Shown here: positions 1-64,000 of the stretch, piece by piece
Layout of the letters: each line of letters starts with the position of its first letter
How positions within the stretch are numbered: the stretch's first letter is position 1
Sequence record: PP993145.1
Reading direction: 5' to 3' (one strand)
DNA: 64,000 bases
Source of the DNA: Escherichia phage phiP4
The notes under the pieces: generated by a model
What the model was told of the DNA's origin: nothing
Database searches by the model: none
The model's input: the letters and a program-made list of their open reading frames with translations, nothing else
Translations under genes and position numbers: made by a program

Positions 1-12
1 ATTTCATCACGA

Positions 13-150
13 TTAAACTGCACAAAAGAACCCCCCAATCCCCACAGAAGAAACTATTCTCTTTTTAACATACTTATATGGTTTCTTTCTGCTATTAAGA
101 AGTGCAGCTCTATTTATCCTGGCTAAACGTTTTGCTTGTTCCGCTAACAT
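13..150 (-). CDS. small hypothetical protein (about 46 aa)
   Basis: ATG preceded by GGAGG-type RBS; sits directly downstream of a TTGCTA-N17-TATAAT promoter (minus strand, 155-200). Below ORF-track size cutoff. Confidence 0.3.
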   Translation of the reverse strand: MLAEQAKRLARINRAALLNSRKKPYKYVKKRIVSSVGIGGFFCAV

Positions 151-212
151 TTAATCCTCCAATCAATTTATATAACTATTATACCAAAATTTTTAGCAAA
201 AAGCAAGTAAAA

Positions 213-245
213 TAAAAGCCTGATCAGCTAAGATCAGGCTTTGTT
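213..245 (-). terminator. rho-independent terminator
   Basis: Perfect hairpin agcctgatc/gatcaggct followed on minus strand by a T-run; lies just downstream of gene 248..538. Confidence 0.6.
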
Positions 246-247
246 TA

Positions 248-538
248 TTAGTCCTCTGGATTATCATCCAGGAAATTTTTAATAGCTTCGTGCATAGTTT
301 CTTTACGAAGCTGACGTCCAATCAGAATATGATTAGCTTCTACTCGACCATTGGGTAAACGATCCGCCAGAACTACTACAGGAACTTGGCGCACACCAAA
401 TTTCTGCATTAATTCTGTATTATCAGTCTCTTTATGGATTTCCAAATTATAGTCACTGACTACTTTATCAAATACTGGCTCAAACATTTTGCAAGGGTTG
501 CAAGTGGAACCTTTCAATAGATATACTAATTTACTCAT
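248..538 (-). CDS. thioredoxin/glutaredoxin-like redoxin
   Basis: 96 aa; CNPC (CxxC) near N-terminus followed by a VPVVV segment as in the thioredoxin fold. Confidence 0.5.
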   Translation of the reverse strand: MSKLVYLLKGSTCNPCKMFEPVFDKVVSDYNLEIHKETDNTELMQKFGVRQVPVVVLADRLPNGRVEANHILIGRQLRKETMHEAIKNFLDDNPED

Positions 539-962
539 AGTTATTAATGGCCTCTAAGAAGTTTTTCATAGTTTTTACGGTTGCGGTGCTTAGATCAAGA
601 TTTACACCCAAACACTCGGTTAATGCTTCCTGATAAGGAGCCTTCAATCTGCCTTCTGGGACTTCTACCTTTTTATACTCTTTATTTTTGACCTTTTTAA
701 TCATAGTCTCTAGTACAAGAAGCGGTAATTTAGCACCTTCAATATCAGTACCCAAAAGTTCAGTTAAAATTTTATTAAGATCAAGACGAGTTAACTTTTT
801 GCCCTTAGACATAGATGCACCTACCTTTGTATCAATAGATTTTTCCGCTTTCTTTTCGAGCTTTTTGTACTCAGGAGAGTCATGATCACGGAGTGCAATG
901 TTTAGCTCGTAATGTGGTATACGAAAATGTTCCGCCATTTGAGTATAGAAACGATCAGACAT
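531..962 (-). CDS. hypothetical protein
   Basis: 143-aa ORF, ATGA overlap with downstream gene, phage-like codon usage. Confidence 0.5.
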   Translation of the reverse strand: MSDRFYTQMAEHFRIPHYELNIALRDHDSPEYKKLEKKAEKSIDTKVGASMSKGKKLTRLDLNKILTELLGTDIEGAKLPLLVLETMIKKVKNKEYKKVEVPEGRLKAPYQEALTECLGVNLDLSTATVKTMKNFLEAINNYE

Positions 963-1037
963 AATATATACCTCTCTTAACTAATTTATGTATATATTAT
1001 ATAATAACTAGGGCTAAAAGTCAACTACTTTTTTATC

Positions 1038-1454
1038 TTAATCTACTACATGTATAAATCTTTTCCTAACTAGATACATAGTTATTGGGTAAATTGAGTA
1101 CATAAGTATCGGGGAGAAAAGGGTGAAATACGCTGTAACTCCCCCAGCTAACATCAAAGGTATTAATGCTAGAGTAAGGGCCATAAGAATCATGCCGAAT
1201 GAAACAGCCAAAGCTATGGATATAGGATTCTCTAGTTCCATCCATAACCAACAATATTTCGTATCTCTATGGCAATTGCATTTACAAACGCCGAATGAAC
1301 CCATAATTATATACTCTAGTCCGTGAATAACCTTTATTAATAAGCTATTTCGGGTAGTTAATGCAAGGATAGTAAAGACTATCATTAAAACGAATACTAC
1401 TAGACTTATTTTCCAGATACCTAGCAGCATCATAGTGAATAGTTCTGCAAACAT
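1038..1454 (-). CDS. small multi-pass membrane protein
   Basis: 138 aa with several hydrophobic helices; adjacent to endolysin. Confidence 0.45.
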   Translation of the reverse strand: MFAELFTMMLLGIWKISLVVFVLMIVFTILALTTRNSLLIKVIHGLEYIIMGSFGVCKCNCHRDTKYCWLWMELENPISIALAVSFGMILMALTLALIPLMLAGGVTAYFTLFSPILMYSIYPITMYLVRKRFIHVVD

Positions 1455-1493
1455 GGCTTTCTCCTATCTTTAAAAATTATTAAAGCCCCCTTT

Positions 1494-1520
1494 GCCTAAA
1501 AAGGCGGGAATATTCCCGCC
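1494..1520 (-). terminator. rho-independent terminator
   Basis: Hairpin ggcggg-aatatt-cccgcc with T-run on minus strand, immediately downstream of endolysin stop. Confidence 0.55.
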
Positions 1521-1531
1521 TCAGTTATTAA

Positions 1532-1945
1532 TTAAACTAGTTCGACATGACCGCCATCATAGGTACCACGTTTTATTTCATCGTGGTAATCTCCCGAAGC
1601 ATTCCAATCAGCACCAAAACGAAGTTTAATGCCTAGTTCTTTACCAGCTTGTTCAAAAGCCTTTTTAACTGCCCAAAATGCTTCTAAATCATTCCAATCA
1701 ATTTTGCCATTAATGTATGGAGCAAAATCAAGGGCATCCCCAGTAATATGCTTGCTTTTACTAGGATCTTTTAAAAATGAAGTACCATTAGCAATATTCT
1801 GGGCACTTTGTGCTACTGTACGAATACCCTGTACGATTGTGAAATCATATGGAGATAATTCTAAAGCTCTACGAGCTACTTTTTGTAGCTCTGGCTTAAC
1901 GGTAGCTAATTGTTTTTCGCTATTTTTACCAAATTTAAAACTCAT
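1532..1945 (-). CDS. lys: endolysin, L-alanyl-D-glutamate peptidase (M15-type)
   Basis: 137 aa; resembles the zinc peptidase-type endolysin of T5 (same length as I recall); overlaps upstream holin-like gene by 4 nt. Confidence 0.8.
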   Translation of the reverse strand: MSFKFGKNSEKQLATVKPELQKVARRALELSPYDFTIVQGIRTVAQSAQNIANGTSFLKDPSKSKHITGDALDFAPYINGKIDWNDLEAFWAVKKAFEQAGKELGIKLRFGADWNASGDYHDEIKRGTYDGGHVELV

Positions 1946-2598
1946 ATTGATCTACCTAAAGATCTCTGTTGTGGGGAACAGAGCTTTGTTAAATACTCGT
2001 TAAATTTCTCAGAATCGGCTGCATCTACAGGATTATCTTTCCAAGCAATACCAATATATCCAGCATAGATATTGTTTAGATTGAAATACGGACAAGTGTA
2101 TATGTAATTAAAAGTAACGTTCTTAAACGCAGGTATATTTAACCCCATATATTTATTTACTTTTACACTTAAATCCGATGCGTAGTTAAAGCCTTCCAAG
2201 TGACGTCTATATAGCTCAGACGTTTTATTTACCGCTTTATCGGCCAAGTCAGCCCTATCTAATTGCGCATTGCTTTCCCATGCAATAATGTTAGAATAAT
2301 CATTAATGGCATCGGGTTTATACTTGACGACAAAAACAGCATCCGCACCCGTTTGAGAAAAGAGTACCATGCTCTTTTCTCTAGCTACATTAGGAAAGTT
2401 ATCTATCCTTTGAGTTTGAACATCCTGTAGAACCGCAGACGTGGAGAAAGTCTTTAAGAATGACATCACCTCGCTAGTATTACTAACAAATAAGAAAATA
2501 ATGACAGCAACTAAGATAGTTAGCAGACGTTTAAGAAGCGATGCTGGATCTTTCGCTTCTTGGAGCAGTACCGTTAATAATTGTAAGAACTTTTCCAA
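1942..2598 (-). CDS. holin-like membrane protein
   Basis: 218 aa with N-terminal hydrophobic segment; translationally coupled to the endolysin. Confidence 0.5.
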   Translation of the reverse strand: MEKFLQLLTVLLQEAKDPASLLKRLLTILVAVIIFLFVSNTSEVMSFLKTFSTSAVLQDVQTQRIDNFPNVAREKSMVLFSQTGADAVFVVKYKPDAINDYSNIIAWESNAQLDRADLADKAVNKTSELYRRHLEGFNYASDLSVKVNKYMGLNIPAFKNVTFNYIYTCPYFNLNNIYAGYIGIAWKDNPVDAADSEKFNEYLTKLCSPQQRSLGRSI

Positions 2599-2711
2599 TT
2601 GTAACCTCCTCTAACCAGTACCATTATACTAATTTTGGAGGAAAATTACAATGTGTTTTTAAAGATCACTTCTGGAGCATAAAATTTTGTCGTTGTCAAG
2701 AAGAATTTTAG

Positions 2712-2745
2712 ATAAAAGAAAAGCCAGGGTCGTTAAACCCTGGCT
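2712..2745 (-). terminator. rho-independent terminator
   Basis: Hairpin agccagggt/accctggct with T-run on minus strand downstream of 2755..3354. Confidence 0.55.
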
Positions 2746-2754
2746 TAAAACTAC

Positions 2755-3354
2755 TTACTCTTCTTTATGCTCCTCTGATTGAGGTAACTGGGCTTTATTA
2801 TATTGCTCAGATCGATATTTTGCCAAGATTTCAATACGCTTATGGATTTCTTTGCTATCTAGATAGATATTTTTGTTGTCTTTTACCATCTCGTCGATTT
2901 CGTCTATTGAGAAGAACGGATAGTAGACATCTAGCATCATATCTTCTACGAACTTGTTGTAAGATTCATAGGCTTTCTTGATTTCTTGACCCTTCTCACA
3001 GAATCCGCCAGAGAACGTGTGTCCCATTAGCGTAGCATGTGGATGTACTACCCACCCATGGCAGGATAAGAAAATTGTGCAGTAAGCAGAAGCACTAGGA
3101 CCAACCAGATGTCCTATAACTGTTCCACGGCAATTAGCAATTAAGTTAGATAACTGTGCAGCAGTATCAACATAACCACCCGGGCCATTAATCATCAGAT
3201 TAATTTCGTCGTCCTCATGTGCCTGCATAAGTACCATTGATAAATCACGGTATTCATCAGGTGGACCTAATTCTTCATCAAAGAAAAAGGTATACTCATT
3301 AGATTGGCGAATGGAGTGAAACAGGTTAGTCTTTTCTTCTTTTTTATTAGTCAT
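2755..3354 (-). CDS. ClpP-like serine protease (S14 family)
   Basis: 199 aa; INGPGG, GPSAS and HPHA..H segments resemble ClpP catalytic core. Confidence 0.55.
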   Translation of the reverse strand: MTNKKEEKTNLFHSIRQSNEYTFFFDEELGPPDEYRDLSMVLMQAHEDDEINLMINGPGGYVDTAAQLSNLIANCRGTVIGHLVGPSASAYCTIFLSCHGWVVHPHATLMGHTFSGGFCEKGQEIKKAYESYNKFVEDMMLDVYYPFFSIDEIDEMVKDNKNIYLDSKEIHKRIEILAKYRSEQYNKAQLPQSEEHKEE

Positions 3355-3366
3355 AGCGATCCTTGA

Positions 3367-4119
3367 TTATCCAACTAGTGGTTCTAGCTCTAAGTCACAG
3401 AAGTTATAAACTTCTAGTTTAAGGTTATTGATACCATCGAATTTATTAACTAATTCGTGAGTAATATATTTTGCAGGAATACCACTTTCAGATGGATGAT
3501 CTGATTTAATAGTGAACTTCTGCTCAGCGGGCACTACATTTACTATCAAAGAATCCATATCTAAATGGTTTGTTTCTCTGAGTAACTCTCCTTCATTGGG
3601 GAATCTAACATCTGTTATTACGGCGACATCTGGGTCGTCTTTAGCGATGGATTGCTCCAGAATTATGAGCCAAATGCGTTCATGCACCAGCTGCCTTCCT
3701 AGCTCTGTCCCTACGAGCTGTAACATTTTTCTCGGAGAAATAAATAAACTATAAAGTCCGTCTTCTTTATTCTCTGAGATAAGTTGTTGAGGATTAAGGT
3801 ATTTTTCCTCAAAAATAGGCCAAACGTACGAGAAGTCTTCAAACTTATCGATACCGTACTTAAACCATACATCTCTGGCTCGCTCCAATTGAGATTGTGT
3901 GACCGTAAACCATTGGTCAATCTCTTTTCCTCTGCGCTCTCCTAGAAACTCTGGAGTTACACCGAGGATTACGGATGCAAGTTCATAAACTGGCTTAGCA
4001 AAACTATAACGACGAGAAAAACACGTTGGATACGTGTCATTACACCAATCGATAATTAATTTTGCAACGGTATCTTTTCCCGAACCAGCTTCACCATGTA
4101 AACCGACTAATACTGACAT
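3367..4119 (-). CDS. dnk: deoxynucleoside monophosphate kinase
   Basis: 250 aa; N-terminal P-loop GEAGSGKDT as in T4 gp1 / T5 dNMP kinase. Confidence 0.65.
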   Translation of the reverse strand: MSVLVGLHGEAGSGKDTVAKLIIDWCNDTYPTCFSRRYSFAKPVYELASVILGVTPEFLGERRGKEIDQWFTVTQSQLERARDVWFKYGIDKFEDFSYVWPIFEEKYLNPQQLISENKEDGLYSLFISPRKMLQLVGTELGRQLVHERIWLIILEQSIAKDDPDVAVITDVRFPNEGELLRETNHLDMDSLIVNVVPAEQKFTIKSDHPSESGIPAKYITHELVNKFDGINNLKLEVYNFCDLELEPLVG

Positions 4120-4472
4120 TAATCTTTCCTATTGTTAATTGGTGGATAATATACTAAACAACGTTTTTCTTGCAAATCTTGACGATAGAAGCAAACCATA
4201 CTTGTCAGTCGTGAAATATATGAATATTCTGCCTCACGGCATTTTGCCAACATATTCCAATCTTTATATGGTACAACAACTACTACGCCATCTTCTCCAT
4301 TTGTAGCTAATTTCTTTTCAAACTTAAAGTCAAAGCTACAAGGTTGAAGTCCTTTAGGCCAATCTACATGAGCTGTTGGTAACTCATGTGAGGGTTCTGA
4401 CTCTATTTCTTGTGCACAGCCTGTGATTGTGATTGCGGCTGCGAGCAGTATTCCAAGTTTCCAGTTAAACAT
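4119..4472 (-). CDS. lipoprotein (candidate outer-membrane spanin)
   Basis: Signal peptide with lipobox ITGC; overlaps the upstream membrane coiled-coil gene. Confidence 0.4.
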   Translation of the reverse strand: MFNWKLGILLAAAITITGCAQEIESEPSHELPTAHVDWPKGLQPCSFDFKFEKKLATNGEDGVVVVVPYKDWNMLAKCREAEYSYISRLTSMVCFYRQDLQEKRCLVYYPPINNRKD

Positions 4473-4852
4473 GCTAATCTTTCCTCGAACTCTTTACTCT
4501 GCTTTTTAGCAATTAATGTTACCAATCCAGGCTTTGCAGCTATAATGTCTTGACGACTAAGTGCTTTATCAAGCTGACTAATTTTCTTATCTAAGTCTGC
4601 TTGAGAAATATTATTCATCGTGAAATACTGATTCATTCTAGTCTCACGAAGTTCACTTTCAGCTTTCACCTTATTAAGGGAAGTCTCTAGAGAAGAAATC
4701 TTTTTAGTAGCTACTGCAAGATCTCCCGCTAAAGTCTCCACTTTATCTACTAAGTGATAAGCACCGAATCCGATGCCTATCGCTAGACCTGCTCCCAGGA
4801 TATACCACTTACCGTGCCATATTCCTGAAAGAAGTTTTTGTATCAAATCCAT
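4403..4852 (-). CDS. membrane-anchored coiled-coil protein (candidate inner-membrane spanin)
   Basis: N-terminal TM helix then heptad-like coiled coil; 3' end overlaps lipoprotein gene. Confidence 0.4.
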   Translation of the reverse strand: MDLIQKLLSGIWHGKWYILGAGLAIGIGFGAYHLVDKVETLAGDLAVATKKISSLETSLNKVKAESELRETRMNQYFTMNNISQADLDKKISQLDKALSRQDIIAAKPGLVTLIAKKQSKEFEERLACLTGNLEYCSQPQSQSQAVHKK

Positions 4853-5507
4853 GCGCTGCTAACCTGTCTTTATCTGATACTTTAATCATATCAGGCTCAC
4901 CAGTTCCTAGTACACCGAAGATATACTGTTCGAGAACTTGGTGTAAACGGTATAAGTTACTTTCAATTTCCTGCCACGGAATACCTGACTGATGGAAACG
5001 AATGTTAGTCTGAATTACGAAGTTACGAACATCATCGTTATCGTTCTTTTTAATACCTTTCACATATGCAATCGGTACGCGCAGTTCGGATAAGATACGT
5101 TCTGCTTTAGGTTTTGCTTCAGCTAGCAGATCACGCATTGTTTCACGAACATCTCCACGACTCTTATCCATTAAGTAAGAGCGAGCATGCAATCCCATCT
5201 CTTCCATTTTATCGAACATAGTGTCGAGATTAAACGTTTTGAAGCTAAATGCTGGATGCCAGCAGTACAGCTCGTGTAACCAGTAAACTTCACCTGCAAC
5301 AAACAGTGGATTTACGAAGTATTCGAAATCACCACGGAAAGATAGTGAACCATCACGAAATACCTGGCGAGTATGCACAATGTTCTTTTCTGCATCATCG
5401 GTTACTTTAACCAGCAACTCCTCAGTTTTACGTTCCCACACACGATCTGGGTCGAACAAACTGTTCTGCAAATCATACACATCGGCGAACTTAGAAATAA
5501 TCCTCAT
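4809..5507 (-). CDS. hypothetical protein
   Basis: 232-aa ORF, no recognised motif. Confidence 0.5.
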   Translation of the reverse strand: MRIISKFADVYDLQNSLFDPDRVWERKTEELLVKVTDDAEKNIVHTRQVFRDGSLSFRGDFEYFVNPLFVAGEVYWLHELYCWHPAFSFKTFNLDTMFDKMEEMGLHARSYLMDKSRGDVRETMRDLLAEAKPKAERILSELRVPIAYVKGIKKNDNDDVRNFVIQTNIRFHQSGIPWQEIESNLYRLHQVLEQYIFGVLGTGEPDMIKVSDKDRLAAHGFDTKTSFRNMAR

Positions 5508-5580
5508 ATTTAATCCTCTTGCCTCAATCTATAAACATATTATACAAAAGTTTGGGCATCTAAGCAACTAAAATTTTATT

Positions 5581-5617
5581 ATAAAAATAGCCCAGTCGCA
5601 AAAGTGCAGGCTGGGCT
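5581..5617 (-). terminator. rho-independent terminator
   Basis: Hairpin agcccag...ctgggct with T-run on minus strand after gene 5662..6042. Confidence 0.55.
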
Positions 5618-5661
5618 TTGTCATTATTTGCTTTTGCTAGTAAGTTGATTTAGTATCAATC

Positions 5662-6042
5662 TTATGTAATATTAGTTTCTCTAGCTTTGCGTAGTACCCC
5701 TGCGTTTCTCCACAATTTGATGTCAGCAACTGTTTCTTTATATGGAGCAATGGTAGAACCAATTGGGCCAGCAACTAATAACCCAAAGAACCCTACAATA
5801 CGCATGTAGAACAAGCATTCTTTGGCTGTCATATTATTTACTGCTTTTTTCTGCTTTTCATCTTTAAACTTCTGTTCTTGATCATCAATACGTAGATACT
5901 TAATAAACCATTCAGCAGAATATTCGTCCAAATGTCTAATAATAGCTATCGCATATACAGCACCGATTAAAAACCAAGTTGTAACAAGAATTAGTAATAT
6001 AGTCATATTATCTCCAGTTATGGCTAGCAGCCACCTCACCAC
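5662..6042 (-). CDS. membrane protein
   Basis: 126 aa with two hydrophobic helices. Confidence 0.45.
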   Translation of the reverse strand: MVRWLLAITGDNMTILLILVTTWFLIGAVYAIAIIRHLDEYSAEWFIKYLRIDDQEQKFKDEKQKKAVNNMTAKECLFYMRIVGFFGLLVAGPIGSTIAPYKETVADIKLWRNAGVLRKARETNIT

Positions 6043-6116
6043 TTACCGCACTAAGGGGCACGACTCCCTTATCCGTAACAGTTGCAGGTGACGCAACTCG
6101 GTCCTACGCGAGTTCT

Positions 6117-6401
6117 TTAAGTATTCTGCATTTCAGCTTTAAATTTTTTCATATTACGAGTTTTTCTATAAAAGAAAAACACAGATGTTGGGCCTAGAAG
6201 AATATCTACAATAAATATCATAGATCTAGCACATCTGAGTAATGTTTTATCATCAAGAGGTGGCAGATCTAACGGTCGAGTTTTATGTATAACGTATAAT
6301 ATTACATCTTTATTCTTAGAAATATACAGATCATCAACCAAGCTGTAAATAGCAACCACAGATCCAATGACGAACCAAAGAGCAAATGGAGAGATAATCA
6401 T
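6117..6401 (-). CDS. small membrane protein
   Basis: 94-aa ORF, hydrophobic N-terminus. Confidence 0.4.
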   Translation of the reverse strand: MIISPFALWFVIGSVVAIYSLVDDLYISKNKDVILYVIHKTRPLDLPPLDDKTLLRCARSMIFIVDILLGPTSVFFFYRKTRNMKKFKAEMQNT

Positions 6402-6694
6402 TTCAGATCCTTTTCATTAATTAGAATATTAGTAAACAGTGGAGTAAATCCTAGACTCATAGTGGGTCCAAAGGTTTTCATAGCTACCCATAACTGCAGG
6501 GTAATCATCCCATCTTTAATCTCTGGATCTTTATATTCACCAATACGTTTTTTGGCAAAGGCAACTACATCTGGGTTATTTTTATTTTCCTGAATATAGT
6601 CATGCCAAAACTGAGTATTCTCACTACGTAGGAATGTTAAAACATCCTTAGTTGCTGGGATCTGCACTGTGCTGTTGATGTTTAGTCTTTTCAC
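6398..6694 (-). CDS. hypothetical protein
   Basis: 98-aa ORF in tightly packed minus-strand array. Confidence 0.4.
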   Translation of the reverse strand: MKRLNINSTVQIPATKDVLTFLRSENTQFWHDYIQENKNNPDVVAFAKKRIGEYKDPEIKDGMITLQLWVAMKTFGPTMSLGFTPLFTNILINEKDLK

Positions 6695-7091
6695 GTTCTT
6701 CTCTCCGACGTTTACTTTCTTTCATCATATGAGCTGCTACAACTTCATGGTAGTAGTCATTAATGTTACCTTCTGGCAAGAAATGCTTAATAGTCTCTAA
6801 CTGACAAATAACTCGATGAAGATGGTTATTTGGTAGACACAATTTTATACCTGCAACAAATCCTGAGAAGCCTGGAATACTGAACATGGGTTTGGCTTCT
6901 ACTCTACCTTCAGAGTTGATGTTAAGCTCAATTGAAATACCCATTTTCATGCTATAAAGCTGGCAATATTCTCCATTACCAGACCTTGACCAAACAGTGA
7001 AGTCCTCATCAATTTGATCTTGGATTTCTGTAATTGCAAATTTAATTCTAGGGTCTAAATTATTCATCTTCACCTTCAAAGTCGCAATCAT
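6648..7091 (-). CDS. hypothetical protein
   Basis: 147-aa ORF. Confidence 0.4.
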   Translation of the reverse strand: MIATLKVKMNNLDPRIKFAITEIQDQIDEDFTVWSRSGNGEYCQLYSMKMGISIELNINSEGRVEAKPMFSIPGFSGFVAGIKLCLPNNHLHRVICQLETIKHFLPEGNINDYYHEVVAAHMMKESKRRREEREKTKHQQHSADPSN

Positions 7092-7365
7092 AACGACAAG
7101 TAAAAGAATCAGAACTATTAGTACGTTGAGTGGTTATTTCACCGCGTTTGCTAATAGTAACGGCTGGAGTAGAGAAGTTTTTATTAGTATATATTTCTAC
7201 TTTACCATTACGTTCCTTAACATCACGAACTTTACCATACTCGGTAATAATGCCGTTCTGTTGGACTTTAACATTACCATTTTTCATAGAAACTTTGGTA
7301 GACGCCAGAGAACCGAAACTAACTGCGGAGATCATCAGTGCAATAATAAACTTATTCATCTTCAT
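7060..7365 (-). CDS. secreted small protein
   Basis: Signal-peptide-like start MKMNKFIIALMISAVSFGSLAS; upstream part of the listed ORF is probably not translated. Confidence 0.4.
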   Translation of the reverse strand: MKMNKFIIALMISAVSFGSLASTKVSMKNGNVKVQQNGIITEYGKVRDVKERNGKVEIYTNKNFSTPAVTISKRGEITTQRTNSSDSFTCRYDCDFEGEDE

Positions 7366-7633
7366 CCTCCCCACTACAATCACGACATACATCATAATCG
7401 TTGAAAGAACGTTCGTGGGCTTCACACCACCAAGAACAAGAATCACAGAGAAACATTTCGGTTTTCTCCAGTGCTTGACCTAAAAGATCATCAGCTTCCT
7501 CAGCAGTAATCTTCAATCCGCACACATCTGCCACACGTTCTTTAATTAAACGACCTGCTTCGTGGTAAGACATACAGGTTCCCGCAACATCATGTTCAAG
7601 AACATGAACAGCACAGTCTAGACGAGTTTTCAT
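7352..7633 (-). CDS. Cys-rich small protein (putative Zn-binding)
   Basis: 93 aa with CDSCSWWC and CRDC pairs. Confidence 0.4.
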   Translation of the reverse strand: MKTRLDCAVHVLEHDVAGTCMSYHEAGRLIKERVADVCGLKITAEEADDLLGQALEKTEMFLCDSCSWWCEAHERSFNDYDVCRDCSGEDEDE

Positions 7634-7709
7634 TTCAAACCTCTCTCATCAATTTATAAACATATTATAGCAAGAAAAGAGAGGTTTAGCAAATGAATTA
7701 TTTCAGAAT

Positions 7710-8057
7710 TTAGTCATAGCACCACCATAACCCACGTTTACGCATGTCATGATCGCGATTATAATCATAATTTTCTGGATCTTTCATCACGCGGTGGAGT
7801 TCTTGACGATTCCCTTGACGAACCATTTTATTAGAATGCCACTTAACATTCTTACTAATAGAATTCCAGTTATAACCATCCTTTTTCTCATTACGAATGG
7901 TTGCTTCCTTCATTTCTTTTTTGATGTCGTCCCAGGATTTGGCATAAATAACACGAATCCAGTAGCCATTTTCTTTGAGGAAAGAATATTCTTGAGAGAA
8001 TTGTTCTTTAGACTTCCACCACTGATCACCAGATTGTCTACGATAAGTACGGCTCAT
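7710..8057 (-). CDS. hypothetical protein
   Basis: 115-aa ORF. Confidence 0.4.
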   Translation of the reverse strand: MSRTYRRQSGDQWWKSKEQFSQEYSFLKENGYWIRVIYAKSWDDIKKEMKEATIRNEKKDGYNWNSISKNVKWHSNKMVRQGNRQELHRVMKDPENYDYNRDHDMRKRGLWWCYD

Positions 8058-8134
8058 ATTACCTCCATTAAGTCTTTTAAATTAACCTAATGTGGATGAA
8101 TTTTATTATACATATATTATGTACCTTTATACAG

Positions 8135-8168
8135 AAAAACCCCAGACTACTTATTCAATAGCTGGGGT
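8135..8168 (-). terminator. rho-independent terminator
   Basis: Hairpin ccccag...ctgggg with flanking T-run on minus strand after 8179..8484. Confidence 0.55.
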
Positions 8169-8178
8169 TTGTTATTAA

Positions 8179-8484
8179 TTACAGATCGGGGCGTTCATCT
8201 TCGAACGCTACGAAGCCATCAAATTCATCATTTGAAATACCACCAGTATAGGTGATGTCCGCAATCATCGCTTCCATTTTCCTGATCTCCGAGGTTTTCA
8301 TACCTGCTTTACTATTCTTATAATATTTGCGAGGGTTCCCACACATCCAACAAGAACAGATGCAAGGAGTAGTAGTGATAATACCTAACCGCTTAGGGCT
8401 TTCTTCATGTGGAAAGACTGTCCAATACTTCTTACGGTTGTTCTTCACACGTTGCCGGTGATGGCGTCTTAATGCTCGATCCAC
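8179..8484 (-). CDS. hypothetical protein, Cys-rich
   Basis: 101-aa ORF with CICSCWMC cluster. Confidence 0.4.
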   Translation of the reverse strand: MDRALRRHHRQRVKNNRKKYWTVFPHEESPKRLGIITTTPCICSCWMCGNPRKYYKNSKAGMKTSEIRKMEAMIADITYTGGISNDEFDGFVAFEDERPDL

Positions 8485-8565
8485 ACATTTCTCCTAAAAC
8501 TTGGGAGATAAACGGAGTTTGCTCGACTACCTTGCGTAGCTGGGAGAAATCGTATCCAAACCCCA

Positions 8566-8934
8566 TTACATCGCCTGAGTAAATGTACGACTAATAACGT
8601 CGTTCTGTTGTTCACGAGTCAGTGCATTAAATCGAACAGCGTAGCCAGAGACACGGATGGTCAACTGAGGATATTTTTCAGGATGTTTCTGCGCATCCAA
8701 AAGCTGATCACGGCTTAACACATTGACATTTAGGTGCTGACCACCTTCGATTTGAGGGACGACTTCCACCTTAACTTCACGGAAGGATTCAGGATCGAAT
8801 TGCGGTGTGATACCTTCTAGATCTTCAACTAGAACTTTCTGTTTAAGTTCACCGTTGTCGGAGTATAGCTGAATAATCTGATTTTCATGAACAAGGTTAA
8901 TTACGCCAGATTTAAGATTTTGATATGCTTTCAT
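8566..8934 (-). CDS. grcA: GrcA/YfiD-like autonomous glycyl radical cofactor
   Basis: 122 aa; C-terminal half closely resembles E. coli GrcA including the glycyl-radical motif RVSGYAV ([10 protein letters not shown]...[20 protein letters not shown]). Confidence 0.75.
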
Positions 8935-8976
8935 TAGATCTCCCCGATGTTAGAATTTGGCTCAGCTTTTTATTCT

Positions 8977-9171
8977 TTATACTTTTCCATAGTATACGGA
9001 AACTGTCTTACCAGTTTGGTTCATGACATATGCTACTTCATCTTCTTTTAAAAAGATGGCTTGGTCTACTCCAACTATAGCCAATCTTTTATTTCTAGGA
9101 TTAAAGCTTACACTTTTGCCTGTATGAATCTGTTCCCCATTCTTGGCTGACATTATTTTAATTGTTAACAT
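8977..9171 (-). CDS. hypothetical protein
   Basis: 64-aa ORF. Confidence 0.35.
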   Translation of the reverse strand: MLTIKIMSAKNGEQIHTGKSVSFNPRNKRLAIVGVDQAIFLKEDEVAYVMNQTGKTVSVYYGKV

Positions 9172-9208
9172 AGCTGCTCCTAAATTTAGCTATCTCTAGC
9201 TATTTTAA

Positions 9209-9284
9209 TGGTAGTTAGTAGTGGATTTGAACCACTGTAATCGCTCCGTATGAAGGAGGTGCATAACCGCTCTGCCAACTAACT
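9209..9284 (-). tRNA. tRNA, anticodon CAU (Met-type; could be elongator Met or Ile-lysidine)
   Basis: Hand-folded cloverleaf: 7-bp acceptor, T-arm AGTGG-TTCAAAT-CCACT, anticodon loop TTCATAC, encoded CCA. Confidence 0.55.
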
Positions 9285-9380
9285 ATTATGTTTTACTAGA
9301 CTAAGTAAGTATTCTTTATACTCTTTAGTCCAATTAGCTTTTTTAAACTTTCCTGGACGCATAGTCTTAATTCCTAAATT

Positions 9381-9457
9381 TGGTACTCCGGGAGGGATTT
9401 AAACCCCCGATCTCTCGGTTATCAGCCGAGTGCTTTAGATCGCTAAGCTACCGAAGT
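9381..9457 (-). tRNA. tRNA-Ile (GAU)
   Basis: Acceptor ACTTCGG/CCGGAGT, anticodon arm CTCGG-CTGATAA-CCGAG, encoded CCA. Confidence 0.65.
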
Positions 9458-9458
9458 A

Positions 9459-9686
9459 TTAACATTTTACAGCAGAACGTTTGCCATTTCTAGGCGCACC
9501 TGGAAGTCGTGCACGTTCTGCCATTATTCGCTTAATCTTTGAGATATTTTCTAGTGTTTGTTTTTCAGGCTTAATACCTGAAACACTACACCACTGACTA
9601 CCATCCCATGCGGTAATGATCATAACACCATTACTCATGATCTTTTCTGTGAAAGTAATCCTCATTATAGCAACTCGTCTAAGCAA
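9459..9686 (-). CDS. hypothetical protein
   Basis: 75-aa ORF between tRNAs. Confidence 0.35.
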   Translation of the reverse strand: MLRRVAIMRITFTEKIMSNGVMIITAWDGSQWCSVSGIKPEKQTLENISKIKRIMAERARLPGAPRNGKRSAVKC

Positions 9687-9958
9687 GAGGTATATTTAAG
9701 TTTACCATCTTTATCTACTTTGATTTCGACTTCCGCTCGTGGTACTTGACGAACTACACCATGAATCATCTTATAGCGAATGCCTTTAGCTGGTTCATGC
9801 TCTTTTGGAAATACTTGCTTAACCGTTACTACCTTGAAACCCTCACGCGGTGTTAACACTACTACTTGATCACCTTTTTTGATCTTCCAAGAGCTAGGAA
9901 ATTCATAGGTATAGCGTTGACCACCAGTTTGGAACACAACAGAAAGATAACGTTTCAT
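9665..9958 (-). CDS. hypothetical protein
   Basis: 97-aa ORF. Confidence 0.4.
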   Translation of the reverse strand: MKRYLSVVFQTGGQRYTYEFPSSWKIKKGDQVVVLTPREGFKVVTVKQVFPKEHEPAKGIRYKMIHGVVRQVPRAEVEIKVDKDGKLKYTSCLDELL

Positions 9959-10025
9959 TTGGTTTCCCTCTCATTAATTTATATAAATATTATAACAAGA
10001 AATAAGAGAGAAAGCAAATGAATTT

Positions 10026-10193
10026 TTAATAGAGTTTAGTCACTTCATAAACTATACTACGAGATTCTTTATTACGTTCTATTAAATTAGCGTATGCTTT
10101 TTCAGCTTCGTTTTTAGTATTAAAGTCTATAACGTGGGAGGTATTAGCTCTGTTTGATTGACTATACCAGATAACTACTAGGAGTTTAAACAT
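10026..10193 (-). CDS. hypothetical small protein
   Basis: ORF trimmed to second Met to avoid overlap with the tRNA at 10208. Confidence 0.3.
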   Translation of the reverse strand: MFKLLVVIWYSQSNRANTSHVIDFNTKNEAEKAYANLIERNKESRSIVYEVTKLY

Positions 10194-10207
10194 ACTAGTC
10201 CTTAAAT

Positions 10208-10294
10208 TGGTGCTGGGCACAGGATTCGAACCTGCAGTGGGATTACTCCTCCTGATTACAAATCAGGTGCATTCAACCATTCTGCCAACCCAGC
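10208..10294 (-). tRNA. tRNA, anticodon UGU (Thr-type) with unusually long variable region
   Basis: Acceptor GCTGGGT/GCCCAGC, T-arm GCAGG-TTCGAAT-CCTGT, anticodon arm CCTGA-TTTGTAA-TCAGG; 87 nt. Confidence 0.5.
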
Positions 10295-10459
10295 AGAACC
10301 CGTTATTTCAACGGGATTTCTTTTTCAATAACAGGAGACTTATCAGTCATAACTGTCATTGCCATTTGTTGTAGAAATTCAAAGGTGAAGGCTACACGTT
10401 CTTCACCAATCTCTACTTCTACACGTTTCTTTTGTTTATCGATCTTGACTTTTAGGTTA

Positions 10460-10681
10460 TCAGCCATCTTCGGGTTCTCGTTGCTGTGCTACTTCTAGCC
10501 AGTCTGGTAGAAGAAACTTTGTACGAAATTCTTCGTAAGTTTCTTTGGGATAAAAGCTAAAACCTCCTTTCTCATCATTCAGGATAACAGAGCCGTCCGT
10601 TTGTTCGTATGCTCGGTATGTTTCTCCAATAACAATAACTCGTTTATCGGTACTTTTATTACGAAACTCAAAAACGTGCAT
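10460..10681 (-). CDS. hypothetical protein
   Basis: 73-aa ORF. Confidence 0.35.
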   Translation of the reverse strand: MHVFEFRNKSTDKRVIVIGETYRAYEQTDGSVILNDEKGGFSFYPKETYEEFRTKFLLPDWLEVAQQREPEDG

Positions 10682-10697
10682 AACGTTTCCTTAAAGT

Positions 10698-10773
10698 TGG
10701 AGCGGCTAGAGGGAATCGAACCCTACTCAGCGAGGCTTGGAAGGCCTGCGACACAACCCGTGTGCTTAACCGC
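10698..10773 (-). tRNA. tRNA-Gly (UCC)
   Basis: Acceptor GCGGTTA/TAGCCGC, T-loop TTCGATT, anticodon loop CTTCCAA. Confidence 0.5.
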
Positions 10774-10781
10774 TTATTATT

Positions 10782-10857
10782 TGGCTGGAGAAGGAGGAAT
10801 CGAACCTACCATTAACGGAGTCAAAGGCCGTTGTGCTAACCGTTACACTACTCTCCA
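10782..10857 (-). tRNA. tRNA-Gln (UUG)
   Basis: U1-A72 acceptor TGGAGAG/TTCTCCA with G discriminator as in bacterial tRNA-Gln; anticodon loop CTTTGAC. Confidence 0.55.
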
Positions 10858-10863
10858 ATTGTT

Positions 10864-10939
10864 TGGCTGGGATGCCACGGATCGAACGTGGAACCTTCGG
10901 AGTCAGAGGCCGACGATCTGCCAATTGATCTACATCCCA
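10864..10939 (-). tRNA. tRNA-Gln (CUG)
   Basis: Acceptor TGGGATG/CATCCCA, discriminator G, D-arm GATC-AATTGGCA-GATC, anticodon loop CTCTGAC. Confidence 0.55.
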
Positions 10940-10948
10940 AGAATGCTA

Positions 10949-11185
10949 TTAGCTAGATGCTGTTTCTACTGGCTGAGAAACAGCAGGCTGTTCTAACGTA
11001 TCTGGTGCTGATACAGAGAAAAGAGCTTGTAATGCTGCAATATCACGCTCGTAAGTATCAATACGAGTAGTAAGAGTATCTACCATCTGTTTATGGTAGG
11101 ATAAGTTATTCTGAGATTCATCTCGAAGAGTTTGCAGTTCTGCAAGACGTGTTAACATAATTTCACTAATTAAAGCATTACTCAT
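10949..11185 (-). CDS. hypothetical coiled-coil protein
   Basis: 78-aa ORF. Confidence 0.35.
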   Translation of the reverse strand: MSNALISEIMLTRLAELQTLRDESQNNLSYHKQMVDTLTTRIDTYERDIAALQALFSVSAPDTLEQPAVSQPVETASS

Positions 11186-11375
11186 TTGTTTCTCCTAAGT
11201 TTTCCTGTTCTTCTAAACGTTTGCCTTCATGATCTACTCGAATAACTCCGCATCCTTCGCAAATCACAACTGCACCATAACCTTCTTTGACCTCAGCTTC
11301 TGTAATCAAACCAGAAAGATCACCAGTATCTCTGCCCCACATATCAATGGAGCATTGTTTGCAGAAATCAGCCAT
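11178..11375 (-). CDS. small Zn-ribbon-like protein
   Basis: 65 aa with CKQC ... CEGC cysteine pairs. Confidence 0.35.
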   Translation of the reverse strand: MADFCKQCSIDMWGRDTGDLSGLITEAEVKEGYGAVVICEGCGVIRVDHEGKRLEEQENLGETNE

Positions 11376-11400
11376 ATTTTATTTCCTATTTAAGTTAATT

Positions 11401-11477
11401 TGGGGTGGCTAGTGGAATTCGAATCCACATAGGCCTGATTCACAATCAGGATCATTAACCAATTATGATATAGCCAC
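11401..11477 (-). tRNA. tRNA-His (GUG)
   Basis: Acceptor GTGGCTA/TAGCCAC, discriminator C, anticodon arm CCTGA-TTGTGAA-TCAGG, T-arm GTGGA-TTCGAAT-TCCAC. Confidence 0.65.
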
Positions 11478-11704
11478 AATTGAAAACTCGCAGGGTTAGC
11501 GAAACCTTCCTCAATTAGCATGTTCTAGAATACTAATCAAGTTATCTCCTATTGCACGCAGCTCAAGACGAGTACGAATTTTCAATTGTGGCGGCTCTCA
11601 GAAACTCTTCTACTCTAGCTTTAGCAGCTTACTCCCGAACGCATGTCGGGGAAGTCTTACCAAGAGCATCAAATAGCACCGTTACACTTTGAGCCATAGA
11701 TGTA

Positions 11705-11800
11705 TCAAGAAGCAGAAGGATTTGAACCTTCACGAGATAGACCAGTTATCTCAGCCGCTTTATGAGGTATGTTGCAGGGAGTGGATGTTCCCTATAAACC
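11705..11800 (-). ncRNA. tRNA-like element, not foldable as a canonical tRNA
   Basis: Perfect T-arm GAAGG-TTCAAAT-CCTTC at 11716-11732 but no complementary 5' acceptor strand found within 100 nt; bounds are a guess. Confidence 0.25.
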
Positions 11801-12040
11801 TTTTAGGCAGCCCCGTCTACCGATTCCGGCATACTTCAAGAATTTTTTATAAACCAGCAGAAGCCTCATTTAAAGCATCAACAATAGCTTCACGTTGGGT
11901 CATTCCATACCCGGTGGAATCTAGGTGTGGCAAATAAGCCATCCATCCCTTATCTGTTTCATGAAGACATGCTTTAAATTTTTTACCATCCTTCATTGTT
12001 ACAGTAACTGTTTTGCTCATAAGATTTCCTTATAGTTAAT

Positions 12041-12130
12041 TGGCAGAAGATAATGGAGTCGAACCATCACCGTATCGCTACAGCGGGCTGGTTTTCAAGA
12101 CCAGTTACGTACCACTACGTCCTATCTTCT
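12041..12130 (-). tRNA. tRNA-Ser (UGA), type II
   Basis: Acceptor AGAAGAT/ATCTTCT, anticodon arm CTGGT-CTTGAAA-ACCAG (as in E. coli tRNA-Ser UGA), long variable arm, 90 nt. Confidence 0.65.
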
Positions 12131-12143
12131 AGTATTTATTATA

Positions 12144-12491
12144 CTAATAGTCACTCGTACTAGTGAAGTTTTCTACTTTTCCACAGATTTTACAAGTCCT
12201 ACGATGATAGTAGGTAATTTTTACTTTAGACCAGCCATCGTGATCATTACCTAGGTTTTCTGTTACTCCCCAAGTATGAGAACACTCATTTTCAATTTGC
12301 TTAGTAAGAGCGTTATAGCGAGTATAAAACTCCTCCTGAGCAATAGCAAATTCTTTCTGTAGTTTATCACGAGCAATAATAGCACGTTCCAGATATGTTA
12401 AATCAGGCATTCCAGCTTTTTCAGCAACATCTATAATCTTATCTTCATCTAAAGATGCTAAAAACTCTAGAGCTTTATCTTTTGTTAGCAT
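12144..12491 (-). CDS. hypothetical protein with C-terminal Zn-ribbon-like motif
   Basis: 115 aa; CSHTWG ... CKICGK. Confidence 0.4.
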   Translation of the reverse strand: MLTKDKALEFLASLDEDKIIDVAEKAGMPDLTYLERAIIARDKLQKEFAIAQEEFYTRYNALTKQIENECSHTWGVTENLGNDHDGWSKVKITYYHRRTCKICGKVENFTSTSDY

Positions 12492-12510
12492 TATTATTAC
12501 CTCAAGTGTT

Positions 12511-12601
12511 TGGCGGAAGAGGAGAGATTTGAACTCTCAAGCCGTTTTACCAGTCAGCCACTTTCCAAGCGGTTTTCGTCACCAATTCGATTTGCTCTTC
12601 C
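12511..12601 (-). tRNA. tRNA-Ser (GGA), type II
   Basis: Acceptor GGAAGAG/CTCTTCC, anticodon region CCGC-TTGGAAA-GTGG resembling E. coli tRNA-Ser GGA, long variable arm, 91 nt. Confidence 0.55.
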
Positions 12602-12611
12602 AATAATAAGA

Positions 12612-12706
12612 TGATGCCTCTATCACACCAGGCAGTTACGCCTCGCTGGGATTCGAACCCATTAAAACAGCTCAACCGAGATAGTAGGTTTAATTTACTC
12701 TGACCA
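12612..12706 (-). ncRNA. tRNA-like element / degenerate tRNA
   Basis: T-arm-like TGGG-TTCGAAT-CCCA at 12646-12662 without an adjacent acceptor stem; distal ends (12612-12618 and 12700-12706) are partly complementary. Confidence 0.25.
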
Positions 12707-12713
12707 TCAAATT

Positions 12714-12790
12714 TGGTGCGTGACAAGGGATTCGAACCCTCAAAACCCGACTTCTAAGGACGGTATGTATGCCAATTCCATCAATCACGC
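12714..12790 (-). tRNA. tRNA, anticodon UAG (Leu-type anticodon, short variable arm)
   Basis: Acceptor GCGTGAT/GTCACGC, T-arm GAGGG-TTCGAAT-CCCTT, anticodon loop CTTAGAA; anticodon stem has one mismatch. Confidence 0.45.
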
Positions 12791-12795
12791 ATATT

Positions 12796-12874
12796 TGGTG
12801 GAGAATAACGGAATCGAACCGTTCTGATGTCCTCGGTGCAAGCGAGGTGTCCACTCCATGCAGACCCATTCCCC
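12796..12874 (-). tRNA. tRNA-Ala (UGC)
   Basis: Acceptor GGGGAAT/ATTCTCC with G3-U70 pair, anticodon arm CCTCG-CTTGCAC-CGAGG. Confidence 0.65.
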
Positions 12875-12887
12875 AAATTCTTTAGTT

Positions 12888-13072
12888 TACTAAGGCTATT
12901 AGCTCGGCGTAACTACAGCACCTTCGCTTCGAGCGGAAGGAACTGCGTCATCTCGCAAACCCAATACACTATTCAGTTGCCGCTGAATCTAGTGGACCAA
13001 TCTAGAACTTCTCCCGAATCAGGGGGATCGTGCTTTTTGGCAGCCAGTCCTAGGTCGAGCTAATACCTTAGT
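12888..13072 (-). ncRNA. structured ORF-free element closed by terminal inverted repeat (candidate small RNA)
   Basis: About 16-nt inverted repeat taaggctattagctcg (12890-12906) / cgagctaatacctta (13055-13070) enclosing a GC-rich stretch with internal hairpins; strand not determined. Confidence 0.3.
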
Positions 13073-13159
13073 GAACTATGATGAGGATTTCTCCTCATCA
13101 ATTTATATAAATATTATAACAAGAAATTAAGCATCAAGCAACTGCGTTTTTTCTTGAAA

Positions 13160-13239
13160 TTGGTAGATCGCCTGGGACTCGAACCCAGAACCTTCCGATT
13201 AAAAGTCGGATGCTACTAAACCTATTGAGCTAGCGATCT
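13160..13239 (-). tRNA. tRNA-Lys (UUU)
   Basis: Acceptor AGATCGC/GCGATCT, anticodon arm TCCGA-CTTTTAA-TCGGA, T-arm CTGGG-TTCGAGT-CCCAG. Confidence 0.7.
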
Positions 13240-13428
13240 ATTAGTAACCATTATACACTTCTTTAATAGAGTGGACTTTTAAGTAAGGGTGATTAGTACT
13301 AAACTCTACCATTACTTCATCCCAATTTTTACCATAATGAGCAAGTAAGGATTTTGATGTATTCTTACCTAATCGTTTATCACTTACTACTAATCGAAAT
13401 ACTTTCATTTCGAAATCCTCTATTAAAA

Positions 13429-13506
13429 TGGAAGCGGGTGCAGGAATCGAACCTACCTCTTTCTAGCTTATGAGACTAGCGATCTCTACCAGAGATCTAA
13501 CCCGCG
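13429..13506 (-). tRNA. tRNA-fMet-like (CAU), initiator-type
   Basis: Anticodon loop CTCATAA; 5' end CGCGGGT with unpaired position 1-72 (C1/U72), the hallmark of bacterial initiator tRNA. Confidence 0.55.
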
Positions 13507-13512
13507 ATTATT

Positions 13513-13588
13513 TGGTCAGTGCGGCAGGACTCGAACCTGCGACCCGAAGCATCCAAGGCTCCCACGCTACCAACTGCGCTACGCACTG
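13513..13588 (-). tRNA. tRNA-Pro (UGG)
   Basis: Acceptor CAGTGCG/CGCACTG, D-arm GCGC-AGTTGGTA-GCGT, anticodon loop CTTGGAT. Confidence 0.65.
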
Positions 13589-13797
13589 TTAATTTTTGTT
13601 AACTCACTTTATAAGATATATTATACAGAGAATTAAGCAGAATAGCAAATGAATTTTTAATAAATTTACTTATTGTGTAGGCCACCTAGAGGCTATGAAC
13701 CCCACGGCTGACAAAGAAGTTTGCGAGACTTCTCTTAAATGCCAGAATAGACCCGCCGATCTATCGGAACCTACATAATAAGTAAACTTTATAGTGT

Positions 13798-13918
13798 CAT
13801 TCTAGACAGGACTCGAACCTGTTATCACTTGTGCGGACTTACGAGAACCATTCTTTCACTCGAATCGAACGAGCTTCTGCCCTCGCCAAGCTGGTTTCCC
13901 CATCAACCACGCTAGAAT
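13798..13918 (-). ncRNA. unusual tRNA-like RNA of about 120 nt (tRNA with large insertion or novel tRNA-like ncRNA)
   Basis: Perfect 7-bp acceptor pairing between 13799-13805 and 13912-13918, perfect T-arm ACAGG-TTCGAGT-CCTGT, D-arm-like TGGT-loop-ACCA, but about 45 extra nt between D-arm and T-arm including a second T-arm-like hairpin. Confidence 0.4.
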
Positions 13919-14040
13919 GTTTGATTGTTTTCAGTGCAAGAGTCCGAGTCTTGGACACGACCGCTTCGCAAGTACATAGGCAGCTTATCATGAGTCAGCA
14001 CTTCCGAATTGCTAGCTCCGTGTTCTGCACTGAAATTTTA

Positions 14041-14388
14041 TTAGTTTAACCGTAAAGTATTATCTACTTCACCATTAATTGTTCGGCATTCTTCTGGGAT
14101 TGCCGGGGTAGCCTTATATTCCCACCACTCAGCACCATCATATTCCCCACGTTCTAACCAAGTTCCATCGGCAAACCATACATTACCATAAAGTAATTGT
14201 CCACCGTATCCAGAATCATATTCAAAGTCTAGGTTATTAAGAAAATCCTCAATATCTTCTTCTGTATAACCTAAAGGTAATACCCAAACTTTTTTATCCC
14301 CATAATACCCGAATTCTATTTTAATACACTTAACTTCAGAATTAGTATTTTTTAAGGCAAGTAACAACTCTTCTTTAGCATTACGCAT
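14041..14388 (-). CDS. hypothetical protein
   Basis: 115-aa ORF. Confidence 0.4.
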   Translation of the reverse strand: MRNAKEELLLALKNTNSEVKCIKIEFGYYGDKKVWVLPLGYTEEDIEDFLNNLDFEYDSGYGGQLLYGNVWFADGTWLERGEYDGAEWWEYKATPAIPEECRTINGEVDNTLRLN

Positions 14389-14413
14389 AATATATTCTCA
14401 TACTGAATTAATT

Positions 14414-14490
14414 TGGCGCGACCGATGGGATTCGAACCCACATTCTCTCCCGTGACAGGGGAGTACCATTACCAAGCCAGCCCCGGTCGC
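14414..14490 (-). tRNA. tRNA-Asp (GUC)
   Basis: Acceptor GCGACCG/CGGTCGC, anticodon arm CTCCC-CTGTCAC-GGGAG. Confidence 0.7.
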
Positions 14491-14499
14491 ATGATCTGT

Positions 14500-14685
14500 T
14501 TATTCAGCTTTGAGTTTTTCAATAGCTGCATTAAGTTCTTTAAGAAACTCTTTTCGTACATTAAGACGATTGAGACTTACTAGTATATCATGTTTAAGTT
14601 CTTCGATGTATTTCTTCTCAACTTCAATATTGTTGATAGTGCTATCACGATGAACTTCTAACTGTGCAATTACATTCTTGGACAT
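14500..14685 (-). CDS. hypothetical coiled-coil protein
   Basis: 61-aa ORF. Confidence 0.35.
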   Translation of the reverse strand: MSKNVIAQLEVHRDSTINNIEVEKKYIEELKHDILVSLNRLNVRKEFLKELNAAIEKLKAE

Positions 14686-14787
14686 GCTTATTTCCTCAGT
14701 TATTAATGAAAATGGTATCTGTGGCTGAATTCGATGTCAGCAATGATAGCTGGTTGGCTACCGGTTTACTTAACTCTACACAGAATT

Positions 14788-14870
14788 TGGCGGGCCGTGT
14801 AGGATTCGAACCTACGTTGTCTTTCGACATGGATTAACAGTCCACCGCCAAACCGCTTGGCTAACGACCC
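14788..14870 (-). tRNA. tRNA-Asn (GUU) with extended variable arm
   Basis: Anticodon arm TGGA-CTGTTAA-TCCA as in E. coli tRNA-Asn; extra GTC-GAAA-GAC hairpin in the variable region; 83 nt. Confidence 0.55.
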
Positions 14871-15022
14871 TAAATTTATATTGCTGACTAGGATTTTCAC
14901 CTAGACGGAGTTAGCACCGTAGCGTGTAGCGGCATACCTCTCCAAACCGTGCCTCATCTTTCAATTACGGAGACAGTGTTCCTACGCGTGCCTGAATTGA
15001 TTTAACAATTCTTTCAGCAAAT

Positions 15023-15098
15023 TGGACGACCGCATGAGATTTGAACTCACATAAAAAGGATTTGCAATCCTTCGCCTAAGCCATTCAGCCAACGGTCG
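15023..15098 (-). tRNA. tRNA-Cys (GCA)
   Basis: Acceptor CGACCGT/GCGGTCG, anticodon arm AAGGA-TTGCAAA-TCCTT. Confidence 0.65.
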
Positions 15099-15165
15099 AT
15101 TTATTATCTTTCATAACGTGCAGCTACATGGTCGGAACCACAACACTTAAATCTAACTAATCGTT

Positions 15166-15408
15166 TCATTTAACACGCTCCGGTAGATCTTCTAGTTTAT
15201 ATTCAGTAGCCACATTAGCAGCATCTAAAAGTAATCCCATGTGTTTAAGGATTTTAGTGATAGATTCGCCTTTGGCTTCTTCTACGAAAGAACGTAGATG
15301 AACAAAGTCAATTCCACCGTCCATACCAGAGAAAATATTTAGTAAGCGAAGCATTACCAGCTTACGTTCATTCAATTCTTGTTCTGTCATGTTGCTTCTC
15401 CAGTTCAA
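15166..15408 (-). CDS. hypothetical protein
   Basis: 80-aa ORF. Confidence 0.35.
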   Translation of the reverse strand: MNWRSNMTEQELNERKLVMLRLLNIFSGMDGGIDFVHLRSFVEEAKGESITKILKHMGLLLDAANVATEYKLEDLPERVK

Positions 15409-15440
15409 TTTATATAATTATTATACAGAACTTTTGGAAA

Positions 15441-15728
15441 CTAAGCAACTACATTTTTTAAGAATTTGATGCCTTTCTTTTTCTTCTTATATTTCCACGT
15501 TAAGGGATTCTGTCGATTATGAACGCTTGAGATCTTCGTCTCGTCAAAGTTCTTCAATATCATGTAATCACAAGATAATTGTTCTAGTGGAATGTGATCA
15601 CCGTCAAAAGCGTATACATAAGGCTGTTGACTAGCACGATAATGATAGACTTTGTTAATTCTACGTTTCAGCGACTTATCCGCGCAGTAAATAAAGAAGT
15701 TTTCAGGATGCATCAGCAGCTCCTTCAA
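15441..15728 (-). CDS. hypothetical protein
   Basis: 95-aa ORF with TTG start. Confidence 0.35.
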   Translation of the reverse strand: MKELLMHPENFFIYCADKSLKRRINKVYHYRASQQPYVYAFDGDHIPLEQLSCDYMILKNFDETKISSVHNRQNPLTWKYKKKKKGIKFLKNVVA

Positions 15729-15730
15729 TT

Positions 15731-15805
15731 TGGTGCACCCTGTTCGTATCGAACGAACCTCTCAAGCTCTTCAGGCAAGCGCTAATCCATCTCAGCTAAA
15801 GGTGC
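15731..15805 (-). tRNA. tRNA-Phe (GAA)
   Basis: Acceptor GCACCTT/AGGGTGC, D-arm GCTG-AGATGGAT-TAGC, T-arm GTTCG-TTCGATA-CGAAC, anticodon loop CTGAAGA; anticodon stem has two U-U mismatches. Confidence 0.45.
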
Positions 15806-15812
15806 AAATTTT

Positions 15813-15888
15813 TGGCAAACCTACTAGGACTCGAACCTAGACCGTACGGTTTTGGAGACCGACATGCTGTCCAGTAACACTCTAGGAA
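15813..15888 (-). tRNA. tRNA-Trp-like (CCA anticodon arm), acceptor not resolved
   Basis: Anticodon arm TCGGT-CTCCAAA-ACCGT matches E. coli tRNA-Trp, T-arm CTAGG-TTCGAGT-CCTAG, but no complementary 5' acceptor strand; 5' bound is a guess. Confidence 0.35.
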
Positions 15889-15897
15889 TGCAGGAAT

Positions 15898-15974
15898 TGG
15901 CGTCCTGTGAGGGGATCGAACCCGCAAATCCTACCTTGAAAGGGTAGTGACTTTACCAGTTTGTCTAACAGGAC
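15898..15974 (-). tRNA. tRNA-Glu (UUC)
   Basis: Acceptor GTCCTGT/ACAGGAC, anticodon arm CTACC-CTTTCAA-GGTAG. Confidence 0.65.
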
Positions 15975-15980
15975 TTAAAT

Positions 15981-16068
15981 TGGTGGGGAAAGATGGAGTC
16001 GAACCACCCGAGTCGCAATGACAACTGATTTACAGTCAGCTCTGCTACCACTTACAGAATATTTCCCC
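15981..16068 (-). tRNA. tRNA-Tyr (GUA), type II
   Basis: Acceptor GGGGAAA/TTTCCCC, anticodon arm GCTGA-CTGTAAA-TCAGT as in E. coli tRNA-Tyr, long variable arm, 88 nt. Confidence 0.65.
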
Positions 16069-16199
16069 ATATTTAGAAGTATTCAAAAAATTCTCATTTA
16101 AACACTTTTAAATATGTTTCCAAATTAGATAAATATTATATCAAGTTTTATAGCACTGAGCAAGTCAAATTTTAAAGAACTTGCTCAGTGCTGTATTAG

Positions 16200-16475
16200 T
16201 TAGTCGAACTTAGGAGTGACAGTTAAGGAGAATGGAAGTTCGAAAACTTCTTCACCCTCATCACTAACAGTAATTACACGACCTTTAAGTTCAGACATTG
16301 AAATATCAATATCAGCTTTTGCATCTGGAGCCATGCCAGCTTCAACACATTTAGCTTTAATTTCCGGTAGAAGTTCTACATCGTAGAAATAAAGCCATTC
16401 AATCTCACCTTCCCAGCCTTCCCAGGATTTACAGATTGCACTTTCAATACCAGCTGCTATAACACGATTTTGCAT
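16200..16475 (-). CDS. hypothetical protein
   Basis: 91-aa ORF. Confidence 0.4.
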   Translation of the reverse strand: MQNRVIAAGIESAICKSWEGWEGEIEWLYFYDVELLPEIKAKCVEAGMAPDAKADIDISMSELKGRVITVSDEGEEVFELPFSLTVTPKFD

Positions 16476-16565
16476 TCGTTAACTCCTCCATCAATTTATA
16501 TAACTATTATACCAGAAATTTAAAGCAAAAGGCAAGTACATTTTTAAAAATTCTGTTTGGAAGAG

Positions 16566-16772
16566 CTAAACTCCAGACTCTTCAGCCAAGTCTAGACTAA
16601 TAAGAGATATAGCCATAATTGCTGCTCCATGTTCTTTTTCTCCAGTTTCTTTAGCTAGAGTTATAATATCAAGAAATTGCTTATGAAAATCTGCAACCTC
16701 TTGAGTTAAACCCGCCTCAGCAATCATACCTTTAAGCATGAAACGTTGTGCGGTAATTTCAGGATTAGCCAT
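16566..16772 (-). CDS. hypothetical protein
   Basis: 68-aa ORF. Confidence 0.35.
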   Translation of the reverse strand: MANPEITAQRFMLKGMIAEAGLTQEVADFHKQFLDIITLAKETGEKEHGAAIMAISLISLDLAEESGV

Positions 16773-16947
16773 GTTGTTTCTCCAGTTTCATCTTTAATAG
16801 TCTACAAATAAAATCAATGTCTTCATCCGTGCCTAGATCTCTATCTTCAAGAGTTGCCTTGAAGTTTTTAGTCAATTCCATGAGAATAACTTCTCTAGAA
16901 CGACGTGTTGGCGGAGGTGGATGTCTATACATCTTATTTCCTTAATT

Positions 16948-17024
16948 TGGTAGGGGTGGTGGGATTCGAACCCACAAAACCTGAATTTTAAGTCCAGTAC
17001 CTATGCCAATTCGATTACACCCCC
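16948..17024 (-). tRNA. tRNA, anticodon UAA (Leu-type anticodon, short variable arm)
   Basis: Acceptor GGGGGTG/CACCCCT, T-arm GTGGG-TTCGAAT-CCCAC, anticodon arm GGAGT... CTGGA-CTTAAAA-TTCAG. Confidence 0.5.
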
Positions 17025-17125
17025 ATGTAATCAGTTTATTAGTTGATACATATTATAGCCTAGTGAAAATCCTACTACTAATCCCACAAACCAACCAATA
17101 TAATAATCTTTTAGTTTCACAGGTA

Positions 17126-17311
17126 TTATCCTCGTTCAATATCTAGGGAAATACCGCAGTTAGGATTAATACCTGTACCATTGCAATTTGCGCAAACCCA
17201 GATATTGCAAAAAGTATCTCCTGCTTCTGCATCAGAACTTTCACCAATTCCCCTACACTCAGGGCAGGCACATTCCTCTAGCTCTTGCTTGAGTTCTTGA
17301 AACTTGGACAT
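17126..17311 (-). CDS. Cys-rich small protein (putative Zn-binding)
   Basis: 61 aa with CACPEC and CANCNGTG clusters. Confidence 0.35.
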   Translation of the reverse strand: MSKFQELKQELEECACPECRGIGESSDAEAGDTFCNIWVCANCNGTGINPNCGISLDIERG

Positions 17312-17319
17312 ATAGTCTC

Positions 17320-17508
17320 CTAGTTAATTACTTTTGAGGCTTCTAAAGCATTGACGTAGTAAACATCTTCTACATTATACATATAGTCTACTACTTTGTC
17401 CATAGCATGGAGTTCAGATGTAGCCTTTACTAGTCTGTACCCTTGCTTAAACTCGTCCGAATGTTCTCTATCTTGTGCAAATTTAACAGAAACTATGAAT
17501 AATTCCAT
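17320..17508 (-). CDS. hypothetical protein
   Basis: 62-aa ORF. Confidence 0.35.
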   Translation of the reverse strand: MELFIVSVKFAQDREHSDEFKQGYRLVKATSELHAMDKVVDYMYNVEDVYYVNALEASKVIN

Positions 17509-17527
17509 TAGTTGTCCTTATTTAATT

Positions 17528-17605
17528 TGGTGGCTCCCCGAGGATTCGAACCTACGTACCTTCCGGTTATGAGCCGGGTGCTCATACCATATGAGCTTGA
17601 GAACC
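17528..17605 (-). tRNA. tRNA, anticodon CAU (Met-type)
   Basis: Acceptor GGTTCTC/GGGAGCC, D-arm GCTC-ATATGGTAT-GAGC, anticodon arm CCGG-CTCATAA-CCGG; T-stem weak. Confidence 0.5.
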
Positions 17606-17611
17606 AAAATC

Positions 17612-17700
17612 TGGCGGAAGAAGTGGGAATCGAACCCACAAGGCTATATTTCAAGCCGACAGATTAGCAATCTGCTGCAATACCGTTATGCTATTCTTCC
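17612..17700 (-). tRNA. tRNA-Ser (GCU), type II
   Basis: Acceptor GGAAGAA/TTCTTCC, anticodon loop TTGCTAA, long variable arm hairpin GGCT...AGCC, 89 nt. Confidence 0.65.
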
Positions 17701-17721
17701 GAATTTATAAGATATATTATA

Positions 17722-18291
17722 TTAGAAATTTAGCTTCATAGCAAGAAAATTTTTCAAGTTTTCGGTAGACATCTCATCCACATCTACAGGAGAAACAAAG
17801 CCGTTTAATTTTCTAGCAAATTTTTCACCTGCAGGGTCATTATCCCCGACAGCTACCAATTTAAAAGGTAATAATTTCAGTTGCTTTAATAACGCTTTTC
17901 CTGGAGAAGAACCCAACATTGCCAGGGCTGGATAACCAGCGTTATGTAACGCAACTGCCTTAAATACAGATTCAGCAATCAATACTACTTTTTCATCTCC
18001 ATTGAGAGTTTCTAGTCCCCATACACACTGGATAGTAGAATAAGTAAAATATTTAGCTTCAAATGGGCACTTACCATGACCTTTTGGAGCAGAAGGATTA
18101 TACGTCTGATAGCCTCTCAACATCCCAGAGAAGTCATACAACGGGACTGTTAGCCATCCTTCCGGACTTAACCAGCAATGATATTTATCTGTATCAAATC
18201 CTCTAGATAAGAGGTGCTGTGTTAGCTCATCAACATTCATATTTGGTTCCTCTCTCAAATTTATAGATATATTATACAGAGAATTTAGCAT
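17722..18291 (-). CDS. Toprim-domain protein (primase-core-like)
   Basis: 189 aa; conserved Glu segment VVLIAESVFKAVAL and DxD segment VAVGDNDPAGE typical of Toprim folds. Confidence 0.45.
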   Translation of the reverse strand: MLNSLYNISINLREEPNMNVDELTQHLLSRGFDTDKYHCWLSPEGWLTVPLYDFSGMLRGYQTYNPSAPKGHGKCPFEAKYFTYSTIQCVWGLETLNGDEKVVLIAESVFKAVALHNAGYPALAMLGSSPGKALLKQLKLLPFKLVAVGDNDPAGEKFARKLNGFVSPVDVDEMSTENLKNFLAMKLNF

Positions 18292-18409
18292 TCAAGCAAT
18301 CAAATTTTTTAACTTTTTAGAGGAAAATCATATGGCACTTAAGGGTAGCAGATAAGTGGTGAGGACCAAAATTTGTGACCCCACTAAAAATCCGGGGGTA
18401 ATTTTTAAA

Positions 18410-18450
18410 GACCCCTTGACATTTTCTCGGGGGTAGTGTAAAGTATACGT
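18410..18450 (+). promoter_or_regulatory. sigma70-type promoter
   Basis: TTGACA (18416-18421), 17-bp spacer, TAAAGT (18439-18444), upstream of the plus-strand three-gene unit. Confidence 0.5.
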
Positions 18451-18506
18451 TATGGATGAGTGATCAAAGAGACACACATTTTCTATATACTAGGAGGTGT
18501 CAAAAA

Positions 18507-19493
18507 ATGACAGAAGAAGTAGCTAAGAGTCCTGAGACCGTCGCTAGCGTTGCAGCAGAACTGCACCGTCACGAGGAATCGGATAAGAAAAAGTGGGAGA
18601 AGGTCAGAGCCTACGAAGAGAAACATCGCGAACACGACGATGAAGAAGATGACGATGATGAACATTGTCATAAATATGGAAAACATAAAATGCAAGAACC
18701 AGTAAACGTATTCACTAGTGGCTTCCCTGGCCTACTGGGTGGTTACCCAGCAAACGCAGGTGCTTTCGGTGGTGAAGGTATGGGACTATTCGGAGCTATC
18801 CTAATCGGTGCTCTATTAACAGGCGGATTCGGTGGTTTCGGTGGATTCGGTGGACGTGGTGTAGTTGGTGATGGTACCGCAGTTGATGCAGTACTTCAGA
18901 ACCAAGATACCGCTAGTATTCTAGCAGCTATTAACACTACTCGTACAGAAGCTAACCAGGGTACTGGAGCTGTTTTAAGCGCAGTTAACAATGGTTTTAG
19001 CCAGACATCCCAAAACCAGAGCCGTGATACTCAGTCTGTACTAACTACGATCTATGGTACAGGTGCTAATCTGTCTAATCAGATCTGCCAGGAAACTCGC
19101 AACGTTATTCAGGGTCAGTTCGATCTTTCTCGCCAGATTGATCAATCTTTCGCAGCTAACCAGATAGCTCGTGCACAAGATAAGTTTGATTCTGCACAGA
19201 TCGCTTTCCAGCAGACTTTACAAACTAATAACCAGTTTGCCGCTGTTCAGGCTCAGATGTGTGCTAACCAGAACTCTCTGGAACGTCAGATCGCTGAATG
19301 TTGCTGTGAACTTCAGACTGCGATCGCTGGTGTAACTACTGCGCGTATCCAGGATGAGTTAGACGCATGTCGCCTACGTGAAGCAATCGCTGCTGGTAGC
19401 GGTGCTAACGGTCAGGTAATTAATCAAATCGCTTTAAGTCTTGGTGCTATCACTCAGACTCTGGCTGGTCTGCAGGCTAAACTGCCGGCTTAA
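18507..19493 (+). CDS. Gly-rich membrane protein with Gln/Asn-rich C-terminal region
   Basis: Start ATG after AGGAGG; charged N-terminus, glycine-zipper TM (GLFGAILIGALLTGGFGGFGGFGG), long Q/N/A/T-rich domain; host-like codon usage. Confidence 0.6.
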   Translation: MTEEVAKSPETVASVAAELHRHEESDKKKWEKVRAYEEKHREHDDEEDDDDEHCHKYGKHKMQEPVNVFTSGFPGLLGGYPANAGAFGGEGMGLFGAILIGALLTGGFGGFGGFGGRGVVGDGTAVDAVLQNQDTASILAAINTTRTEANQGTGAVLSAVNNGFSQTSQNQSRDTQSVLTTIYGTGANLSNQICQETRNVIQGQFDLSRQIDQSFAANQIARAQDKFDSAQIAFQQTLQTNNQFAAVQAQMCANQNSLERQIAECCCELQTAIAGVTTARIQDELDACRLREAIAAGSGANGQVINQIALSLGAITQTLAGLQAKLPA

Positions 19494-19514
19494 TATTAAG
19501 GGGAGGAGCCCATT

Positions 19515-19919
19515 ATGAGTAAATATGGTTTTGTAAATAACGGACTTAATCAAAGTATGGGCTCCCAGCAGCCCATGCCGGGTCTGGATAACCCCTACTT
19601 ACAACAGTTGCAACAGCGTTTAGCAGAAGCGCAACAGATGCAGCAACAACTCCAGCAAAACCCTGGAAGTGTGAGTCCTATGCAAATGATGCAGCAAATG
19701 AGCGGGCAGTCGCAAATGCCTCAACAAATGCAGCAACAGGTGCCGCAGCAGCAAACCCAACAACCGCAGGTTTCTGCGGAAGGACAGGCAGTACTAGCCC
19801 TTTTCGAAGACTTCGCAAAGACAGAGGATGGGAAACAGCTTGTATCACTTATGGGTAAGTTTAATAGCTTCTGCCAAAGCCAAGTTGCAAAAGCTCAAAA
19901 TGGTGGTAATAACTCCTAA
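19515..19919 (+). CDS. Gln-rich low-complexity protein
   Basis: 134 aa, MQQ/QQL repeats; strong RBS GGGGAGGAG. Confidence 0.5.
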   Translation: MSKYGFVNNGLNQSMGSQQPMPGLDNPYLQQLQQRLAEAQQMQQQLQQNPGSVSPMQMMQQMSGQSQMPQQMQQQVPQQQTQQPQVSAEGQAVLALFEDFAKTEDGKQLVSLMGKFNSFCQSQVAKAQNGGNNS

Positions 19920-19928
19920 GGAGGAATT

Positions 19929-20123
19929 ATGTGTTGCAGAAAATCTGTTTCGTGCTGCCCAATGCCTGTAACACGTTGTTGCTCTCCAGCAATGTTTACG
20001 CAAATACCGGCGTTCAATCCGTTTGCCTTTAAACCTATTCTTATCCTGCCCCCTAGAGTAGATTTTCAGTCAAGATTGGCCTCCCGTATGGGTGGTTGCT
20101 GTACACCGAGAGTGTGGTTCTAA
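19929..20123 (+). CDS. small Cys-rich protein
   Basis: 64 aa with CC pairs (MCCRK..CC..CC..GGCC); RBS AAGGAGG. Confidence 0.45.
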   Translation: MCCRKSVSCCPMPVTRCCSPAMFTQIPAFNPFAFKPILILPPRVDFQSRLASRMGGCCTPRVWF

Positions 20124-20137
20124 ACCAAAAAACAAAA

Positions 20138-20170
20138 GCCCCTGCCGAAAGGTAAGGGGCTTTTTCTTTT
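20138..20170 (+). terminator. rho-independent terminator (plus-strand unit)
   Basis: Hairpin gcccct-gccgaaaggta-aggggc followed by TTTTTCTTTT. Confidence 0.65.
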
Positions 20171-20184
20171 GCCTTAAATACAGA

Positions 20185-20220
20185 AAAGCCCGCGCTCTCG
20201 GAGGAAACGCGGGCTTGGTT
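20185..20220 (-). terminator. rho-independent terminator (SPFH gene)
   Basis: Hairpin agcccgcg...cgcgggct with T-run on minus strand, downstream of 20240..21187. Confidence 0.6.
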
Positions 20221-20239
20221 CGAAGATTACGTGTAACTA

Positions 20240-21187
20240 TTACTTGTTACGCATATCCATGATCATTTGACCATCGTAGCCAGTACCTACCACAGTCTGA
20301 GGCACACCACCTTGATACTTCTGAGCACGAATCATTTCAACTTCCAGTTGCTTCCAGCGAATCATCTCAGGAGTAATGGTACGTTGCAATGCGGCGTTAG
20401 CTTCAGCTTCTTTTTTAGCTGCGTACAGTTTAGCATCTGCGTCACGTTCGTTAGCAATAGCCTGGTTATTACGGGCTTCACGGTCTGCTTCTGCCTGTTT
20501 AACTTTTTGCTGTGCTTCTTGTTCAACACGAGCCAACTCAGCTTTTGCAGCATTAACTTGCTCTTCACGAACTTTGGTATTCTGTACCTGTTCCATGATT
20601 ACTGGTGGCAGAGTAATATCCTGAAGGAATACCTGCTTAACTGTGTAACCATATGGGCGTGCATACTCTTCAACTTCTTGTTGAATTGCAGTTTGCAATT
20701 GAGCCTGAATTTTAGCATCAAACAAATCTTGTGCTTTAGGTACAGACTTACCAAACTCACGAATAGTAGACAGTAATTTTTCAGTTACATATTTGTCTAA
20801 CGCTTGATCCTGAGTACCCGCATTAATACGGTTAATCGGTGCCTTAGAACCATCAAACTGCAACATAACAGTCAGGTCAACAGTGGATTTAAACTTATCC
20901 TGGCTAGGAACCTGAAGTTTATCTAATTTTACAGCAATATCTTTTGTACTAAAAGTATCGAAAGATGCAAATGGGTTTACAAGATGGAAACCCGGTAATA
21001 CTGGGTTAGGATCTACTTTACCCAGAAATGTTTGGGTTTTAACCGTACCATCAGAAACAATAGTATATGAATTAAAGGCTAGAATCAAGCCTGCTAAACC
21101 AACTACAGCACCAATACCCCAACGTTTAATAGTACGAATTACTTTCTGCTCAGAAGTCAGTTCTTTCATATTTTTAGTATTAAACAT
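20240..21187 (-). CDS. SPFH/band-7 (stomatin-prohibitin-HflK/C-like) membrane protein
   Basis: 315 aa; N-terminal TM helix, SPFH-like core, C-terminal coiled coil rich in A/E/Q/K/R (AEADREARNNQAIANERDADAKL). Confidence 0.65.
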   Translation of the reverse strand: MFNTKNMKELTSEQKVIRTIKRWGIGAVVGLAGLILAFNSYTIVSDGTVKTQTFLGKVDPNPVLPGFHLVNPFASFDTFSTKDIAVKLDKLQVPSQDKFKSTVDLTVMLQFDGSKAPINRINAGTQDQALDKYVTEKLLSTIREFGKSVPKAQDLFDAKIQAQLQTAIQQEVEEYARPYGYTVKQVFLQDITLPPVIMEQVQNTKVREEQVNAAKAELARVEQEAQQKVKQAEADREARNNQAIANERDADAKLYAAKKEAEANAALQRTITPEMIRWKQLEVEMIRAQKYQGGVPQTVVGTGYDGQMIMDMRNK

Positions 21188-21221
21188 ATATTTCCTTTGT
21201 TTTAGTTACAGTTAATAAAAT

Positions 21222-21296
21222 TGGCCGAGGTGACAGGATTCGAACCTGCATAAAGGAATTTAGAAGACTCCTGCCTCTCCCTTAGACTACACCCCG
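21222..21296 (-). tRNA. tRNA-Arg (UCU)
   Basis: Acceptor CGGGGTG/CACCTCG, T-arm GCAGG-TTCGAAT-CCTGT, anticodon arm GGAGT-CTTCTAA-ATTCC. Confidence 0.6.
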
Positions 21297-21798
21297 TTTA
21301 AGTATTTTTAAGAACTCTCGTAAAAACTCTTAAAAATACAGACGATACCGGGAGAGTCATAAGTCTCACTCATTAAGTATTTCAAGACAAAATACAGTAA
21401 CGTCTATTATTTTCCAGTTTAAGTCAAGGTGACTTAGTGGTTATGTCCTGCGGTATATTGAGGACTCGGTTAGGCTTGGGGTCATGACTTCCCGCCTTTT
21501 GCTGCTACTCAACAGGAGTTATCGCGAATTACCTGTGCTATTGTGCACCATTAGTGACATCTCTCATGTCAGCATTTCCCACTTTGTGGATAGCTTGAAA
21601 AACTACTCCGATATGGAGAAAGAACTTCACTATCCTAGAATACCTTCTAAAGTTCTTCTTTAGCCTGGACATAGTTAAATCGTAATAAAACTATTCAGCA
21701 GACTGGTTGGTTAGTCTGGAACCAACTACCGCGTGGTTTAGGCAGTGCGCAACTAACCTCGGAAGCTTTTACGTTAAAAGCATCAGTTATCCAGTTCT

Positions 21799-21870
21799 TA
21801 CCGACCGTAGGATTCGAACCTACATCTTCCACCAGTTACGGCTTGATAATACCAATTATACTAGGACGGC
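21799..21870 (-). ncRNA. tRNA-like element (possible pseudo-tRNA)
   Basis: T-arm GTAGG-TTCGAAT-CCTAC and near-complementary acceptor strands, but the anticodon arm does not fold. Confidence 0.3.
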
Positions 21871-22089
21871 AGTGTTACTACATAAGTGATTTCCACACCC
21901 CACTATTTATAAATTAGAGAAGAGTTTAAGGGAGAGGTTTCAGACGCCTCATTTTACACGTTCTAGCCACTAACCGGGATTGCCGCCCCCTGTGTACTAG
22001 TTTTACAACTAACCCACCGACTCTATTCAATGCGCTCCGGTTGGGATTCTGCACTCAGCGTAATCGGCTCGCTGTTCCCTAATTTATGA

Positions 22090-22125
22090 ATATATTATAC
22101 ATAATTTATAAGCATTTAGCAAATG
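22090..22125 (-). promoter_or_regulatory. T5-type early promoter driving leftward transcription into the tRNA region
   Basis: Minus-strand TTGCTA (22117-22122), 17-bp spacer, TATAAT (22094-22099). Confidence 0.5.
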
Positions 22126-22130
22126 AATTT

Positions 22131-22565
22131 TTAGAAAAATTCACTAGCAATCAAAGCAGTTGTTTTACCGTCATAACGTCCAGGAAATTCTGCCTTAATA
22201 GTTTTCATTAAAAGAGCTTTGGTAATTCCTGGATTTAATTTAACCAGTTCTGCAAAATACTCACGAATTTCAGTTTCAGTCAGTTGACTTGGCTGATACT
22301 CTTGCAGCATGGAATAAAGCAGTTGCTCATAGTCTACATCAGTAGGAACTTTCATACCAACTTTAATAGCGCGCTGTTTTGCATTTTCTAGAGCCTTAAT
22401 CTGAGCTTTCAGATAGGCTACGAACTCGGTTCGAGTAACAATGTCTTTATCAATACGTTGCAGATCACCAATCATGGTCTGAAGATTAAGTGCCCGCTCT
22501 TTATCACCGTGAGTACGTGCTAGACTAAGCAGTCCACGAAGGGTCATTAGGATATTTTCACCCAT
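22131..22565 (-). CDS. hypothetical protein
   Basis: 144-aa ORF. Confidence 0.45.
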   Translation of the reverse strand: MGENILMTLRGLLSLARTHGDKERALNLQTMIGDLQRIDKDIVTRTEFVAYLKAQIKALENAKQRAIKVGMKVPTDVDYEQLLYSMLQEYQPSQLTETEIREYFAELVKLNPGITKALLMKTIKAEFPGRYDGKTTALIASEFF

Positions 22566-22803
22566 TATTTCATCCCCAATGCTTGGTTAAAAGATTGTTC
22601 TGTCATAACTGCTGAGACTTTGGCGAAATCAAACTTTTTAGGGTTCGTAGTGATTTCAGCAACGTTAGAAGTTTTAACAGTTTTCGTAGTACGAATACCG
22701 CGAGTGTTAACACCAATAATTACAACTGATTTCATATTTCGCTTCCTCTCATTAATTTATGAAAGTATTATACAGAAATTTAAGTAGTTAAGCAAGTAAA
22801 TTT

Positions 22804-23271
22804 TTAAGTTTTAGTGACAACAGGTTTATAGAATGTATGTCCCTTAATCTTAGTTGTTTTCTTAAATTTCTTTGTCCAGTAAGGTTTATCTTTACCACTA
22901 TGGAAGTATAGTGCTCCATGTGTAGGATCTTGTGGTAAATCAACGTAGTATATCACTCTAGCTAAATTCTTAGCTGTTTGCCAAGCCTCATCAGTTTTAT
23001 CAACTTTTGGTCTCTTAGATACCCAAGAGAACTGGTTAGACTGATATACTACTTTACAGTAGGAATCTGGGAATTTACCGGAGTTTACACGGTTTTTAGT
23101 AACATGTGCAATCGCCGTCATTCCCTTTATGCCCTCACCACGACTTTCGAAATAGATATTTTTAGCAATGCAATCTATTTCTTTTGCATCGTGCGATGCC
23201 TGACTACTAAAGCTGAAGGTAAGGGCAGCTACTAAAAGCAAAGCTGCCTTCATTCTTTTTACTCCTGCCAA
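22804..23271 (-). CDS. secreted cell wall hydrolase (SleB/Hydrolase_2-like)
   Basis: 155 aa; signal peptide, conserved segments NIYFESRGE, AIAHVTKNR, YCKVVYQSNQFSW. Confidence 0.6.
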   Translation of the reverse strand: MAGVKRMKAALLLVAALTFSFSSQASHDAKEIDCIAKNIYFESRGEGIKGMTAIAHVTKNRVNSGKFPDSYCKVVYQSNQFSWVSKRPKVDKTDEAWQTAKNLARVIYYVDLPQDPTHGALYFHSGKDKPYWTKKFKKTTKIKGHTFYKPVVTKT

Positions 23272-23576
23272 TCATATTCAACACGATTGGGATTTTCTTT
23301 ATACCCTAAGTCAAGCAAATCATTACGCATATTTTGCTTAGCTACTGGGTTCGAGGTTACTAGTACCACTTTCTTTGGTCTCTGCCCAAATTCTAAGAGT
23401 AAACGAAGAATTTGATAACCTTCCATACCATCTACAGCCAAGTCATTATCCATATAAACGAAATGGCCTGTGGTATCAGTTTTATTCAGAAACTCTACAG
23501 CGGCTTCTGGGGTTCGAATGATAATGTCCATTCCGTGAAGATTACGCACATCATCAATCAAAATATGAAAAGTCAT
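23259..23576 (-). CDS. standalone CheY-like receiver (REC) domain protein
   Basis: 105 aa; acidic pair ILIDDV, putative phospho-acceptor context YMDNDLAVDGMEG, VVLVTS and conserved Lys region. Confidence 0.5.
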   Translation of the reverse strand: MTFHILIDDVRNLHGMDIIIRTPEAAVEFLNKTDTTGHFVYMDNDLAVDGMEGYQILRLLLEFGQRPKKVVLVTSNPVAKQNMRNDLLDLGYKENPNRVEYDWQE

Positions 23577-24018
23577 AATAGCCTCGTTTCATCAATTTAA
23601 AAATATATTATACAGATAACTTAGTAAATTAGCAAATACATTTTTAAATTGTGAAACTAGTAAACCGATAAACAGCCTAGAGGCGCCACAGGCCATATCT
23701 TATGAGCCATGTACCTTTGATCTAGGGTTTGAATCATCAACGAATACTTTGCATCTTTTAGCTTTAGAAGTTTAGAAGTTTGAGTTCTTTAAACTTTTCA
23801 GCTTTCATACTTAAATGTTGATCTTTGAAGTTGTGTCGGTAATATCAACGACGCTTTGTTTTTACGTGTCAGATTAAATGTCTGATGTAATAAACATAAT
23901 CTCCAATAGATTATACTTTATAGTATGGTCAGCGGTCTTATTTAACCTCGTATTTCAACCGCTGCTGCGAGGTAAGATGCTTGGGCTTTCGTCTACCGAT
24001 TTACTAGCTTTTAAATTA

Positions 24019-24657
24019 TTACTCTACTTCAATGAAGGTAGAGGCGTTAGACTCGGACAGAACAAAGTCAACATTTGTTGCAAAGTCCTGGTATTCCTCG
24101 TCATGCTGCTTAATCAGCTTCTCCAGTTCCAGCGGATCAATCAAGAATGGAGTATTCTTGAGTTCCAGCAGATTGAGCTGCATTTTAACTTCATCTTCGG
24201 AAGTTTTCTTATCGCGGGTAGCCATGCTATCCTGCAAACGCTCATATTTAGCATCAAACTGTGCTTTCTGCGTATTAAACTTAACCGTAGCGGCATGGAA
24301 CTGCTTACGCATGTTAGCCAGCAGTTGAGCTTTAAGCTCCATAGAACGCTTAGCTTCAATTGCTTCCGCAACAGTCATTTTACGAGAACCGATCTCAACG
24401 ATTGTTTCTGCATTGCTCTTAATCAGAGCAGACTTGATACGATCACGCTGAGACATCATATCCAGCAGAGATTGGAAATCAGTCTTAATACGAGTAGACA
24501 GGTCATCTACTTCGATTGCAGCTCCAACTACAACCTGGTTTTTATCCTTACCTTCACCAACAGCAATCAGAAGCTGCTGTTCAGTAGCTTTACGGATTTT
24601 AGCTTCCAGAGATTTGATAGTTGCCAGAGCGCGAGTTTTAGAGATACGAGTAGTCAT
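24019..24657 (-). CDS. hypothetical protein, probably highly expressed
   Basis: 212 aa; strongly E. coli-optimal codons (ctg, cgt, ggt, aaa, gaa); antisense ORF 23878..24690 judged spurious. Confidence 0.55.
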   Translation of the reverse strand: MTTRISKTRALATIKSLEAKIRKATEQQLLIAVGEGKDKNQVVVGAAIEVDDLSTRIKTDFQSLLDMMSQRDRIKSALIKSNAETIVEIGSRKMTVAEAIEAKRSMELKAQLLANMRKQFHAATVKFNTQKAQFDAKYERLQDSMATRDKKTSEDEVKMQLNLLELKNTPFLIDPLELEKLIKQHDEEYQDFATNVDFVLSESNASTFIEVE

Positions 24658-24710
24658 TATTTGCTTCCTTATATGAAGTTTGAGATTTGAATTTATTTAA
24701 AGTTGGTCTA

Positions 24711-24905
24711 TTACAGACCAATTGCCAGCAGAGTGCGCAGAACAGTATCGTTACTGTTATCAATTTTAGGATTAGCACGATTTAGCAGATCAAAGATTTT
24801 CTGGACACCTGATTGACGTTCAGCCATACGACGGATACCCAGATTACGAGTAGCTTTCTTACCATTTTTACGAACATTTTTACGAACATTTTTAGATACT
24901 GGCAT
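24711..24905 (-). CDS. small basic protein
   Basis: 64 aa, Lys/Arg-rich N-terminus with KNVRKNVRKN repeat. Confidence 0.4.
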   Translation of the reverse strand: MPVSKNVRKNVRKNGKKATRNLGIRRMAERQSGVQKIFDLLNRANPKIDNSNDTVLRTLLAIGL

Positions 24906-24975
24906 ATTTGTTTTCCTTTTATTGTTTTCTCAAATTTATGAATATATTATACAGAATTTTGGAGCCGGAAGCAAA

Positions 24976-25677
24976 TCAAATTTTCATTTTTTCGATCATA
25001 GCTGCAACACAATAGCTCTCAACTAAGGCATCGAATGCTGGATCATGCTTAACTGGATAGATTCCATAACGAATAGTGTCCATTTTCTCCATTTTAGCGG
25101 TTGCCCAGCTAATACCTTCAGCCTCTAGCTCTTTGTAACTATATCCAGCTTGCATCCAGAGATTACGAAGAGATCGAACATTGCCCAAATTCCAGAATTT
25201 CCACGGAACTACCTCTTCATTGGTTCCAGCATGGAAAGTGTTTGCAGAGTAGATAGTCATATCAAACTCTGGGCCATTGCCATAATACAAAGCATTATCG
25301 CCTAGAGCCAACTCCATAATATTTTGAGCCATAGAGTAGGCAGCATAGTTAGAGCCGAGTTTATTAGTACAATGATGTTTACCGTTTTGGAATGCAATCA
25401 GCTTTGGATTACGCTCGTTCATAGCTTGCATAATGTGGATAGCAGACGGGCTGTCTTTAGCTTGATCCATCCAGAATGCTAGAGTAGATGCTGTAACTTT
25501 AGCACCAGAGTTAAGCTGATCTTGTACATCCAAAGTAACAAATACTAGATCAGGGTCTTTATCAATTCCATGCATAGCCACAAAAGCGAAAGAAGGCATT
25601 GCGATATGAGTAGTACCACAATCTCCTGGAGTTCCTAGAGATTCAATATCTAGCATACCAAATGGTTTTACTTTCAT
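24976..25677 (-). CDS. DEDD-type 3'-5' exonuclease-like protein
   Basis: 233 aa; N-terminal DxE motif MLDIESLG and C-terminal HDPAFD (H-x4-D) motif. Confidence 0.45.
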   Translation of the reverse strand: MKVKPFGMLDIESLGTPGDCGTTHIAMPSFAFVAMHGIDKDPDLVFVTLDVQDQLNSGAKVTASTLAFWMDQAKDSPSAIHIMQAMNERNPKLIAFQNGKHHCTNKLGSNYAAYSMAQNIMELALGDNALYYGNGPEFDMTIYSANTFHAGTNEEVVPWKFWNLGNVRSLRNLWMQAGYSYKELEAEGISWATAKMEKMDTIRYGIYPVKHDPAFDALVESYCVAAMIEKMKI

Positions 25678-25705
25678 AACTTATCCTTTATTGTGTAGAA
25701 AACTA

Positions 25706-25942
25706 TTAAAGAGCTGTCTCTTTAATAGACTCCCACTTCTTGGGGTCTTTAAAACCAGGAAGCATATCCTCACTGACATCCCAGTTCTCTTCCATAGAGA
25801 AGTCGGGCCATTCATTCCAGCTACCTTCCAGCTCTTCATAACAGGTGTCCATTACCTCATGACTAGAAAGTCGTGTATAATCCCTAGCTGACTTATGGGT
25901 GCTAGCACGGTTAAAATCATTCTTTGCCACAAAATTACGCAT
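25706..25942 (-). CDS. hypothetical acidic protein
   Basis: 78-aa ORF. Confidence 0.4.
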   Translation of the reverse strand: MRNFVAKNDFNRASTHKSARDYTRLSSHEVMDTCYEELEGSWNEWPDFSMEENWDVSEDMLPGFKDPKKWESIKETAL

Positions 25943-25983
25943 AGTTTCTCCAAATAAGAGGGGCTTTCGCCCCCTGATTTAAA

Positions 25984-26199
25984 TCACTTGCCCAGCAGTT
26001 TAAAGATATTTTCCATAATAGTTTGGGCAGATTTTTCACTCTTGTTGGTTTCAGCCAACTTTAAAGCGAGTTCTTCCTGCTGTTTCTGAATATCAGCTGC
26101 GATTTTTTGATCAGCCTCAATACGAGCTTGAAGCTCATCAGTGATAGTGGTAAAGGAAGCAACGATTTCAGTAACGGAACGTGGTTTCTTAGAGAACAT
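25984..26199 (-). CDS. hypothetical protein
   Basis: 71-aa ORF. Confidence 0.4.
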   Translation of the reverse strand: MFSKKPRSVTEIVASFTTITDELQARIEADQKIAADIQKQQEELALKLAETNKSEKSAQTIMENIFKLLGK

Positions 26200-26262
26200 A
26201 AAAATATCCTTGATTAGTTAGAGAATTAGTAGATTGTAGGGGCTTCTGCCCCTATTTATCTA

Positions 26263-26778
26263 TTACTTCGCTTTACGCTTGCTAGCTGGTTTAGCAGATT
26301 TACGAGCAGAATCACCCGTGAACTTAATGCCTACACCGTAACACAGAGCGCGAACGTTATCTTTACTATACTCTACGCCAAAGATATTTGGCTTAACAGA
26401 ACCAAACTGTCCACGAGCATCACGTAGTACGTCTGCCGTTGGTTTACGCTTCTGGTTAACTGCTTTCTCATAGTCTTTCATAGCCATACCATTACGAGAG
26501 AACAATTCAGCCCCAGCGTTGAAGCTCAGGGAAACTGGGGCAGATTTGTGGCCGTAATTTTCTACATACATAACCATTTTGTAGGATTTACGGGTGGCAT
26601 TTTTAGCTTTAGGCTTCTGACGAATCGGAGCCGGATTATTCAGTGCTTGTGCAGCCTGAGCATCGGTAGGATGCTTACGCAGGTGGCGTTCCAGACGAGC
26701 TTTGCGATTAGCTTCGGTCTGCGGGAAAGTTTTAACTGCCGGAGCTGCTTGAGTTTTTGCGTTTTTCTGTTTAGCCAT
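26263..26778 (-). CDS. basic protein, probably highly expressed
   Basis: 171 aa, Lys/Arg/Ala-rich termini, host-optimal codons. Confidence 0.5.
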   Translation of the reverse strand: MAKQKNAKTQAAPAVKTFPQTEANRKARLERHLRKHPTDAQAAQALNNPAPIRQKPKAKNATRKSYKMVMYVENYGHKSAPVSLSFNAGAELFSRNGMAMKDYEKAVNQKRKPTADVLRDARGQFGSVKPNIFGVEYSKDNVRALCYGVGIKFTGDSARKSAKPASKRKAK

Positions 26779-26853
26779 TATTTGTTTTCCTTTTTGTTTA
26801 TCAATTTATGAAGTATATTATACGAGAATTTGAAGCGTTTAGCAAATGAATTT

Positions 26854-27303
26854 TTAATTTATTAACTGTAAGCTTCTTTTAATTTCAGACCTTACCTGCA
26901 TCAAAAGAACTCCTAAAGTATTATCCCCGATGCCTCGGCAAACACCCCAATATGTATCTCCCCAGGTATTTCCTTCGATCAAAGTTGCATTTTTTGTTGC
27001 TAACAGTTTGTCTCTCAAATCAGGGATTGCAAACTTTAACCGTAAAAGCTCTAGCATTACATCATCTTTTACCTTATCCCAGTCAGAGCGCAGAGTTAAT
27101 TTACGTCCTCTACGTTTGGCAACACCTGCATTTAGGGAGCGCAGTACATGAGCTACATCATCTTTTTGGTCGGATTTCATAGCCTGAAAAGCGTGTTCTA
27201 CAGTATCAGCATGCCATATTTCATTTAGATATTCGAAAGTAATTGGTGATAAATAAAAGTTTGATAAGAAACTATAAGCACCTTTAAATTCAGTAATCTT
27301 CAT
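26854..27303 (-). CDS. NADAR-domain protein (YbiA-like)
   Basis: 149 aa; FLSNFY ... EHAFQAMK ... WGVCRGIGDNTLGVLLM segments as in the NADAR/YbiA family. Confidence 0.7.
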   Translation of the reverse strand: MKITEFKGAYSFLSNFYLSPITFEYLNEIWHADTVEHAFQAMKSDQKDDVAHVLRSLNAGVAKRRGRKLTLRSDWDKVKDDVMLELLRLKFAIPDLRDKLLATKNATLIEGNTWGDTYWGVCRGIGDNTLGVLLMQVRSEIKRSLQLIN

Positions 27304-27584
27304 TTTTTACGCCCCGCATCTTTAGCCTCTTCGGCTGTATAGATATACTGATAAGCCCCTTTGGAGTAGGCTGGAGCAGTACACATTTTCTTACGCTCAA
27401 TCTCTTCTTGAGCTTTTCTTTCGCGTTCAGCTAATTCTTCGTCCAGATAAACTAAACGTTGTTCTGGAGGGGGTGGAAGACGTGTTTCTGGCTCACCAAT
27501 ATTAGCCTTTCTTATTTGACGAGGTGATTGTGCACGTTTTCTCAATGGTTTAAATCCTAATGAATTTGAGTTATAAATCCGCAT
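27300..27584 (-). CDS. hypothetical protein
   Basis: 94-aa ORF coupled to NADAR gene. Confidence 0.4.
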   Translation of the reverse strand: MRIYNSNSLGFKPLRKRAQSPRQIRKANIGEPETRLPPPPEQRLVYLDEELAERERKAQEEIERKKMCTAPAYSKGAYQYIYTAEEAKDAGRKK

Positions 27585-27661
27585 AAAGCCCTCCTCACTT
27601 TCAATACGAATATTATACTAAATTAGAGGGCTTTAAGCAAGAGAATTTTTTAATTTATTTA

Positions 27662-28150
27662 TCACATCTCAGCCATTTCAGCTTCAGTAATAACTGTATT
27701 ACATAAGGCATCTACAGCTTCATTACCACTAATACCAGAATGTCCTTTAACCTTAATAAAGGTAGGGTTAGTATTATGAAAGTTGATATACTGCTGTGTT
27801 AATTTAAATGCTTCCTGCCAAAGTTCTAGATTAAGAGGAACTTCACCATCTGCTTTCTTCCAGCCTTTCCTTTGCCAAGAAAACATCCAACTTTCCATGC
27901 CATTTTTGCAATAAGCAGAGTCAGTATAGATAGCAATTGGTCTATTATCTTTTTTAACAGACCAACGTAGAGCTTCTACAATAGCTGTGAGTTCCATCTC
28001 ATTATTTGTAGTTTTAGGACTATAACCAGATTTAGAGCCTAAACGATCGTCGTTATCATCATAGACAATAAAACCCCAAGCACCTGGACCCGGGTTAGCC
28101 TTACAAGCACCATCTGTGTAAATGTGGAAAACCGACATTATACCTCCCAA
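27662..28150 (-). CDS. rnhA: ribonuclease H
   Basis: 162 aa; N-terminal YTDGACKANPGPGAWG as in RNase HI. Confidence 0.8.
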   Translation of the reverse strand: MGGIMSVFHIYTDGACKANPGPGAWGFIVYDDNDDRLGSKSGYSPKTTNNEMELTAIVEALRWSVKKDNRPIAIYTDSAYCKNGMESWMFSWQRKGWKKADGEVPLNLELWQEAFKLTQQYINFHNTNPTFIKVKGHSGISGNEAVDALCNTVITEAEMAEM

Positions 28151-28419
28151 CTAATTTTAAGACCCATGTCTACAAAGGCGGCTTCTCGGTAGTATTGTGA
28201 GAGATGATACCCCTTATCCGATAAGGTTTTTAGTACCGATTTAGCTGCTCCTGGCATTTCTCTAGGATTATATAGCCACCTAGCGTAAGGATTATCTCGA
28301 ATAATTACTTCTGTATTTCCAGACTTAGCAGCTTCTACAATCTTTTCTTCTATAAACTTTAGAAGTGCGGGGACTTCTGTTAATCCTGCAAGTTCTTGAG
28401 CTTCTTTGGCTGAAATCAT
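28138..28419 (-). CDS. hypothetical protein
   Basis: 93-aa ORF. Confidence 0.4.
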   Translation of the reverse strand: MISAKEAQELAGLTEVPALLKFIEEKIVEAAKSGNTEVIIRDNPYARWLYNPREMPGAAKSVLKTLSDKGYHLSQYYREAAFVDMGLKISWEV

Positions 28420-28435
28420 GGCTTTTCACCTTCTG

Positions 28436-28618
28436 CTACACTTCTAGTTTTTGATGGAATGGGGGGTTAGGTTTTATAGCCTCTAATTCTCTATCTAAGA
28501 ATTCCTCTATTGCTCTATCTACAAAGTAGTCATAGGGTAAATGATAATATTCTGATAGAGTAAGAAGTTTGTGTTCTTGCCCTTCTGTTAAATAAACTTT
28601 CTTTCTAAAGAGTCCCAT
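28436..28618 (-). CDS. hypothetical protein
   Basis: 60-aa ORF. Confidence 0.35.
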   Translation of the reverse strand: MGLFRKKVYLTEGQEHKLLTLSEYYHLPYDYFVDRAIEEFLDRELEAIKPNPPFHQKLEV

Positions 28619-28712
28619 ATGTGTATCTCCAATTTATAAAATATATTATATTTAAATTTCACTAAATAAGCAAATGAAATTTAAATATAATAGCCCCGAA
28701 GGGCTACTTAAG

Positions 28713-29552
28713 TTAAGAGGACATTTTAGCTTTAAGAGCTGGATGTGGGTCATATCCTTCAAGGTGGAAGGACCAAGCCGCAGTATTATTCTCTAATAAA
28801 TCATAGAGATCTACAAATTCTGGCATTACTAGAGTTGGCAAAGGACGTGGTTTACGTTTCATTTGCTCCTCTACTTGCTCTATATGATCACTGTAAATAT
28901 GTGTATCTCCACCACTAAAGATGAGATAACGAGGTTTTAATCCAGTCAATTTTGCTAGGATATGTGTTAATAAAGCATAACTAGCAATATTGAAAGGTAG
29001 GCCTAGAAAACAGTCTACAGAACGTTGTGTCCATTTAAGATCTAAGTATCCATCATTACTTACGTAACACTGGAAACCATAGTGACATGGTGGTAATGCC
29101 ATCTTATCTAGTTCGGCAACGTTCCATGCAGATACTAGGTGTCTACGACCATGTGGATTATTCTTGAGACCCTCAATGAGTTCTAGGATCTGATCTCGTC
29201 CACCAAAGTTGCGCCATTGTTTACCATATACTGGTCCTAGATTACCGTTGTCATAGCCCATACTTATAGCTTGGTCTTCATAATTTGGAGTCCAGATAGT
29301 CCACTGTCCTTCGTCACGCCCAAATGTGAATACTCGCAGATCATGGAGATTTGTAGATCCAGATAAAAACCACAGGAGTTCTCCAACTACTGATTTCCAA
29401 GCTAGACGTTTAGTGGTTACGGCGGGGAATCCCTCACGTAGGTCGAACTTAGCATAGGAATCAAAAATTGAAACTGTGCCTGTTCCTGTACGATCGTTAC
29501 GTGGTTCACCCAGTAAAATTACATCTGTTAGAATTTTTAAATATTGTTGCAT
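28713..29552 (-). CDS. thyA: thymidylate synthase
   Basis: 279 aa; NDRTGTGT, FPAVTTKR, ELLWFLSG conserved blocks. Confidence 0.95.
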   Translation of the reverse strand: MQQYLKILTDVILLGEPRNDRTGTGTVSIFDSYAKFDLREGFPAVTTKRLAWKSVVGELLWFLSGSTNLHDLRVFTFGRDEGQWTIWTPNYEDQAISMGYDNGNLGPVYGKQWRNFGGRDQILELIEGLKNNPHGRRHLVSAWNVAELDKMALPPCHYGFQCYVSNDGYLDLKWTQRSVDCFLGLPFNIASYALLTHILAKLTGLKPRYLIFSGGDTHIYSDHIEQVEEQMKRKPRPLPTLVMPEFVDLYDLLENNTAAWSFHLEGYDPHPALKAKMSS

Positions 29553-30085
29553 TAATAAGTAACCAATTCCTGTACAAATCGCAGGCTGTTATCACTGTTT
29601 GCGCCAGTTGCGTAAACTAAACGAGTAGATTCATAGTTGTAATCTAGAATCGTATTATCTAGATGTACATCTGCCTCTAGTTTTTGATCACTAAAGATTG
29701 TGGATACAAAAGCACTTTCAATATGTCCATGAATATACATTTCGTACAGTAATGTTGCACCACCTAAAACCACTGTCTGTTGATCTTTCAGAAATGTAGG
29801 TAAAGCATCCCCAATCTTAGAAATTGGAGTGTAAATATCATGTGTAATATCGTCTGGTAGTGGACGATCAGCACGAATAAATAGGTCAGAAGCTCCAATC
29901 ATACGTTCCCTAACGGCGTATGGAAGAGCTAAATAAGTACCCGCACCAATGATGATGTTATCTGGATTCAACACGTCCAGTTGAGAATAGAAAGCATCTA
30001 GTTCTTCTTTGAAGGAACCCCATGGAAGTTTACCGCGGAGGCCGAACTCCCCATTCGGCCCAACTGCATACATTGCTGTAATCAT
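29552..30085 (-). CDS. folA: dihydrofolate reductase
   Basis: 177 aa; LPW and VLGGATLLYE segments; translationally coupled to thyA and nrdB. Confidence 0.75.
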   Translation of the reverse strand: MITAMYAVGPNGEFGLRGKLPWGSFKEELDAFYSQLDVLNPDNIIIGAGTYLALPYAVRERMIGASDLFIRADRPLPDDITHDIYTPISKIGDALPTFLKDQQTVVLGGATLLYEMYIHGHIESAFVSTIFSDQKLEADVHLDNTILDYNYESTRLVYATGANSDNSLRFVQELVTY

Positions 30086-31227
30086 AAGAAATCTCCAAAT
30101 TCATTACCCAGATCTTTCAGAGTATCAGTAGAGGTCTCAGTTACCTGACCTACACGGTAAGCTGCACCAATCTGGATTTCTTGCGGAGCAGGCTGTAGAG
30201 AAGTAGTATCCAACCAGTTCATGATCCACGGAATAGGGTTTTTGGTGATTACTGGTAAGTGACTAGGCCATTCTACACCGATGTGCATAAATGCATTACG
30301 CCCCACAAAGTACAGATATTCTTCTAGAAGTTCTGCATTCAAGCCAATCAGACTACGACCTTTGAAAATGAAATGACCCCATTCAATTTCAGTTTTCAGA
30401 GTTTTCAGGAGCTGTGCTGGTGCTTTAGCCACTGCTTCATCTACCAGATCTTTGTCAAACTGCTGGAACATAATCTGGATGATTGCTTTAGACATCTGAG
30501 TGTGTAGAGCTTCATCTTTAGCAATTAATTGTAGGTTTTTAGCAATACCTTGCAGAATATCGTTCTCTGCTAATGCAAAGGTACATGCAAAGGATGCATA
30601 AAACTGCATTGCTTCCAGACCATAGATCGCAAAGTAAGCGTCTAATAGTTTAGCCTGAGTTTCACGTTTAACTTCAGGGAACTCAGTTTCTGGATATGTA
30701 TTGTCGCCACGATGATCGCGTACTGCGATGAAATACTGACCTAACTGGTACAGTTCATCGAATAGTTCAACAGAATCAGCGATGCGTGCGAATGCTTCTT
30801 GGTTTTTGGTTACAGAATCAATAAATTCTGCTGGATCAGTTAGCACATTACGAATAATATTGCTATAAGCACGACTATGCAGATCTTCGAAGTAGCTCCA
30901 CTGCTTGAGCATACCTTCCAATTCTGGACGACTTACAAGCGGCATAATAGCTGCTTCAGGAGCACGACTGATAAAGGAATCTGTTTGAGTTTGCCATGCT
31001 AAGTTCAGGAGTGTAATTTCCTGAATTTCCCGTGGGAGATTAGGCCATTGTTTCTTATCTGCTTCCAGACTGATTTCAGTTTCAGTCCAAAATTGAGAGC
31101 GTTGCAGAAGTGCCAGACGTTCTAGTTCTGGATGTGCTACACGTACATAATCTGCGATACCGAGAGAATCGCCCAGGAAAAGATCAGCGTTAGTATGGTC
31201 CCAATTCAGGTTTAGTAAAGTAGTCAT
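30082..31227 (-). CDS. nrdB: ribonucleotide reductase class I beta subunit
   Basis: 381 aa; diiron-site EALHT and conserved C-terminal region. Confidence 0.9.
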   Translation of the reverse strand: MTTLLNLNWDHTNADLFLGDSLGIADYVRVAHPELERLALLQRSQFWTETEISLEADKKQWPNLPREIQEITLLNLAWQTQTDSFISRAPEAAIMPLVSRPELEGMLKQWSYFEDLHSRAYSNIIRNVLTDPAEFIDSVTKNQEAFARIADSVELFDELYQLGQYFIAVRDHRGDNTYPETEFPEVKRETQAKLLDAYFAIYGLEAMQFYASFACTFALAENDILQGIAKNLQLIAKDEALHTQMSKAIIQIMFQQFDKDLVDEAVAKAPAQLLKTLKTEIEWGHFIFKGRSLIGLNAELLEEYLYFVGRNAFMHIGVEWPSHLPVITKNPIPWIMNWLDTTSLQPAPQEIQIGAAYRVGQVTETSTDTLKDLGNEFGDFL

Positions 31228-31333
31228 TGATTTTCCTCTTTCTCACTATTTCAGGAATATTATAGCAAATCTGGTAGCGATTAGCAAGTAAAATTTCAAA
31301 GAAAAAGGAGACCCGAAGATCTCCTTGTTTTTA

Positions 31334-33664
31334 TTAAATAGTACAACCACCGGATGCACAACCTGCTGCTTCTTCTCCAGCACCTCCACCATTTGCAGTA
31401 TTGAAGTTAGCATAGTAGAAAGTTTTCCACCCATACTTAACAGCAGTCATGAAATCACGAACTACTACTGGGCCAGGAATGATTTCATTCTCAAACTTGG
31501 TGTAGTCATAGTACATATTCGTACTGATAGACTGGCTGAAGAATTTCTGCATAGTTGCTACCCACTTGATCCACTCGATACGATCTACATCATAAGCCAG
31601 TTTATAGCTCATTAACGTTTCCCAATCGGTTGCACCTGGAGCAATTGCAATTACTTTATTCACTGCACTACCCTTGATAGATACAATCTTACGAGGCGGT
31701 TCAATAGAGTTAGTAACACCTAACAGAACAGAAGAACTTTCTCCTGGCATCTGAGCAGTCAGAACAGAGTTACGCATACCATATTTCAGAATATCTGCAC
31801 GCAGAGACTCCCAATCCATTTCTAGACCTACGGATACCAGTTCATCAACAGTTTTCTTGTAAGTGTCGATTACCAGAATTCCTTTAGATGGTTTAGTACG
31901 ATCAAACCACTCACATGCACCCTGTTCTTTAGCTAGGCGTACAGAGGCTTTATGCAGAAAGTAAGACAGTTTTTCAGCCTCACGGTGAATCCAGTTACGG
32001 GCTTCAATACCTTCATAAGCCAGACCTTCTGCTGCCATTGCACCTGCTGCGTTCATCAGGCCAATACCAACATTACGACGTTTCTTAGCCGTATATTCCA
32101 TAGTTGGGAACGGATAATCCTGAATTTCAATAATTGTATCAACGAATTTCAGGAGGATGTAGCAAGTTTTTTCCCACTCAGCCAGAGATTCCATGCGTCC
32201 AAGTACAACACCACCTAAGTTACACAGAGATACTTCACCAATATCCTCCGGCTTCATTTGATCAAGCTGCTCTTTTGTCTTATACAGCTCTGTGATATGA
32301 TGGAACGGGCGTGTAGGCTGAGTAATTTCAACACAAAGGTTTGTCATACGGATCGGATCAAGGAAGTTACCGTGACGGTTAGATTCCCCGATGTGATGAG
32401 CGTACATACGTCCTGTTTCCATTCGGATACGTAGCCAAGTATCTAGGATTTCTTTTGCAGAGACTTTAGGAGCTGCAGGAACTGTTTTTCCTTCGTGGTC
32501 GATCTTTGTAAGAGATGCCACACGTTTCTCCGCTGCCACGTAGATTTCTTCAAATTTAGCCTCGTCATCACTATAAAACGCTTCATGAACTTCTGGAGCA
32601 TAGAAGTATGACATTAGCGTAATATCTTCGTTTTTAAGATAACGTTTTAACAAAAGATTGTTAAAGCTCAGAGAATAATCCATCTTATCGATTTTATTCT
32701 CATCTGTAGCACGTTGTTGCTTAACCTGCATCAATTGAATGATTTCAGGGTCGAAGTACGGATAAGACACTGTGGCAGAACCACCACGAGTTTGCTGAGT
32801 ATTGGCCTTTACTGAGCGGTCAATGTGTCGATAATATGGCAGTTTTCCGGAATGCGGGAATGCCCCATTTCGCACCGGATCAGCAATTGATCGGCTTTCA
32901 AGATGATACCCGATTCCCGCTCTGGCTGCGACCATTTTGAAGACGATGTGCTCGGCGGTGTCGATTGAATCCAACGTGTCAGTGGAATCCACGAGGCAGC
33001 AACTAGCAAATCCACGGTCACTAGAGCGCAGACCAACCAGTGGCGGCGTAGGAACGTTGATTTTGTGGAGTGACATTGCATTGTAGAGGTCGATTGCATC
33101 TAGAATTGTCCAGTTAGGTTGAGATAACATCGCCATTGCCATACCCATGTAGGCAAACTGCGGGGTTTCATAAATTTCACCAGTGGCTATGTTACGACGG
33201 GAATACTTATCAAAGAACTGTTTCAGCCCACCACTAGTAAAAAGACGGTCACGATCGTGGTCTATAACCTGATTCAGAGCTTCAAATTGCTCATCGGTAA
33301 TCCATGCACTCATGTCTTCCCATGCACCTACGCTAACCATATGGTCATGGAAGAAGCGTAGAGAGGGTGGTTCGAAAGAATCATAAAGGCGTTTACGCAT
33401 TTGCGCAAGACGTAATTCCTTTGCTGGCACATCGTATGCTGGATTATCTTTGATAAGACTTTCAGCAGCTTTAATTAATGCATCCATCAGAGTGTCGGAA
33501 TCTACAACCCCTTTAGGCAGAGTTTTTTGAGCAGCCATAGTAATGGCTGACCAACTTACATCAACTGTTTTGCAACCATACTCTGCCCAACCATTGAGTT
33601 TTTCAGGAGCAAAGTCTTCTACAGTACCGTCACGTTTAATTACTTTTTCAATGCGATGGCTCAT
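31334..33664 (-). CDS. nrdA: ribonucleotide reductase class I alpha subunit
   Basis: ATP-cone start MSHRIEKVIKRDG with RBS AAGGAAA; catalytic core including NLCVEI; upstream in-frame Met codons of the 811-aa ORF probably not used. Confidence 0.9.
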   Translation of the reverse strand: MSHRIEKVIKRDGTVEDFAPEKLNGWAEYGCKTVDVSWSAITMAAQKTLPKGVVDSDTLMDALIKAAESLIKDNPAYDVPAKELRLAQMRKRLYDSFEPPSLRFFHDHMVSVGAWEDMSAWITDEQFEALNQVIDHDRDRLFTSGGLKQFFDKYSRRNIATGEIYETPQFAYMGMAMAMLSQPNWTILDAIDLYNAMSLHKINVPTPPLVGLRSSDRGFASCCLVDSTDTLDSIDTAEHIVFKMVAARAGIGYHLESRSIADPVRNGAFPHSGKLPYYRHIDRSVKANTQQTRGGSATVSYPYFDPEIIQLMQVKQQRATDENKIDKMDYSLSFNNLLLKRYLKNEDITLMSYFYAPEVHEAFYSDDEAKFEEIYVAAEKRVASLTKIDHEGKTVPAAPKVSAKEILDTWLRIRMETGRMYAHHIGESNRHGNFLDPIRMTNLCVEITQPTRPFHHITELYKTKEQLDQMKPEDIGEVSLCNLGGVVLGRMESLAEWEKTCYILLKFVDTIIEIQDYPFPTMEYTAKKRRNVGIGLMNAAGAMAAEGLAYEGIEARNWIHREAEKLSYFLHKASVRLAKEQGACEWFDRTKPSKGILVIDTYKKTVDELVSVGLEMDWESLRADILKYGMRNSVLTAQMPGESSSVLLGVTNSIEPPRKIVSIKGSAVNKVIAIAPGATDWETLMSYKLAYDVDRIEWIKWVATMQKFFSQSISTNMYYDYTKFENEIIPGPVVVRDFMTAVKYGWKTFYYANFNTANGGGAGEEAAGCASGGCTI

Positions 33665-33806
33665 TTGGCTTTCCTTTTTATAGTTATCAGGATTTAAGGA
33701 ATATTCTACTTTATTATCGGTCATTAGGCAAATAAAATTTTCTGATAGAAAAGGCCCGAGTATTTTCATACCCAGGCCCTGTATATTACCAGTCTAGCTT
33801 TTTAGC

Positions 33807-34028
33807 TTATTCAATTACTTTAGCTCTAGCTACTTCTTTTAATAGAATATCTATGGAGGTGCTCAGCTCGTTATAGTTGAATGGTTTATTTGGATTTGAG
33901 GTTACAATTTTCCACGCTAGGGTTGTCTTAGGACTTTCTTCCCCTTCCTTACGTGTAATCATATTAGCAGCACTCAGTGAAGTACGATGTATTTTAGTTT
34001 TACGGCTCAGATGAACGACGTTTCCCAT
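33807..34028 (-). CDS. hypothetical protein
   Basis: Trimmed to Met overlapping phoH stop (ATG/TAA overlap). Confidence 0.3.
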   Translation of the reverse strand: MGNVVHLSRKTKIHRTSLSAANMITRKEGEESPKTTLAWKIVTSNPNKPFNYNELSTSIDILLKEVARAKVIE

Positions 34029-34029
34029 A

Positions 34030-34791
34030 TTACACCTTCCCCATGTCTTTAAAAATATCATAGAATGCTTTAGACTCAACAGAACGAACGTTATCAATCA
34101 ATTCGATCATTGAGAATGGGGCATTTTCGTATTTTTCATAGACTTCCATAAGGAGTGCTAGACCTGAGTCACCTTTAATGTCTTTCTGAGCTATATCTCC
34201 GCAGATAATTAAACGGCAGTCTTGTCCTACACGAGTTAGGAGACAAATCATTGCCTCAACGGAAATATTCTGAGCTTCATCGACAATTACATAGGAGTTG
34301 TTGAAAGTTCTGCCACGAGCATGTTCGATAGCCAAAAATTTAATTTTCTGACGTTCGACATATCCTTTATATGCATGATCGCCGATGGCCCATTTCATAC
34401 CATCAGCTATTGGCTCCAACCAAGGCTCTAGCTTTTCCGCTAGATCACCAGGAAGCATACCAAGAGACTTACCTAGAGGTTCATTAGGACGTACGAGAAT
34501 CACTTGCTCAATATCTGAGTGAATGTCTACGAGTTCCTGAGCTGCAAGAACGGACGGAATAAAGGTTTTACCAGTACCTGGCTCGCCGATACCCACAGTC
34601 ACTGTGTTGTTCTTGATCATATTGATATATGATTTTTGCTCGCGGTTTTTACCTACTAGGGATTTAGCAACTGGGTTAGCGTAATCATTAGAAAAATCAG
34701 CCTGAATTACGTTGTTCTCATATTTGTTGCCACGCTTTCTTGAACCATTGCGGTTCTCTCTTTTTTGACGTGCTTTTCCCATAAATAACAC
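34030..34791 (-). CDS. phoH: PhoH-like ATPase
   Basis: 253 aa; Walker A GEPGTGKTF and DEAQN Walker B. Confidence 0.85.
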   Translation of the reverse strand: MLFMGKARQKRENRNGSRKRGNKYENNVIQADFSNDYANPVAKSLVGKNREQKSYINMIKNNTVTVGIGEPGTGKTFIPSVLAAQELVDIHSDIEQVILVRPNEPLGKSLGMLPGDLAEKLEPWLEPIADGMKWAIGDHAYKGYVERQKIKFLAIEHARGRTFNNSYVIVDEAQNISVEAMICLLTRVGQDCRLIICGDIAQKDIKGDSGLALLMEVYEKYENAPFSMIELIDNVRSVESKAFYDIFKDMGKV

Positions 34792-35069
34792 TCCTATAGT
34801 GTACTTCGCTAACAGAGGATCAACAAAAAGATCTTGTTTATCAACTTACAAATATATTATACCAATATATACAGTAAAAAGCAACTACAATTTTAAATAA
34901 GCCTATGATATTGCATTTAAATAAAAAATTTGCTTGCTTTTAACGTGAGATGTGTGATACTAGATAATCATTTTATATCGCGTGCACGAGTGCGTGATTA
35001 TACAATTTTTAATAGAGATTGGCAAATAAAATTTTTTGACTCAGATCATGTTACAGAACTTTATAGTAA

Positions 35070-35110
35070 AATATTGTTGACATCCGCCCTCGAATGAGTT
35101 ATAATAGTAG
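35070..35110 (+). promoter_or_regulatory. sigma70-type promoter for nrdD
   Basis: TTGACA (35077-35082), 17-bp spacer, TATAAT (35100-35105). Confidence 0.55.
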
Positions 35111-35134
35111 TCTTAGTTAGAGAAGGAGAGTATA

Positions 35135-37009
35135 ATGAATCGCAATGAAGAACTAAAGTATAAAGAAATGCAGGCGTTAATTAGAAACTGCAAAGAGATT
35201 ATCGAAGGGTCAGCAGATGAAGAGCTGCTGTTTAATAATGCTAATAAACCCTCAGAACGTTTCCCTACACAAAGGGATATGCTTGCAGGTGAGTTGAGTA
35301 AGTATCTGATTCTAGAAGAAATGCCAATTCAGATTCGAAATGCTCATATGATTGGGGATATTCATTTCCATGATGCTGATTATGCTGCATTAGGCATGAC
35401 TAACTGTTGCCTGGTAGCTCTGGAAGATATGTTAAAGAATGGTATGAAGGTTGGTAATGCTGAAATTAGCACTCCAAACTCTATCACTACTGCGGCGGCT
35501 ATCACTGCTCAGATTATCACTCAAGTTAGCTCCCATCAGTATGGTGGTACTTCTGTAGATCGCCTTGATGAAGTATTAGCCCCTTATGTTCGTAAATCCT
35601 ATGACAAAAATCATGCGTTTGCAAAACGTTGGACTAAGGATGAAGCCAAAGCATCTGTAATGGCTACGGAGATGACTGAAAAAGAAGTCTATGACGCTTG
35701 TCAGGGTTTAGAATATGAAATCAATACCATGTTTAACTCTAATGGTCAGAGTCCATTTATTACCTTTGGTTTTGGTCTAGGAACTTCCTGGGAAGCACGT
35801 CTAGTACAGAAAGCAATACTGAAAGTACGCATGGATGGTTTAGGTATCAATAAACGTACAGCTATCTTCCCAAAACTGGTATTTGTACTTCGTGATGGCG
35901 TAAATATGAAACCAGGAGATGTTAATTATGACATCAAGAAGTTAGCTATGAAATGTACTGCTGAACGTATGTATCCAGATTATATCAGCTATGACAAAGT
36001 TGTAGAAGTTACTGGAGACTACAAAGTTTCTATGGGCTGCCGTTCATTCCTAGCTGCTACAGAAGATGGTGAAACTGCCGGTCGTAATAACTTAGGTGTT
36101 GTTTCTGTAAACTTGCCTAGAATTGCTATCGAAGCTGAAGGAAATATTGACCTATTCTTTGATTTGCTTGAGCTACGTGTGGATACAGCATTAAAAGCGT
36201 TGGAGTGGAGAGTTGATCGCTTAAAATATATCCAAGCTAAAGCTGCACCCATCCTCTATATGTCAGGAGCTTTTGGGTTACGCTTGGAGCCTGATGAATA
36301 TGTATTCGATCATTTCTATAACCGTGCTTCTGTATCCCTAGGGTATATTGGTTGCCATGAAATGCTACAGTTCATGTTTGGCAAAGATGTAGACACAATG
36401 TCCGAGACCTGCATCAAGTTTGTTCAGCGTGTATTGCAGTACATGCGAGATAGGGTAGATCAGAAGAAGGAAGAAACTAAGTTAGGTTATAGCCTATATG
36501 CTACACCATCGGAATCCCTATGCGATCGTTTTTGTCGTCTAGACCGTGAGTATTTCCCGGAGCATGAAGATATTCTGTCCAAAGGATACTACACTAACTC
36601 GCACCACCTTGATGTAGAACGTAAAGTTGCTCCTAACGTCAAATTTGATTATGAATCTAACTTTACTCCGATTGCTTCTGGTGGGTGCATTTCCTATGTA
36701 GAACTACCAGATATGAAACGATTCCCAGATGCACTGGAATGGGTTATTAATTATGCCGCTAGTAAAGTTCATTACTTCGGTATCAATACTCCAGTGGATT
36801 CTTGTGGTAAATGTGGATTCTTAGGTGAAACAATAGCATCCGAGGATGGATTTAAGTGCCCTATCTGTGGTAATCATGACCCCGAAACTCTTGAAGTAAC
36901 TCGTCGAGTTTGTGGGTATCTTGGAAATCCGGGTGCTCGTCCCTTTAACCCCGGCAAACAGCACGAGGTGATGGGCAGAGTGAAACATCAGGATATTCGA
37001 GCTAAATAA
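35135..37009 (+). CDS. nrdD: anaerobic ribonucleotide reductase class III
   Basis: 624 aa; C-terminal glycyl radical motif RVCGYLG and Cys-rich Zn site. Confidence 0.9.
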   Translation: MNRNEELKYKEMQALIRNCKEIIEGSADEELLFNNANKPSERFPTQRDMLAGELSKYLILEEMPIQIRNAHMIGDIHFHDADYAALGMTNCCLVALEDMLKNGMKVGNAEISTPNSITTAAAITAQIITQVSSHQYGGTSVDRLDEVLAPYVRKSYDKNHAFAKRWTKDEAKASVMATEMTEKEVYDACQGLEYEINTMFNSNGQSPFITFGFGLGTSWEARLVQKAILKVRMDGLGINKRTAIFPKLVFVLRDGVNMKPGDVNYDIKKLAMKCTAERMYPDYISYDKVVEVTGDYKVSMGCRSFLAATEDGETAGRNNLGVVSVNLPRIAIEAEGNIDLFFDLLELRVDTALKALEWRVDRLKYIQAKAAPILYMSGAFGLRLEPDEYVFDHFYNRASVSLGYIGCHEMLQFMFGKDVDTMSETCIKFVQRVLQYMRDRVDQKKEETKLGYSLYATPSESLCDRFCRLDREYFPEHEDILSKGYYTNSHHLDVERKVAPNVKFDYESNFTPIASGGCISYVELPDMKRFPDALEWVINYAASKVHYFGINTPVDSCGKCGFLGETIASEDGFKCPICGNHDPETLEVTRRVCGYLGNPGARPFNPGKQHEVMGRVKHQDIRAK

Positions 37010-37016
37010 GCTAATC

Positions 37017-37050
37017 AGCCGGGTTGCTAGTCGACCTGGCTTTTATTTTA
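37017..37050 (+). terminator. rho-independent terminator
   Basis: Hairpin after nrdD stop followed by TTTTATTTTATTT. Confidence 0.5.
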
Positions 37051-37088
37051 TTTGCTTTCAGCCAAAAATTTATATATAATAGATTTAT
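37045..37088 (+). promoter_or_regulatory. T5-type early promoter
   Basis: TTGCTT (37052-37057), 17-bp spacer, TATAAT (37075-37080), A/T-rich upstream. Confidence 0.55.
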
Positions 37089-37108
37089 AAATTTGATGAG
37101 AGAAAGAT

Positions 37109-37321
37109 ATGAGAGTTCACAAGGTAGATAAAGAACGTATCTATTTTATTATGGATTCTGGGGCGTATGGTTCCATTCTCCGTGGGGATATAACTAAATT
37201 ATGTTTAGTAAATACTTGGATGAACGAAGGGAAGATTGATCCTAGGGTGGGATTGTGCTTATCCGAACCCGCCCTTTCTATTGCTAATGCAGAAATTGAA
37301 ATGTTTGAGGAACAAGAATGA
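37109..37321 (+). CDS. hypothetical protein
   Basis: 70-aa ORF with RBS. Confidence 0.4.
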   Translation: MRVHKVDKERIYFIMDSGAYGSILRGDITKLCLVNTWMNEGKIDPRVGLCLSEPALSIANAEIEMFEEQE

Positions 37322-37521
37322 AAAACGTAAAACATCTTAAATATCGCTTAATTTACAACGGACGTATGGAAACAGAAGATCTGGCCCAGTTAGCTATTAA
37401 TTCTAATGAGGTTACAGTGCGTGCGCTGGCAATTGAAAAGTTGCGTGCCTCTTATGAAAATCGTGTTATGGAACTAGAGGAGAAACTTTATGGCATTCTC
37501 GAAGCTGATGCTACCAGATAA
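37318..37521 (+). CDS. hypothetical protein
   Basis: 67-aa ORF, ATGA overlap. Confidence 0.4.
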   Translation: MKNVKHLKYRLIYNGRMETEDLAQLAINSNEVTVRALAIEKLRASYENRVMELEEKLYGILEADATR

Positions 37522-37711
37522 GGGTTTAAACGACGCTTTGGAAAACGCATTAATGCAGCAGTGGGAAACTGGCTATAAGGATGGTGTTGAATCCTGTGCT
37601 ACTATGCTAGAAGTTATTGCTAATACCTTAATGGAGAAAGGCAATAAAGAATTAGCTGAGCTATTAGACAGTATTGGGCAAAACTTCAGAGAACAGGTGA
37701 AAAATGCGTAG
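37490..37711 (+). CDS. hypothetical protein
   Basis: 73-aa ORF. Confidence 0.4.
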   Translation: MAFSKLMLPDKGLNDALENALMQQWETGYKDGVESCATMLEVIANTLMEKGNKELAELLDSIGQNFREQVKNA

Positions 37712-38519
37712 ATTAATTATTATTAGTGGTGCAGGTTTGAGTGTTGAAAGTGGTGTACGAGCTTTTCGTACTGATACTGCTAGTGGTAAAGCATTGTGGG
37801 ATGATTATGATCTAGAAGAGGTATGTAATATTCATGCCTTTCGTGGTAATTTTTATCATAAAACCCATATGTTTTACAACAAGCGTCGTGAAGAGCTAAA
37901 AACTGTTGAACCCAATCTTGCGCATTTGCGTATTGGTGAATGGTATAAACAATATCCAGGCCAAGTAGTAAACTTGACTACCAACGTTGATGACCTTATT
38001 GAGCGTGCTGGCGTTCCACATAGTGACATTCTGCACATTCACGGATATTTAAAAGAGGTTGTTGTAGCTGATAGCTACAATAGTAGCAATAAACGGATTA
38101 TTGATGTAGGGTACAATTCTATTGATCCAGACGATTATAAATGGGTTAAACCTAATGTAATCTTTTTTGGGGAGCATGCTCCAGCGTACGCAGAAATGTA
38201 CAATGTTTTTGATGGTATTACCAGTCAAGATATGATCGTTGTGGTTGGTTGCTCTAACCAAGTAATTAACTTCTACTGGGAATTATTTCCTGTTCTTAAT
38301 TTGACTGCTGCCAAGCTAATGGTTGTTAACTACTATGATAGTGCCCTAGCGGCGGAACCGAGCTATCAAGGTATGACTCGTAGTGAGATGTACCAGCTGG
38401 AAGAACGCGGTATCCCTTACTGGAGTAAAGGTGCGGTAGATGCTTTCAGTGATCCTGATTTTATTGCTCGTGTAGAAGCTCATTTAGAGGGTAGACCTTA
38501 TGTGTCAGGAAATAAGTAA
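37704..38519 (+). CDS. Sir2-family (sirtuin-like) NAD-dependent protein
   Basis: 271 aa; N-terminal GAGLSVESGVRAFR matches the sirtuin NAD-binding signature; HIHGYL catalytic-His context. Confidence 0.6.
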   Translation: MRRLIIISGAGLSVESGVRAFRTDTASGKALWDDYDLEEVCNIHAFRGNFYHKTHMFYNKRREELKTVEPNLAHLRIGEWYKQYPGQVVNLTTNVDDLIERAGVPHSDILHIHGYLKEVVVADSYNSSNKRIIDVGYNSIDPDDYKWVKPNVIFFGEHAPAYAEMYNVFDGITSQDMIVVVGCSNQVINFYWELFPVLNLTAAKLMVVNYYDSALAAEPSYQGMTRSEMYQLEERGIPYWSKGAVDAFSDPDFIARVEAHLEGRPYVSGNK

Positions 38520-39012
38520 TACTCCAATTATTTTTCTAGACATTGATGGGGTGCTCAATTCGAGCATCTCCCAATATCATGCGCCTGATGATGAAAAGAT
38601 TTTCTTTGGAAGTGATTGGGTTTTCAAACCGCTTCTCAAGGCTTTTCAGGACTTTATTCGTCCTTCTCCAATAATGATTGTTGGAGTATCATCTTGGTTC
38701 TCTGTCAGAAATGAGATGGAGAACGTTCAGATTATGACCGGATTAGGTCTTATCGATCGTTTTCTTGGTACAACGGATTTTACTGGGGGTGGATTATCTA
38801 GGGGTAATTCTGTTCTTCGCTTCGTTGAAAAGCATAAGCTCAAACATTGGTGTGTGCTTGATGATGCGGGTGCTATGATGTATCAGTATCCAACGGTTAT
38901 AGTCAACGGTAGGACTGGAATAAATCTTCAAGATTTAAGAGCTGTTAGCTATATGTTAGAATTTAGTCCGGATCTTGAAATGTGTAAATCCTTACAACAA
39001 TTTAAGGTGTAA
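38500..39012 (+). CDS. HAD-superfamily phosphatase-like protein
   Basis: 170 aa; N-terminal FLDIDGVLN resembles HAD motif I. Confidence 0.4.
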   Translation: MCQEISNTPIIFLDIDGVLNSSISQYHAPDDEKIFFGSDWVFKPLLKAFQDFIRPSPIMIVGVSSWFSVRNEMENVQIMTGLGLIDRFLGTTDFTGGGLSRGNSVLRFVEKHKLKHWCVLDDAGAMMYQYPTVIVNGRTGINLQDLRAVSYMLEFSPDLEMCKSLQQFKV

Positions 39013-39014
39013 AT

Positions 39015-39443
39015 ATGTTCAACAATGTATTCTCTAAAGAAGCTAACCCAATTTTGGTTAACTTTTGGCGTACTCTCCCAGCTAGCCTGTATAATGAGAC
39101 TATTAACTCTTTGAAAATATGGTGTGAGAATAACGAAATCTCCTTTGCTTTTAAAGATGATATTGATGAGGCTCCCTGTATTGGTTTAATTGTTCAGGTA
39201 GAGGAGGGTCTTGAAGAGATTGTCGGCTGGAAAGAGTTAGATGAAATGGGCTTAGTTTTTGCATTAAACTATAAGCTGTTTATGCCTGCTAAGCATCGCC
39301 TCGTTGTTAACTATAAAACTAGTGAATCTCCTGGTTTTCAGGTTAATGAACGTTATGGTTGGTCTTACTCACCGGAAGAAGTAAATGAGGGGATTCAGAA
39401 ACTTCGACGTTTCGGGTATATGATCCCAGGTTTAACTGCTTAA
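39015..39443 (+). CDS. hypothetical protein (paralog 1 of tandem pair)
   Basis: 142 aa; shares W..L.EMGL.FALN..LF.P and C-terminal G(Y/I)..PGL with the next ORF. Confidence 0.5.
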   Translation: MFNNVFSKEANPILVNFWRTLPASLYNETINSLKIWCENNEISFAFKDDIDEAPCIGLIVQVEEGLEEIVGWKELDEMGLVFALNYKLFMPAKHRLVVNYKTSESPGFQVNERYGWSYSPEEVNEGIQKLRRFGYMIPGLTA

Positions 39444-39452
39444 GGAGGCAGA

Positions 39453-39845
39453 ATGGAACAAGTATATTGGCGTCAGATTGATCCTAGTTTGGTGAAACGT
39501 GCGGAGAAGCTGCTACAACGTTGGTTGGGGGTAAGACAAGCCTCCTTCACTTTTCCGGAGCAGCAAATAGATGATCCCTGTGTTGGTGTTTTCCTATCCG
39601 GCTACGCGGGGGGATGGGAGTTGGATTGGAATGAATTGTCTGCTATGGGCTTGATTGTTGCCCTAAACTTCTCTTTGTTCCATCCACGTGGTTTGGCCAT
39701 ATGTCGTGTGCCGGATGATGGTTGTTCGCCATATCTTTTACAGGTGGAAGATGATATTTGGGAGTACACTCCAGATATTCTCGCAGAAGCTAAAGAACAA
39801 TTAAATCGTGTTGGGATTTATGTTCCGGGCCTAAATGATGAATGA
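39453..39845 (+). CDS. hypothetical protein (paralog 2 of tandem pair)
   Basis: 130 aa; same conserved blocks as 39015..39443. Confidence 0.5.
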   Translation: MEQVYWRQIDPSLVKRAEKLLQRWLGVRQASFTFPEQQIDDPCVGVFLSGYAGGWELDWNELSAMGLIVALNFSLFHPRGLAICRVPDDGCSPYLLQVEDDIWEYTPDILAEAKEQLNRVGIYVPGLNDE

Positions 39846-39875
39846 TTTTTATTAGCTCAACTCTGATTACCGAGT

Positions 39876-39906
39876 CATTTTGGCTCGGTTTTATCCGTAC
39901 TCAAGA
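39876..39906 (+). terminator. rho-independent terminator
   Basis: Hairpin accgag-tcattttgg-ctcggt followed by TTTTAT. Confidence 0.5.
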
Positions 39907-39929
39907 CCAATGATAGCACCATCCGGAAA

Positions 39930-39972
39930 ATTTTACTTGCAGGATGCCCAAAATCTTGATATAATATTTATA
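39930..39972 (+). promoter_or_regulatory. early promoter
   Basis: TTGCAG (39937-39942), 17-bp spacer, TATAAT (39960-39965). Confidence 0.5.
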
Positions 39973-39974
39973 TT

Positions 39975-40464
39975 GAATTGAGAGACATTAGTAAAAATTG
40001 ATTTTGCTAATTTTTCTTGTTTACAATCCGCGATACGGAACAGTTAGGCTGCCCCATTAAGGGTTGTTTTAACTGTTACGTGTTAGTTTTTAAACAAATA
40101 GTTAATAGAATACTTAGCGATCTACATCCCGTAGGAACCCTGGTAAGGCCTCGAAGCAACCTAGTGTGAGGTGGTTGTGAAGTGAGACGGGAGGAGTGAA
40201 AAACTCCGAGAAGTGATGACGTAAGGTATACTGCATCTAGTATGAGCTAGTACATGAAGCATTAGGTGAGCAAATCTGGCTTAGCGGCCATCCTCAAGGA
40301 TTTGTGCGGTATAGTGAAGCGGCAGTGTAGCGTGAAAGTGGAAGTTGCCACCCCACTTCAGTATTTGCAATTAATTTGTTGAGAAATTGACAGTAACAGT
40401 TGTTCTATTCTTTCTGAATAGTCCTAAAGAAAACTTATTTCATTTCCAACACAGGAGTATTGTT
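39975..40464 (+). other. long ORF-free leader with repeated GTGAAG-like motifs (candidate origin/iteron array or structured 5' UTR)
   Basis: About 490 nt without an ORF of 60 aa or more on either strand; purine-rich, GC-richer than surroundings; repeated (A)GTGAAG / GTGAAA units. Confidence 0.4.
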
Positions 40465-43254
40465 GTGTTCTCAATCCTACAAGGTCATGCAGGATTTCAT
40501 CGCGACTTAGCCACAGGCATTTGGCGAGAAGTTAAAGCAGAAGACTATCTTTTTGCTAAAAGATTTTCCTCAAAGCATCCTGAAGGTAAACCAGCTTCAA
40601 TGCCCTTCAAGTTTGATGTAATTGATGAAGTTGATCCTCAAACCCTAGTAGAAATGCTCCCTCTTATGAGACGTTTAACGTCTGACCCTCATATCGTTGC
40701 GGTACGAGGTCGATGTCTTGCACCTAAAAATAATGTGCGACGTAAGAAGGGCAACTTTAATGTATCTAATCCAAGTCATATAATTGCAATGGATGTGGAT
40801 GGTATTGTAGATACAGGTGGTTGTAACAAGTTTGATCTTGTTGGCATGGCTCGACATATTATTAGAATGTTAAATAGTATTAGTGAGGATATGTTTCCTC
40901 TTGATGCAGGGTTTATCGCTCATGCATCGTCTTCGGCTGGGCTAAAACCAGGTATCCGAATGCACTTAATACTAGAATCTAATGTTAAGGTAACTCAGGG
41001 TCAAATCAAGTTCTTATTTACATCTATCAACGAAAGTAGTAGACAAAAGTATGGCTTTGATATTGCCGACTTAGCTTATTACTCTTCCGTACAGCTCCAT
41101 TATTTCGCAGATCCGTTATTTACTGATGGTATAGTAGATCCGTTTAAAGCGGAGGGTGCTTCACGTCTGGTATTTGTTAAGGGTTCTAAAGTAAATTTAC
41201 CAAATAATCTGGTTGACTATGAAACAACTAGAGGTGAGTTTAAGGAGGAGTTTTACTCTTTACTCGATCAAATTAAAGGTAAAAAAGCTGCCTCTGATAA
41301 AGTAGAGGAAACTATCAGCGAACTAGAAGAAGCTGAGGATGGAGTGTATCTACGTATCATACCTAAACTCTATCACAGAGCTTTAGAGGATGGTGTTGAT
41401 TTTGCATGGCTAGAAAAAGAAATCCGTCCAGCCTTATCAGAATATATTGCAACTAAAGATAATAGTCGTAATATTCAAGATTACTTTAATAATGGTCGTA
41501 AACAGGCTCTGAAGGCGTTTGTTAATAATTCTAAACGCGATATACCTGATGTTTTAAAAGGTATTCCACTTAAAAAGCTAGAAACTAATTCTCTAGAAAC
41601 TGATAACTTCTTGAAATTAAATACTGTACCACCAGAAGGTTATATGACTTTTGTAAAAGCAAGTCTAGGTACAGGTAAAACTACGGCGGTTGTGCGTTGG
41701 TTAGATTCAGGAGTTATTAAAGGTAATTTCTTAGCAATTACCAACACTCGAGCACTGGTATCTTCAAATGCTAAGAAATTTAGTGCAGGACAATATGATA
41801 AGTCTGTAGATATGCTTAATTTTAAGCGTGGCGCTATTGACCGTATGTCCACAACTATTCACTCTTTGCATAAGTTCAAGAGTTTTATTGGTCAAATTGA
41901 TGCAATCTTTATCGATGAATGTGATGCTGTAATGAATGACCTATTATTCGCCCCGGTTGTTAAACAACGTCGTGAATGTATTCAGGTTCTTCGGGATATT
42001 CTTGCAACTGCAAAAATTATTATATTATCTGATGGGGATATTAGTGCAGAAACAATTGAAGCATATGGTTCTTTGATTGAGTTCGATAAACCGGTTGCAT
42101 TTTATAATCATCACCGTAAAATGCTATCAAAAGCTCATGCTTATGAGTTCCCGGATGAATCCAGTATTTGGGTTGCACTTCAGACTTCTCTAGAAATGGG
42201 TGAGAAATCTATTCTGGTATCTGATTGTGGTCCTGATGAACTGAATGAGAAGGGTATGGCACTGCGTCGTAATACGGGTGCATTAGTTAAGGAAATCCAC
42301 TCAAACTCTACGTCTGATGTAGATATTCGACGTATTCTGGATTACACAACTAATGAGCTAATTGACCAACAAATTGATTGCTTATTATGTAGTCCATCCG
42401 TAACGAGTGGTGTTGACTTCAACTACTTTGATAACGTATTCGTTATTACTAGAACTAGTAATCAAGCGCCAAACATGCGTTTCCAAGCAATCAGGCGCGA
42501 CCGTGGCGCTCAGAACATTTATTATTTTATTGATAAATCTACTAGTGGATTCTCTGCAGGTTCTGAACAATATAACATTGATGAAGGTTGGCTGGAGTTA
42601 GCACAGCAATTATACGCACGTCGTAGGGAGCTGGAGTCTAGGAACTATACTAGTACTTTACGTTATTACTTGCTTGATCAGGGTGCAACTATTGATATTT
42701 TCAGTGAAAGCTGGGGAACTATCGAAGGTGCAGGAAAAGAGTATACGGAAGAGCGAATCAAAGCTATTTTGTATTCAACTCCTGATTATTGTGCTCCACG
42801 CCATGCAGATGCGTATGAAGCTAAACTACTTCTTGTTCGCTATTATCATCTTGAGTCTATTAAAGATGTAACAGTTGAGCACGTTGAACAATATATCAAG
42901 GATAAACCGAATGATCGAGCGGCATTCTTCCATAAAATGCACGAGATGTTCTGGGAAGATATTAAGAAGTGTTCAAATGTCACTATCAAACCATTCATAG
43001 AAGCTCTGAAAGGTAAGAAGAAAGATTTCTTCCTTAAAACAGGCCAGAGTGCTAACCCAAAATATGCAAGAATGTATCTTGGTATGATGGGTATTGGTAA
43101 GGATATGAACACGGAGAATATTGTAGACTGGTACAGAACCTATTGTAAAATCGAGTGTATGCCAATCCCGTATAAGTTTATGACTGATGAGGAGAAACAT
43201 ATGCATGATGAAGCAATGGCAGAGCTAGGTGCTAGAAATGACAGTGAAGAATAA
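40465..43254 (+). CDS. putative replication origin-binding helicase with N-terminal primase-polymerase-like region
   Basis: GTG start after AGGAG (in frame with the 40387 ORF); Walker A SLGTGKTT, Walker B IFIDECD; N-terminal IIAMDVDG and SSAGLKPGIRMHLIL resemble AEP prim-pol motifs I/II. Confidence 0.55.
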   Translation: MFSILQGHAGFHRDLATGIWREVKAEDYLFAKRFSSKHPEGKPASMPFKFDVIDEVDPQTLVEMLPLMRRLTSDPHIVAVRGRCLAPKNNVRRKKGNFNVSNPSHIIAMDVDGIVDTGGCNKFDLVGMARHIIRMLNSISEDMFPLDAGFIAHASSSAGLKPGIRMHLILESNVKVTQGQIKFLFTSINESSRQKYGFDIADLAYYSSVQLHYFADPLFTDGIVDPFKAEGASRLVFVKGSKVNLPNNLVDYETTRGEFKEEFYSLLDQIKGKKAASDKVEETISELEEAEDGVYLRIIPKLYHRALEDGVDFAWLEKEIRPALSEYIATKDNSRNIQDYFNNGRKQALKAFVNNSKRDIPDVLKGIPLKKLETNSLETDNFLKLNTVPPEGYMTFVKASLGTGKTTAVVRWLDSGVIKGNFLAITNTRALVSSNAKKFSAGQYDKSVDMLNFKRGAIDRMSTTIHSLHKFKSFIGQIDAIFIDECDAVMNDLLFAPVVKQRRECIQVLRDILATAKIIILSDGDISAETIEAYGSLIEFDKPVAFYNHHRKMLSKAHAYEFPDESSIWVALQTSLEMGEKSILVSDCGPDELNEKGMALRRNTGALVKEIHSNSTSDVDIRRILDYTTNELIDQQIDCLLCSPSVTSGVDFNYFDNVFVITRTSNQAPNMRFQAIRRDRGAQNIYYFIDKSTSGFSAGSEQYNIDEGWLELAQQLYARRRELESRNYTSTLRYYLLDQGATIDIFSESWGTIEGAGKEYTEERIKAILYSTPDYCAPRHADAYEAKLLLVRYYHLESIKDVTVEHVEQYIKDKPNDRAAFFHKMHEMFWEDIKKCSNVTIKPFIEALKGKKKDFFLKTGQSANPKYARMYLGMMGIGKDMNTENIVDWYRTYCKIECMPIPYKFMTDEEKHMHDEAMAELGARNDSEE

Positions 43255-43471
43255 AAAATGGGAAACAAGGAAGTTCCCAGTAAAAGAGCGTAAAGTTCCT
43301 GTTTACGACACTTCGGAAAAGCTATGTAGGGTGGTACCACATAGATTAGCTGGCATCCCTAACATATCCGAGTGGTTACTTAAACAACGGAAAACAAACG
43401 TGTCTCTTCGCATCGGCTTTGAGTTAGATAAAGTCTATGCTGAACTTGCTTCTTTGCTCAAGGAATCGTAA
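43229..43471 (+). CDS. hypothetical protein
   Basis: 80-aa ORF overlapping the 3' end of the preceding gene. Confidence 0.3.
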   Translation: MLEMTVKNKKWETRKFPVKERKVPVYDTSEKLCRVVPHRLAGIPNISEWLLKQRKTNVSLRIGFELDKVYAELASLLKES

Positions 43472-43516
43472 AAATTTATTTGCTTTCAGGAAAATTTTTC
43501 TGTATAATAGATTCAT
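43470..43516 (+). promoter_or_regulatory. PN25-like strong early promoter
   Basis: AAAAATTTATTTGCTTTCAGGAAAATTTTTCTGTATAATAGATTCATAAATTTGAGAGAGGAG matches the T5 PN25 promoter as I recall it; TTGCTT 43480-43485, TATAAT 43503-43508. Confidence 0.8.
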
Positions 43517-43539
43517 AAATTTGAGAGAGGAGTTTAAAT

Positions 43540-44244
43540 ATGGCTGGTTCTCGTAGAAAGAAACACATTCATGAAATCCCGGATGAGGTCTTTAAAAAGG
43601 TTATAGAGCATCTGGAGAACGGGGGCACTAAGAAAGCAGCATGTGAAATGCTCGGCGTATCATCCAATCCAACTATGGAAAGGATGATTGAAGAATGGCA
43701 AGACCGCCAGATTCAAGTTGCCGAAATGAAGAAAAAGAAACGTGGCACACTTATTGAGGGCATCGAGTTAGCTAACGTTATTGAGCAGTATTTATCTGGT
43801 GATTCTTTCGAAGAAATTGCCGATCGTAATTACCGCTCTGTAGCAATGGTTAAATCTGTTCTGGAACGATATGGTGCTCTACTTCGTTTGAACGATATTG
43901 TAGATCCATTGAATCCCCCAATTATTCCTGATGATGCTGTAGCAGAAGAATTTGCAGTTGGTGAGCTTGTTTGGGTTCCTGGATACCAGTGTATCGGTGA
44001 AATCAAAAAAGCAATGGATAATCCTGTTGGTTGTTACCGTGTATGGCTTCTATCGGAAGGCAAACAACAGAACGTCCATTATATGAATTACGAGCTGGCC
44101 TCTGTTAAACATCTGGAAAAGCTAGGGGTTGACGTAAAGTCTCTGGGATATAAATGGACTCGTGAAGAAATTATTACGTTGATTAACGAAGCTGTTAAGG
44201 CTGCCCTGAAACTTGATAAAGAAAAAGGAAAACGCCGTGAGTAG
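43540..44244 (+). CDS. HTH DNA-binding protein
   Basis: 234 aa; N-terminal helix-turn-helix-like segment GGTKKAACEMLGVSSNPTMER; first gene downstream of the PN25-like promoter. Confidence 0.45.
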   Translation: MAGSRRKKHIHEIPDEVFKKVIEHLENGGTKKAACEMLGVSSNPTMERMIEEWQDRQIQVAEMKKKKRGTLIEGIELANVIEQYLSGDSFEEIADRNYRSVAMVKSVLERYGALLRLNDIVDPLNPPIIPDDAVAEEFAVGELVWVPGYQCIGEIKKAMDNPVGCYRVWLLSEGKQQNVHYMNYELASVKHLEKLGVDVKSLGYKWTREEIITLINEAVKAALKLDKEKGKRRE

Positions 44245-44488
44245 GCTAACTGATTTGCTTAAAGATGGGGAAGTAAAAACTCTCTATCGTAGAAGCTGGG
44301 ATAATGATAATAATGGCTTAGTATTACTAACTCTAGATGCTGACTCAGATGTAGTTACCCAACATACCTGGGTAGCTGGTAATTATCCCTATAGTGAGGT
44401 TGTTACGTTAACAGTATGCGAAGCTATTGCCGACGATTGGGAGGTTGCCAGCATCGATGATATGCTCGCTGTTGGCCTGGTGGAGTAA
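44213..44488 (+). CDS. hypothetical protein
   Basis: 91-aa ORF. Confidence 0.4.
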   Translation: MIKKKENAVSRLTDLLKDGEVKTLYRRSWDNDNNGLVLLTLDADSDVVTQHTWVAGNYPYSEVVTLTVCEAIADDWEVASIDDMLAVGLVE

Positions 44489-44499
44489 CTACAGAAAAA

Positions 44500-44542
44500 T
44501 TTCAGTTGCTTAATCCTATAATTCTTGATATAATATTCTCAT
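44500..44542 (+). promoter_or_regulatory. T5-type early promoter
   Basis: TTGCTT (44506-44511), 17-bp spacer, TATAAT (44529-44534). Confidence 0.55.
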
Positions 44543-44591
44543 AGTTTGAAAGAACTATTCTGTTTAATTCTTAATTAAGGAAATATAAAAT

Positions 44592-45002
44592 ATGACTACT
44601 CCAACTCAGTGGACTGATGAACTGTTCGAAAAAATGTCTTCCGAATACGTTGCTCGTATGGAGCAATTCCCCGAGGATGAACGTCCGGGTGTTAGCATGG
44701 AAATTGTTAGCGAAATTGCCCAGGAAAATGGTGTAACTCCGAACGGTTTTCGTATGAAGCTGACTAAAGCAGGTTTGTATATCAAGAAAGCTGCTGGCTC
44801 CGCTTCTAAATCTAGCGCATCTACTGGAGAAAAAGCTTCTGGTGGTTCTCGTACTTCCAAAGCTCAAGCTCATGCCGATCTTCGTTCAGCATTCTCTGAT
44901 GCTGGCCTAGCACCAGATTTTCTGGATGATGCAATTATCGACAAACTGACCGGTAAAGCGGCCGCTCATCTGGCAGAAGCAATCCGAGCTATCACTAAGT
45001 AA
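44592..45002 (+). CDS. hypothetical protein, probably highly expressed
   Basis: 136 aa; strong RBS, host-optimal codons. Confidence 0.55.
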   Translation: MTTPTQWTDELFEKMSSEYVARMEQFPEDERPGVSMEIVSEIAQENGVTPNGFRMKLTKAGLYIKKAAGSASKSSASTGEKASGGSRTSKAQAHADLRSAFSDAGLAPDFLDDAIIDKLTGKAAAHLAEAIRAITK

Positions 45003-45039
45003 TTTTTAGATAAATCCACCAACAAAAGGAACTACAGTT

Positions 45040-45336
45040 ATGACCAAAGCTGAAATTATCGCACAATGTGAAAAATTTGGTGAGTTTTATCTTCATTACG
45101 AGAAACTTCGTCAGAAAGGAACCACGTACCTTCAGGGTACGATGGAATTTGATCCAGCCCAAGATAAATATCTGGCTGAGCGTATTAAACGTGAACGTAT
45201 TCGTAAAGCGAAAGATGATGAGATCCTTGTCTTCTCTCGTACTAATGATAGCTTCCGTTTTATTCCTGTCGAGAAAGTCCGTCGTGTGACTAGCCTCCAA
45301 TCAGAGTTAGATCGTGCTTCTCCAGTAGGCCGATAA
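45040..45336 (+). CDS. hypothetical protein
   Basis: 98-aa ORF. Confidence 0.45.
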   Translation: MTKAEIIAQCEKFGEFYLHYEKLRQKGTTYLQGTMEFDPAQDKYLAERIKRERIRKAKDDEILVFSRTNDSFRFIPVEKVRRVTSLQSELDRASPVGR

Positions 45337-45345
45337 GAAACCAAT

Positions 45346-45376
45346 TAGCCCCTATATGGGGCTTTTTGTGTATTTG
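45346..45376 (+). terminator. rho-independent terminator
   Basis: Hairpin agcccc-tatat-ggggct followed by TTTTTGTGT. Confidence 0.6.
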
Positions 45377-45386
45377 GGATATGTAA

Positions 45387-45695
45387 ATGAGCGAACAGGT
45401 AAATCAAAACTATGAAGGACACGTTGATGACCAGTCCATCATACTTTGGGAGAAGGAGGGAGAACAAGTAAGATTAACAGTATCTGAATTTCGTGGGAAT
45501 CTATACATGGGTATTCGTTACTGGCTTCTTGATATTAATGATGAATGGTTTCCAACGAAATCTGGCTTCTCTTTTCCTTACACCCTAGAAACAACATCAC
45601 AGCTTTTCTACGCGTTTACACAGATTCTTAGCGAATCTGAGGTTTTGCATGAAGTACAGAAACGAGCTGAAGAACTCAAAGCCAAGAATGCCTAG
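45387..45695 (+). CDS. hypothetical protein
   Basis: 102-aa ORF. Confidence 0.45.
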   Translation: MSEQVNQNYEGHVDDQSIILWEKEGEQVRLTVSEFRGNLYMGIRYWLLDINDEWFPTKSGFSFPYTLETTSQLFYAFTQILSESEVLHEVQKRAEELKAKNA

Positions 45696-45712
45696 TTCTT
45701 GGCTTTTTCTTT
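45681..45712 (+). terminator. rho-independent terminator
   Basis: Hairpin gccaagaa...ttcttggc followed by TTTTTCTTT. Confidence 0.55.
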
Positions 45713-45714
45713 AT

Positions 45715-45760
45715 AAATGTATTTGCTTTCAACTCAGTTTTGTTATATAATATTTATATA
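45715..45760 (+). promoter_or_regulatory. T5-type early promoter
   Basis: TTGCTT (45723-45728), 17-bp spacer, TATAAT (45746-45751). Confidence 0.55.
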
Positions 45761-45782
45761 AATTAATGAGAGATATAAATAA

Positions 45783-46754
45783 ATGACTAATGTAAAAGAA
45801 TTTATTAAACGCTGTCAAGAAGCATATTATCAAGGCATGTCTTTAATCTCTGATGAAGAATATGATCGTCTTATTAAAAGATTCCCACTAGAGGAAGAGA
45901 TTGGGCCTAAGGGTGATATTCCACATCTGTATCGTATGTATTCTTTACAGAAAGTTTATTATAATCGTGGAGATAAACCTCCGTTTAACCCATTAGGTCA
46001 GGTAGAAACTGATAAGTTAGATGGTTGTGCGATTTCTCTGCTATATATTAATGGAGAATTTGTTCAAGCATTAACTCGTGGTAATGGTATTCTAGGGAAT
46101 GATGTCACAAGCAACGTAAGATTGCTGAACATCCCTAAAAAGATCTCCCAAAAAGTACCTACTCAAATCACTGGTGAAGTTCTAATTACAAAAGAAGTAG
46201 AAAATAAACGTAACTTTGCCTCTGGTGCTATTAACCTCAAAGATAGTGATGATTTCGTACAACGTATCGGAGAAGGTGGTTTAATCTTCGTTGCATACGG
46301 TATCCAGTGTTCTGCTGAATCTGTAGGTATTACAGAAGCATATTTAAAAGATATGCTTTGGCTGGAGAATGAGAACTTCTTAACAGTTGTTAATGTGCGT
46401 TCCTTCTTTAAATGGATTCCGACGGACGGTAAAGTTGTTCGTATTAATGATAACAACAAATTCTTTCGTGAAGGCTGGACTAATAAATTTCCTCGTGGCG
46501 CATTCGCTATTAAAGAAGATGAAGAAGGCGAAATTACAACTCTTACTAAAGTTGAATGGCAGGTAGGGGCTTCTGGTAAAGTAACTCCAGTTGGTTATTT
46601 CGAACCGGTAATTATTGATGATGCTACAATTGTTAAAGCGACTCTTAATAACGTTGATTATATTAACTCTCTTGATCTAGAGATCGGTTGCCAGATTCGA
46701 GTAATTCGTGCTGGTGGTGTAATCCCGTGTATAGTAGAGCGAGTATACGATTAA
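45783..46754 (+). CDS. ligA: NAD-dependent DNA ligase, N-terminal portion (adenylation and OB domains)
   Basis: 323 aa; KxDG adenylation motif DKLDGCAISLLY and TRGNGILGNDVTSNV block; ORF ends before the Zn-finger region. Confidence 0.75.
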   Translation: MTNVKEFIKRCQEAYYQGMSLISDEEYDRLIKRFPLEEEIGPKGDIPHLYRMYSLQKVYYNRGDKPPFNPLGQVETDKLDGCAISLLYINGEFVQALTRGNGILGNDVTSNVRLLNIPKKISQKVPTQITGEVLITKEVENKRNFASGAINLKDSDDFVQRIGEGGLIFVAYGIQCSAESVGITEAYLKDMLWLENENFLTVVNVRSFFKWIPTDGKVVRINDNNKFFREGWTNKFPRGAFAIKEDEEGEITTLTKVEWQVGASGKVTPVGYFEPVIIDDATIVKATLNNVDYINSLDLEIGCQIRVIRAGGVIPCIVERVYD

Positions 46755-46799
46755 TACATAACCCTTTGCTACCCATCTACCATATCGGAATTATAAAGT

Positions 46800-46842
46800 G
46801 GTTATTGACATTTTCGCCGCTTAGGTATATACTATTATCATT
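46800..46842 (+). promoter_or_regulatory. sigma70-type promoter inside the ligase gap
   Basis: TTGACA (46805-46810), 17-bp spacer, TATACT (46828-46833). Confidence 0.5.
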
Positions 46843-46889
46843 CAGTTGAGGGATAGAAAGTTATGGCGAGGGTAAGCAAAGTTAGTTAA

Positions 46890-46935
46890 AATTGTAGTTG
46901 CTAAATGCTTAAATACTTGCTATAATATTTATATA
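46890..46935 (+). promoter_or_regulatory. T5-type early promoter inside the ligase gap
   Basis: TTGCTA (46898-46903), 17-bp spacer, TATAAT (46921-46926). Confidence 0.5.
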
Positions 46936-46953
46936 AATTGATAAGGAAGAAAT

Positions 46954-47727
46954 TTGATGAAAATCGAAATTCCAACACAATGTCCCTCTTGTGGTTCTAA
47001 GCTAGATCTTGTCAACGGACAATTATTCTGTCGGAATAAGTCCAACTGTCCAGCGCAATCAAGTAAGTTAATTGAGAACTTCTGTACAAAAATGAAGTTA
47101 AAGGGCTTTGGTCCGAAAACTATTGAGAAGCTGGAGCTGACGAAGATTTCAGAACTATTTTACCTAACCGAAGAAGATTTGGTTAGAGCCGTGGGTAGCA
47201 AGGTTGCCGCTAAGTTAATTAGCGAATTAAATACTAAAGTTCGCGGAGACATTGACTTTGGTTCAGTTCTCGGTTCTTTAGGAATCCCTCTAATCGGAGA
47301 GGTTGCAGCAAAGAAATTATCCCAAAATTGCACTAGCTTCCACGATGTGAAGGCTGACGGCAAGGCTGGAGAAAACTACAAAGCCTGGCTAAATTCCCCA
47401 CAAGGCAAGGATGTTATCGAACTACCGTGGAAATTCTCAACTGGTGCTAAAGCTAAAACCGTCGTTACTGATGATTTAGTTGCCCAGCCAAATGGAATCG
47501 TGGTATGTATTACCGGATCTTTGCAAGATTTTGCAAATCGAACGGATGCAACAAACTATTTAGAAAGTCTAGGATATACGGTTAAGAAATCCGTTACCAA
47601 AGACGTCAAATACCTAATCTGTGAGGATGAATCAAAACGTTCCTCCTCATCTTATAAGAAAGCCGAAACGAATGGGATAGAAATCCTGTCGATTAAAGAA
47701 CTATTGGAGAAAAATAATAATGTCTAA
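46954..47727 (+). CDS. ligA: NAD-dependent DNA ligase, C-terminal portion (Zn finger, HhH, BRCT-like)
   Basis: 257 aa; Cys4 Zn finger CPSCGS...CRNKSNCPAQ directly at the N-terminus as in LigA domain 3. Confidence 0.7.
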   Translation: MMKIEIPTQCPSCGSKLDLVNGQLFCRNKSNCPAQSSKLIENFCTKMKLKGFGPKTIEKLELTKISELFYLTEEDLVRAVGSKVAAKLISELNTKVRGDIDFGSVLGSLGIPLIGEVAAKKLSQNCTSFHDVKADGKAGENYKAWLNSPQGKDVIELPWKFSTGAKAKTVVTDDLVAQPNGIVVCITGSLQDFANRTDATNYLESLGYTVKKSVTKDVKYLICEDESKRSSSSYKKAETNGIEILSIKELLEKNNNV

Positions 47728-48487
47728 ACTGAACTGGAACGTAGAAGGTGTAACCGAGTCTCTGAAAGCAAAAGCCACTGCTCTGGGTGTTGCTGTAATC
47801 TCTCAAGAACAAGTAGCTGCTATCGCTGCTGAACTGGCCGCTGAAACTGGCAAAGATGTTACCGCTCGCTCTGTTGGCTCTAAACTGCGTAAAGAAGGTT
47901 TTGAAGTACAGAAAGCTAATGAAGTACAGAAATCTCCGTGGACTCCTGAGCAGGAAGCTGAACTGGTTGATTTCCTGAACGCTCATGCTGGTCAGTATAC
48001 CTATGCTGAAATCGCTGCTGCTGTAGCTGGTGGTCAGTTCGGTGCTAAGCAGGTACAGGGTAAGATCCTGAGTCTGGAAATGACCGCTTCTGTTAAGCCA
48101 ACCGAAAAAGCTGCTGCTGTTCGTTCCTTCACTCCGGATGAAGAAACTGATTTTGTTAATCAGGTTGTTGCCGGTGCTACTATTGAAGCTATCGCTGCTC
48201 ACTTCGGTCGCAATATTAAGCAGATCCGTGGTAAAGCTCTGAGCCTGCTTCGTGAAGGTCGTATCGCTGCTATGCCGGTACAGGAAACTTCAAGTGCTAA
48301 AACTCGTGAAGATCTGTTAGAAGGTCTGGATCTGGTTAACATGACTGTTGCTGAGATCGCTGAGAAAACTGGTAAGTCTGAGCGTGGTGTTAAATCTATG
48401 CTGTCTCGTCGTGGTCTGGTTGCTAAGGACTATGATGGTGCCGCTAAGCGTGCTAAACTGGATGCAAAAGCTGCGGCTGCTGAATAA
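47720..48487 (+). CDS. abundant repeat-containing protein (possible DNA-binding protein)
   Basis: 255 aa; four internal repeats of an (E/A)IAxxxGxx...K.LSL..G unit; extreme host-optimal codon bias. Confidence 0.55.
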   Translation: MSKLNWNVEGVTESLKAKATALGVAVISQEQVAAIAAELAAETGKDVTARSVGSKLRKEGFEVQKANEVQKSPWTPEQEAELVDFLNAHAGQYTYAEIAAAVAGGQFGAKQVQGKILSLEMTASVKPTEKAAAVRSFTPDEETDFVNQVVAGATIEAIAAHFGRNIKQIRGKALSLLREGRIAAMPVQETSSAKTREDLLEGLDLVNMTVAEIAEKTGKSERGVKSMLSRRGLVAKDYDGAAKRAKLDAKAAAAE

Positions 48488-48503
48488 TCTGGTAAATTAA
48501 ACC

Positions 48504-48540
48504 TAAGGGGAGGGGGCTATGCTCCTTCCCCTTTTTGCAT
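48504..48540 (+). terminator. rho-independent terminator
   Basis: Hairpin aggggaggg...ccttcccct followed by TTTTGC. Confidence 0.5.
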
Positions 48541-48569
48541 TTAGAAGGCACGAAAGCGTGCAAAGGAGA

Positions 48570-50042
48570 ATGACCTTGTTTAACGTGCAAGCTGTAGTGT
48601 TGAAGATGCTTCTAGCTTCCGAACAGAAGCAAATAGCATTGGAAACATTCTCAAAACTGCATAAAGATCATTTTAATGACGCTTTCTCCTCAATTTACCA
48701 AGCCGTCCAGAATTATTATAAAAAATATAACACAATGCCGTCCATTGACGCACTTATGCTTGAAGCTAATAGGAACGCCCGCCTTTCTCAAGCCCTAGTC
48801 GTCTTAGCTAACACTCAAATTCCAGAAGTGAGCATGGAACAGGCACTTGAAGTCCTAGAGGCCGAATATACACAGGATTTATTCCTGAAGCTTCTAGAAA
48901 CAGACGTGCTTCAAGATTTAACAATGCTGGATCAGGGAGAAATTCTCAACCGAGTTGCCTCCCTTCACTTAAAATTAGAAGAGAAAGTAACGAATACTGG
49001 AAAAGTATTCAACGCAGATAACATGCGTATTTTCCAGAGAGAAGAAGATACCAAACTGAACTTAATCGCTCTTGGTATTTGTAATGAGTTCGACGCTCAA
49101 ATTGGTTTAGCTCGCACAGAAACGTTACTGCTTGGTGGTTGGCGTGGTACTGGTAAATCCATTATCTGTTCAAACATACAGGTTCAGCAATATTTGAATG
49201 GGGATATTGCTCCATACTTCTCAATTGAGATGAAAGAACATGAAGTATTTAGACGTAATCTAGCCATGTTAGCTGGTGTATCAGCATTAGCAATGCGTAA
49301 TAATACTCTAGAAGGTGCAGCTCTATTGAGATTAGCCAGAACTAGAGCTAGAATGTTTAATGGGGGTGAAGAGCTTTTCGATAACTTCGTTAAACAGTAT
49401 ACAATGGCTAAGATGAGTGATTTCTACGATATGGAGAGTAAGCTAATAGAAGGGTATGAGCTACATACTCCTATGATTATTGTTTATGACCCTGAGCTGT
49501 CTATTACAACAGTTGACGTAGAATTAAATAAATTAGTTGCTAGATATGGAGATAAAGTTACAGTAGCTTTACTGGACTATATTAACCAAACCCGACTTCC
49601 AGACTCTAAAACCATTGATATGTATGACTGGAAAGAACAGATGGTTGTTAGCTCGTCTTTCAAATCTATCTGCCAGAAACATAACGTGGCTGGTGTAGCT
49701 CCTTACCAGATCGATCAAGATGGTAGAACACGTATGTCAAAGGGGATTCTTGATTCCGCAGACATGGCTGCTAATCTTAATGCTGCAAAAGCTGATAATG
49801 GTCAAGGTGCCATTATGTTTGACTTCGTTAAGACTCGTTCTTCTGATAGCGTGAAGTTTATGCCTAAAATGAACTGGGAAACTCTGCGAATGGATAACAC
49901 TACCAACCTAGCAATGGAAGATATATCTCAAATGGAAGCTGAGTTCGTTATCCCTATTGAGAAGGATAAGCCGGCTCAACCTAAACGTGCTAAGAAAGAC
50001 AAAACTGAAAATTCAACAGGTGAACAGGCCAGCGATATATGA
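48570..50042 (+). CDS. DnaB-like replicative helicase
   Basis: Start at MTLFNVQ after AAGGAGA; RecA-like core with Walker A GWRGTGKS. Confidence 0.65.
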   Translation: MTLFNVQAVVLKMLLASEQKQIALETFSKLHKDHFNDAFSSIYQAVQNYYKKYNTMPSIDALMLEANRNARLSQALVVLANTQIPEVSMEQALEVLEAEYTQDLFLKLLETDVLQDLTMLDQGEILNRVASLHLKLEEKVTNTGKVFNADNMRIFQREEDTKLNLIALGICNEFDAQIGLARTETLLLGGWRGTGKSIICSNIQVQQYLNGDIAPYFSIEMKEHEVFRRNLAMLAGVSALAMRNNTLEGAALLRLARTRARMFNGGEELFDNFVKQYTMAKMSDFYDMESKLIEGYELHTPMIIVYDPELSITTVDVELNKLVARYGDKVTVALLDYINQTRLPDSKTIDMYDWKEQMVVSSSFKSICQKHNVAGVAPYQIDQDGRTRMSKGILDSADMAANLNAAKADNGQGAIMFDFVKTRSSDSVKFMPKMNWETLRMDNTTNLAMEDISQMEAEFVIPIEKDKPAQPKRAKKDKTENSTGEQASDI

Positions 50043-50929
50043 GTAGAATAACAGAACTACTTGATCTGAAAGGCATTGAATATAAAGACACAGGTGGGGA
50101 CATCCTCATCTGTTGTCTCAATCCAGATCATGACGATAAACACCCAAGTTTGCGTATTGATCCTGAAACAGGTATTATGCACTGCTTGAGTTGTGGCTTC
50201 GGTAAAGGTATACCGAGCATTTACCATTATTTTAATGAGACTCAGTACCGACAGTCTCCAAGACTATCGCAGGTACGTAAAAAGATTTCAGAGATTAGGA
50301 ATGGATCTACGAATCTTGCAATTCCTGAATCTGCTTACCTTTTCGAAGGTGATTTCCGAGGTATAAGTTCTAAGACCTTGAAGAAATATTTTGCTTTCCA
50401 ACATCAAGCAGACTGGGAAGGCAGAATTGTATTCCCAATCACAGATGCTGTTGGACGCAATATCCTATTTTTGGGTCGTTCTATAAACAGTTCTGCCCCT
50501 CCTAAATACTTAGTAAAACCAAAACAAGTTTCACCACCGATTTTCCCTGTACGATATAATACTCCAGTTCTTATTCTAGTTGAAGGTATCTTTGATATGC
50601 TGAACCTAGAGGATAATGGTATAGACTATGCTTCTTGCTGCTTTGGTACACATCAGTTTACTTCGGATAACATTGCAGATAAGTTCAGTCCTTATATTAT
50701 TGCTGGTGTAAAAGTTGTTGTTATCTTACTAGATAATGATGCTTCTGGTAATAAAGCTGCACAAGCATTGGCCAAGTTAATTCGTACAAAAACGCGTTTA
50801 ACACCTGTAGTTGCTAACTTTCTTCTGCCCGAAGGCAAAGATCCTGGTGATTTAAACAAAGATGAAATTGATATGTTAGCAAAACGTATTGAAATTTTAG
50901 TTGCTGAATCGCTTAAAGATTTGGTATAA
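50039..50929 (+). CDS. DnaG-like DNA primase
   Basis: 296 aa; CHC2-type Zn finger (C..H..HCLSCG) and Toprim segments LVEGIFDM / LLDNDASG. Confidence 0.8.
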   Translation: MSRITELLDLKGIEYKDTGGDILICCLNPDHDDKHPSLRIDPETGIMHCLSCGFGKGIPSIYHYFNETQYRQSPRLSQVRKKISEIRNGSTNLAIPESAYLFEGDFRGISSKTLKKYFAFQHQADWEGRIVFPITDAVGRNILFLGRSINSSAPPKYLVKPKQVSPPIFPVRYNTPVLILVEGIFDMLNLEDNGIDYASCCFGTHQFTSDNIADKFSPYIIAGVKVVVILLDNDASGNKAAQALAKLIRTKTRLTPVVANFLLPEGKDPGDLNKDEIDMLAKRIEILVAESLKDLV

Positions 50930-50991
50930 TATATTGGTAAGTTAGAGAAGAAACACTGAAGTTATACTTACTTACCAAGAGGAGATTAAAT

Positions 50992-53559
50992 TTGAAAATC
51001 GCAGTAGTTGATAAAGCTCTAAATAACACTCGTTACGATAAACATTTCCAGCTATACGGCGAGGAAGTTGATGTATTCCATATGTGTAATGAGAAGTTAT
51101 CCGGTCGTTTGCTCAAAAAGCATATTACTATCGGGACTCCGGAAAACCCATTTGATCCGAATGATTATGATTTTGTTATACTGGTAGGTGCCGAACCTTT
51201 CCTGTACTTTGCTGGTAAGAAAGGCATTGGTGACTATACTGGTAAACGTGTAGAGTATAATGGATATGCTAACTGGATTGCGAGCATCAGCCCAGCCCAG
51301 TTACACTTCAAACCTGAAATGAAACCAGTTTTCGATGCAACAGTAGAGAATATCCACGATATTATCAATGGTCGTGAGAAGATTGCAAAAGCTGGTGATT
51401 ACCGTCCTATTACTGACCCTGACGAGGCGGAAGAATATATCAAGATGGTGTATAATATGGTTATCGGACCTGTAGCATTTGACTCCGAAACCTCAGCACT
51501 ATACTGTCGAGATGGTTATCTGCTTGGTGTTTCTATGTCTCACCAAGAATATCAGGGTGTATATATCGATTCTGATTGTCTCACAGAGGTTGCAGTATAT
51601 TATCTCCAGAAAATTCTGGATAGTGAAAACCACACTATTGTTTTTCACAACCTGAAGTTTGATATGCACTTTTATAAGTACCATCTGGGACTTACTTTTG
51701 ATAAAGCACATAAAGAACGCAGGCTCCATGATACAATGTTGCAGCATTATGTTCTAGATGAGCGTCGTGGTACTCATGGCTTGAAATCTCTAGCAATGAA
51801 GTATACCGATATGGGTGACTATGATTTTGAACTAGATAAGTTCAAGGAGGATTATTGCAAAGCACATAAAATCAAGAAAGAAGATTTCACCTATGATTTA
51901 ATTCCGTTTGATATTATGTGGCCTTACGCTGCAAAAGATACCGATGCCACCATACGTTTGCACAACTTCTTCTTACCAAAAATTGAGAAGAATGAAAAAC
52001 TTTGCAGTCTGTATTATGATGTTCTAATGCCTGGTTGCGTGTTCCTGCAACGTGTTGAGGATCGTGGTGTACCTATTTCTATTGATCGTTTAAAAGAAGC
52101 TCAGTACCAGTTAACCCATAATCTGAATAAAGCTCGTGAGAAACTGTATACTTATCCAGAAGTCGTTCAGCTAGAGAAAGACCAGAACGAAGCGTTTAAC
52201 CCAAACTCTGTTAAGCAGCTACGTGTTCTTCTGTTTGATTATGTTGGGTTAACTCCAACAGGTAAATTGACAGATACTGGAGCGGACTCTACAGATGCAG
52301 AAGCTCTGAACGAATTGTCTACGCAGCATCCAATTGCTAAGACCCTACTAGAGATTCGTAAGCTGACTAAGCTGATCTCTACTTACGTTGAGAAGATTCT
52401 TCTGAGCATTGATGCTGATGGTTGCATTCGTACTGGCTTCCATGAGCATATGACTACTTCTGGTCGTCTGAGTTCTTCTGGTAAACTGAACCTGCAACAG
52501 TTACCTCGTGATGAATCCATTATCAAGGGTTGTGTAGTAGCCCCTGTAGGATACCGTGTAATTGCATGGGACTTAACAACTGCGGAAGTTTATTATGCTG
52601 CTGTTCTATCTGGTGATAGAAATATGCAACAGGTATTTATCAACATGAGAAATGAACCTGATAAATACCCTGACTTCCACTCTAACATCGCACACATGGT
52701 GTTTAAACTCCAATGCGAGCCTCGTGATGTTAAAAAGTTATTCCCAGCTCTGCGTCAGGCTGCTAAGGCAATTACCTTCGGTATTTTGTATGGTTCTGGC
52801 CCGGCTAAAGTAGCTCATTCTGTTAATGAAGCTCTTCTGGAACAAGCTGCTAAGACAGGTGAACCGTTTGTAGAGTGTACTGTTGCAGATGCTAAAGAGT
52901 ACATTGAAACTTACTTCGGTCAGTTCCCGCAGCTTAAGCGTTGGATTGATAAATGTCATGACCAGATCAAGAATCATGGGTTTATCTATAGTCACTTTGG
53001 TCGTAAACGTCGTCTGCATAATATCCATTCCGAAGACCGTGGTGTTCAGGGTGAAGAAATCCGTTCTGGATTTAACGCAATCATTCAGTCTGCTTCTTCT
53101 GACAGTCTCCTTTTAGGTGCTGTAGATGCAGATAATGAGATCATTTCTCTTGGCCTAGAACAAGAGATGAAGATTGTTATGCTGGTTCATGACTCCGTAG
53201 TTGCTATTGTTCGTGAGGATTTGATCGACCAATACAATGAAATCCTGATTCGTAATATCCAAAAAGACCGTGGTATCAGTATTCCTGGCTGTCCGATTGG
53301 TATTGATTCAGATTCTGAAGCCGGAGGTTCTCGTGACTATTCTTGTGGTAAGATGAAGAAACAGCACCCATCAATCGCTTGTATTGATGATGATGAATAT
53401 ACTCGTTATGTCAAGGGTGTATTACTTGATGCAGAGTTCGAGTATAAGAAACTAGCTGCAATGGATAAAGAGCATCCAGATCATAGCAAATACAAGGATG
53501 ATAAGTTTATTGCTGTATGTAAAGATTTGGATAACGTGAGAAGGATTCTCGGTGCTTGA
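50992..53559 (+). CDS. DNA polymerase, family A, with 3'-5' exonuclease domain
   Basis: 855 aa (TTG start); exo motif FDSETSAL, Pol A motif B RQAAKAITFGILYGSG, motif C LVHDSVV. Confidence 0.95.
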   Translation: MKIAVVDKALNNTRYDKHFQLYGEEVDVFHMCNEKLSGRLLKKHITIGTPENPFDPNDYDFVILVGAEPFLYFAGKKGIGDYTGKRVEYNGYANWIASISPAQLHFKPEMKPVFDATVENIHDIINGREKIAKAGDYRPITDPDEAEEYIKMVYNMVIGPVAFDSETSALYCRDGYLLGVSMSHQEYQGVYIDSDCLTEVAVYYLQKILDSENHTIVFHNLKFDMHFYKYHLGLTFDKAHKERRLHDTMLQHYVLDERRGTHGLKSLAMKYTDMGDYDFELDKFKEDYCKAHKIKKEDFTYDLIPFDIMWPYAAKDTDATIRLHNFFLPKIEKNEKLCSLYYDVLMPGCVFLQRVEDRGVPISIDRLKEAQYQLTHNLNKAREKLYTYPEVVQLEKDQNEAFNPNSVKQLRVLLFDYVGLTPTGKLTDTGADSTDAEALNELSTQHPIAKTLLEIRKLTKLISTYVEKILLSIDADGCIRTGFHEHMTTSGRLSSSGKLNLQQLPRDESIIKGCVVAPVGYRVIAWDLTTAEVYYAAVLSGDRNMQQVFINMRNEPDKYPDFHSNIAHMVFKLQCEPRDVKKLFPALRQAAKAITFGILYGSGPAKVAHSVNEALLEQAAKTGEPFVECTVADAKEYIETYFGQFPQLKRWIDKCHDQIKNHGFIYSHFGRKRRLHNIHSEDRGVQGEEIRSGFNAIIQSASSDSLLLGAVDADNEIISLGLEQEMKIVMLVHDSVVAIVREDLIDQYNEILIRNIQKDRGISIPGCPIGIDSDSEAGGSRDYSCGKMKKQHPSIACIDDDEYTRYVKGVLLDAEFEYKKLAAMDKEHPDHSKYKDDKFIAVCKDLDNVRRILGA

Positions 53560-54049
53560 TTTCAAATTGCCCGTATATGCTTTACGGGCGTTTGTATCAA
53601 TTGAGCAAGAAGGTGATTATTCCGTAATTACAACAAGGTATAATAAATATGTGCTAGATAACAGGAAGTTGCCCGGCACTTTTTCTCAACGTAGGCTTAT
53701 TCTATTTGAGAAACGGAAAGAATTACCATACAAGCTCTACCCTATTAGAGGTAGAATATCAATGTTGTCTCAATTAGTTGGGTCAAAGCGTAGCCAATTT
53801 ATAGATTCTGATGGAAATCTTATTAACTGGAAGAAAACTACGTTCTATGATGTTGTCACCTCTAAAGTTTTGCATTCAGCTAGAATTTATAACGGAAAAT
53901 ACCAATGCTATGTAGCTAAAGTTCCATATCCATTTGTATTATCCTATGTTCCAGCTTATATAAGCTATATTCTGGTAAATAATAGCCCTGTTATTTATCA
54001 AGTCCATCAAGAGGAGCCTGAAATTCCTAGACTTAGAATAAAATTATGA
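53552..54049 (+). CDS. hypothetical protein
   Basis: 165-aa ORF coupled to polymerase gene. Confidence 0.45.
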   Translation: MLDFKLPVYALRAFVSIEQEGDYSVITTRYNKYVLDNRKLPGTFSQRRLILFEKRKELPYKLYPIRGRISMLSQLVGSKRSQFIDSDGNLINWKKTTFYDVVTSKVLHSARIYNGKYQCYVAKVPYPFVLSYVPAYISYILVNNSPVIYQVHQEEPEIPRLRIKL

Positions 54050-55398
54050 AGGTTGTTATATCTAATAAAGCCTATTTCAAGCCCGATGATGAACTTTGGG
54101 ATTACTGTAGTAAGCAAACCACTTATCACATAGAGACAATGACTAGTAAATACCCTATTATGTATAAGAATAGTGGTGTTGTTGCTAAAGAGATTAAGTG
54201 GATTCCTATCACGCGTCTGGATTTATTAGATGCTAAAGGAGTAAAATACGAATTAGTTGATAAACGCACATTAGCTCCGGTAGATATACCAAAACCTAAG
54301 TTCAAGCTGCGTGAAGAAGACCAGCTCCCAATATATGAAGAGTGTGATGATACCTGTATTATTAATGGTAAGCCCGGATTTGGCAAAACTATCCTAGCTC
54401 TTGCACTTGCATATAAATTTGGTCAGAAAACTCTGGTAATATGTACGAATACATCCATTCGTGAGATGTGGGCAGCAGAAGTTCGTAAATGGTTTGGGTT
54501 TGAACCAGGCATCATAGGTTCTGGGAAATATAACATTGATCCACCAATTGTGGTCAGTAATATTCAAACAGTGAATAAACATGCGAATAATCTTTCTAAA
54601 GTATTCGGTACTGTTATAGTTGATGAGGTTCACCATTGTGTGGCTACAACTTTCACTAACTTCCTAGAAATATCATGTGCTCGCTATAAGATTGGATTAT
54701 CCGGTACATTAAAACGAAAAGATGGTCTACAAGTTATGTTCAAAGATTTCTTTGGATATAAGATCTTTAGCCCACCGGTTAATAATACTGTTGCACCTAC
54801 AATCCATAGGTACTCCGTACCTGTTGAGTTATCAGGAAACCAAAACGTACCGTGGGCATTACGTGCTAACGATGTGTATAATCATCCTGAATATCGAGAG
54901 ACTATTATAAATCTAGCACATTTATACGTGAATATGGGGCATAAAGTACTCATTGTAAGTGACAGAACAGAGTTAATCCAAACAGTACTAGAAGCTCTTG
55001 CACAGCGTGGTGTTACAACATATGAAATTATAGGGGCAACCCACTTGGATGACCGATTAAAAATTCAGGAAGATATAGCAAAAGGTGGCCCTTGTGTACT
55101 TGCAGCAGCTCAAAGTATCTTCTCTGAAGGTATTTCCCTTAATGAGCTGTCTTGTTTAATAATGGGAAGTCTCATTAATAATGAATCTCTCATTGAACAG
55201 CTTGCAGGACGTGTTCAACGTATTGTCGATGGTAAACTCGACCCTATTGTTGTGGATCTAATTATGAAAGGTGGCACTGGACTAAGACAGGCTTCTGGAC
55301 GTATGGCAGTATATCGTAACAACGGGTGGAAAACTATTACCATGACTCCGGAGAAAGCAGTTCAATTAGCTAAAATTGCATTTGGCAACAGCCCATAA
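54046..55398 (+). CDS. SF2 DNA helicase (DEAH-like)
   Basis: 450 aa; Walker A GKPGFGKT, motif II VIVDEVHH. Confidence 0.7.
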   Translation: MKVVISNKAYFKPDDELWDYCSKQTTYHIETMTSKYPIMYKNSGVVAKEIKWIPITRLDLLDAKGVKYELVDKRTLAPVDIPKPKFKLREEDQLPIYEECDDTCIINGKPGFGKTILALALAYKFGQKTLVICTNTSIREMWAAEVRKWFGFEPGIIGSGKYNIDPPIVVSNIQTVNKHANNLSKVFGTVIVDEVHHCVATTFTNFLEISCARYKIGLSGTLKRKDGLQVMFKDFFGYKIFSPPVNNTVAPTIHRYSVPVELSGNQNVPWALRANDVYNHPEYRETIINLAHLYVNMGHKVLIVSDRTELIQTVLEALAQRGVTTYEIIGATHLDDRLKIQEDIAKGGPCVLAAAQSIFSEGISLNELSCLIMGSLINNESLIEQLAGRVQRIVDGKLDPIVVDLIMKGGTGLRQASGRMAVYRNNGWKTITMTPEKAVQLAKIAFGNSP

Positions 55399-55475
55399 AT
55401 GATGTATAATATATACATAAATTTGAGAGAGAAAGTTTCGGATTAATAAGAAAGTCCGAAGCAGAAAAATAAAAA

Positions 55476-55520
55476 TTTTAGTTGCTAAATTCTCTCGAAA
55501 TCTAGTATAATATATACATA
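55476..55520 (+). promoter_or_regulatory. T5-type early promoter
   Basis: TTGCTA (55482-55487), 18-bp spacer, TATAAT (55506-55511); -10/leader segment is a direct repeat of 55405-55431. Confidence 0.5.
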
Positions 55521-55619
55521 AATTCGAGGAGAAAACAAAAAATTAAATTCTTCGATTATGAAAAGCTATACTTACTAGCTAGAGGAAATTCCGACCTAAT
55601 TATTAAGCTATTCAAAAGA

Positions 55620-55904
55620 ATGCTTACAGAGCCTGATGCTCACCAATTATTGGTCGGTTCCTCATTCATTTTGAATGAATCAACAATAGTTGATAATCCA
55701 AATAAATTGTCTAATAGACAACTGGCAGAATATCTAGGAATTTTAAGTCTACGAAATTATGCCGAATACAAGTTTACAAACGATCCTAGTTTGGACATAC
55801 AATATGTTCCAGTATGGATACCACGTTTAGTAATCGACACTAACCCACTAATCGCAATTAACAAATCGAAATTAATCTTTAAAGAGGAAATAAAATATGG
55901 CTAA
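55620..55904 (+). CDS. hypothetical protein
   Basis: 94-aa ORF. Confidence 0.4.
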   Translation: MLTEPDAHQLLVGSSFILNESTIVDNPNKLSNRQLAEYLGILSLRNYAEYKFTNDPSLDIQYVPVWIPRLVIDTNPLIAINKSKLIFKEEIKYG

Positions 55905-56670
55905 GTCTTGGGGCGAAACTACTGGCGGTTCTAACGATAAAATCGAATTCCTGAAGTTCAACAACGGCATCACTCGTGTTCGTATCGTTTCTGGTGTTCT
56001 TCCACGTTATGTCTATTGGCTGACTAATAAAGAGGGTAATGTAGCTCCTTTCGAATGTCTCCGTTTTAACCGTGACAAAGAGAGTTTTGTTCGTGGTAAA
56101 GCTGATCCGGTTCATGAGATGGGCTTCTTCGAGAAAGAGCTGGATAAAGATGGTAATCGTGTTCCACTGAAGCCGAAGAAAAACTATATCGCTTTTGTTA
56201 TCGACCGTTCTGATAACAAACTGAAAGTAATGGAAGTCAAGGCTACTATCCTGAAAGGCATTCAGTCTATCATGAAGCAGTTGAGTCTGGCAACTCCGTT
56301 TGATATTGATATTTCTATCGAGAAAAAAGGTAAAGGTTTCGATACTGAGTATGATGTACAGCAGATTGCTGCTATGCAGTTCCAGATTAAGCTGCAAGAT
56401 CCTAACAGTGCAGAATCTAAGCAATATGCTGCAGATGTAGATCTGATCGGTGAAGCTATGTGTGATGAAGATGGCGACATCATTAAGTTCGAAAAAGTTC
56501 CTTCTCTGGAACAAACCTATCCGGTTCCTACCTATGAAGAGCAGAAAGAAGCAATTCTAGCCTTCATGGAGGGTCGTGAGAATAAAGATGATGATGCCAA
56601 ATCTGGTAATAGCAATGCAGGTTCCCAGAAAGGTATTGACTCAGAAGCTGCAAGCGATCTGGACGACTAA
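55897..56670 (+). CDS. putative ssDNA-binding-like protein (acidic C-terminal tail)
   Basis: 257 aa; host-optimal codons; C-terminus GIDSEAASDLDD is acidic like SSB tails. Functional call is inference. Confidence 0.35.
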   Translation: MAKSWGETTGGSNDKIEFLKFNNGITRVRIVSGVLPRYVYWLTNKEGNVAPFECLRFNRDKESFVRGKADPVHEMGFFEKELDKDGNRVPLKPKKNYIAFVIDRSDNKLKVMEVKATILKGIQSIMKQLSLATPFDIDISIEKKGKGFDTEYDVQQIAAMQFQIKLQDPNSAESKQYAADVDLIGEAMCDEDGDIIKFEKVPSLEQTYPVPTYEEQKEAILAFMEGRENKDDDAKSGNSNAGSQKGIDSEAASDLDD

Positions 56671-56676
56671 TAAATA

Positions 56677-56700
56677 GAGGGGCTTCGGCCCCTTTCTTTT
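56677..56700 (+). terminator. rho-independent terminator
   Basis: Hairpin gaggggc-ttcg-gcccct followed by TTCTTTT. Confidence 0.6.
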
Positions 56701-56706
56701 TAACCA

Positions 56707-57684
56707 ATGAGAATATTATTTAGTGCTGATCATCATATCAAACTGGGACAAGATAAAGTTCCAAAGGAATGGCAGAAGCGTCGCTTCCTGATGCTAGGAG
56801 AACGGTTAAATGATATATTCCATAATCATAACTGTGATCTTCATATTGCTGGTGGTGATATACTTGATGTTGCCGACCCGTCGTCAGAAGAAATAGAACT
56901 GCTTGAACAGTTCATGTCAAGACTTGACCACCCAGGCAAAATCTTTACTGGAAATCATGAAATGTTAACTAAAACCATTTCATGTCTATATCATTATGCA
57001 GGAGTTATTAATAAAGTAACGAGTGGTAAGTGGGAAGTAATTACCAAACCATATCGTTCCCCTGAATTTGATATTGTTCCGTATGATGAAATCCATAAAT
57101 CTAAGTGGAAACCATCTGAATCAAAACTATGTTTCACGCATGTTCGTGGTGAAATCCCTCCACATGTAAAACCAGAAATTGATCTAACTAAGTATAACTG
57201 TTATGATACTGTAATTGCTGGCGATTTACATTCTTATACTAATAGCCAGACTATCGGATCTACTAGACTTCTCTACCCAGGGTCTCCATTAACTACATCG
57301 TTCCATAGAGAACGCACAAAAGGTACAAATGGTTGTTTTATCGTTGATACCGACACATTAAAAGTAGAATGGATTGAACTCGGTGATTTACCACAACTGA
57401 TTCGTAAAACAATCGGAGCCGGTGAAGAGATGGAACCTAGTGATTATGATCGTGTAGTCTATGAAGTTACTGGTGACGTTGTTCAATTAAAGTCTATCAA
57501 AGACTCTGATTTATTAGATAAGAAGATTAACCATCGAGTTACTAAAGACGCTAAGTTAAATCTTGTTGATCTTGATATGTTAGGCGAACTTGAACTTTAC
57601 TTCCGTGAAGTCGAGAAGCTATCTCAAGGCGACATTGATAGAATCTTGGCTAGAGCTGCGAAATATGTCAAAGATTACAATTAA
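56707..57684 (+). CDS. Mre11/SbcD-like nuclease
   Basis: 325 aa; calcineurin-like phosphoesterase motifs (SADHH, GDILD, GNHE). Confidence 0.75.
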   Translation: MRILFSADHHIKLGQDKVPKEWQKRRFLMLGERLNDIFHNHNCDLHIAGGDILDVADPSSEEIELLEQFMSRLDHPGKIFTGNHEMLTKTISCLYHYAGVINKVTSGKWEVITKPYRSPEFDIVPYDEIHKSKWKPSESKLCFTHVRGEIPPHVKPEIDLTKYNCYDTVIAGDLHSYTNSQTIGSTRLLYPGSPLTTSFHRERTKGTNGCFIVDTDTLKVEWIELGDLPQLIRKTIGAGEEMEPSDYDRVVYEVTGDVVQLKSIKDSDLLDKKINHRVTKDAKLNLVDLDMLGELELYFREVEKLSQGDIDRILARAAKYVKDYN

Positions 57685-59503
57685 GACACTAAAATTTAGT
57701 AACGTTATGTCTTACGGTAAGGACATCGTAATTCATTTCGATAAGAATCCAGTTACTCAACTAATTGGTGGCAATGGGTTAGGAAAATCCACCATCGCCA
57801 CTGTTATTGAAGAACTCTTTTATAATAAGAACTCACGCGGTATTAAGAAGGATGCTCTGTTCTCCTGGTCTTCTCCGAAAAAAGAATACGATATGCACGC
57901 TTACTTCTCGAAAGATGAAGATGAGTACGAACTGCATAAAGTAGTTAAATCAACTGCTAAAGTAACTCTTATTAAGAATGGAGAAGATATTAGTGGGCAT
58001 ACGGCAACCCAAACATACAAGATGATTGAAGAGATTATGGGTGGTGACTTCCAAACATTCACCAAACTAATTTATCAATCAGTGGGTTCCAACCTAGATT
58101 TTCTAAAAGCAACAGATGCAACACGTAAGGCTTTTCTTGTTAACTTGTTCAATCAAGAACAGTATAAAGAAATGTCAGAAACTATTAAGGCTGACCGTAA
58201 AGAAATAGCAAATACCTTAAATAATTTGCAAGGCCAAATGGCTGTAATTACGAAAATCCTTAATGGAAAGAATAATCTGGGAACTTTGCAGGAACCTGTA
58301 GAAGTACCAGAGTTTGATGAAGAGCCATTAGCACAAGAACTTACTGAATCGAAAATTAAGGCGGCATTAGCCAAGTCTCAAGAGGCTAATATTACTAAAT
58401 TGCGTAATTTGGACAAAGCTGTACAAGTTGCCGAACAATCTTTCGAGCCTTTCAAAAATTTACCCGCGCCCACTGACCAAAACGAAGAGATCTCAAGTGT
58501 TACGCGTGACCTAACGATTGTGACCTCACGTGCGGGAGAAGTTAAGAAACGTTATCAGAAGTTCAAGCAAGAGGCTTCAAATACTGAATGTCCTACTTGC
58601 GGTACTCATCTGGATACAACTGCTGCTCAAAAAGCAATGGATATGGCTAGAACAGAATATGATCCTCTGTTCAAAGAGAAGCAATCTCTTGAAGCTAAGT
58701 TAGAACAGTTGAAGAAAGAACAATTTGAGTACGTTGCGTATACTAGAGCAAAGGATGCTTTGGATAAAGCAGTGGTAGCTAGAGACGAGTTCAAAAATTC
58801 AATGAGTGATGCTTATTTTGAAGAACTCAATGTGCAAATCCTACAGGTGCAAATCCGACAATTAGAACAGGAAATCGCTGATGGCCGTTCTAAGGTTGCA
58901 ATTGCCAAAGAACATAATGCAAATGTAGAATTAGCCAATGCAAAATATAAAGCGAAACTAGAACAGATTGAGAAAGCTGAGGCAGAACTGTCTGAGATTA
59001 CTTCCAAACTGGATGAGGTATCAGAGGCTGTTGCTGATCTCGATATTCTGATCGCTGCACTAAAGAATCTAGTAGGATATAAACTAGAGCATAGTGTGAA
59101 AGTATTTGAAGAGCTTATCAATAAATACCTTTCCATTATGACTGGCGGTAAGTTCGCACTTGGATTCGAACTTGATGAAACGAAATTACAAGTAGTAATC
59201 TTCAATGATGGAAATCGTACCAGTATGGAGAATTGCTCTACTGGTCAGCAAAGTCGAATCAACCTAGCAACTCTGTTAGCTATTCGAATGTTACTAACAT
59301 CTATTAGTAAAGTTAATATTAATCTTCTATTCCTTGATGAAGTAATTAGCTTTATTGATACTAAAGGACTTGACACCCTTGTTGAATTATTAAATGAGGA
59401 AGAAAGTCTAAATTCTATCATTGTTTCTCATGGGCATACGCATCCATTAGCTCATAAGATTACTGTTAAAAAAGATGCAGAAGGATTTTCCTACTTAGAA
59501 TAA
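57665..59503 (+). CDS. Rad50/SbcC-like ATPase
   Basis: Start MSKITIK overlapping upstream stop; Walker A GGNGLGKST, long coiled coil, central CPTC hook-like motif, C-terminal signature and Walker B (LLFLDE). Confidence 0.75.
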   Translation: MSKITIKTLKFSNVMSYGKDIVIHFDKNPVTQLIGGNGLGKSTIATVIEELFYNKNSRGIKKDALFSWSSPKKEYDMHAYFSKDEDEYELHKVVKSTAKVTLIKNGEDISGHTATQTYKMIEEIMGGDFQTFTKLIYQSVGSNLDFLKATDATRKAFLVNLFNQEQYKEMSETIKADRKEIANTLNNLQGQMAVITKILNGKNNLGTLQEPVEVPEFDEEPLAQELTESKIKAALAKSQEANITKLRNLDKAVQVAEQSFEPFKNLPAPTDQNEEISSVTRDLTIVTSRAGEVKKRYQKFKQEASNTECPTCGTHLDTTAAQKAMDMARTEYDPLFKEKQSLEAKLEQLKKEQFEYVAYTRAKDALDKAVVARDEFKNSMSDAYFEELNVQILQVQIRQLEQEIADGRSKVAIAKEHNANVELANAKYKAKLEQIEKAEAELSEITSKLDEVSEAVADLDILIAALKNLVGYKLEHSVKVFEELINKYLSIMTGGKFALGFELDETKLQVVIFNDGNRTSMENCSTGQQSRINLATLLAIRMLLTSISKVNINLLFLDEVISFIDTKGLDTLVELLNEEESLNSIIVSHGHTHPLAHKITVKKDAEGFSYLE

Positions 59504-59506
59504 AAC

Positions 59507-59989
59507 ATGGCTGTAGATAGTAGAGAGAAAGGTAAACGTGGTGAATATCAGGTAAGAGATATTTTACGTGAACGTACAGGTCTTGAGTGGGAACGTGTTC
59601 CTGGCTCTGGTGCTTTTGGCCAGAGCCACGGGCTGAAAGGTGACATCTACCTTCCACCACAAAGTGGACACATTAGTAAATACTGCTTCGAAGTTAAGTG
59701 GTATAAAGATGATAATATATCAAGTAATTTATTTAATGTTGGTGAATCCACTCTAGAGAAGTGGTGGCAGCAATGCTCACGTGAAGGTGAGCAGATGAAC
59801 TCCAAACCTGCATTAATATTCAAGAAAGACAGAGGACAGTGGTTAATAGCTTTGGATAGCTCAGACCCGATGGTTGACAACTTAATGAGTCGTACCCATA
59901 TGGTGTTAAATAAGAAAGACATGGAAATCGTAATTGGTTTATTTGAGCCGTGGCTACATCATGCATCTGTTGAGGACTTAATTAAATAA
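59507..59989 (+). CDS. hypothetical protein
   Basis: 160-aa ORF between recombination ATPase and flap endonuclease. Confidence 0.5.
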   Translation: MAVDSREKGKRGEYQVRDILRERTGLEWERVPGSGAFGQSHGLKGDIYLPPQSGHISKYCFEVKWYKDDNISSNLFNVGESTLEKWWQQCSREGEQMNSKPALIFKKDRGQWLIALDSSDPMVDNLMSRTHMVLNKKDMEIVIGLFEPWLHHASVEDLIK

Positions 59990-60864
59990 TGAGTAAATCC
60001 TGGGGAAAATTTATTGAAGAAGAGGAAGCTGAAATGGCTTCCCGTCGTAACCTAATGATTGTCGATGGAACTAACTTAGGCTTTCGCTTCAAGCATAACA
60101 ATAGTAAAAAACCATTTGCCTCAAGTTATGTTTCCACTATTCAATCTCTTGCAAAATCTTATTCTGCTAGAACTACAATAGTTTTAGGAGATAAAGGGAA
60201 GTCCGCATTCCGCCTAGAGCATCTCCCCGAGTATAAAGGGAACCGAGATGAGAAATACTCGCAGCGTACGGAAGAGGAGAAAGCGTTAGATGAGCAGTTC
60301 TTCGAGTATTTGAAAGATGCTTTCGAGTTATGTGAAACTACATTCCCAACTTTCACTATTCGTGGTGTAGAAGCAGACGACATGGCAGCTTATATTGTTA
60401 AGCTCATCGGGCATCTATATGATCACGTTTGGTTGATTTCTACTGACGGTGACTGGGATACCTTATTAACTGATAAAGTTTCTCGCTTCTCTTTCACAAC
60501 ACGTCGTGAATATCATCTTCGTGATATGTATGAGCATCATAATGTTGACGATGTAGAGCAGTTTATCTCTCTGAAAGCAATTATGGGTGATTTAGGGGAT
60601 AATATCCGAGGTGTTGAAGGTATTGGGGCAAAACGCGGGTATAATATTATTCGTGAATTTGGTAACGTTCTGGATATTATTGATCAGCTTCCACTACCTG
60701 GAAAACAGAAATATATACAGAATTTAAATGCTTCGGAAGAATTGCTTTATCGAAATTTAATTCTGGTTGATTTACCAACCTACTGTGTAGACGCTATTGC
60801 TGCGGTAGGTCAAGACGTATTAGATAAGTTTACAAAAGATATTTTGGAGATTGCAGAACAATGA
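59989..60864 (+). CDS. 5'-3' exonuclease / flap endonuclease
   Basis: 291 aa; N-terminal LMIVDGTNLGFRF and acidic metal-binding clusters typical of FEN/5'-exo family. Confidence 0.85.
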   Translation: MSKSWGKFIEEEEAEMASRRNLMIVDGTNLGFRFKHNNSKKPFASSYVSTIQSLAKSYSARTTIVLGDKGKSAFRLEHLPEYKGNRDEKYSQRTEEEKALDEQFFEYLKDAFELCETTFPTFTIRGVEADDMAAYIVKLIGHLYDHVWLISTDGDWDTLLTDKVSRFSFTTRREYHLRDMYEHHNVDDVEQFISLKAIMGDLGDNIRGVEGIGAKRGYNIIREFGNVLDIIDQLPLPGKQKYIQNLNASEELLYRNLILVDLPTYCVDAIAAVGQDVLDKFTKDILEIAEQ

Positions 60865-61307
60865 TTAAAATTAAATTAACTCATCCAGATTGTATGCCTA
60901 AGATTGGTTCCGAAGATGCTGCAGGTATGGATCTGCGAGCATTCTTTGGTACTAATCCAGCTGCAGACTTACGCGCTATTGCACCAGGCAAATCCCTAAT
61001 GATTGACACCGGTGTCGCGGTAGAAATTCCGCGAGGTTGGTTCGGTTTGGTAGTTCCTCGTAGCTCCTTAGGTAAGCGTCATCTGATGATTGCAAACACC
61101 GCAGGAGTGATCGACTCAGACTATCGCGGAACTATTAAGATGAACCTTTATAACTATGGTTCTGAAATTCAAACTCTGGAGAATTTTGAAAGACTCTGTC
61201 AGCTAGTAGTAGTACCACACTACTCAACTCATAATTTTGAAATCGTTGACGAACTAGGGGAGACTAATCGTGGGGAAGGCGGATTTGGAAGTTCAGGAAG
61301 CAAATAA
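60861..61307 (+). CDS. dut: dUTP pyrophosphatase
   Basis: 148 aa; dUTPase motifs AGMDLR, RSSLG, GVIDSDYRG. Confidence 0.9.
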   Translation: MIKIKLTHPDCMPKIGSEDAAGMDLRAFFGTNPAADLRAIAPGKSLMIDTGVAVEIPRGWFGLVVPRSSLGKRHLMIANTAGVIDSDYRGTIKMNLYNYGSEIQTLENFERLCQLVVVPHYSTHNFEIVDELGETNRGEGGFGSSGSK

Positions 61308-61530
61308 TTTTACCGATCCTAATATAGTAGGTATTGATACTAGTACATCAACTTATCAGATTAAAACTACTAAACCAGAAACAGTTGTACTAAAAACAGA
61401 TAAAGAAGGTAATGTTATTTTCTGGGATCCTGAAGGTTTTGTAGAGCTTTGTACTAATAGCGACAATGAGCATTTAAAAATACTGTTAACCATTTATAAT
61501 CTTGGTATTATAGAGGGTTGTAGAAGCTAA
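61270..61530 (+). CDS. hypothetical protein
   Basis: 86-aa ORF. Confidence 0.4.
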   Translation: MGKADLEVQEANNFTDPNIVGIDTSTSTYQIKTTKPETVVLKTDKEGNVIFWDPEGFVELCTNSDNEHLKILLTIYNLGIIEGCRS

Positions 61531-61537
61531 TAATAGA

Positions 61538-61575
61538 AAAACCCCAGTGGATTTTGTCCACCGGGGTTTCTTTTT
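61538..61575. terminator. bidirectional rho-independent terminator
   Basis: Hairpin cccagtgg...ccaccgggg flanked by A-run and T-run, between convergent plus-strand replication genes and minus-strand tail fibre gene. Confidence 0.6.
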
Positions 61576-61580
61576 ATATT

Positions 61581-64000
61581 TTAACTATTTTTCATGGTAG
61601 TCAACAGATGCTCTACTACAGTTTTCAAGTCTTCCACATCTTTCTCAAGTTTATTAATACGTTCGGTTTTCTCCTCATCCCGTTGTGCTAATACTTTTAT
61701 AGCACATAGCGCGTCTAGTAAAAGCACGTTATTATCTAGAACAATCCTTTCCTTTGTATCAGTATACCCTTGAACAACCCCCTCATCATCAACAATAGGC
61801 TCTCCACATGGTTCATACGTATGTTTAACGTATGTAGGATCTATCTGCTCAATCTGCTGAGCAATAACCCCCCTGCGAGTACGTTTTTTCTCATCATCCT
61901 TAAATACAAAAGTAACAAGATCCATAGCCTTAATATTTTCTATGGAATGAATACCGTCATATTCTTCTATATTAGTCTTGTAGTTAATATCTGATGTACC
62001 ACTAAGTGCTAGGGTACCTCCCGCTGTAGGGAAGTGTATGATCCATTGTCCAGTAAGGTTACTTCTATTACGTCGAGCCAAGTAAAAACTATTGTCTGGT
62101 GCAACCTCAAATTGGTTACGTGCACCAACACTATCAGTTGAGGATGTTGTAATAAAAGAAATGCCACTATACCCTGAAGTAGTTACATCTACAGAACCTC
62201 TAGATGTCCAGCCTTGTTCAAATCTTGTGTTTAACGTGAAATACGAGCTTACTCCCAGCTTTAAATTGTTTTGGGATCGGCTGTAGTTAAATATTTCCGC
62301 ACCTCCAGTATTATCCCTATTAAGTCTAAAACCACCCCCATCTGCTACAAACATGTACGTAGAGTTATTCACGTCAGACTCTACAAAAGATAATGTAGGG
62401 TTTGCAGACGTAAGAGTAAGCGGATTGGCAGCACTACATAGAATATCTCCAATAAAGGTATTAGTACCAGTAAAGCGGTTATCCAGCTCCAACATAGCAG
62501 CACTTTTCCAGGGAACATCAGTTTTCGAAGTTGTAGGCTGATTAGTTGTTAGAAATCTGCTGTAGAGTCTTCCAGCGGCATCAATCCAGCTCTGCATAAT
62601 GCGGTTTTCAGCGTAACTAGACTGAAAACCCCCACCATTGCTAGGTGCCCAAGAGGTATCTCCTGCGTTATCACTGATGAAACCATCTCGTGCATCCGTA
62701 GGAATTTTAGGGGCTAATGTAGCAGTAATAAGTTTTAACCATTCTTTACTTTCCCCAGATTCGATACTTCTTACCCAAAATCTGGAATTACGTCCTGCAA
62801 GTTGAGTAGCATAACTTTCACTAAAACTGGTGTGAAAACCAGCATAAACAATTCCATTTTCCGGTGAGTTTACTTGTCCAGCAATAGGTTTAAACTTATT
62901 TACTCCATCTGTATGTTGAGTATTCCAATCTTGGTTTAAGTATGTTGCAACACCATTTGCCGGCTGGATAGTGCCATTTGCTGATATTACTGAGTAAGGA
63001 TCTCCATACTTATTACGATATGTATCAGAGCAATAAAACCCTGCTGCACCCGATGTAAAATCAAGTAAATTTCCGTATATACCTAGACCACCGTCAATGC
63101 CGTCATTTGCATCTGAGATACCCCATTTATAAACAGGAGCATCACTTGCAGTTGCTGGCGACCAATCTGCTGTAGGAATGGTGATAGTAGATCCTACTGT
63201 TGCAGCAAGTCTAATTGGAAAAGCGTCACCGCGAACATAGATCGCGTTATGTGGATAGTATGCCTTGTCAGTACCACGCACACAAAGTATAGCTACCTCA
63301 CCAGAATCATAGCAATGGTAGTGCCCAAAAGCTCCCTGACCCATATCAGACCAACCAGCATCACGAATCCACATATGTATCATGTTACAGTTTGGCTCTT
63401 GTGATCCACTAAGAGATCGTGTACGCATTGACACTTCTACAAATGCATCGCCATTCCATCCTGCCGGATGACTAATAATTACTGGGTAATATTTTTTAGC
63501 TTCAGCTCCTGCAGGGGCGTTATAGTCATACCAACGAGATAATCCAGTATTAGGAATTAATAGACTATCTTTTGTTTGTTGCAATCTTGCTTTGGGAACA
63601 GATAGGAGATTAGCCCGTACATTTGGTAAGTCAATCTGGTCATCCCTATAACTGTAACCTATTACGTATTCACCATTATACCCGTCTCCATCTTTTTGTA
63701 TACGCCAGTTACCACCATCAAAAATGAAGTTGTAGTAAGGGGCATCAGATGGACGATCACTTTCATCAAACTTAATAGTAGGATGCTGGCTTGTCAGAGT
63801 TAATGGATTATTTACATTAGACCTTAAGTTAGCACTAGAACCAATGAACTTTCCATAAGTAGCAACGTTACCATCTTCATCCAGTCCAAGATACTGATTT
63901 TTATCACCTGTTTGCAGGTGCAGTGTAGCCCACCCTCTATTATCTCCTCGAAATTCTGGGTATACTCGGAGCCGCATTCTTTGTGAACCAGCACCGTCAT
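61581..64000 (-). CDS. tail fibre protein, 3' portion (gene continues beyond window end), with C-terminal chaperone-like domain
   Basis: ORF runs to the window edge; Gly/Ser/Thr/Asn-rich beta-type sequence; C-terminal about 130 aa end in a coiled-coil segment, resembling intramolecular-chaperone domains of phage fibres. Confidence 0.6.
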   Translation of the reverse strand, partial: DGAGSQRMRLRVYPEFRGDNRGWATLHLQTGDKNQYLGLDEDGNVATYGKFIGSSANLRSNVNNPLTLTSQHPTIKFDESDRPSDAPYYNFIFDGGNWRIQKDGDGYNGEYVIGYSYRDDQIDLPNVRANLLSVPKARLQQTKDSLLIPNTGLSRWYDYNAPAGAEAKKYYPVIISHPAGWNGDAFVEVSMRTRSLSGSQEPNCNMIHMWIRDAGWSDMGQGAFGHYHCYDSGEVAILCVRGTDKAYYPHNAIYVRGDAFPIRLAATVGSTITIPTADWSPATASDAPVYKWGISDANDGIDGGLGIYGNLLDFTSGAAGFYCSDTYRNKYGDPYSVISANGTIQPANGVATYLNQDWNTQHTDGVNKFKPIAGQVNSPENGIVYAGFHTSFSESYATQLAGRNSRFWVRSIESGESKEWLKLITATLAPKIPTDARDGFISDNAGDTSWAPSNGGGFQSSYAENRIMQSWIDAAGRLYSRFLTTNQPTTSKTDVPWKSAAMLELDNRFTGTNTFIGDILCSAANPLTLTSANPTLSFVESDVNNSTYMFVADGGGFRLNRDNTGGAEIFNYSRSQNNLKLGVSSYFTLNTRFEQGWTSRGSVDVTTSGYSGISFITTSSTDSVGARNQFEVAPDNSFYLARRNRSNLTGQWIIHFPTAGGTLALSGTSDINYKTNIEEYDGIHSIENIKAMDLVTFVFKDDEKKRTRRGVIAQQIEQIDPTYVKHTYEPCGEPIVDDEGVVQGYTDTKERIVLDNNVLLLDALCAIKVLAQRDEEKTERINKLEKDVEDLKTVVEHLLTTMKNS

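What the first reader, a model, noticed from the sequence alone, without database searches (positions are those of the whole stretch)
1038..4852. Lysis cassette with candidate spanin pair displaced from holin-endolysin by ClpP-like protease and dNMP kinase
The holin-like gene and M15-type endolysin are adjacent, but the only spanin-like pair (overlapping TM coiled-coil gene 4403-4852 and lipoprotein gene 4119-4472) lies about 2.2 kb away, separated by a ClpP-like protease and dNMP kinase. The spanin call is inferred from topology only.
Basis: partly seen in the sequence, partly recalled or inferred. Interest (0 to 1): 0.4.

Follow-up and report, generated by a model that had tools for sequence, protein, structure and literature searches.

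The report
Phage T5-type lysis genes, already known
This stretch is the standard lysis-gene region of a phage T5 relative.

Summary
The window comes from a T5-like phage (99% nucleotide identity to Salmonella phages SE11/SE8). Bases 1038-5507, all on the minus strand, match T5 genes T5.039-T5.047 one for one, except that T5's hegF endonuclease gene is absent.

The spanin call is correct:
- 4403-4852 is the i-spanin (T5.045 homologue, phrog_739).
- 4119-4472 is the o-spanin (T5.044 homologue, phrog_812), with lipobox ITG|C19 and Ala at +2.
- They overlap by 70 bp, as published for T5.
- They fall in the same families as T4 PseT.3/PseT.2, the tested spanins, and keep PseT.2's two essential cysteines.

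The Clp-like protease, the dNMP kinase and the M15 endolysin (99.3% identical to T5 Lys) are also confirmed.

The holin call is wrong. The holin is the 218-aa, TTG-initiated ORF at 1942-2598 (Pfam Phage_holin_T, E = 8e-114). It lies upstream of the endolysin and overlaps it by 4 bp. The ORF at 1038-1454 is a four-TM protein of unknown function that lies beyond a terminator.

The true gap between spanins and holin is 1.5 kb and contains a terminator and a promoter-like site, so there are probably two operons. The gene order holds across four Demerecviridae genomes examined. Verdict: already known, low interest.

The parts
4809..5507 (-). orf232, homologue of T5.047. Hypothetical protein and first gene of the upstream transcription unit. 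A promoter-like site lies at 5601-5573.
   Evidence: 94.8% aa identity to T5.047. phrog_4243, unknown function. T5 annotates a promoter directly upstream of T5.047. Window promoter-like site TTGCGA-17-TAAAAT.
4403..4852 (-). i-spanin: inner-membrane spanin subunit, 149 aa. N-terminal TMD at about residues 17-35, helical periplasmic domain, Cys128 and Cys136.
   Evidence: phrog_739 'Rz-like spanin', E = 2e-37, the same PHROG as T4 PseT.3. 89.1% identity to T5.045. BLASTP against T4 PseT.3, E = 6e-6. Best hydropathy window at residues 17-35. AlphaFold helices 2-79, 84-101, 108-116 and 120-129.
4119..4472 (-). o-spanin: outer-membrane lipoprotein spanin subunit, 117 aa. Signal peptide with lipobox ITG|C19 and Ala at +2. 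Periplasmic Cys45, 78, 94 and 105. Overlaps the i-spanin gene by 70 bp in another frame.
   Evidence: phrog_812 'Rz-like spanin', E = 6.3e-30, the same PHROG as T4 PseT.2. 97.4% identity to T5.044. BLASTP against T4 PseT.2, E = 1e-7, with the motif CFYRQDLQEKRC aligned to T4's C..11..C pair. Fits PS51257. Lipobox Cys conserved in all six homologues aligned.
3367..4119 (-). dnk, deoxynucleoside monophosphate kinase. Its ATG overlaps the o-spanin stop codon by one base. Not a lysis gene.
   Evidence: Pfam DNMK, 44.7 bits against a 27.1 cut-off. 99.2% identity to T5 Dnk (T5.043).
2755..3354 (-). ClpP-like serine protease homologue (T5.042). Function in the phage unknown. Last gene of the upstream unit.
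   Evidence: Pfam CLP_protease, 32.6 bits against a 20.2 cut-off. phrog_1827. PDB ClpP 3q7h, E = 5e-5, with Ser89 and His112 aligned to the catalytic Ser and His. Below all NCBIfam cut-offs.
2721..2746 (-). Intrinsic terminator: 11-bp stem followed by a T-run. Ends the spanin-dnk-clp unit.
   Evidence: Same position as the terminators annotated in T5 and Lindwurm.
2623..2651 (-). Sigma-70-like promoter (TTGTAA-17-TATAAT) in front of the holin gene.
   Evidence: T5 annotates a promoter at the equivalent place. This is a consensus match only.
1942..2598 (-). The real holin: T4 T-type, 218 aa, TTG start behind a GAGGAGG ribosome-binding site. One TMD at about residues 25-43, a large periplasmic domain, Cys169 and Cys207.
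   Evidence: Pfam Phage_holin_T, E = 8.1e-114. phrog_860 holin. PDB T4 holin periplasmic domain 6pxe, E = 3e-16. 95.9% identity to T5.041, which also starts at TTG; the start is ATG in the Klebsiella phage and Eos homologues.
1532..1945 (-). Endolysin: soluble M15 L-alanyl-D-glutamate peptidase (T5 Lys). Its start overlaps the holin stop by 4 bp.
   Evidence: PDB 2mxz/8p3a, E = 1.3e-90. 99.3% identity to T5.040. phrog_465 endolysin. No hydrophobic segment in its sequence.
1498..1520 (-). Intrinsic terminator (GGCGGGAATATTCCCGCC followed by TTTTT) after the endolysin gene.
   Evidence: Read directly from the sequence. Terminators are annotated at the same place in T5 and Lindwurm. The consensus scan did not list it.
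1038..1454 (-). Four-TM membrane protein of unknown function (T5.039 homologue). Not identifiable as a holin.
   Evidence: No Pfam or NCBIfam hit. phrog_5944, unknown function. 98.6% identity to T5.039, annotated 'contains four transmembrane domains'. Homologues sit at the same position in Erwinia phage KEY, a Klebsiella phage and Eos.

Best explanation
This is the lysis apparatus of a T5-like siphophage (Demerecviridae), encoded in two neighbouring minus-strand transcription units.

Unit 1 runs from a promoter-like site at about 5601-5573 to the terminator at 2746-2721. It encodes orf232, the i-spanin, the o-spanin, the dNMP kinase and a Clp-like protease.

Unit 2 runs from a promoter-like site at about 2651-2623 to the terminator at 1520-1498. 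It encodes a T4 T-type holin and a soluble M15 L-Ala-D-Glu endolysin.

Inferred mechanism, from the T4 and lambda paradigms:
1. The holin accumulates in the inner membrane and at a set time forms large holes.
2. The cytoplasmic endolysin escapes through these holes and cuts the peptidoglycan.
3. This frees the pre-assembled spanin complex, which consists of the type-II inner-membrane i-spanin and the outer-membrane lipoprotein o-spanin, joined C-terminus to C-terminus across the periplasm and stabilised by disulfides.
4. The spanin complex fuses inner and outer membranes and completes lysis.

The dNMP kinase and Clp-like genes are passengers in the spanin operon, not lysis genes.

Shown here: gene identities, homologies, signals and conserved order. 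Inferred: operon boundaries, timing and the membrane-fusion step.
For: - Source: 99.0% nucleotide identity over 4.7 kb to phages SE11/SE8; 426 phage records cover at least 80% of the region.
- Gene-for-gene match to T5.039-T5.047 at 89-99% aa identity.
- RefSeq T5 annotates T5.044 and T5.045 as 'Rz-like spanin'.
- PHROG spanin families, E = 6e-30 and 2e-37. T4 PseT.2 and PseT.3 fall in the same two PHROGs.
- Direct BLASTP against T4 PseT.2 and PseT.3 gives E = 1e-7 and 6e-6.
- Window Cys94 and Cys105 align with the two cysteines of PseT.2, which PMC6139136 shows are essential. The same paper shows that PseT.3/PseT.2 complement lambda RzamRz1am.
- PMC6139136 lists T5 i- and o-spanin families (including SPC35, EPS7, Stitch) with overlapped architecture and states that the T5 spanins overlap by 70 bp, the same value as here.
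- Lipobox ITG|C19 with Ala at +2, conserved in six homologues down to a T4-like phage.
- Holin: PF11031, E = 8e-114; PDB T4 holin, E = 3e-16.
- Endolysin: PDB 2mxz, E = 1e-90.
- Terminator and promoter-like sites between the units, matching the T5 and Lindwurm annotations.
- Order i-spanin, o-spanin, dnk, clp, holin, endolysin, four-TM gene is conserved in Erwinia phage KEY, Klebsiella phage rec21 and Eos, at only 38-45% o-spanin identity.
Against: - I found no experiment on the T5-family spanins themselves. Their function rests on homology to T4 (about 28% identity) and on signals. PMC6139136 says essentially all earlier experimental work was on lambda Rz/Rz1, and adds its own T4 tests.
- Pfam and NCBIfam have no model that hits either spanin.
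- The i-spanin TMD is Gly-rich and scores only 1.55 on a 19-residue Kyte-Doolittle window.
- A coiled coil was not formally predicted. The single-sequence AlphaFold model has mean pLDDT 65.5.
- Operon boundaries rest on consensus matches and other people's annotations, not on transcript data.
Confidence: 0.93

Rival explanations
1. The four-TM ORF at 1038-1454 is the holin, or a second holin, pinholin or antiholin. In that case the lysis cassette would be holin-like gene plus endolysin, with the T-family protein as an accessory.
For: - It is small (138 aa) and has several TMDs and a short basic C-terminus (RKRF...).
- It lies directly downstream of the endolysin, with only about 45 nt between the terminator and its ATG. 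No promoter-like site was found in that gap, so it may be expressed by read-through.
- Its position after the endolysin is conserved in distant Demerecviridae at 29-49% identity.
Against: - It matches no holin family: Pfam 0 hits, NCBIfam 0 hits, PHROG of unknown function.
- A terminator separates it from the endolysin.
- A bona fide T-type holin (E = 8e-114) is translationally coupled to the endolysin on the other side.
- Small multi-TM proteins are common in this early region (one search lists several).
Confidence: 0.06
2. The pair 4119-4852 is not a spanin but another envelope system, for example a lipoprotein for superinfection exclusion or receptor blocking (like T5 Llp) together with a membrane partner.
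For: - The function of the T5-family pair has not been tested directly.
- The genes sit in an early operon with nucleotide-metabolism genes rather than with the holin and endolysin.
- T5 is known to make an early lipoprotein, Llp, that blocks FhuA (cited in PMC4342426).
Against: - Both proteins are homologous to T4 PseT.3/PseT.2, which complement lambda spanin mutants.
- The essential Cys pair is conserved.
- The TMD-protein plus lipoprotein pair with overlapped genes is the defining spanin architecture.
- No other spanin candidate exists in the window.
Confidence: 0.03
3. The intervening Clp-like protease is functionally part of lysis control, for instance by degrading a holin inhibitor or processing a spanin. 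That would explain why it stays between the spanins and the holin.
For: - Its position between the o-spanin/dnk genes and the holin is conserved in every Demerecviridae genome examined.
- Ser89 and His112 align with the ClpP catalytic residues.
Against: - Nothing links it to lysis.
- A terminator separates it from the holin.
- It has no signal peptide or TMD, so it would be cytoplasmic.
- Conserved order is the rule along the whole T5 early region.
- The third triad position is Asn in the window and in T5.
Confidence: 0.03

Closest known systems
Phage T5 T5.045/T5.044 spanins (the 'T5 family' of i- and o-spanins in Kongari et al. 2018, PMC6139136), together with T5 hol (T5.041) and lys (T5.040)
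   Same: - Same genes in the same order on the same strand, with the same 70-bp spanin overlap.
- Identity to T5: 97.4% (o-spanin), 89.1% (i-spanin), 95.9% (holin), 99.3% (endolysin).
- The SPC35 o-spanin is 99.1% identical.
   Different: - The window lacks T5's hegF HNH endonuclease gene upstream of the i-spanin.
- As a result the first 14 or so residues of the i-spanin differ, and its gene overlaps orf232 by 44 bp.
[quoted passage not shown]
   Same: - Same PHROG families, 739 and 812.
- About 28% identity.
- Conserved C-x11-C pair in the o-spanin, essential in T4.
- Conserved 'AKPGLV' motif in the i-spanin.
- As in T4, the spanin genes are not next to the holin and endolysin genes (legend of Fig. 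8 in PMC6139136).
   Different: - The T4 genes have the separated architecture and lie next to pseT and alc.
[quoted passage not shown]
- The window o-spanin has two extra periplasmic cysteines (C45, C78).
- Here the spanins are only 1.5 kb from the holin.
Phage lambda Rz/Rz1
   Same: Same functional class and topology: a type-II inner-membrane protein plus an outer-membrane lipoprotein, with the o-spanin gene in a different frame overlapping the i-spanin gene.
   Different: - No detectable sequence similarity.
- Lambda's Rz1 is fully embedded in Rz and sits in a single SRRzRz1 cassette.
- Here the architecture is overlapped, and the pair lies in a separate unit from the holin and endolysin.
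Phage T4 holin T (class III holin; PDB 6psk, 6px4, 6pxe)
   Same: - Full-length Pfam PF11031 match.
- One TMD and a large periplasmic C-terminal domain with two cysteines.
   Different: - Here the holin is translationally coupled to the endolysin, whereas in T4 t and e are unlinked.
- I did not search the window for homologues of the T4 RI/RIII antiholin system.

Membership tests
Two-component spanin: o-spanin subunit | N-terminal type II (lipoprotein) signal peptide with a lipobox and an invariant Cys | tested here: met
   MFNWK-LGILLAAAIT-ITG|C19 fits [LVI][ASTVI][GAS]C and PROSITE PS51257. It is the only credible such ORF among 313 in the window. The Cys is conserved in T5, KEY, the Klebsiella phage, Eos and T4-like Ursula. 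No SignalP or LipoP was available.
Two-component spanin: o-spanin subunit | Outer-membrane sorting: no Lol-avoidance Asp at position +2 | tested here: met
   The +2 residue is Ala20. Homologues have Ala or Ser.
Two-component spanin: i-spanin subunit | Single N-terminal TMD giving an N-in/C-out type II inner-membrane protein | tested here: met
   There is one hydrophobic segment, YILGAGLAIGIGFGAYHLV (17-35, Kyte-Doolittle 1.55), preceded by K6 and K15. The rest is hydrophilic. This is a simple hydropathy measure only; no dedicated TM predictor was available.
Two-component spanin: i-spanin subunit | Periplasmic domain made mostly of alpha-helices with coiled-coil propensity | tested here: inconclusive
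   The single-sequence AlphaFold model is almost all helix (2-79, 84-101, 108-116, 120-129) but has mean pLDDT 65.5. No coiled-coil predictor was run.
Two-component spanin: gene architecture | i-spanin gene immediately followed by the o-spanin gene, either embedded, overlapped or separated | tested here: met
   Overlapped architecture: the o-spanin starts 70 bp before the i-spanin stop, in another frame, and extends beyond it. This is identical to the published T5 arrangement.
Two-component spanin: homology to tested members | Sequence relationship to spanins with experimentally shown function | tested here: met
   Same PHROGs as T4 PseT.2 and PseT.3. BLASTP E = 1e-7 and 6e-6. T4 genes shown to complement lambda RzamRz1am (PMC6139136).
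Two-component spanin: disulfides | Periplasmic cysteines able to form homotypic intermolecular disulfides | tested here: met
   The o-spanin has C45, C78, C94 and C105; C94 and C105 align with the essential T4 PseT.2 pair. The i-spanin has C128 and C136. Actual bond formation was not testable.
Two-component spanin: function | Required for outer-membrane disruption; complements spanin-defective lambda | not testable with these tools
   Needs a wet-lab complementation or knockout experiment.
T-type (class III) holin, Pfam PF11031 | Full-length match to the family, one TMD, large periplasmic C-terminal domain | tested here: met
   ORF 1942-2598: 379 bits against a 22.2 cut-off, covering profile positions 2-233 of 233. 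One hydrophobic segment. PDB T4 holin periplasmic domain, E = 3e-16.
Holin of any class, as a label for ORF 1038-1454 | Match to a holin family, or co-transcription and coupling with the endolysin | tested here: not met
   No Pfam or NCBIfam hit, and a PHROG of unknown function. A terminator lies between it and the endolysin.
M15 L-alanyl-D-glutamate peptidase (EndoT5) | Sequence identity to the solved and characterised T5 enzyme | tested here: met
   PDB 2mxz/8p3a, E = 1.3e-90 over residues 1-137. 99.3% identity to T5.040. The Pfam Peptidase_M15_4 hit alone is just below threshold (23.2 bits against 25).
ClpP / peptidase S14 (PF00574) | Profile match above the gathering score and a Ser-His-Asp triad | tested here: inconclusive
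   Pfam 32.6 bits against a 20.2 cut-off. Ser89 and His112 align with the catalytic residues of ClpP 3q7h. The Asp position is Asn162 here and in T5, but Asp in KEY, the Klebsiella phage and Eos. All NCBIfam ClpP and head-protease models score far below their cut-offs. It is a ClpP-fold relative, not a ClpP equivalog.

The most novel reading that the evidence does not exclude
The conserved four-TM protein at 1038-1454 (T5.039 family, with a CxCxC...C loop) may be an unrecognised lysis-timing component of Demerecviridae. It always sits just past the endolysin terminator and has no detectable promoter of its own, so it is probably made by read-through of the holin-endolysin transcript. It could be, for example, an antiholin or membrane partner of the T-type holin in phages where no RI/RIII-type antiholin system has been described (I did not search for RI/RIII homologues).
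Probability: 0.06. Interest if true: 0.4.

Novelty: already known. Interest (0 to 1): 0.07.

Why it matters
It matters little. The region re-identifies the T5 lysis genes, which are already in RefSeq annotation and in the published spanin census. Three points have practical value:
- The holin call is corrected. A TTG-start gene was missed and a nearby multi-TM ORF was mistaken for it.
- Many deposited T5-like genomes still label these spanins 'hypothetical protein', or mislabel the o-spanin as 'i-spanin' or 'putative terminase'.
- The T5-family spanins, the early Clp-like protein and the four-TM protein after the endolysin appear not to have been tested experimentally.

Tried and rejected
- Pfam and NCBIfam scans gave nothing for either spanin or for ORF 1038-1454.
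- The i-spanin gave weak hits to FtsL (20.8 bits against a 50 cut-off), MctB and CNOT1. All are far below threshold and are explained by a TMD followed by a long helix, so I rejected them.
- The consensus terminator scan missed the terminator after the endolysin. I found it by reading the sequence.
- My first guess at the T4 pseT coordinates was wrong; the second worked.
- Summer et al. 2007 (J Mol Biol 373:1098), the original Rz/Rz1-equivalents survey, is not held in the library. A search for the T5 locus tags found no paper. My recollection that T5 is listed there is therefore from memory only.
- I did not run the large protein-database searches, locus scans or fold searches. The identification was already unambiguous from the annotated phage collection.
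- I considered whether the pair could be a chance TM/lipobox coincidence. I rejected this because of its conservation in more than 540 phage records and the rarity of lipobox ORFs in the window.

Full report
**What is there**

ORF listing of bases 1-7500 shows a run of minus-strand genes. A megablast of 900-5600 against 50,697 phage records finds 454 records. Of these, 426 cover at least 80% of the query. The best are Salmonella phages SE11/SE8 (99.0% identity) and Escherichia phage Lindwurm (98.8%, genus Tequintavirus). The reference T5 record (NC_005859) has the same genes in the same order, T5.039 to T5.047. Amino-acid identities to T5 are 98.6% (T5.039), 99.3% (lys), 95.9% (hol), 98.0% (T5.042), 99.2% (dnk), 97.4% (T5.044), 89.1% (T5.045) and 94.8% (T5.047). 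The rest of the window fits the T5 early region: 22 tRNA genes lie on the minus strand at 9209-21296, followed by many long ORFs.

**Checking the observation**

- The two ORFs called a spanin pair exist at exactly the stated coordinates and overlap by 70 bp.
- The 117-aa product begins MFNWKLGILLAAAITITG|C19-AQE. This fits the classical lipobox and PROSITE rule PS51257.
- Across all start codons of the 313 ORFs of at least 40 aa in the window, only one other ORF fits that rule. It is a 40-aa ORF on the strand opposite to the neighbouring long ORFs (40114-40236) and is probably spurious.
- The residue after the lipid-modified Cys is Ala, not the Asp that would retain a lipoprotein in the inner membrane (established Lol-sorting rule).
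- The 149-aa product has one hydrophobic stretch (17-35) after a short basic N-terminus. In a single-sequence AlphaFold model it is otherwise almost entirely helical, with mean pLDDT 65.5, so this is indicative only.
- The Clp-like call (Pfam CLP_protease 32.6 bits, cut-off 20.2), the dNMP kinase call (Pfam DNMK 44.7 bits) and the M15 endolysin call all hold.
- The endolysin matches the solved T5 L-alanyl-D-glutamate peptidase 2mxz with E = 1.3e-90.

The interval starts at 1038, the start of a 138-aa multi-TM ORF (1038-1454).

That overlooked ORF is the holin:
- It gives a full-length Pfam Phage_holin_T match, E = 8.1e-114.
- It falls in phrog_860, annotated holin.
- Its periplasmic domain matches the crystal structures of the T4 holin, E = 3e-16.
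- It has one TMD.
- Its stop overlaps the endolysin start by 4 bp.
- T5's hol gene has the same TTG start. The Klebsiella phage and Eos homologues have ATG at the aligned position, and a GAGGAGG ribosome-binding site precedes the TTG.

By contrast, 1038-1454 has no Pfam or NCBIfam hit and belongs to a PHROG of unknown function. A hairpin terminator, GGCGGGAATATTCCCGCC followed by T5 at 1498-1520, separates it from the endolysin. Terminators are annotated at that place in T5 and Lindwurm.

**What the pair is**

- Both proteins match PHROG families annotated 'Rz-like spanin': phrog_812, E = 6.3e-30, and phrog_739, E = 2e-37.
- I fetched T4 pseT.2 and pseT.3. They fall into the same two PHROGs.
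- They align directly with the window proteins, E = 1e-7 and 6e-6, at about 28% identity.
- The motif C94-FYRQDLQEKR-C105 aligns with the T4 PseT.2 motif C-YYRQELKEDK-C.
- Kongari et al. 2018 (PMC6139136) showed that pseT.3/pseT.2 complement lambda RzamRz1am and that both PseT.2 cysteines are essential.
- The same paper defines T5 families of i-spanins and o-spanins (T5, EPS7, Stitch, SPC35, AKFV33, FFH1, DT57C and others). It classes them as overlapped and states that 'the T5 spanins overlap by 70 bp', the same as here.
- The SPC35 o-spanin is 99.1% identical to the window's.
- The lipobox Cys, the C-terminal Cys pair, and the i-spanin motifs 'AAKPGLV' and 'CLTGN..C' are conserved in Erwinia phage KEY, Klebsiella phage rec21 and phage Eos, at 38-45% o-spanin identity.

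**Is the 'displacement' unusual?**

No. The order i-spanin, o-spanin, dnk, Clp-like, terminator, holin, endolysin, terminator, four-TM gene is the annotated organisation of T5 and of close relatives. The gene order is kept in the distant Demerecviridae KEY, rec21 and Eos.

In the window a strong terminator (11-bp stem, 2746-2721) follows the Clp-like gene, and a promoter-like site (2651-2623) precedes the holin. Another promoter-like site (5601-5573) precedes orf232, where T5 annotates a promoter. The most economical reading is two adjacent operons: one carrying the spanins together with nucleotide-metabolism and Clp-like genes, the other carrying holin and endolysin.

Scattered lysis genes are already the textbook situation in T4, whose spanins lie near pseT, far from t and e (for Ursula and T4). 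[quoted passage not shown]

**Mechanism**

Inferred from the T4 and lambda paradigms:
1. The T-type holin triggers and forms large holes in the inner membrane.
2. The soluble M15 endolysin, which has no hydrophobic segment, reaches and degrades the murein.
3. This frees the spanin complex, which spans the periplasm, to fuse inner and outer membranes.

Gene identity, targeting signals and conservation are shown here. Timing, operon structure and membrane fusion are inferred. I found no direct experiment on T5-family spanins.

**Rivals**

1. The four-TM ORF might be a holin or antiholin. Its conserved position just past the terminator, with only about 45 nt to its ATG and no promoter-like site found there, allows expression by read-through. 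Nothing else supports this, and a canonical holin is present. I give it about 6%.
2. The pair might be a non-spanin envelope system. The T4 homology and the architecture argue against this.
3. The Clp-like protein might take part in lysis control. Only conserved synteny supports this.

**Verdict**

The spanin interpretation is right and now rests on homology, not only topology. The whole arrangement is already annotated and published. Novelty: already known. Interest: low (0.07).

Noticed in passing
window 1038-1454 (-): A four-TM protein (T5.039 family) with a GVCKCNCHRDTKYC loop keeps its place directly after the endolysin terminator in Erwinia phage KEY, Klebsiella phage rec21 and Eos (29-49% identity; BLASTP E = 2e-15 to 4e-41). 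Only about 45 nt separate the terminator from its ATG and no promoter-like site was found there, so it may depend on read-through from the holin-endolysin unit. Function unknown.
   Followed up: partly
window 2755-3354 (-): This early Clp-like protein scores below every NCBIfam ClpP and head-maturation-protease cut-off. Ser89 and His112 align with the ClpP catalytic residues. The third triad position is Asn162 in the window and in T5, but Asp in the KEY, Klebsiella phage and Eos homologues. Its role in the phage is unknown.
   Followed up: partly
window ~4806-4819; L003 (T5) 5205-5750: T5's hegF HNH homing-endonuclease gene (about 540 bp) is absent from the window. The junction falls at the orf232 stop and the i-spanin 5' end. 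This explains why the first 14 or so residues of the i-spanin differ from T5, and why the gene overlaps orf232 by 44 bp here. DNA upstream of the junction is more diverged (75-80% identity) than DNA downstream (92.5%).
   Followed up: partly
L006 (MN478377, phage Eos) 4324-6980; hits H33, H39, H42, H49, H53: Several public annotations are wrong. In Eos the product names look shifted by one gene: dnk is called protease, the Clp-like gene holin, and the holin endolysin. Several T5-like records label the o-spanin 'i-spanin' or 'putative terminase', many call both spanins 'hypothetical protein', and Lindwurm does not annotate the o-spanin at all.
   Followed up: no
L005 (PQ569721, Klebsiella phage rec21) 4175-4330: The annotated o-spanin CDS is truncated to 51 aa. 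The same frame is open upstream to an ATG that yields MRNWKYGLLLSAAIIASGC..., a full lipoprotein signal overlapping the i-spanin gene.
   Followed up: partly
window 9209-21296 (-): There are 22 tRNA genes in a cluster, as in the T5 tRNA region. I did not compare this set with T5's gene by gene.
   Followed up: no
window 5662-6042, 6117-6401, 7060-7446 (-): Upstream of the spanin operon lie several small ORFs with hydrophobic stretches in their sequences, and one with a signal-peptide-like N-terminus (MKMNKFIIALMISAVSFGSLAS). The T5 counterparts T5.048 and T5.049 are annotated only as having two TM domains. Functions unknown.
   Followed up: no

What the first reader, a model, noticed from the sequence alone, without database searches (positions are those of the whole stretch)
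8566..8934. GrcA-like glycyl-radical spare-part protein encoded alongside anaerobic RNR NrdD
The C-terminal 60 residues match the E. coli GrcA glycyl-radical domain almost residue for residue, including RVSGYAV. The same genome encodes NrdD (35135-37009), another glycyl-radical enzyme, but I found no NrdG-like radical SAM activase in the window. This suggests the phage relies on host activases and may use the GrcA-like protein to repair or substitute oxygen-damaged glycyl-radical domains during anaerobic infection.
Basis: partly seen in the sequence, partly recalled or inferred. Interest (0 to 1): 0.6.

Follow-up and report, generated by a model that had tools for sequence, protein, structure and literature searches.

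The report
Phage copy of GrcA spare-part protein
This T5-like phage carries a small, intact gene for a GrcA-type "spare part" that should patch the host's oxygen-damaged pyruvate formate-lyase; such phage genes have been known since 2001 (phage T4) and this one is already annotated in T5, so it is real but ordinary.

Summary
Window 8566-8934 (minus strand) is an intact 122-aa gene. Its last 62 residues are 77-79% identical to E. coli GrcA and to the C-terminus of PflB, and include the radical-site motif RVSGYAV. It is not a pfl pseudogene: no other PflB-like sequence exists in the window, it has its own SD and start, its N-terminal half aligns with phage T4 Y06I (vs.6), and both halves are under purifying selection (dN/dS 0.05-0.18).

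The window is a T5-like phage (Tequintavirus). The gene occurs in more than 400 T5-like records and about 1,580 phage records overall, and is annotated "putative GrcA" in T5 and DT571/2. T4 Y06I is a biochemically validated PFL spare part.

NrdD is present 26 kb away. No radical-SAM activase (NrdG or PflA) was found in the window or in the rest of the closest genome, so dependence on host activases is a sound inference. The phage protein is tailored to host PflB, not to the phage NrdD.

One new side observation: in several other phage lineages grcA-like genes sit inside RNR operons (nrdD-grcA-nrdG). This suggests a formate-supply link to class III RNR. It is inferred, not shown.

The parts
8566..8934 (-). 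Complete CDS of the GrcA-like autonomous glycyl-radical protein (122 aa plus TAA stop)
   Evidence: ORF list. Pfam Gly_radical. NCBIfam GrcA TIGR04365, 121 bits. PHROG 1209 matched over the full length. 100% identical to Lindwurm UCR80991.1.
8940..8945 (-). Shine-Dalgarno GGGGAG, 5 nt upstream of the ATG
   Evidence: Read directly from the minus-strand sequence. An RBS is annotated at the same place in Lindwurm.
8755..8934 (-). N-terminal half (residues 1-60). It is divergent from bacterial GrcA but alignable with T4 Y06I and other phage GrcAs (MKAYQ..., Gln5 nearly invariant).
   Evidence: BLASTP to T4 vs.6 gives 52% identity over the full length. 38-sequence alignment. dN/dS 0.08-0.18 among T5-like phages. 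AF2 predicts beta strands at pLDDT 75-79, which is unverified.
8569..8754 (-). C-terminal glycyl-radical domain (residues 61-122), equivalent to PflB 699-760 and YfiD 66-127
   Evidence: tblastn of PflB gives 79% over 62 aa. PDB alignments. Foldseek top hits are 6OWR and PFL. There are 18 synonymous and 0 non-synonymous differences versus DT571/2.
8635..8655 (-). RVSGYAV radical-site motif. Gly97 (8644-8646) is the predicted radical glycine, equivalent to PflB Gly734.
   Evidence: Sequence and alignments. The RVSGYAV 7-mer is a PFL-AE substrate (PMC13450708).
35135..37009 (+). Context: phage class III ribonucleotide reductase NrdD (624 aa, RVCGYLG glycyl loop, MGC finger loop). No nrdG follows it.
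   Evidence: Pfam NRDD 575 bits. T4 NrdD 1H78 E=2e-177. The ORFs downstream are small unknowns followed by a Sir2-family protein.

Best explanation
The gene encodes the T5-type member of the GrcA/YfiD/T4-Y06I family of autonomous glycyl-radical 'spare part' proteins.

Proposed mechanism, with the basis of each step:
1. Inferred from position only: the gene lies in the minus-strand block of small genes and tRNA genes, on the replication/nucleotide-metabolism side of the genome. From general knowledge of T5, this is the early region.
2. Inferred from homology: the C-terminal 62 residues are a near copy of PflB 699-760. They dock into host pyruvate formate-lyase whose own glycyl-radical loop has been cleaved at Gly734 by oxygen.
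3. Inferred: the divergent N-terminal half helps binding and activation, as in YfiD.
4. Inferred: the host activase PflA (PFL-AE), not a phage enzyme, abstracts the hydrogen from Gly97 in the RVSGYAV loop. The phage has no radical-SAM protein.
5. Inferred: the repaired complex resumes pyruvate -> acetyl-CoA + formate.

Likely benefit (inference): from my own knowledge, T5 and T4 shut off and destroy the host genome, so PflB and host GrcA cannot be resynthesised. A 14-kDa patch would keep fermentative ATP/acetyl-CoA and formate production going during micro-aerobic infection. Formate is also the reductant of T4/E. coli-type class III RNR, so the patch may in addition feed the phage's own NrdD. 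That enzyme would have to be activated by host NrdG.
For: Family identity. Pfam Gly_radical. GrcA is the best NCBIfam hit. 6OWR E=1.6e-30 and PflB 698-759. 52% full-length identity to the validated T4 Y06I. 40 invariant columns across 38 phage and bacterial GrcAs, including the whole [19 protein letters not shown] block. Foldseek top hits for the AF2 model are YfiD and PFL.

A functional gene. It has an SD and an ATG. It is intact at 122 aa in 436 T5-like records. dN/dS is 0.05-0.18, with 0 non-synonymous against 18 synonymous changes in the C-terminal half versus DT571/2.

Precedent. Y06I and YfiD are activated by PFL-AE and restore O2-cleaved PFL (PMC8683613).

Host activase. There is no NrdG or PflA homologue and no usable CxxxCxxC motif in the window or in the rest of Lindwurm. 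PFL-AE accepts RVSGYAV but not RVCGYLG.

Formate link. Class III RNR uses formate (PMC4493059). The window NrdD is of the T4 type. grcA-like genes sit next to nrdD/nrdG or nrdAB in four other phage lineages. Bacterial grcA instead sits by ung with no RNR genes nearby.
Against: - No experiment exists for the T5-type protein.
- Its N-terminal half is the most divergent in the family. TIGR04365 aligns only residues 50-122, at 121 bits against a cutoff of 170, although the validated T4 Y06I also fails the cutoff at 151 bits.
- In this window grcA and nrdD are 26 kb apart on opposite strands, so the RNR coupling rests on other lineages.
- In two of those lineages the neighbour is class Ia nrdAB, which does not use formate.
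- The rest of this exact phage genome was not seen. Lindwurm served as a proxy, and the window is only 95-99.9% similar to the known genomes.
- The expression timing is not shown by any result here; the promoter-like and terminator-like scan was not above chance.
Confidence: 0.75

Rival explanations
1. The protein is a spare part for the phage's own NrdD, or a general spare part for any glycyl-radical enzyme: after oxygen damage it replaces the NrdD glycyl-radical domain.
For: Both genes are in one genome. In jumbo phages and Aeromonas phages the grcA-like gene lies between or directly after nrdD and nrdG. Andorfer 2021 speculates that spare parts for other GREs may exist.
Against: There is no detectable similarity to the phage NrdD (BLASTP E=17). 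The domain is 79% identical to PflB and carries the PFL-type loop RVSGYAV, even in the RNR-embedded Aeromonas copy. NrdD has RVCGYLG plus a Zn-ribbon C-terminus with a different architecture. Activases discriminate between the two loops.
Confidence: 0.04
2. The protein is a decoy or inhibitor. It titrates host PflA, or displaces the PflB radical domain, to shut down or redirect host pyruvate metabolism rather than repair it.
For: A free RVSGYAV domain could compete for PFL-AE. Phages often carry host-mimicking inhibitors (general knowledge). The divergent N-terminus might change partner binding.
Against: The T4 homologue restores PFL activity rather than inhibiting it. The entire domain, including the strand and C-terminal helix that pack into PFL, is under very strong purifying selection, which is more than a decoy loop would need. 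Per, Andorfer 2021 detected no radical on the individual components of the cPFL:YfiD complexes and proposes installation after binding, which argues against a free sink.
Confidence: 0.05
3. The ORF is a decaying remnant of a captured pflB (or tdcE) gene with no function of its own.
For: The best DNA match in E. coli is pflB (78% over 186 nt). Many GenBank records label the gene 'pyruvate formate-lyase'.
Against: PflB matches only residues 699-760, and nothing else in the window matches even at E<=10. The gene has its own SD and ATG, and its N-terminus is shared with T4 Y06I and the wider GrcA family. It is intact in more than 400 genomes with dN/dS well below 1 in both halves.
Confidence: 0.01

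Closest known systems
Bacteriophage T4 Y06I (gene vs.6), autonomous glycyl radical cofactor
   Same: A phage-encoded protein of about 120 aa. It is 52% identical over the full length, with the same MKAYQ start and the same PFL-type radical domain. It comes from a virulent enterobacterial phage that also encodes NrdD. It is validated as activated by PFL-AE and as restoring O2-cleaved PFL (Wagner 2001).
   Different: T4 has its own NrdG; the T5-like phage has none. The T4 C-terminal half is nearly identical to E. coli GrcA (59/62), whereas the T5-type is equidistant from GrcA and PflB (48 and 49 of 62). The T5-type N-terminal half is more divergent: 121 versus 151 bits on TIGR04365.
E. coli GrcA (YfiD), PDB 6OWR
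   Same: Same size and same two-part architecture. It is 74% identical over residues 51-122, and the AF2 model's top Foldseek hit is 6OWR. The mechanism is established: the C-terminal half mimics PFL 693-759, and the N-terminal half aids binding and activation.
   Different: The first ~50 residues show no significant pairwise similarity. The YfiD N-terminus is disordered by NMR, while AF2 predicts beta strands here (unverified). The bacterial gene sits next to ung; the phage gene sits among tRNA genes.
C-terminal glycyl-radical domain of pyruvate formate-lyase PflB (and TdcE)
   Same: 79% identity to PflB 699-760, including Gly734-equivalent Gly97 and the TFTQ-M ending. The best E. coli DNA match is pflB.
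   Different: The phage protein lacks the 690-residue barrel and the catalytic Cys418/Cys419, so it cannot be an enzyme on its own.
Class III RNR NrdD glycyl-radical domain with NrdG activase
   Same: It belongs to the same Pfam Gly_radical superfamily. It co-occurs with grcA-like genes in the same phage genomes and is adjacent to them in some lineages.
   Different: There is no pairwise similarity. The loop is different (RVCGYLG) and so is the activase specificity. No NrdG is present in this phage.

Membership tests
GrcA/YfiD autonomous glycyl radical cofactor (TIGR04365 / IPR011140) | Stand-alone small protein of about 120-127 aa | tested here: met
   122 aa with its own SD, ATG and stop.
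GrcA/YfiD autonomous glycyl radical cofactor (TIGR04365 / IPR011140) | C-terminal ~62-67 residues that duplicate PFL 693-759 | tested here: met
   79% identity to PflB 699-760 and 77% to GrcA over the last 62 residues. Foldseek top hits are 6OWR and PFL.
GrcA/YfiD autonomous glycyl radical cofactor (TIGR04365 / IPR011140) | Radical glycine in the PFL-type loop RVSGYAV (the PFL-AE recognition sequence) | tested here: met
   Residues 94-100 are RVSGYAV, invariant in 38 family members. Peptide specificity is described in PMC13450708.
GrcA/YfiD autonomous glycyl radical cofactor (TIGR04365 / IPR011140) | Score above the curated equivalog cutoff (170 bits) | tested here: not met
   121 bits, aligned over residues 50-122 only. 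The biochemically validated T4 Y06I also fails at 151 bits, whereas E. coli GrcA scores 234. The cutoff therefore excludes true phage members.
GrcA/YfiD autonomous glycyl radical cofactor (TIGR04365 / IPR011140) | N-terminal half homologous to that of the family | tested here: inconclusive
   It aligns full-length with T4 Y06I (52% identity), and Gln5 is nearly invariant family-wide. There is no significant pairwise match to the E. coli GrcA N-terminus.
GrcA/YfiD autonomous glycyl radical cofactor (TIGR04365 / IPR011140) | Radicalised by PFL-AE and restores activity to O2-cleaved PFL | not testable with these tools
   Shown only for YfiD and T4 Y06I (PMC8683613).
Pyruvate formate-lyase (full enzyme or its pseudogene) | A ~760-aa ten-stranded barrel with Cys418/Cys419, or scattered remnants of it | tested here: not met
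   tblastn of PflB on the window matches only residues 699-760. TIGR01255 scores 85 bits against a cutoff of 994.
Phage-encoded glycyl-radical activase (NrdG / PflA, radical SAM) | A CxxxCxxC cluster motif in an ORF of about 150-250 aa homologous to NrdG or PflA | tested here: not met
   There are no tblastn hits below E=1 in the window or in Lindwurm 1-24500 and 87000-110040. The only such motif in an ORF of at least 60 aa is in the 101-aa ORF 8179-8484, which has no Pfam hit and matches phrog_4499 of unknown function.
Spare part for class III RNR (hypothetical) | Sequence mimicry of the NrdD C-terminal radical domain (RVCGYLG loop) | tested here: not met
   BLASTP against the phage's own NrdD gives E=17. 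The loop is the PFL type.

The most novel reading that the evidence does not exclude
Phage GrcA-like proteins may be accessories of the phage ribonucleotide-reductase module, and not only general metabolic patches. By keeping host PFL alive they would secure formate, the reductant of the phage's T4-type NrdD.

This would explain why grcA-like genes have repeatedly ended up inside RNR operons in unrelated phages:
- nrdD-grcA-nrdG in ~350-kb enterobacterial jumbo phages
- nrdD-nrdG-grcA-nrdC-nrdH in Aeromonas phages
- nrdA-nrdB-grcA in a Vibrio phage

Bacterial grcA, by contrast, sits by ung. In T5-like phages the same pair (GrcA plus NrdD) would run entirely on two host activases, PflA and NrdG. 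I found no paper in the searchable library that describes this linkage.
Probability: 0.3. Interest if true: 0.5.

Novelty: already known. Interest (0 to 1): 0.22.

Why it matters
As it stands, the finding confirms a known auxiliary metabolic gene. Virulent enterobacterial phages carry their own copy of the PFL repair protein, presumably because they destroy the host's ability to make it. Three things have practical value.

- **Annotation.** GenBank labels for this gene are inconsistent or wrong: 'pyruvate formate-lyase', '2-ketobutyrate formate-lyase', 'acetyltransferase-related', 'ribonucleotide reductase subunit', 'hypothetical'. PHROG 1209 is still listed as 'unknown function'.
- **Host dependence.** T5-like phages carry two glycyl-radical proteins and no activase. 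This predicts a strict dependence on host pflA and nrdG under low oxygen, which is relevant to phage performance in the gut.
- **A testable link.** The recurrent placement of grcA-like genes in phage RNR operons offers a cheap hypothesis connecting PFL repair to formate-dependent dNTP synthesis.

Tried and rejected
- **Pfl pseudogene idea: rejected.** PflB matches only its last 62 residues anywhere in the window.
- **Hidden NrdG or PflA: none found.** I ran tblastn with T4 NrdG and E. coli PflA, plus a six-frame CxxxCxxC scan down to very short stretches, on the window and on Lindwurm 1-24500 and 87000-110040. The one motif-bearing ORF (8179-8484, directly downstream of grcA) is 101 aa, has no Pfam hit and matches phrog_4499 of unknown function. 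It is too small for a radical-SAM fold, so I treat its position as coincidence.
- **Similarity to the phage's own NrdD: none**.
- **Promoter and terminator scan of 6500-11000: uninformative.** Counts were not above the shuffled expectation.
- **Literature on T5, GrcA and nrdG: nothing.** Searches returned no papers. The T4 genome review and Wei 2014 are not held.
- **Lindwurm as a full proxy: only partly valid.** The window is 99.9% identical at 7000-10467, but elsewhere it is a mosaic (98.3%; BF23 is the best match at 94.9% for 44-64 kb), and its right end lies in a different tail-fibre allele.
- **Genome-level co-occurrence of grcA-like and nrdD: could not be computed.** Only record counts are available, 1584 versus 2796.
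- **Fold of the N-terminal beta region: no significant PDB match**.

Full report
**What is there**

Window 8566-8934 on the minus strand is a 122-aa ORF. A GGGGAG Shine-Dalgarno lies 5 nt upstream of the ATG, and the upstream gene stops 42 nt before it.

The protein hits Pfam Gly_radical (E=4e-18, residues 62-103). In NCBIfam its best hit is the GrcA equivalog TIGR04365, at 121 bits over residues 50-122. Against solved structures the best matches are:
- E. coli YfiD/GrcA (6OWR, E=1.6e-30)
- E. coli PflB (E=6e-27, query 61-122 aligned to PflB 698-759)

Over the last 62 residues it shares 48 identities with E. coli GrcA, 49 with PflB and 48 with T4 vs.6. RVSGYAV occupies residues 94-100, with Gly97 equivalent to PflB Gly734. 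The one nuance is that the domain is as close to PflB as to GrcA; at DNA level the best E. coli match is pflB, 78% over 186 nt.

**Where it is**

The window is a T5-like phage (Demerecviridae, Tequintavirus):
- 7000-10467 is 99.9% identical to Escherichia phage Lindwurm.
- Other parts are mosaic; the best hit for 44-64 kb is BF23 at 94.9%.

The gene lies at the edge of a minus-strand block of small genes and 21 tRNA genes.

**Is it a real gene or a pfl fragment?**

- tblastn of full-length PflB against the window matches only residues 699-760, even at E<=10.
- The N-terminal half aligns with T4 vs.6 over the full length (52% identity, shared MKAYQ start).
- In a 38-sequence alignment of phage and bacterial homologues, Gln5 is nearly invariant and 40 C-terminal columns are invariant.
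- The ORF is intact at 122 aa in 436 records with at least 80% identity.
- Nei-Gojobori dN/dS against SH9, DT571/2 and Ob_P is 0.05-0.18 overall, 0.08-0.18 for residues 1-60, and 0-0.13 for residues 61-122. Against DT571/2 the C-terminal half shows 18 synonymous and 0 non-synonymous differences.

The pseudogene reading is refuted.

**Structure**

An AlphaFold2 model built from that alignment has mean pLDDT 71.7.
- The C-terminal half has a helix (75-83), a hairpin (92-95 and 98-101) with Gly97 at its tip, and a C-terminal helix (107-118).
- Residues 59-71 have low confidence. They are the counterpart of the strand that inserts into the PFL barrel.
- Foldseek against the PDB returns YfiD (6OWR) and then PFL (1CM5, 2PFL) as the only hits below E=1e-3.
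- The N-terminal half is predicted as beta strands at pLDDT 75-79, with no significant structural match. This contrasts with the NMR-disordered N-terminus of YfiD and remains unverified.

**What is known about the family**

Wagner et al. 2001 showed that E. coli YfiD and T4 Y06I are radicalised by PFL-AE and reconstitute oxygen-cleaved PFL. As of 2021 these were the only two validated spare parts (PMC8683613).
- YfiD 61-127 mimics PFL 693-759, and residues 1-60 promote binding and activation.
- T4 Y06I is gene vs.6.
- The T5 homologue is already annotated 'putative autonomous glycyl radical cofactor GrcA [Enterobacteria phage T5]', as carried in the DT571/2 record. Other records use 'glycyl radical cofactor'.
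- Elsewhere the labels are inconsistent: pyruvate formate-lyase, 2-ketobutyrate formate-lyase, acetyltransferase-related, hypothetical. PHROG 1209, matched over the full length, is listed as unknown function.
- Homologues occur in 1584 phage records.
- The window protein fails the TIGR04365 cutoff (121 against 170 bits). So does the validated T4 protein (151 bits), while E. coli GrcA scores 234. Failing the cutoff does not argue against function.

**Activases and NrdD**

NrdD at 35135-37009(+) is confirmed: Pfam NRDD 575 bits, and T4 NrdD 1H78 at E=2e-177. It has the MGCRSF finger loop and an RVCGYLG glycyl loop. The local arrangement is nrdA(-) phoH(-) nrdD(+), as Dwivedi 2013 describes for T5, SPC35 and EPS7. 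The same paper notes that many phages carry nrdD without nrdG.

Evidence against a phage-encoded activase:
- T4 NrdG and E. coli PflA give no tblastn hit better than E=1.3 in the window or in Lindwurm 1-24500 and 87000-110040.
- A six-frame CxxxCxxC scan finds no candidate apart from a 101-aa ORF of unknown function.

Dependence on host PflA for GrcA and on host NrdG for NrdD is therefore a well-founded inference. The caveat is that the remainder of this exact genome was not available.

PFL-AE radicalises the RVSGYAV peptide but not RVCGYLG (PMC13450708), and the phage GrcA-like protein has no similarity to its own NrdD. The spare part is therefore built for host PflB or TdcE, not for NrdD.

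I surveyed the surroundings of grcA-like genes. The sample was 80 IMG/VR loci with up to 10-kb flanks on each side, plus individual look-ups.

| Lineage | Position of the grcA-like gene |
|---|---|
| T5-like phages | No RNR gene within 10 kb; in the window nrdD is 26 kb away on the opposite strand |
| T4 proper | None within 10 kb; vs.6 is about 17 kb from nrdD/nrdG |
| ~350-kb enterobacterial jumbo phages | nrdD-grcA-nrdG; in L013/L014 grcA starts 13 nt after nrdD and nrdG overlaps its end; 160-1225 nt spacings in L045-L047 |
| Aeromonas phages 65-like (235-kb contig, my identification) and AsFcp_4 | nrdA-nrdB-nrdD-nrdG-grcA(-nrdC-nrdH) |
| Vibrio phage D479 | nrdA-nrdB-grcA |
| Uncultured contig carrying P0061 | nrdB-nrdA divergent from grcA |
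| T4-related contigs of 143-181 kb (L049, L050, L058, L060-L062, L065) | nrdAB 6.5-8.8 kb upstream |

The Aeromonas copy embedded in the RNR operon still carries RVSGYAV. In E. coli, Aeromonas and Vibrio chromosomes, grcA sits by ung with no RNR genes nearby.

Class III RNRs of the E. coli/T4 type use formate as reductant (PMC4493059), and PFL makes formate. A 2026 review mentions formate-dependent class III RNR as a possible consumer of PFL-derived formate. A plausible reading is that phage GrcA protects the formate supply of phage NrdD.

This reading is inference. The class Ia neighbours in two lineages do not fit it specifically, and in the window itself the genes are not linked. No paper in the searchable library describes the linkage.

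**Verdict**

The feature is real and correctly identified. It is a T5-type member of the GrcA/Y06I spare-part family and most likely repairs host PFL using the host activase. It is already annotated in public T5-like genomes, and its family was validated in a phage 25 years ago. At most it is a metabolic (formate) or regulatory coupling, which gene order in other phages supports only circumstantially. Interest is low for the finding itself and modest for the RNR-operon linkage.

Noticed in passing
L013/L014 3183-5830; L012 1365-4384; L015 1656-5372; L099 1411-5378; L045-L047, L068: In other phage lineages, grcA-like genes sit inside or next to RNR operons. Jumbo enterobacterial phages have nrdD-grcA-nrdG. 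Aeromonas phages have nrdD-nrdG-grcA-nrdC-nrdH. Vibrio phage D479 has nrdA-nrdB-grcA. One uncultured contig has nrdBA divergent from grcA. Bacterial grcA sits by ung instead. I found no description of this in the held literature.
   Followed up: partly
window 8179-8484 (-): A 101-aa ORF lies directly downstream of grcA and has a basic N-terminus and a CxCxCxxCGNPR motif. It is the only CxxxCxxC in any ORF of at least 60 aa in the window. It has no Pfam hit and matches phrog_4499 (unknown function). It is too small for a radical-SAM enzyme.
   Followed up: partly
window 37704-38519 (+): A Sir2-family protein (Pfam SIR2, E=1.2e-24) is encoded about 0.7 kb downstream of nrdD, after three small ORFs with no Pfam match.
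   Followed up: no
window 31334-37009: The arrangement nrdA(-), phoH-like(-), nrdD(+) has no nrdG. It matches the T5/SPC35/EPS7 pattern noted by Dwivedi 2013. The phage NrdD must be activated by host NrdG, and this compatibility is untested.
   Followed up: partly
window 9209-17700 (-): 21 tRNA genes lie on the minus strand, interspersed with small ORFs. The grcA-like gene is at the downstream edge of this block.
   Followed up: no
window 7710-8057 (-): A DUF7295 protein (Pfam E=3e-53) lies two genes downstream of grcA. Its function is unknown.
   Followed up: no
P0033 (Citrobacter phage YZU-L1) and GenBank records listed: Annotation of this gene family is inconsistent. One record has a 67-aa C-terminal-only call labelled 'ribonucleotide reductase subunit'. 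Others use 'pyruvate formate-lyase', '2-ketobutyrate formate-lyase' or 'acetyltransferase-related'.
   Followed up: no
window 4000-13423 and 44000-64000 versus Lindwurm and BF23: The window is a mosaic T5-like genome. It is 99.9% identical to Lindwurm at 7000-10467 and 98.3% over 4000-10467, with indels in the tRNA region. The best hit for 44-64 kb is only 94.9% (BF23). The right end lies in a long ORF (61581-63977, minus strand) that has no megablast match to Lindwurm's tail-fibre region.
   Followed up: partly

What the first reader, a model, noticed from the sequence alone, without database searches (positions are those of the whole stretch)
9209..21296. Unusual tRNA features in a very large phage tRNA set
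About 25 tRNAs are encoded on one strand, covering most amino acids, including three CAU-anticodon tRNAs (one with the initiator-type C1/U72 mismatch) and two Gln and three Ser isoacceptors. Two tRNAs with Leu-type anticodons (UAG at 12714-12790, UAA at 16948-17024) appear to lack the long variable arm expected for bacterial tRNA-Leu. The Asn-type tRNA (14788-14870) and the UGU tRNA (10208-10294) carry extended variable regions. These could alter aminoacylation identity or reflect errors in my hand folding.
Basis: seen in the sequence. Interest (0 to 1): 0.45.

Follow-up and report, generated by a model that had tools for sequence, protein, structure and literature searches.

The report
Phage tRNAs with swapped variable arms
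A T5-like phage carries 25 tRNA genes in which two leucine tRNAs lack the long extra arm that bacterial leucine tRNAs normally have, while a threonine and an asparagine tRNA have gained a small one; all four still look correctly chargeable, are common among phages, and may be reshaped to escape bacterial enzymes that cut tRNAs.

Summary
Window 9209-21871 (minus strand) is the tRNA region of a Tequintavirus (96% identical to phage Stokescottia). It holds 25 tRNA genes plus tRNA-like stable RNAs.

- **Leu(UAG) and Leu(UAA):** both are 77 nt with a 5-nt variable loop.
- **Thr(UGU), 87 nt, and Asn(GUU), 83 nt:** each carries an inserted 3-bp hairpin capped by a GNRA tetraloop.

The suggestion of altered aminoacylation identity is not supported.

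- The short Leu tRNAs keep every E. coli LeuRS determinant.
- An IMG/VR scan that left the anticodon arm free returned 120 tRNAs on this scaffold. All have Leu anticodons, and A73 is invariant.
- The Thr tRNA has a Ser-type D-arm but Thr-type acceptor features (G1-C72, C2-G71, A73). Cys and Trp tRNAs on the same body carry U73 and A1-U72/G73.

T5 itself has different alleles at the same sites, replaced as cassettes.

Host Thr(UGU) and Asn(GUU) are targets of the PARIS nuclease AriB. Published data on phage Bas33, which carries this Thr allele, imply that the allele works under PARIS. I infer nuclease evasion by core remodelling, but this is untested.

These alleles occur in hundreds of GenBank phages, yet I found no description of the class switch.

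The parts
9209..9284 (-). tRNA-Met(CAU), elongator type
   Evidence: ARAGORN; Rfam 51.2 bits; homologous to T5 tRNAM
9381..9457 (-). tRNA-Ile(GAU)
10208..10294 (-). tRNA-Thr(UGU), 87 nt. It has a Ser-type 3-bp D-stem with an 11-nt D-loop and a mini variable arm A-GGA-GUAA-UCC-CACU. It also has G1-C72, C2-G71 and A73. Anticodon stem-loop positions 36-41 (UAAUCA) are identical to host thrU.
   Evidence: (58.6 bits, insertion in V); allele family
10698..10773 (-). tRNA-Gly(UCC), missed by both default scans
   Evidence: ARAGORN relaxed; lies in a 94%-identical block covering T5 tRNAG1
10782..10857 (-). tRNA-Gln(UUG)
10864..10939 (-). tRNA-Gln(CUG)
11401..11477 (-). tRNA-His(GUG)
12041..12130 (-). 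tRNA-Ser(UGA), class II
   Evidence: ARAGORN
12511..12601 (-). tRNA-Ser(GGA), class II, low-scoring
   Evidence: ARAGORN relaxed; Bas33 annotates a tRNA-Ser (TCC codon) at the same place
12714..12790 (-). tRNA-Leu(UAG), class I: 77 nt, V loop GUUUU, 3-bp D-stem, D-loop GAAUUGGCAUA, A73
   Evidence: (47.5 bits); family
12796..12874 (-). tRNA-Ala(UGC), 79 nt with a 7-nt variable loop
   Evidence: ARAGORN
13161..13239 (-). tRNA-Lys(UUU), 79 nt, enlarged D-loop, positions 36-41 UAAUCG (A41G relative to host)
13429..13506 (-). initiator-type tRNA(CAU) with a C1/U72 mismatch
   Evidence: T5 homologue annotated tRNA-fMet
13513..13588 (-). tRNA-Pro(UGG)
14414..14490 (-). tRNA-Asp(GUC)
14788..14870 (-). 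tRNA-Asn(GUU), 83 nt. It has a normal 4-bp D-stem and a variable region GUC-GAAA-GAC-AAC (3 bp plus GNRA tetraloop). It has G73. Positions 36-41 (UAAUCC) are identical to host asnT.
   Evidence: (59.0 bits, 10-nt insertion)
15023..15098 (-). tRNA-Cys(GCA)
15731..15805 (-). tRNA-Phe(GAA)
15813..15889 (-). tRNA-Trp(CCA) with two U/U mismatches in the acceptor stem
   Evidence: (36.3 bits)
15898..15974 (-). tRNA-Glu(UUC)
15981..16067 (-). tRNA-Tyr(GUA), class II
16948..17024 (-). tRNA-Leu(UAA), class I: 77 nt, V loop GUUUU, D-loop GAAUUGGCAUA, A73
   Evidence: (57.4 bits, no insertion)
17528..17605 (-). third CAU tRNA, Ile2 (lysidine) type by homology with T5 tRNAI2. It differs from the T5 gene by one compensatory pair.
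   Evidence: Rfam (40.3 bits); ARAGORN relaxed; T5 sequence
17612..17700 (-). tRNA-Ser(GCU), class II
21222..21296 (-). tRNA-Arg(UCU)
21798..21871 (-). tRNA-like element without CCA. It lies in the block homologous to T5 stable RNA 'RNAX' and is annotated tRNA-OTHER in Stokescottia.
   Evidence: Rfam 35.5 bits; ARAGORN relaxed

Best explanation
This is the tRNA gene cluster of a T5-like phage (Tequintavirus).

**What the four odd tRNAs are.** They are working, correctly charged tRNAs whose variable region has switched class relative to the host.
- The two Leu tRNAs have lost the long arm. They keep everything E. coli LeuRS is known to need, so the host enzyme should charge them with leucine. 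They would then read UUA/UUG and CUA/CUG.
- The Thr(UGU) and Asn(GUU) tRNAs have gained a small hairpin of 3 bp plus a GNRA tetraloop. They keep the anticodon, acceptor-stem and discriminator features that ThrRS and AsnRS use, so they should read ACA as Thr and AAY as Asn.

**How they relate to T5.** They are alternative alleles exchanged as cassettes among T5-like phages. T5 itself has a class II Leu(UAG), a class I Thr and a short Asn.

**Most likely role (inferred).** They supply codons the phage uses more than the host does. They also differ enough from the host isoacceptors in the tRNA core (D-loop and variable arm) to survive tRNA-cutting defence nucleases.
- PARIS AriB cuts host Lys(UUU), Thr(UGU) and Asn(GUU).
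- P2 OLD cuts host Thr(UGU).

**Shown versus inferred.** Structure, family membership, conservation of identity elements and allele replacement are shown here. Charging and nuclease resistance are inferred.
For: **Structure.** ARAGORN and Rfam agree on it.

**Leu tRNAs.**
- A side-by-side comparison with E. coli leuW and leuZ shows the same 3-bp D-stem and 11-nt D-loop (G13 A14 A15 U16 U17 G18 G19 N A20a), plus U48 and A73. A review states that in E. coli the long arm and the anticodon are not needed, whereas A73, A15-U48, G18G19 and A20a are (PMC9976931).
- A pattern scan of IMG/VR that fixed only the D-loop, V loop and T-arm gave at least 120 hits. All carry Leu anticodons: UAG 54, UAA 31, CAA 27, CAG 5, AAG 3.
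- In 65 unique 77-mers, A73 is present in 65 of 65. Stem cells are paired in 99.1% of cases, against 42-47% when the partner is shifted. Up to 6 pair types occur per position.
- The same scan of 185,579 species genomes gave 44 stretches; ARAGORN called a tRNA in 43 of them, all with Leu anticodons.

**Thr tRNA.**
- Its D-arm pattern is found in 110 viral tRNA-Ser (all G73, V stems of 5-6 bp). It is also found in Thr(UGU) with A73 and G1C2, Cys with U73, and Trp with A1-U72/G73. These non-Ser tRNAs each have a 2-4-bp variable-arm stem closed by a small loop, usually a tetraloop.
- The variable-arm stems covary (GGA/UCC, CC/GG, GAC/GUC and others).
- The 15-48 tertiary pair covaries: A-U seven times, G-C four times.

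**Asn tRNA.** It has GUU plus G73, which is the bacterial Asn identity set (PMC9976931). A second allele has AUCC-GCAA-GGAU in the variable region.

**Cassette replacement relative to T5.**

**Defence link.**
- AriB targets host Lys(UUU), Thr(UGU) and Asn(GUU) (PMC12409363).
- Among T5-like alleles, those without the extra arm have U39 mutated, while those with it keep the host site.
- Bas33 carries this 87-nt Thr, differing at 2 nt. T5 tRNA-Lys alone rescues it from PARIS.
- T5 tRNA-Tyr resists PtuAB because of its distinctive variable loop (PMC13096335).

**Codon use.** UUA is 24% and CUA 19% of Leu codons. ACA is 26% of Thr codons.
Against: - There are no charging or cleavage data for these exact molecules.
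- In the wider IMG/VR sample, having an extra arm is not associated with keeping the UAAUC site (Fisher p about 0.5 for Thr and for Asn). The either/or pattern therefore rests on two allele lineages per tRNA within T5-like phages.
- Class I tRNA-Leu also occurs natively inside rRNA operons of Tumebacillus avium. Loss of the arm therefore need not be a counter-defence trait.
- I found no bacterial nuclease known to select tRNA-Leu through its long arm.
- The PARIS paper notes that the genome-encoded Asn of Bas34 did not suffice and might be cleaved. I did not identify the Bas34 allele.
- Resistance of the Thr allele could come from its D-loop, which lacks U17, rather than from the extra arm.
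Confidence: 0.58

Rival explanations
1. This is codon supply only, with neutral structural drift. The tRNAs simply add decoding capacity for codons that the AT-rich phage uses often. The missing or extra arms are tolerated accidents of ancestry. The Thr, Cys and Trp tRNAs descend from tRNA-Ser genes by anticodon shift, and the short Leu is just another viable architecture. No role in defence evasion is implied.
For: - Phage codon use favours UUA, CUA and ACA.
- LeuRS does not need the arm (PMC9976931).
- Class I Leu is native in Tumebacillus rRNA operons.
- The Thr D-arm is the viral tRNA-Ser D-arm. UGU, GCA and CCA are each one substitution from a Ser anticodon.
- There is no association between the extra arm and the AriB site in the wide sample.
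Against: - The mini arm recurs with different stem sequences but the same 3-4 bp plus tetraloop design, in Asn, Thr, Met, Lys, Val, Cys and Trp of unrelated phages. That looks selected rather than relic. Asn also has a normal class I D-arm, so it is not a remodelled tRNA-Ser.
- Closely related T5-like phages carry at least 5 Leu(UAG) alleles and at least 6 Tyr alleles that differ mainly in the variable arm.
- Bas33 behaviour under PARIS.
Confidence: 0.3
2. This is altered aminoacylation identity or recoding. On this view the armless Leu-anticodon tRNAs are charged with another amino acid. Alternatively, the UGU tRNA with a Ser-like body is charged with Ser or Leu, as happens in nematode nev-tRNAs and bacterial allo-tRNAs.
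For: - The Thr tRNA shares its D-arm with viral tRNA-Ser and has A73 like tRNA-Leu.
- Class II tRNAs with non-cognate anticodons that accept Leu or Ser are known (PMC3333845; PMC5389517).
- tRNAscan isotype models often disagree with the anticodon in phage tRNAs (PMC12482277).
Against: - For Leu, all 163 scaffold hits carry Leu anticodons from both codon boxes, and A73 is invariant.
- For Thr, G73 (110 of 110 in the Ser relatives) is replaced by A73. G1-G2 is replaced by G1-C2. The arm is cut from 5-6 bp to 3 bp. The D-loop has the Ser-type rather than the Leu-type G18G19 spacing.
- Cys and Trp tRNAs on the same body have exactly their own discriminators.
- The acceptor/T branch is a normal 7/5, not the 8/4 or 9/3 of allo-tRNAs.
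- Bas33, which carries this allele, grows normally and is rescued from PARIS.
Confidence: 0.05
3. These are decoys or inhibitors rather than translators. The reshaped tRNAs mainly bind and block host tRNases, or serve phage enzymes, and they contribute little to decoding.
For: The PARIS authors raise the possibility that some viral tRNAs act as AriB inhibitors when overexpressed (PMC12409363). The Thr and Asn alleles keep the host recognition sequence UAAUC.
Against: - The cloverleaf is complete, with encoded CCA, cognate identity elements, strong stem covariation and a conserved 15-48 pair. These features fit molecules selected for ribosomal function.
- In the P2-OLD study, the UGU anticodon of rescuing phage tRNA-Thr was required for rescue, and host tRNA was still degraded (PMC12445682).
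Confidence: 0.06
4. This is an artefact. The odd structures would be pseudogenes, folding errors or chance matches.
For: Some neighbours are weak calls, namely Trp at 36 bits, Ser(GGA) and Gly. Both default tools miss the latter two.
Against: - The four tRNAs score 47.5-59 bits against a 29-bit threshold.
- The alleles are 95-100% conserved in roughly 90 (Thr), 160 (Leu-UAG) and 270 (Asn) GenBank phage records.
- They show compensatory changes.
Confidence: 0.01

Closest known systems
tRNA gene region of bacteriophage T5 (AY543070, annotated by the Ksenzenko group)
   Same: The gene order, strand, interspersed small ORFs, sigma-70-type promoters and tRNA-like stable RNAs are the same. Most blocks are 87-97% identical.
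   Different: T5 has a 75-nt class I Thr(UGU), an 85-nt class II Leu(UAG) and a 78-nt Asn. It has no Leu(UAA): the HNH endonuclease gene hegA sits there and a 3' remnant CCTACCA is left. It has a tRNA-Val. Homology breaks exactly around these genes.
Phage tRNAs that escape defence tRNases: T5 tRNA-Lys/Thr/Asn versus PARIS AriB; phage tRNA-Thr versus P2 OLD; T5 tRNA-Tyr versus retron-Eco7/Septu PtuAB
   Same: The isoacceptors are the same (Lys UUU, Thr UGU, Asn GUU, Tyr), the phage family is the same and the genomic positions are the same. A distinctive variable loop is already the stated reason why T5 tRNA-Tyr resists PtuAB.
   Different: Described escape alleles carry substitutions in the anticodon stem-loop (U39, A41, the CNG motif, a shorter stem). 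The window's Thr and Asn keep the host sequence at 36-41. They differ instead in the D-loop and by an added variable arm. The PARIS paper does not mention the variable arm.
Armless tRNA-Leu: human mitochondrial tRNA-Leu(UUR) and engineered minimal E. coli tRNA-Leu
   Same: These are class I or minimal molecules leucylated through A73 and D-loop/T-loop tertiary elements (PMC9976931).
   Different: Those are organellar or laboratory constructs. Here a natural family encoded by phages of E. coli and many other hosts, and by a few Bacillota chromosomes, keeps the full bacterial D-loop signature.
nev-tRNAs of nematodes and allo-tRNAs of bacteria (long-arm tRNAs with non-Leu/Ser anticodons)
   Same: A variable arm is present on a tRNA whose anticodon belongs to a class I amino acid. 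The body resembles tRNA-Ser.
   Different: Those keep the Leu or Ser identity set and are thought to mistranslate or suppress. Allo-tRNAs have 8/4 or 9/3 branches. Here the branch is 7/5, the arm is cut to 3 bp, and the discriminator and first pairs match the anticodon's own synthetase.

Membership tests
tRNA (Rfam RF00005) | Covariance-model score at or above the 29-bit gathering threshold over the full model | tested here: met
   Leu(UAG) 47.5 bits, Leu(UAA) 57.4, Thr 58.6, Asn 59.0, all over model positions 1-71
Bacterial class II tRNA-Leu | Long variable arm (a stem-loop, 13-15 nt in E. coli leuW and leuZ) | tested here: not met
   The variable loop is 5 nt (GUUUU) in both window genes
Substrate set of E. 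coli LeuRS | Discriminator A73 | tested here: met
   A73 in both window genes and in 65 of 65 unique family members
Substrate set of E. coli LeuRS | Tertiary elements: A14, A15-U48, position of G18G19, A20a | tested here: met
   The D-loop GAAUUGGCAUA and U48 align position for position with leuW and leuZ. Determinants are as listed in PMC9976931.
Substrate set of E. coli LeuRS | Actual leucylation | not testable with these tools
   Needs an aminoacylation assay. Indirect support: the scaffold carries only Leu anticodons in 163 of 163 hits.
tRNA-Thr recognised by E. coli ThrRS | G1-C72, C2-G71, G35, U36 (acceptor pairs plus anticodon) | tested here: met
   Acceptor GCUGGGU/GCCCAGC and anticodon UGU. 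The general rule comes from PMC9976931. The specific pairs are from my own knowledge of Hasegawa et al. 1992.
tRNA-Ser recognised by SerRS | G73, G2-C71 and a long variable arm (5-6 bp in the viral relatives) | tested here: not met
   The window tRNA has A73, C2-G71 and a 3-bp arm. The 110 tRNA-Ser with the same D-arm all have G73.
allo-tRNA | 8/4 or 9/3 acceptor/T branch with a long V-arm and G73 or U73 | tested here: not met
   7-bp acceptor and 5-bp T stem, A73
nev-tRNA-like (long-arm tRNA with a non-Leu anticodon charged by LeuRS) | Leu identity set on a class II body | tested here: not met
   A73 is present. However, the D-loop has the Ser-type spacing (one base between A15 and G18, three bases after G19), not the Leu-type spacing. 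Charging itself is not testable here.
tRNA-Asn recognised by bacterial AsnRS | Anticodon GUU plus G73 | tested here: met
   rule from PMC9976931
Anticodon-stem-loop escape alleles against PARIS AriB (T5 type) | Substitution at positions 39-41 around the cut site U36AAUC|A41 | tested here: not met
   Thr has UAAUCA and Asn has UAAUCC, identical to host thrU and asnT. Lys has UAAUCG (A41G only).
AriB-resistant phage tRNA (functional definition) | Survives AriB and sustains decoding | not testable with these tools
   Support is indirect and for Thr only. Bas33 carries the same allele with 2 nt different and needs only T5 tRNA-Lys to escape PARIS.
Tequintavirus tRNA region | Synteny and nucleotide identity with T5-like genomes | tested here: met
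   96% identity over 96% of 12 kb to phage Stokescottia. 1224 matching records.

The most novel reading that the evidence does not exclude
Phages edit the variable arm as a modular shield.
- A 3-4-bp hairpin with a GNRA tetraloop is grafted next to the 3' strand of the anticodon stem of class I tRNAs (Thr, Asn, and elsewhere Met, Lys, Val, Cys, Trp). Its proposed job is to keep out Toprim tRNases such as AriB and OLD, which clamp the anticodon stem and the D-loop.
- Conversely, the long arm of tRNA-Leu is deleted. The proposed reason is escape from a bacterial nuclease, not yet identified, that selects class II tRNAs in the way PtuAB does for tRNA-Tyr or SLFN11 does in mammals.

This would work because LeuRS, ThrRS and AsnRS do not read that part of the molecule.
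Probability: 0.25. Interest if true: 0.75.

Novelty: new variant of a known kind. Interest (0 to 1): 0.5.

Why it matters
Why phages carry tRNAs is an old question. Recent work answers it partly, through tRNAs that resist defence nucleases by point changes in the anticodon arm.

This window shows a second, larger kind of change: whole-arm loss in tRNA-Leu and whole-arm gain in tRNA-Thr and tRNA-Asn. The changes are present in hundreds of sequenced phages. In every case they match what the host synthetases tolerate.

- **Ready-made allele pairs.** If the arms matter for nuclease escape, natural pairs already exist (T5 versus this phage, Bas33) for mapping what AriB, OLD and unknown nucleases recognise outside the anticodon arm.
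- **Textbook rule.** All bacterial-type tRNA-Leu are supposed to be class II. Natural exceptions exist in phages and in Tumebacillus and Effusibacillus chromosomes.
- **Engineering.** The short Leu tRNAs and the hairpin-tagged Thr and Asn tRNAs are natural scaffolds for tRNA design.

Tried and rejected
1. **Toprim ORF as a phage tRNase.** The 189-aa Toprim ORF at 17722-18291, inside the tRNA cluster, might have been a phage AriB/OLD-like tRNase. Pfam, PHROGs and PADLOC place it as a DnaG-type primase core fragment, and PDB gave nothing. I dropped this lead.

2. **Extra arm versus AriB site, tested widely.** I asked whether having the extra arm goes with keeping the UAAUC site across 1770 unique viral tRNAs. 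It does not (p about 0.5). The pattern holds only among T5-like alleles.

3. **Literature on the class switch.** I looked for published descriptions of class I tRNA-Leu or arm-bearing Thr/Asn in phages. I found nothing explicit. There are only remarks that phage tRNAs mismatch isotype models. Older subscription papers on T5 and BF23 tRNAs are not in the library, so prior description cannot be excluded.

4. **A bacterial nuclease that selects the tRNA-Leu long arm.** I found none.

5. **The Bas34 genome.** I tried to find it in order to check its Asn allele. IrmaTschudi is bas28 and TrudiGerster is bas27. No supplement text was held. This remains unresolved.

6. **Spurious or secondary low-threshold ARAGORN calls.**
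   - A 'His(atg)' call inside an ORF was rejected as chance.
   - A 68-nt 'Arg(gcg)' call at 13850-13917 falls in the homologue of T5 tRNA-like RNA2, not in a tRNA gene.

Full report
**What is there.**

Rfam's tRNA model also finds 22. It adds a third CAU tRNA at 17531-17605 and a weak tRNA-like hit at 21799-21870, and it misses Ser(UGA) and Ala.

ARAGORN at a lower threshold recovers Gly(UCC) at 10698-10773, Ser(GGA) at 12511-12601 and the CAU tRNA at 17528-17605. The count is therefore 25 tRNAs for 19 amino acids, with no Val, plus one tRNA-like element.

The 12-kb stretch is 96% identical to Escherichia phage Stokescottia, a Tequintavirus. It matches 1224 phage records. This is the well-known tRNA region of T5-like phages.

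**The four odd tRNAs are real.**

- Both Leu-anticodon genes are 77 nt. They have a 3-bp D-stem, an 11-nt D-loop and a 5-nt variable loop GUUUU. The Rfam alignment of Leu(UAA) shows no insertion.
- Thr(UGU) is 87 nt. Its variable region is A-GGA-GUAA-UCC-CACU.
- Asn(GUU) is 83 nt. Its variable region is GUC-GAAA-GAC-AAC.
- Rfam aligns the extra bases in Thr and Asn as 10-12-nt insertions in the variable loop.
- All four score 47.5-59 bits against a 29-bit threshold.

**T5 itself is different.**

The T5 record (AY543070) has, at the same positions, a 75-nt Thr(UGU), an 85-nt class II Leu(UAG) and a 78-nt Asn. These are unrelated in sequence to the window's genes. T5 has no Leu(UAA): the HNH endonuclease gene hegA sits there and only the last bases CCTACCA of the tRNA remain.

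A blastn comparison of window against T5 shows long blocks of 87-97% identity. These are interrupted at 10029-10296 (Thr), at 12129-12868 (Ser-GGA, Leu-UAG and Ala, where T5 has hegC), at 14812-15011 (Asn) and at 16954-17519 (Leu-UAA).

In 22 T5-like loci plus the window the alleles form a mosaic:

| tRNA | Alleles seen |
|---|---|
| Leu(UAG) | class I in 13 loci; class II in 9 loci, with at least four distinct alleles |
| Leu(UAA) | class I in all 16 loci that have it |
| Thr(UGU) | 87 nt in 3 loci; 75 nt in the rest |
| Asn(GUU) | 83 nt in 12 loci; 78 nt in 9 loci |
| Tyr | 81 to 91 nt |

The odd genes are thus alternative cassettes. Exchange linked to the homing endonucleases of this region is a plausible route, but that is an inference.

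**The short Leu tRNAs are leucine tRNAs.**

Set beside E. coli leuW and leuZ, they keep G13, A14, A15, U16, U17, G18, G19, A20a, U48 and A73. They lack only the arm. A recent review states that E. coli LeuRS needs A73, the A15-U48 pair, G18G19 and A20a. It does not need the anticodon or the long arm (PMC9976931).

To test identity without assuming it, I scanned IMG/VR for the D-loop, variable loop and T-arm and left the whole anticodon arm free.
Every one has a Leu anticodon: UAG 54, UAA 31, CAA 27, CAG 5, AAG 3.
- Among 65 unique 77-mers the unconstrained discriminator is A in all 65.
- 99.1% of stem cells pair, against 42-47% with shifted partners. Up to six pair types occur per position.

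BLAST finds the same design in other phage groups: Felixounavirus, Vequintavirinae, a Vibrio T5 relative, and a Xanthomonas jumbo phage that has a CAG anticodon.

The same scan of one genome for each of 185,579 species gave only 44 stretches; ARAGORN called a tRNA in 43 of them, again all Leu. Some of these are clearly cellular. In Tumebacillus avium the class I Leu(CAA) lies in a tRNA array directly after 23S and 5S rRNA.

The scaffold is thus tied to leucine decoding across both codon boxes. That is what one expects if an anticodon-blind LeuRS charges it.

**The Thr tRNA has a serine-type body with threonine-type ends.**

Its D-arm (GCA GAAUGGUUGAA UGC) was used as a second free-anticodon scan. 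Of 120 hits:
- 110 are tRNA-Ser, all with G73 and 5-6-bp variable stems;
- 6 are Thr(UGU) with G1-C2 and A73;
- 2 are Cys(GCA) with U73;
- 1 is Trp(CCA) with A1-U72 and G73;
- 1 is an unclassified, misregistered call.

BLAST added an 85-nt Thr in Aeromonas T4-like phages and an 87-nt Trp in Erwinia phage IT22.

In all these non-Ser tRNAs the arm is cut to a 2-4-bp stem closed by a small loop, usually a tetraloop. The stems differ: GGA/UCC, CC/GG, GAC/GUC, AUC/GAU, GGG/CCC. The tertiary 15-48 pair covaries, A-U seven times and G-C four times.

Each tRNA carries the discriminator and first pairs of the synthetase that matches its anticodon, and each lacks those of SerRS. This argues strongly against serine or leucine mischarging. 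It sets these tRNAs apart from nev-tRNAs and allo-tRNAs.

The Asn tRNA has an ordinary 4-bp D-stem, GUU and G73, which is the bacterial Asn identity set, and a Lys-like acceptor stem. Bas33 has a further Asn allele with AUCC-GCAA-GGAU in the arm. Arm-bearing Asn genes occur in more than 500 phage records, including T4-like phages of Klebsiella, Enterobacter and Aeromonas.

In 1770 unique viral tRNAs from the loci fetched here, 59 tRNAs of class I isotypes have variable regions of 9 nt or more. Apart from 17 long-armed Ile(UAU), they are mostly Thr, Asn, Met, Pro and Cys. Many fold as a 3-4-bp stem closed by a small loop.

**Why the shape might matter.**

- The PARIS nuclease AriB cuts host Lys(UUU), Thr(UGU) and, more weakly, Asn(GUU) between positions 40 and 41. 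T5's versions of these three rescue infection (PMC11464382, PMC12409363).
[quoted passage not shown] T5 tRNA-Tyr resists because its variable loop is different (PMC13096335).

Among T5-like alleles, the Thr and Asn genes without the extra arm have U39 changed (UAAGCA, UAAACC, UAAGUU). Those with the arm keep the host sequence (UAAUCA, UAAUCC). The window's Thr also keeps the CNG/CNG motif. AriB is also thought to read U16-U17 of the D-loop, and the window's Thr, Asn and Lys all differ there.

Phage Bas33 (HildyBeyeler) carries this 87-nt Thr with two changes in the arm's 3' tail. It has an arm-bearing Asn and no Lys(UUU). The PARIS paper reports that T5 tRNA-Lys alone rescues Bas33. By the authors' own logic, this means Bas33's own Thr(UGU) keeps working while the host's is destroyed. 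The paper never mentions the variable arm.

This is indirect support that the allele decodes ACA acceptably and escapes AriB.

**Limits of the defence reading.**

- In the wide viral sample the extra arm is not associated with keeping UAAUC.
- The D-loop rather than the arm may be what matters.
- The authors leave open that the Asn of Bas34 is cleaved, and I could not identify that genome.
- For Leu I found no bacterial nuclease that selects the long arm. Mammalian SLFN11, which prefers type II tRNAs, is only an analogy.
- Native class I Leu in Tumebacillus shows that the form can exist without phage pressure.
- Codon supply is also plausible. UUA and CUA make up 43% of Leu codons and ACA 26% of Thr codons in 34 long ORFs of the window. 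From memory, these shares are well above E. coli usage.

**Verdict.**

The idea of altered identity is not supported.

The best reading is a set of correctly charged tRNAs whose variable region has changed class within the limits the host synthetases allow. They are exchanged as cassettes among T5-like phages. They are probably shaped, at least for Thr and Asn, by tRNA-cutting defence systems.

The sequences are common in public records and are annotated simply as tRNA-Leu, tRNA-Thr and tRNA-Asn. I found no paper that describes the class switch, although older T5 and BF23 papers were out of reach.

I rate it a new variant of a known kind, of moderate interest, with clear experiments available.

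Noticed in passing
L228 3188-3261 (Tumebacillus avium NZ_CP021434); also L220, L258, L222, L242, L248, L218, L227, L257: Class I tRNA-Leu(CAA) (77 nt, 5-nt variable loop, A73) sits in chromosomal tRNA arrays directly downstream of 23S and 5S rRNA in Tumebacillus. It is present in three loci per genome in Tumebacillus and Effusibacillus. Single class I Leu(CAG) genes with G37 occur in several Clostridia MAGs. Bacterial tRNA-Leu is therefore not universally class II.
   Followed up: partly
window 11530-11850, 12880-13150, 13690-13920, 14713-14785, 21300-22090 (minus strand): Structured intergenic stretches are homologous (92-97%) to the T5 'stable RNAs of unknown function': RNAIII, RNAI, RNA1, RNA2H, RNAIV, RNA2, RNA3 and RNAX. 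Several are tRNA-like. RNA3 ends in ACCA and abuts tRNA-Asn. A 68-nt ARAGORN low-score call at 13850-13917 falls in the RNA2 homologue.
   Followed up: partly
window 15813-15889; L021 8416-8492: The window's tRNA-Trp has two U/U mismatches in the acceptor stem and scores only 36 bits. In a related IMG/VR phage genome the same gene differs by one base, giving anticodon CUA. That is a natural amber-suppressor version.
   Followed up: partly
window 12880-13160: There is no tRNA-Val in this phage. T5 and many relatives have Val(UAC) next to Lys(UUU). Here the promoter and RNA2H block runs straight into Lys.
   Followed up: no
IMG/VR class I Leu family (loci L096-L215) and window 12714-12790: Position 37 is A in 64 of 65 unique class I Leu tRNAs, including those with NAG anticodons. 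E. coli leuW (UAG) has G37, the m1G37 site. The phage CUN-reading Leu tRNAs would therefore not be TrmD substrates.
   Followed up: no
IMG/VR loci, e.g. L097, L112, L120, L121, L139, L157, L159, L185, L358: Seventeen unique tRNA-Ile(UAU) genes of 91-101 nt have 21-26-nt variable regions, often containing CAGAUUAG or CAGAUAAU. They sit in phage tRNA clusters. This is an unexplained long-armed Ile family, or possibly a misfold.
   Followed up: no
L020, L021, L022, L027 (T5-like loci): A Lys(UUU) allele has the anticodon loop CCUUUAA, that is, C at the normally invariant U33.
   Followed up: no
L019 7933-8026: A tRNA-Glu of 94 nt is caused by a 19-nt tandem duplication (AATCTGAGAATCGGAGTTC twice) spanning the anticodon-arm/T-arm junction. 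It is probably a damaged gene.
   Followed up: no
window 17722-18291 (minus) and 22131-22565 (minus): Two small ORFs flank the tRNA cluster. One is a 189-aa DnaG-type primase Toprim fragment (PHROG 849, E 3e-62). The other is a 144-aa protein of the PHROG family called 'tRNA amidotransferase', with a weak YqeY/GatB-like match. Other records annotate the latter differently, as a recombination-related exonuclease.
   Followed up: partly
window 14788-14870 compared with E. coli lysT: The phage tRNA-Asn acceptor stem (GGGUCGU/ACGGCCC) is almost that of E. coli tRNA-Lys (GGGUCGU/ACGACCC), not that of tRNA-Asn. This fits the published finding that Asn identity can be moved onto tRNA-Lys with GUU plus G73.
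   Followed up: no
L009 232-308 (Xanthomonas phage X1): A tRNA-His in this jumbo phage uses the Leu-type D-arm (UCG GAAUUGGUAGA CGA) with a 5-nt variable loop. It lies right next to a class I Leu(CAG).
   Followed up: no
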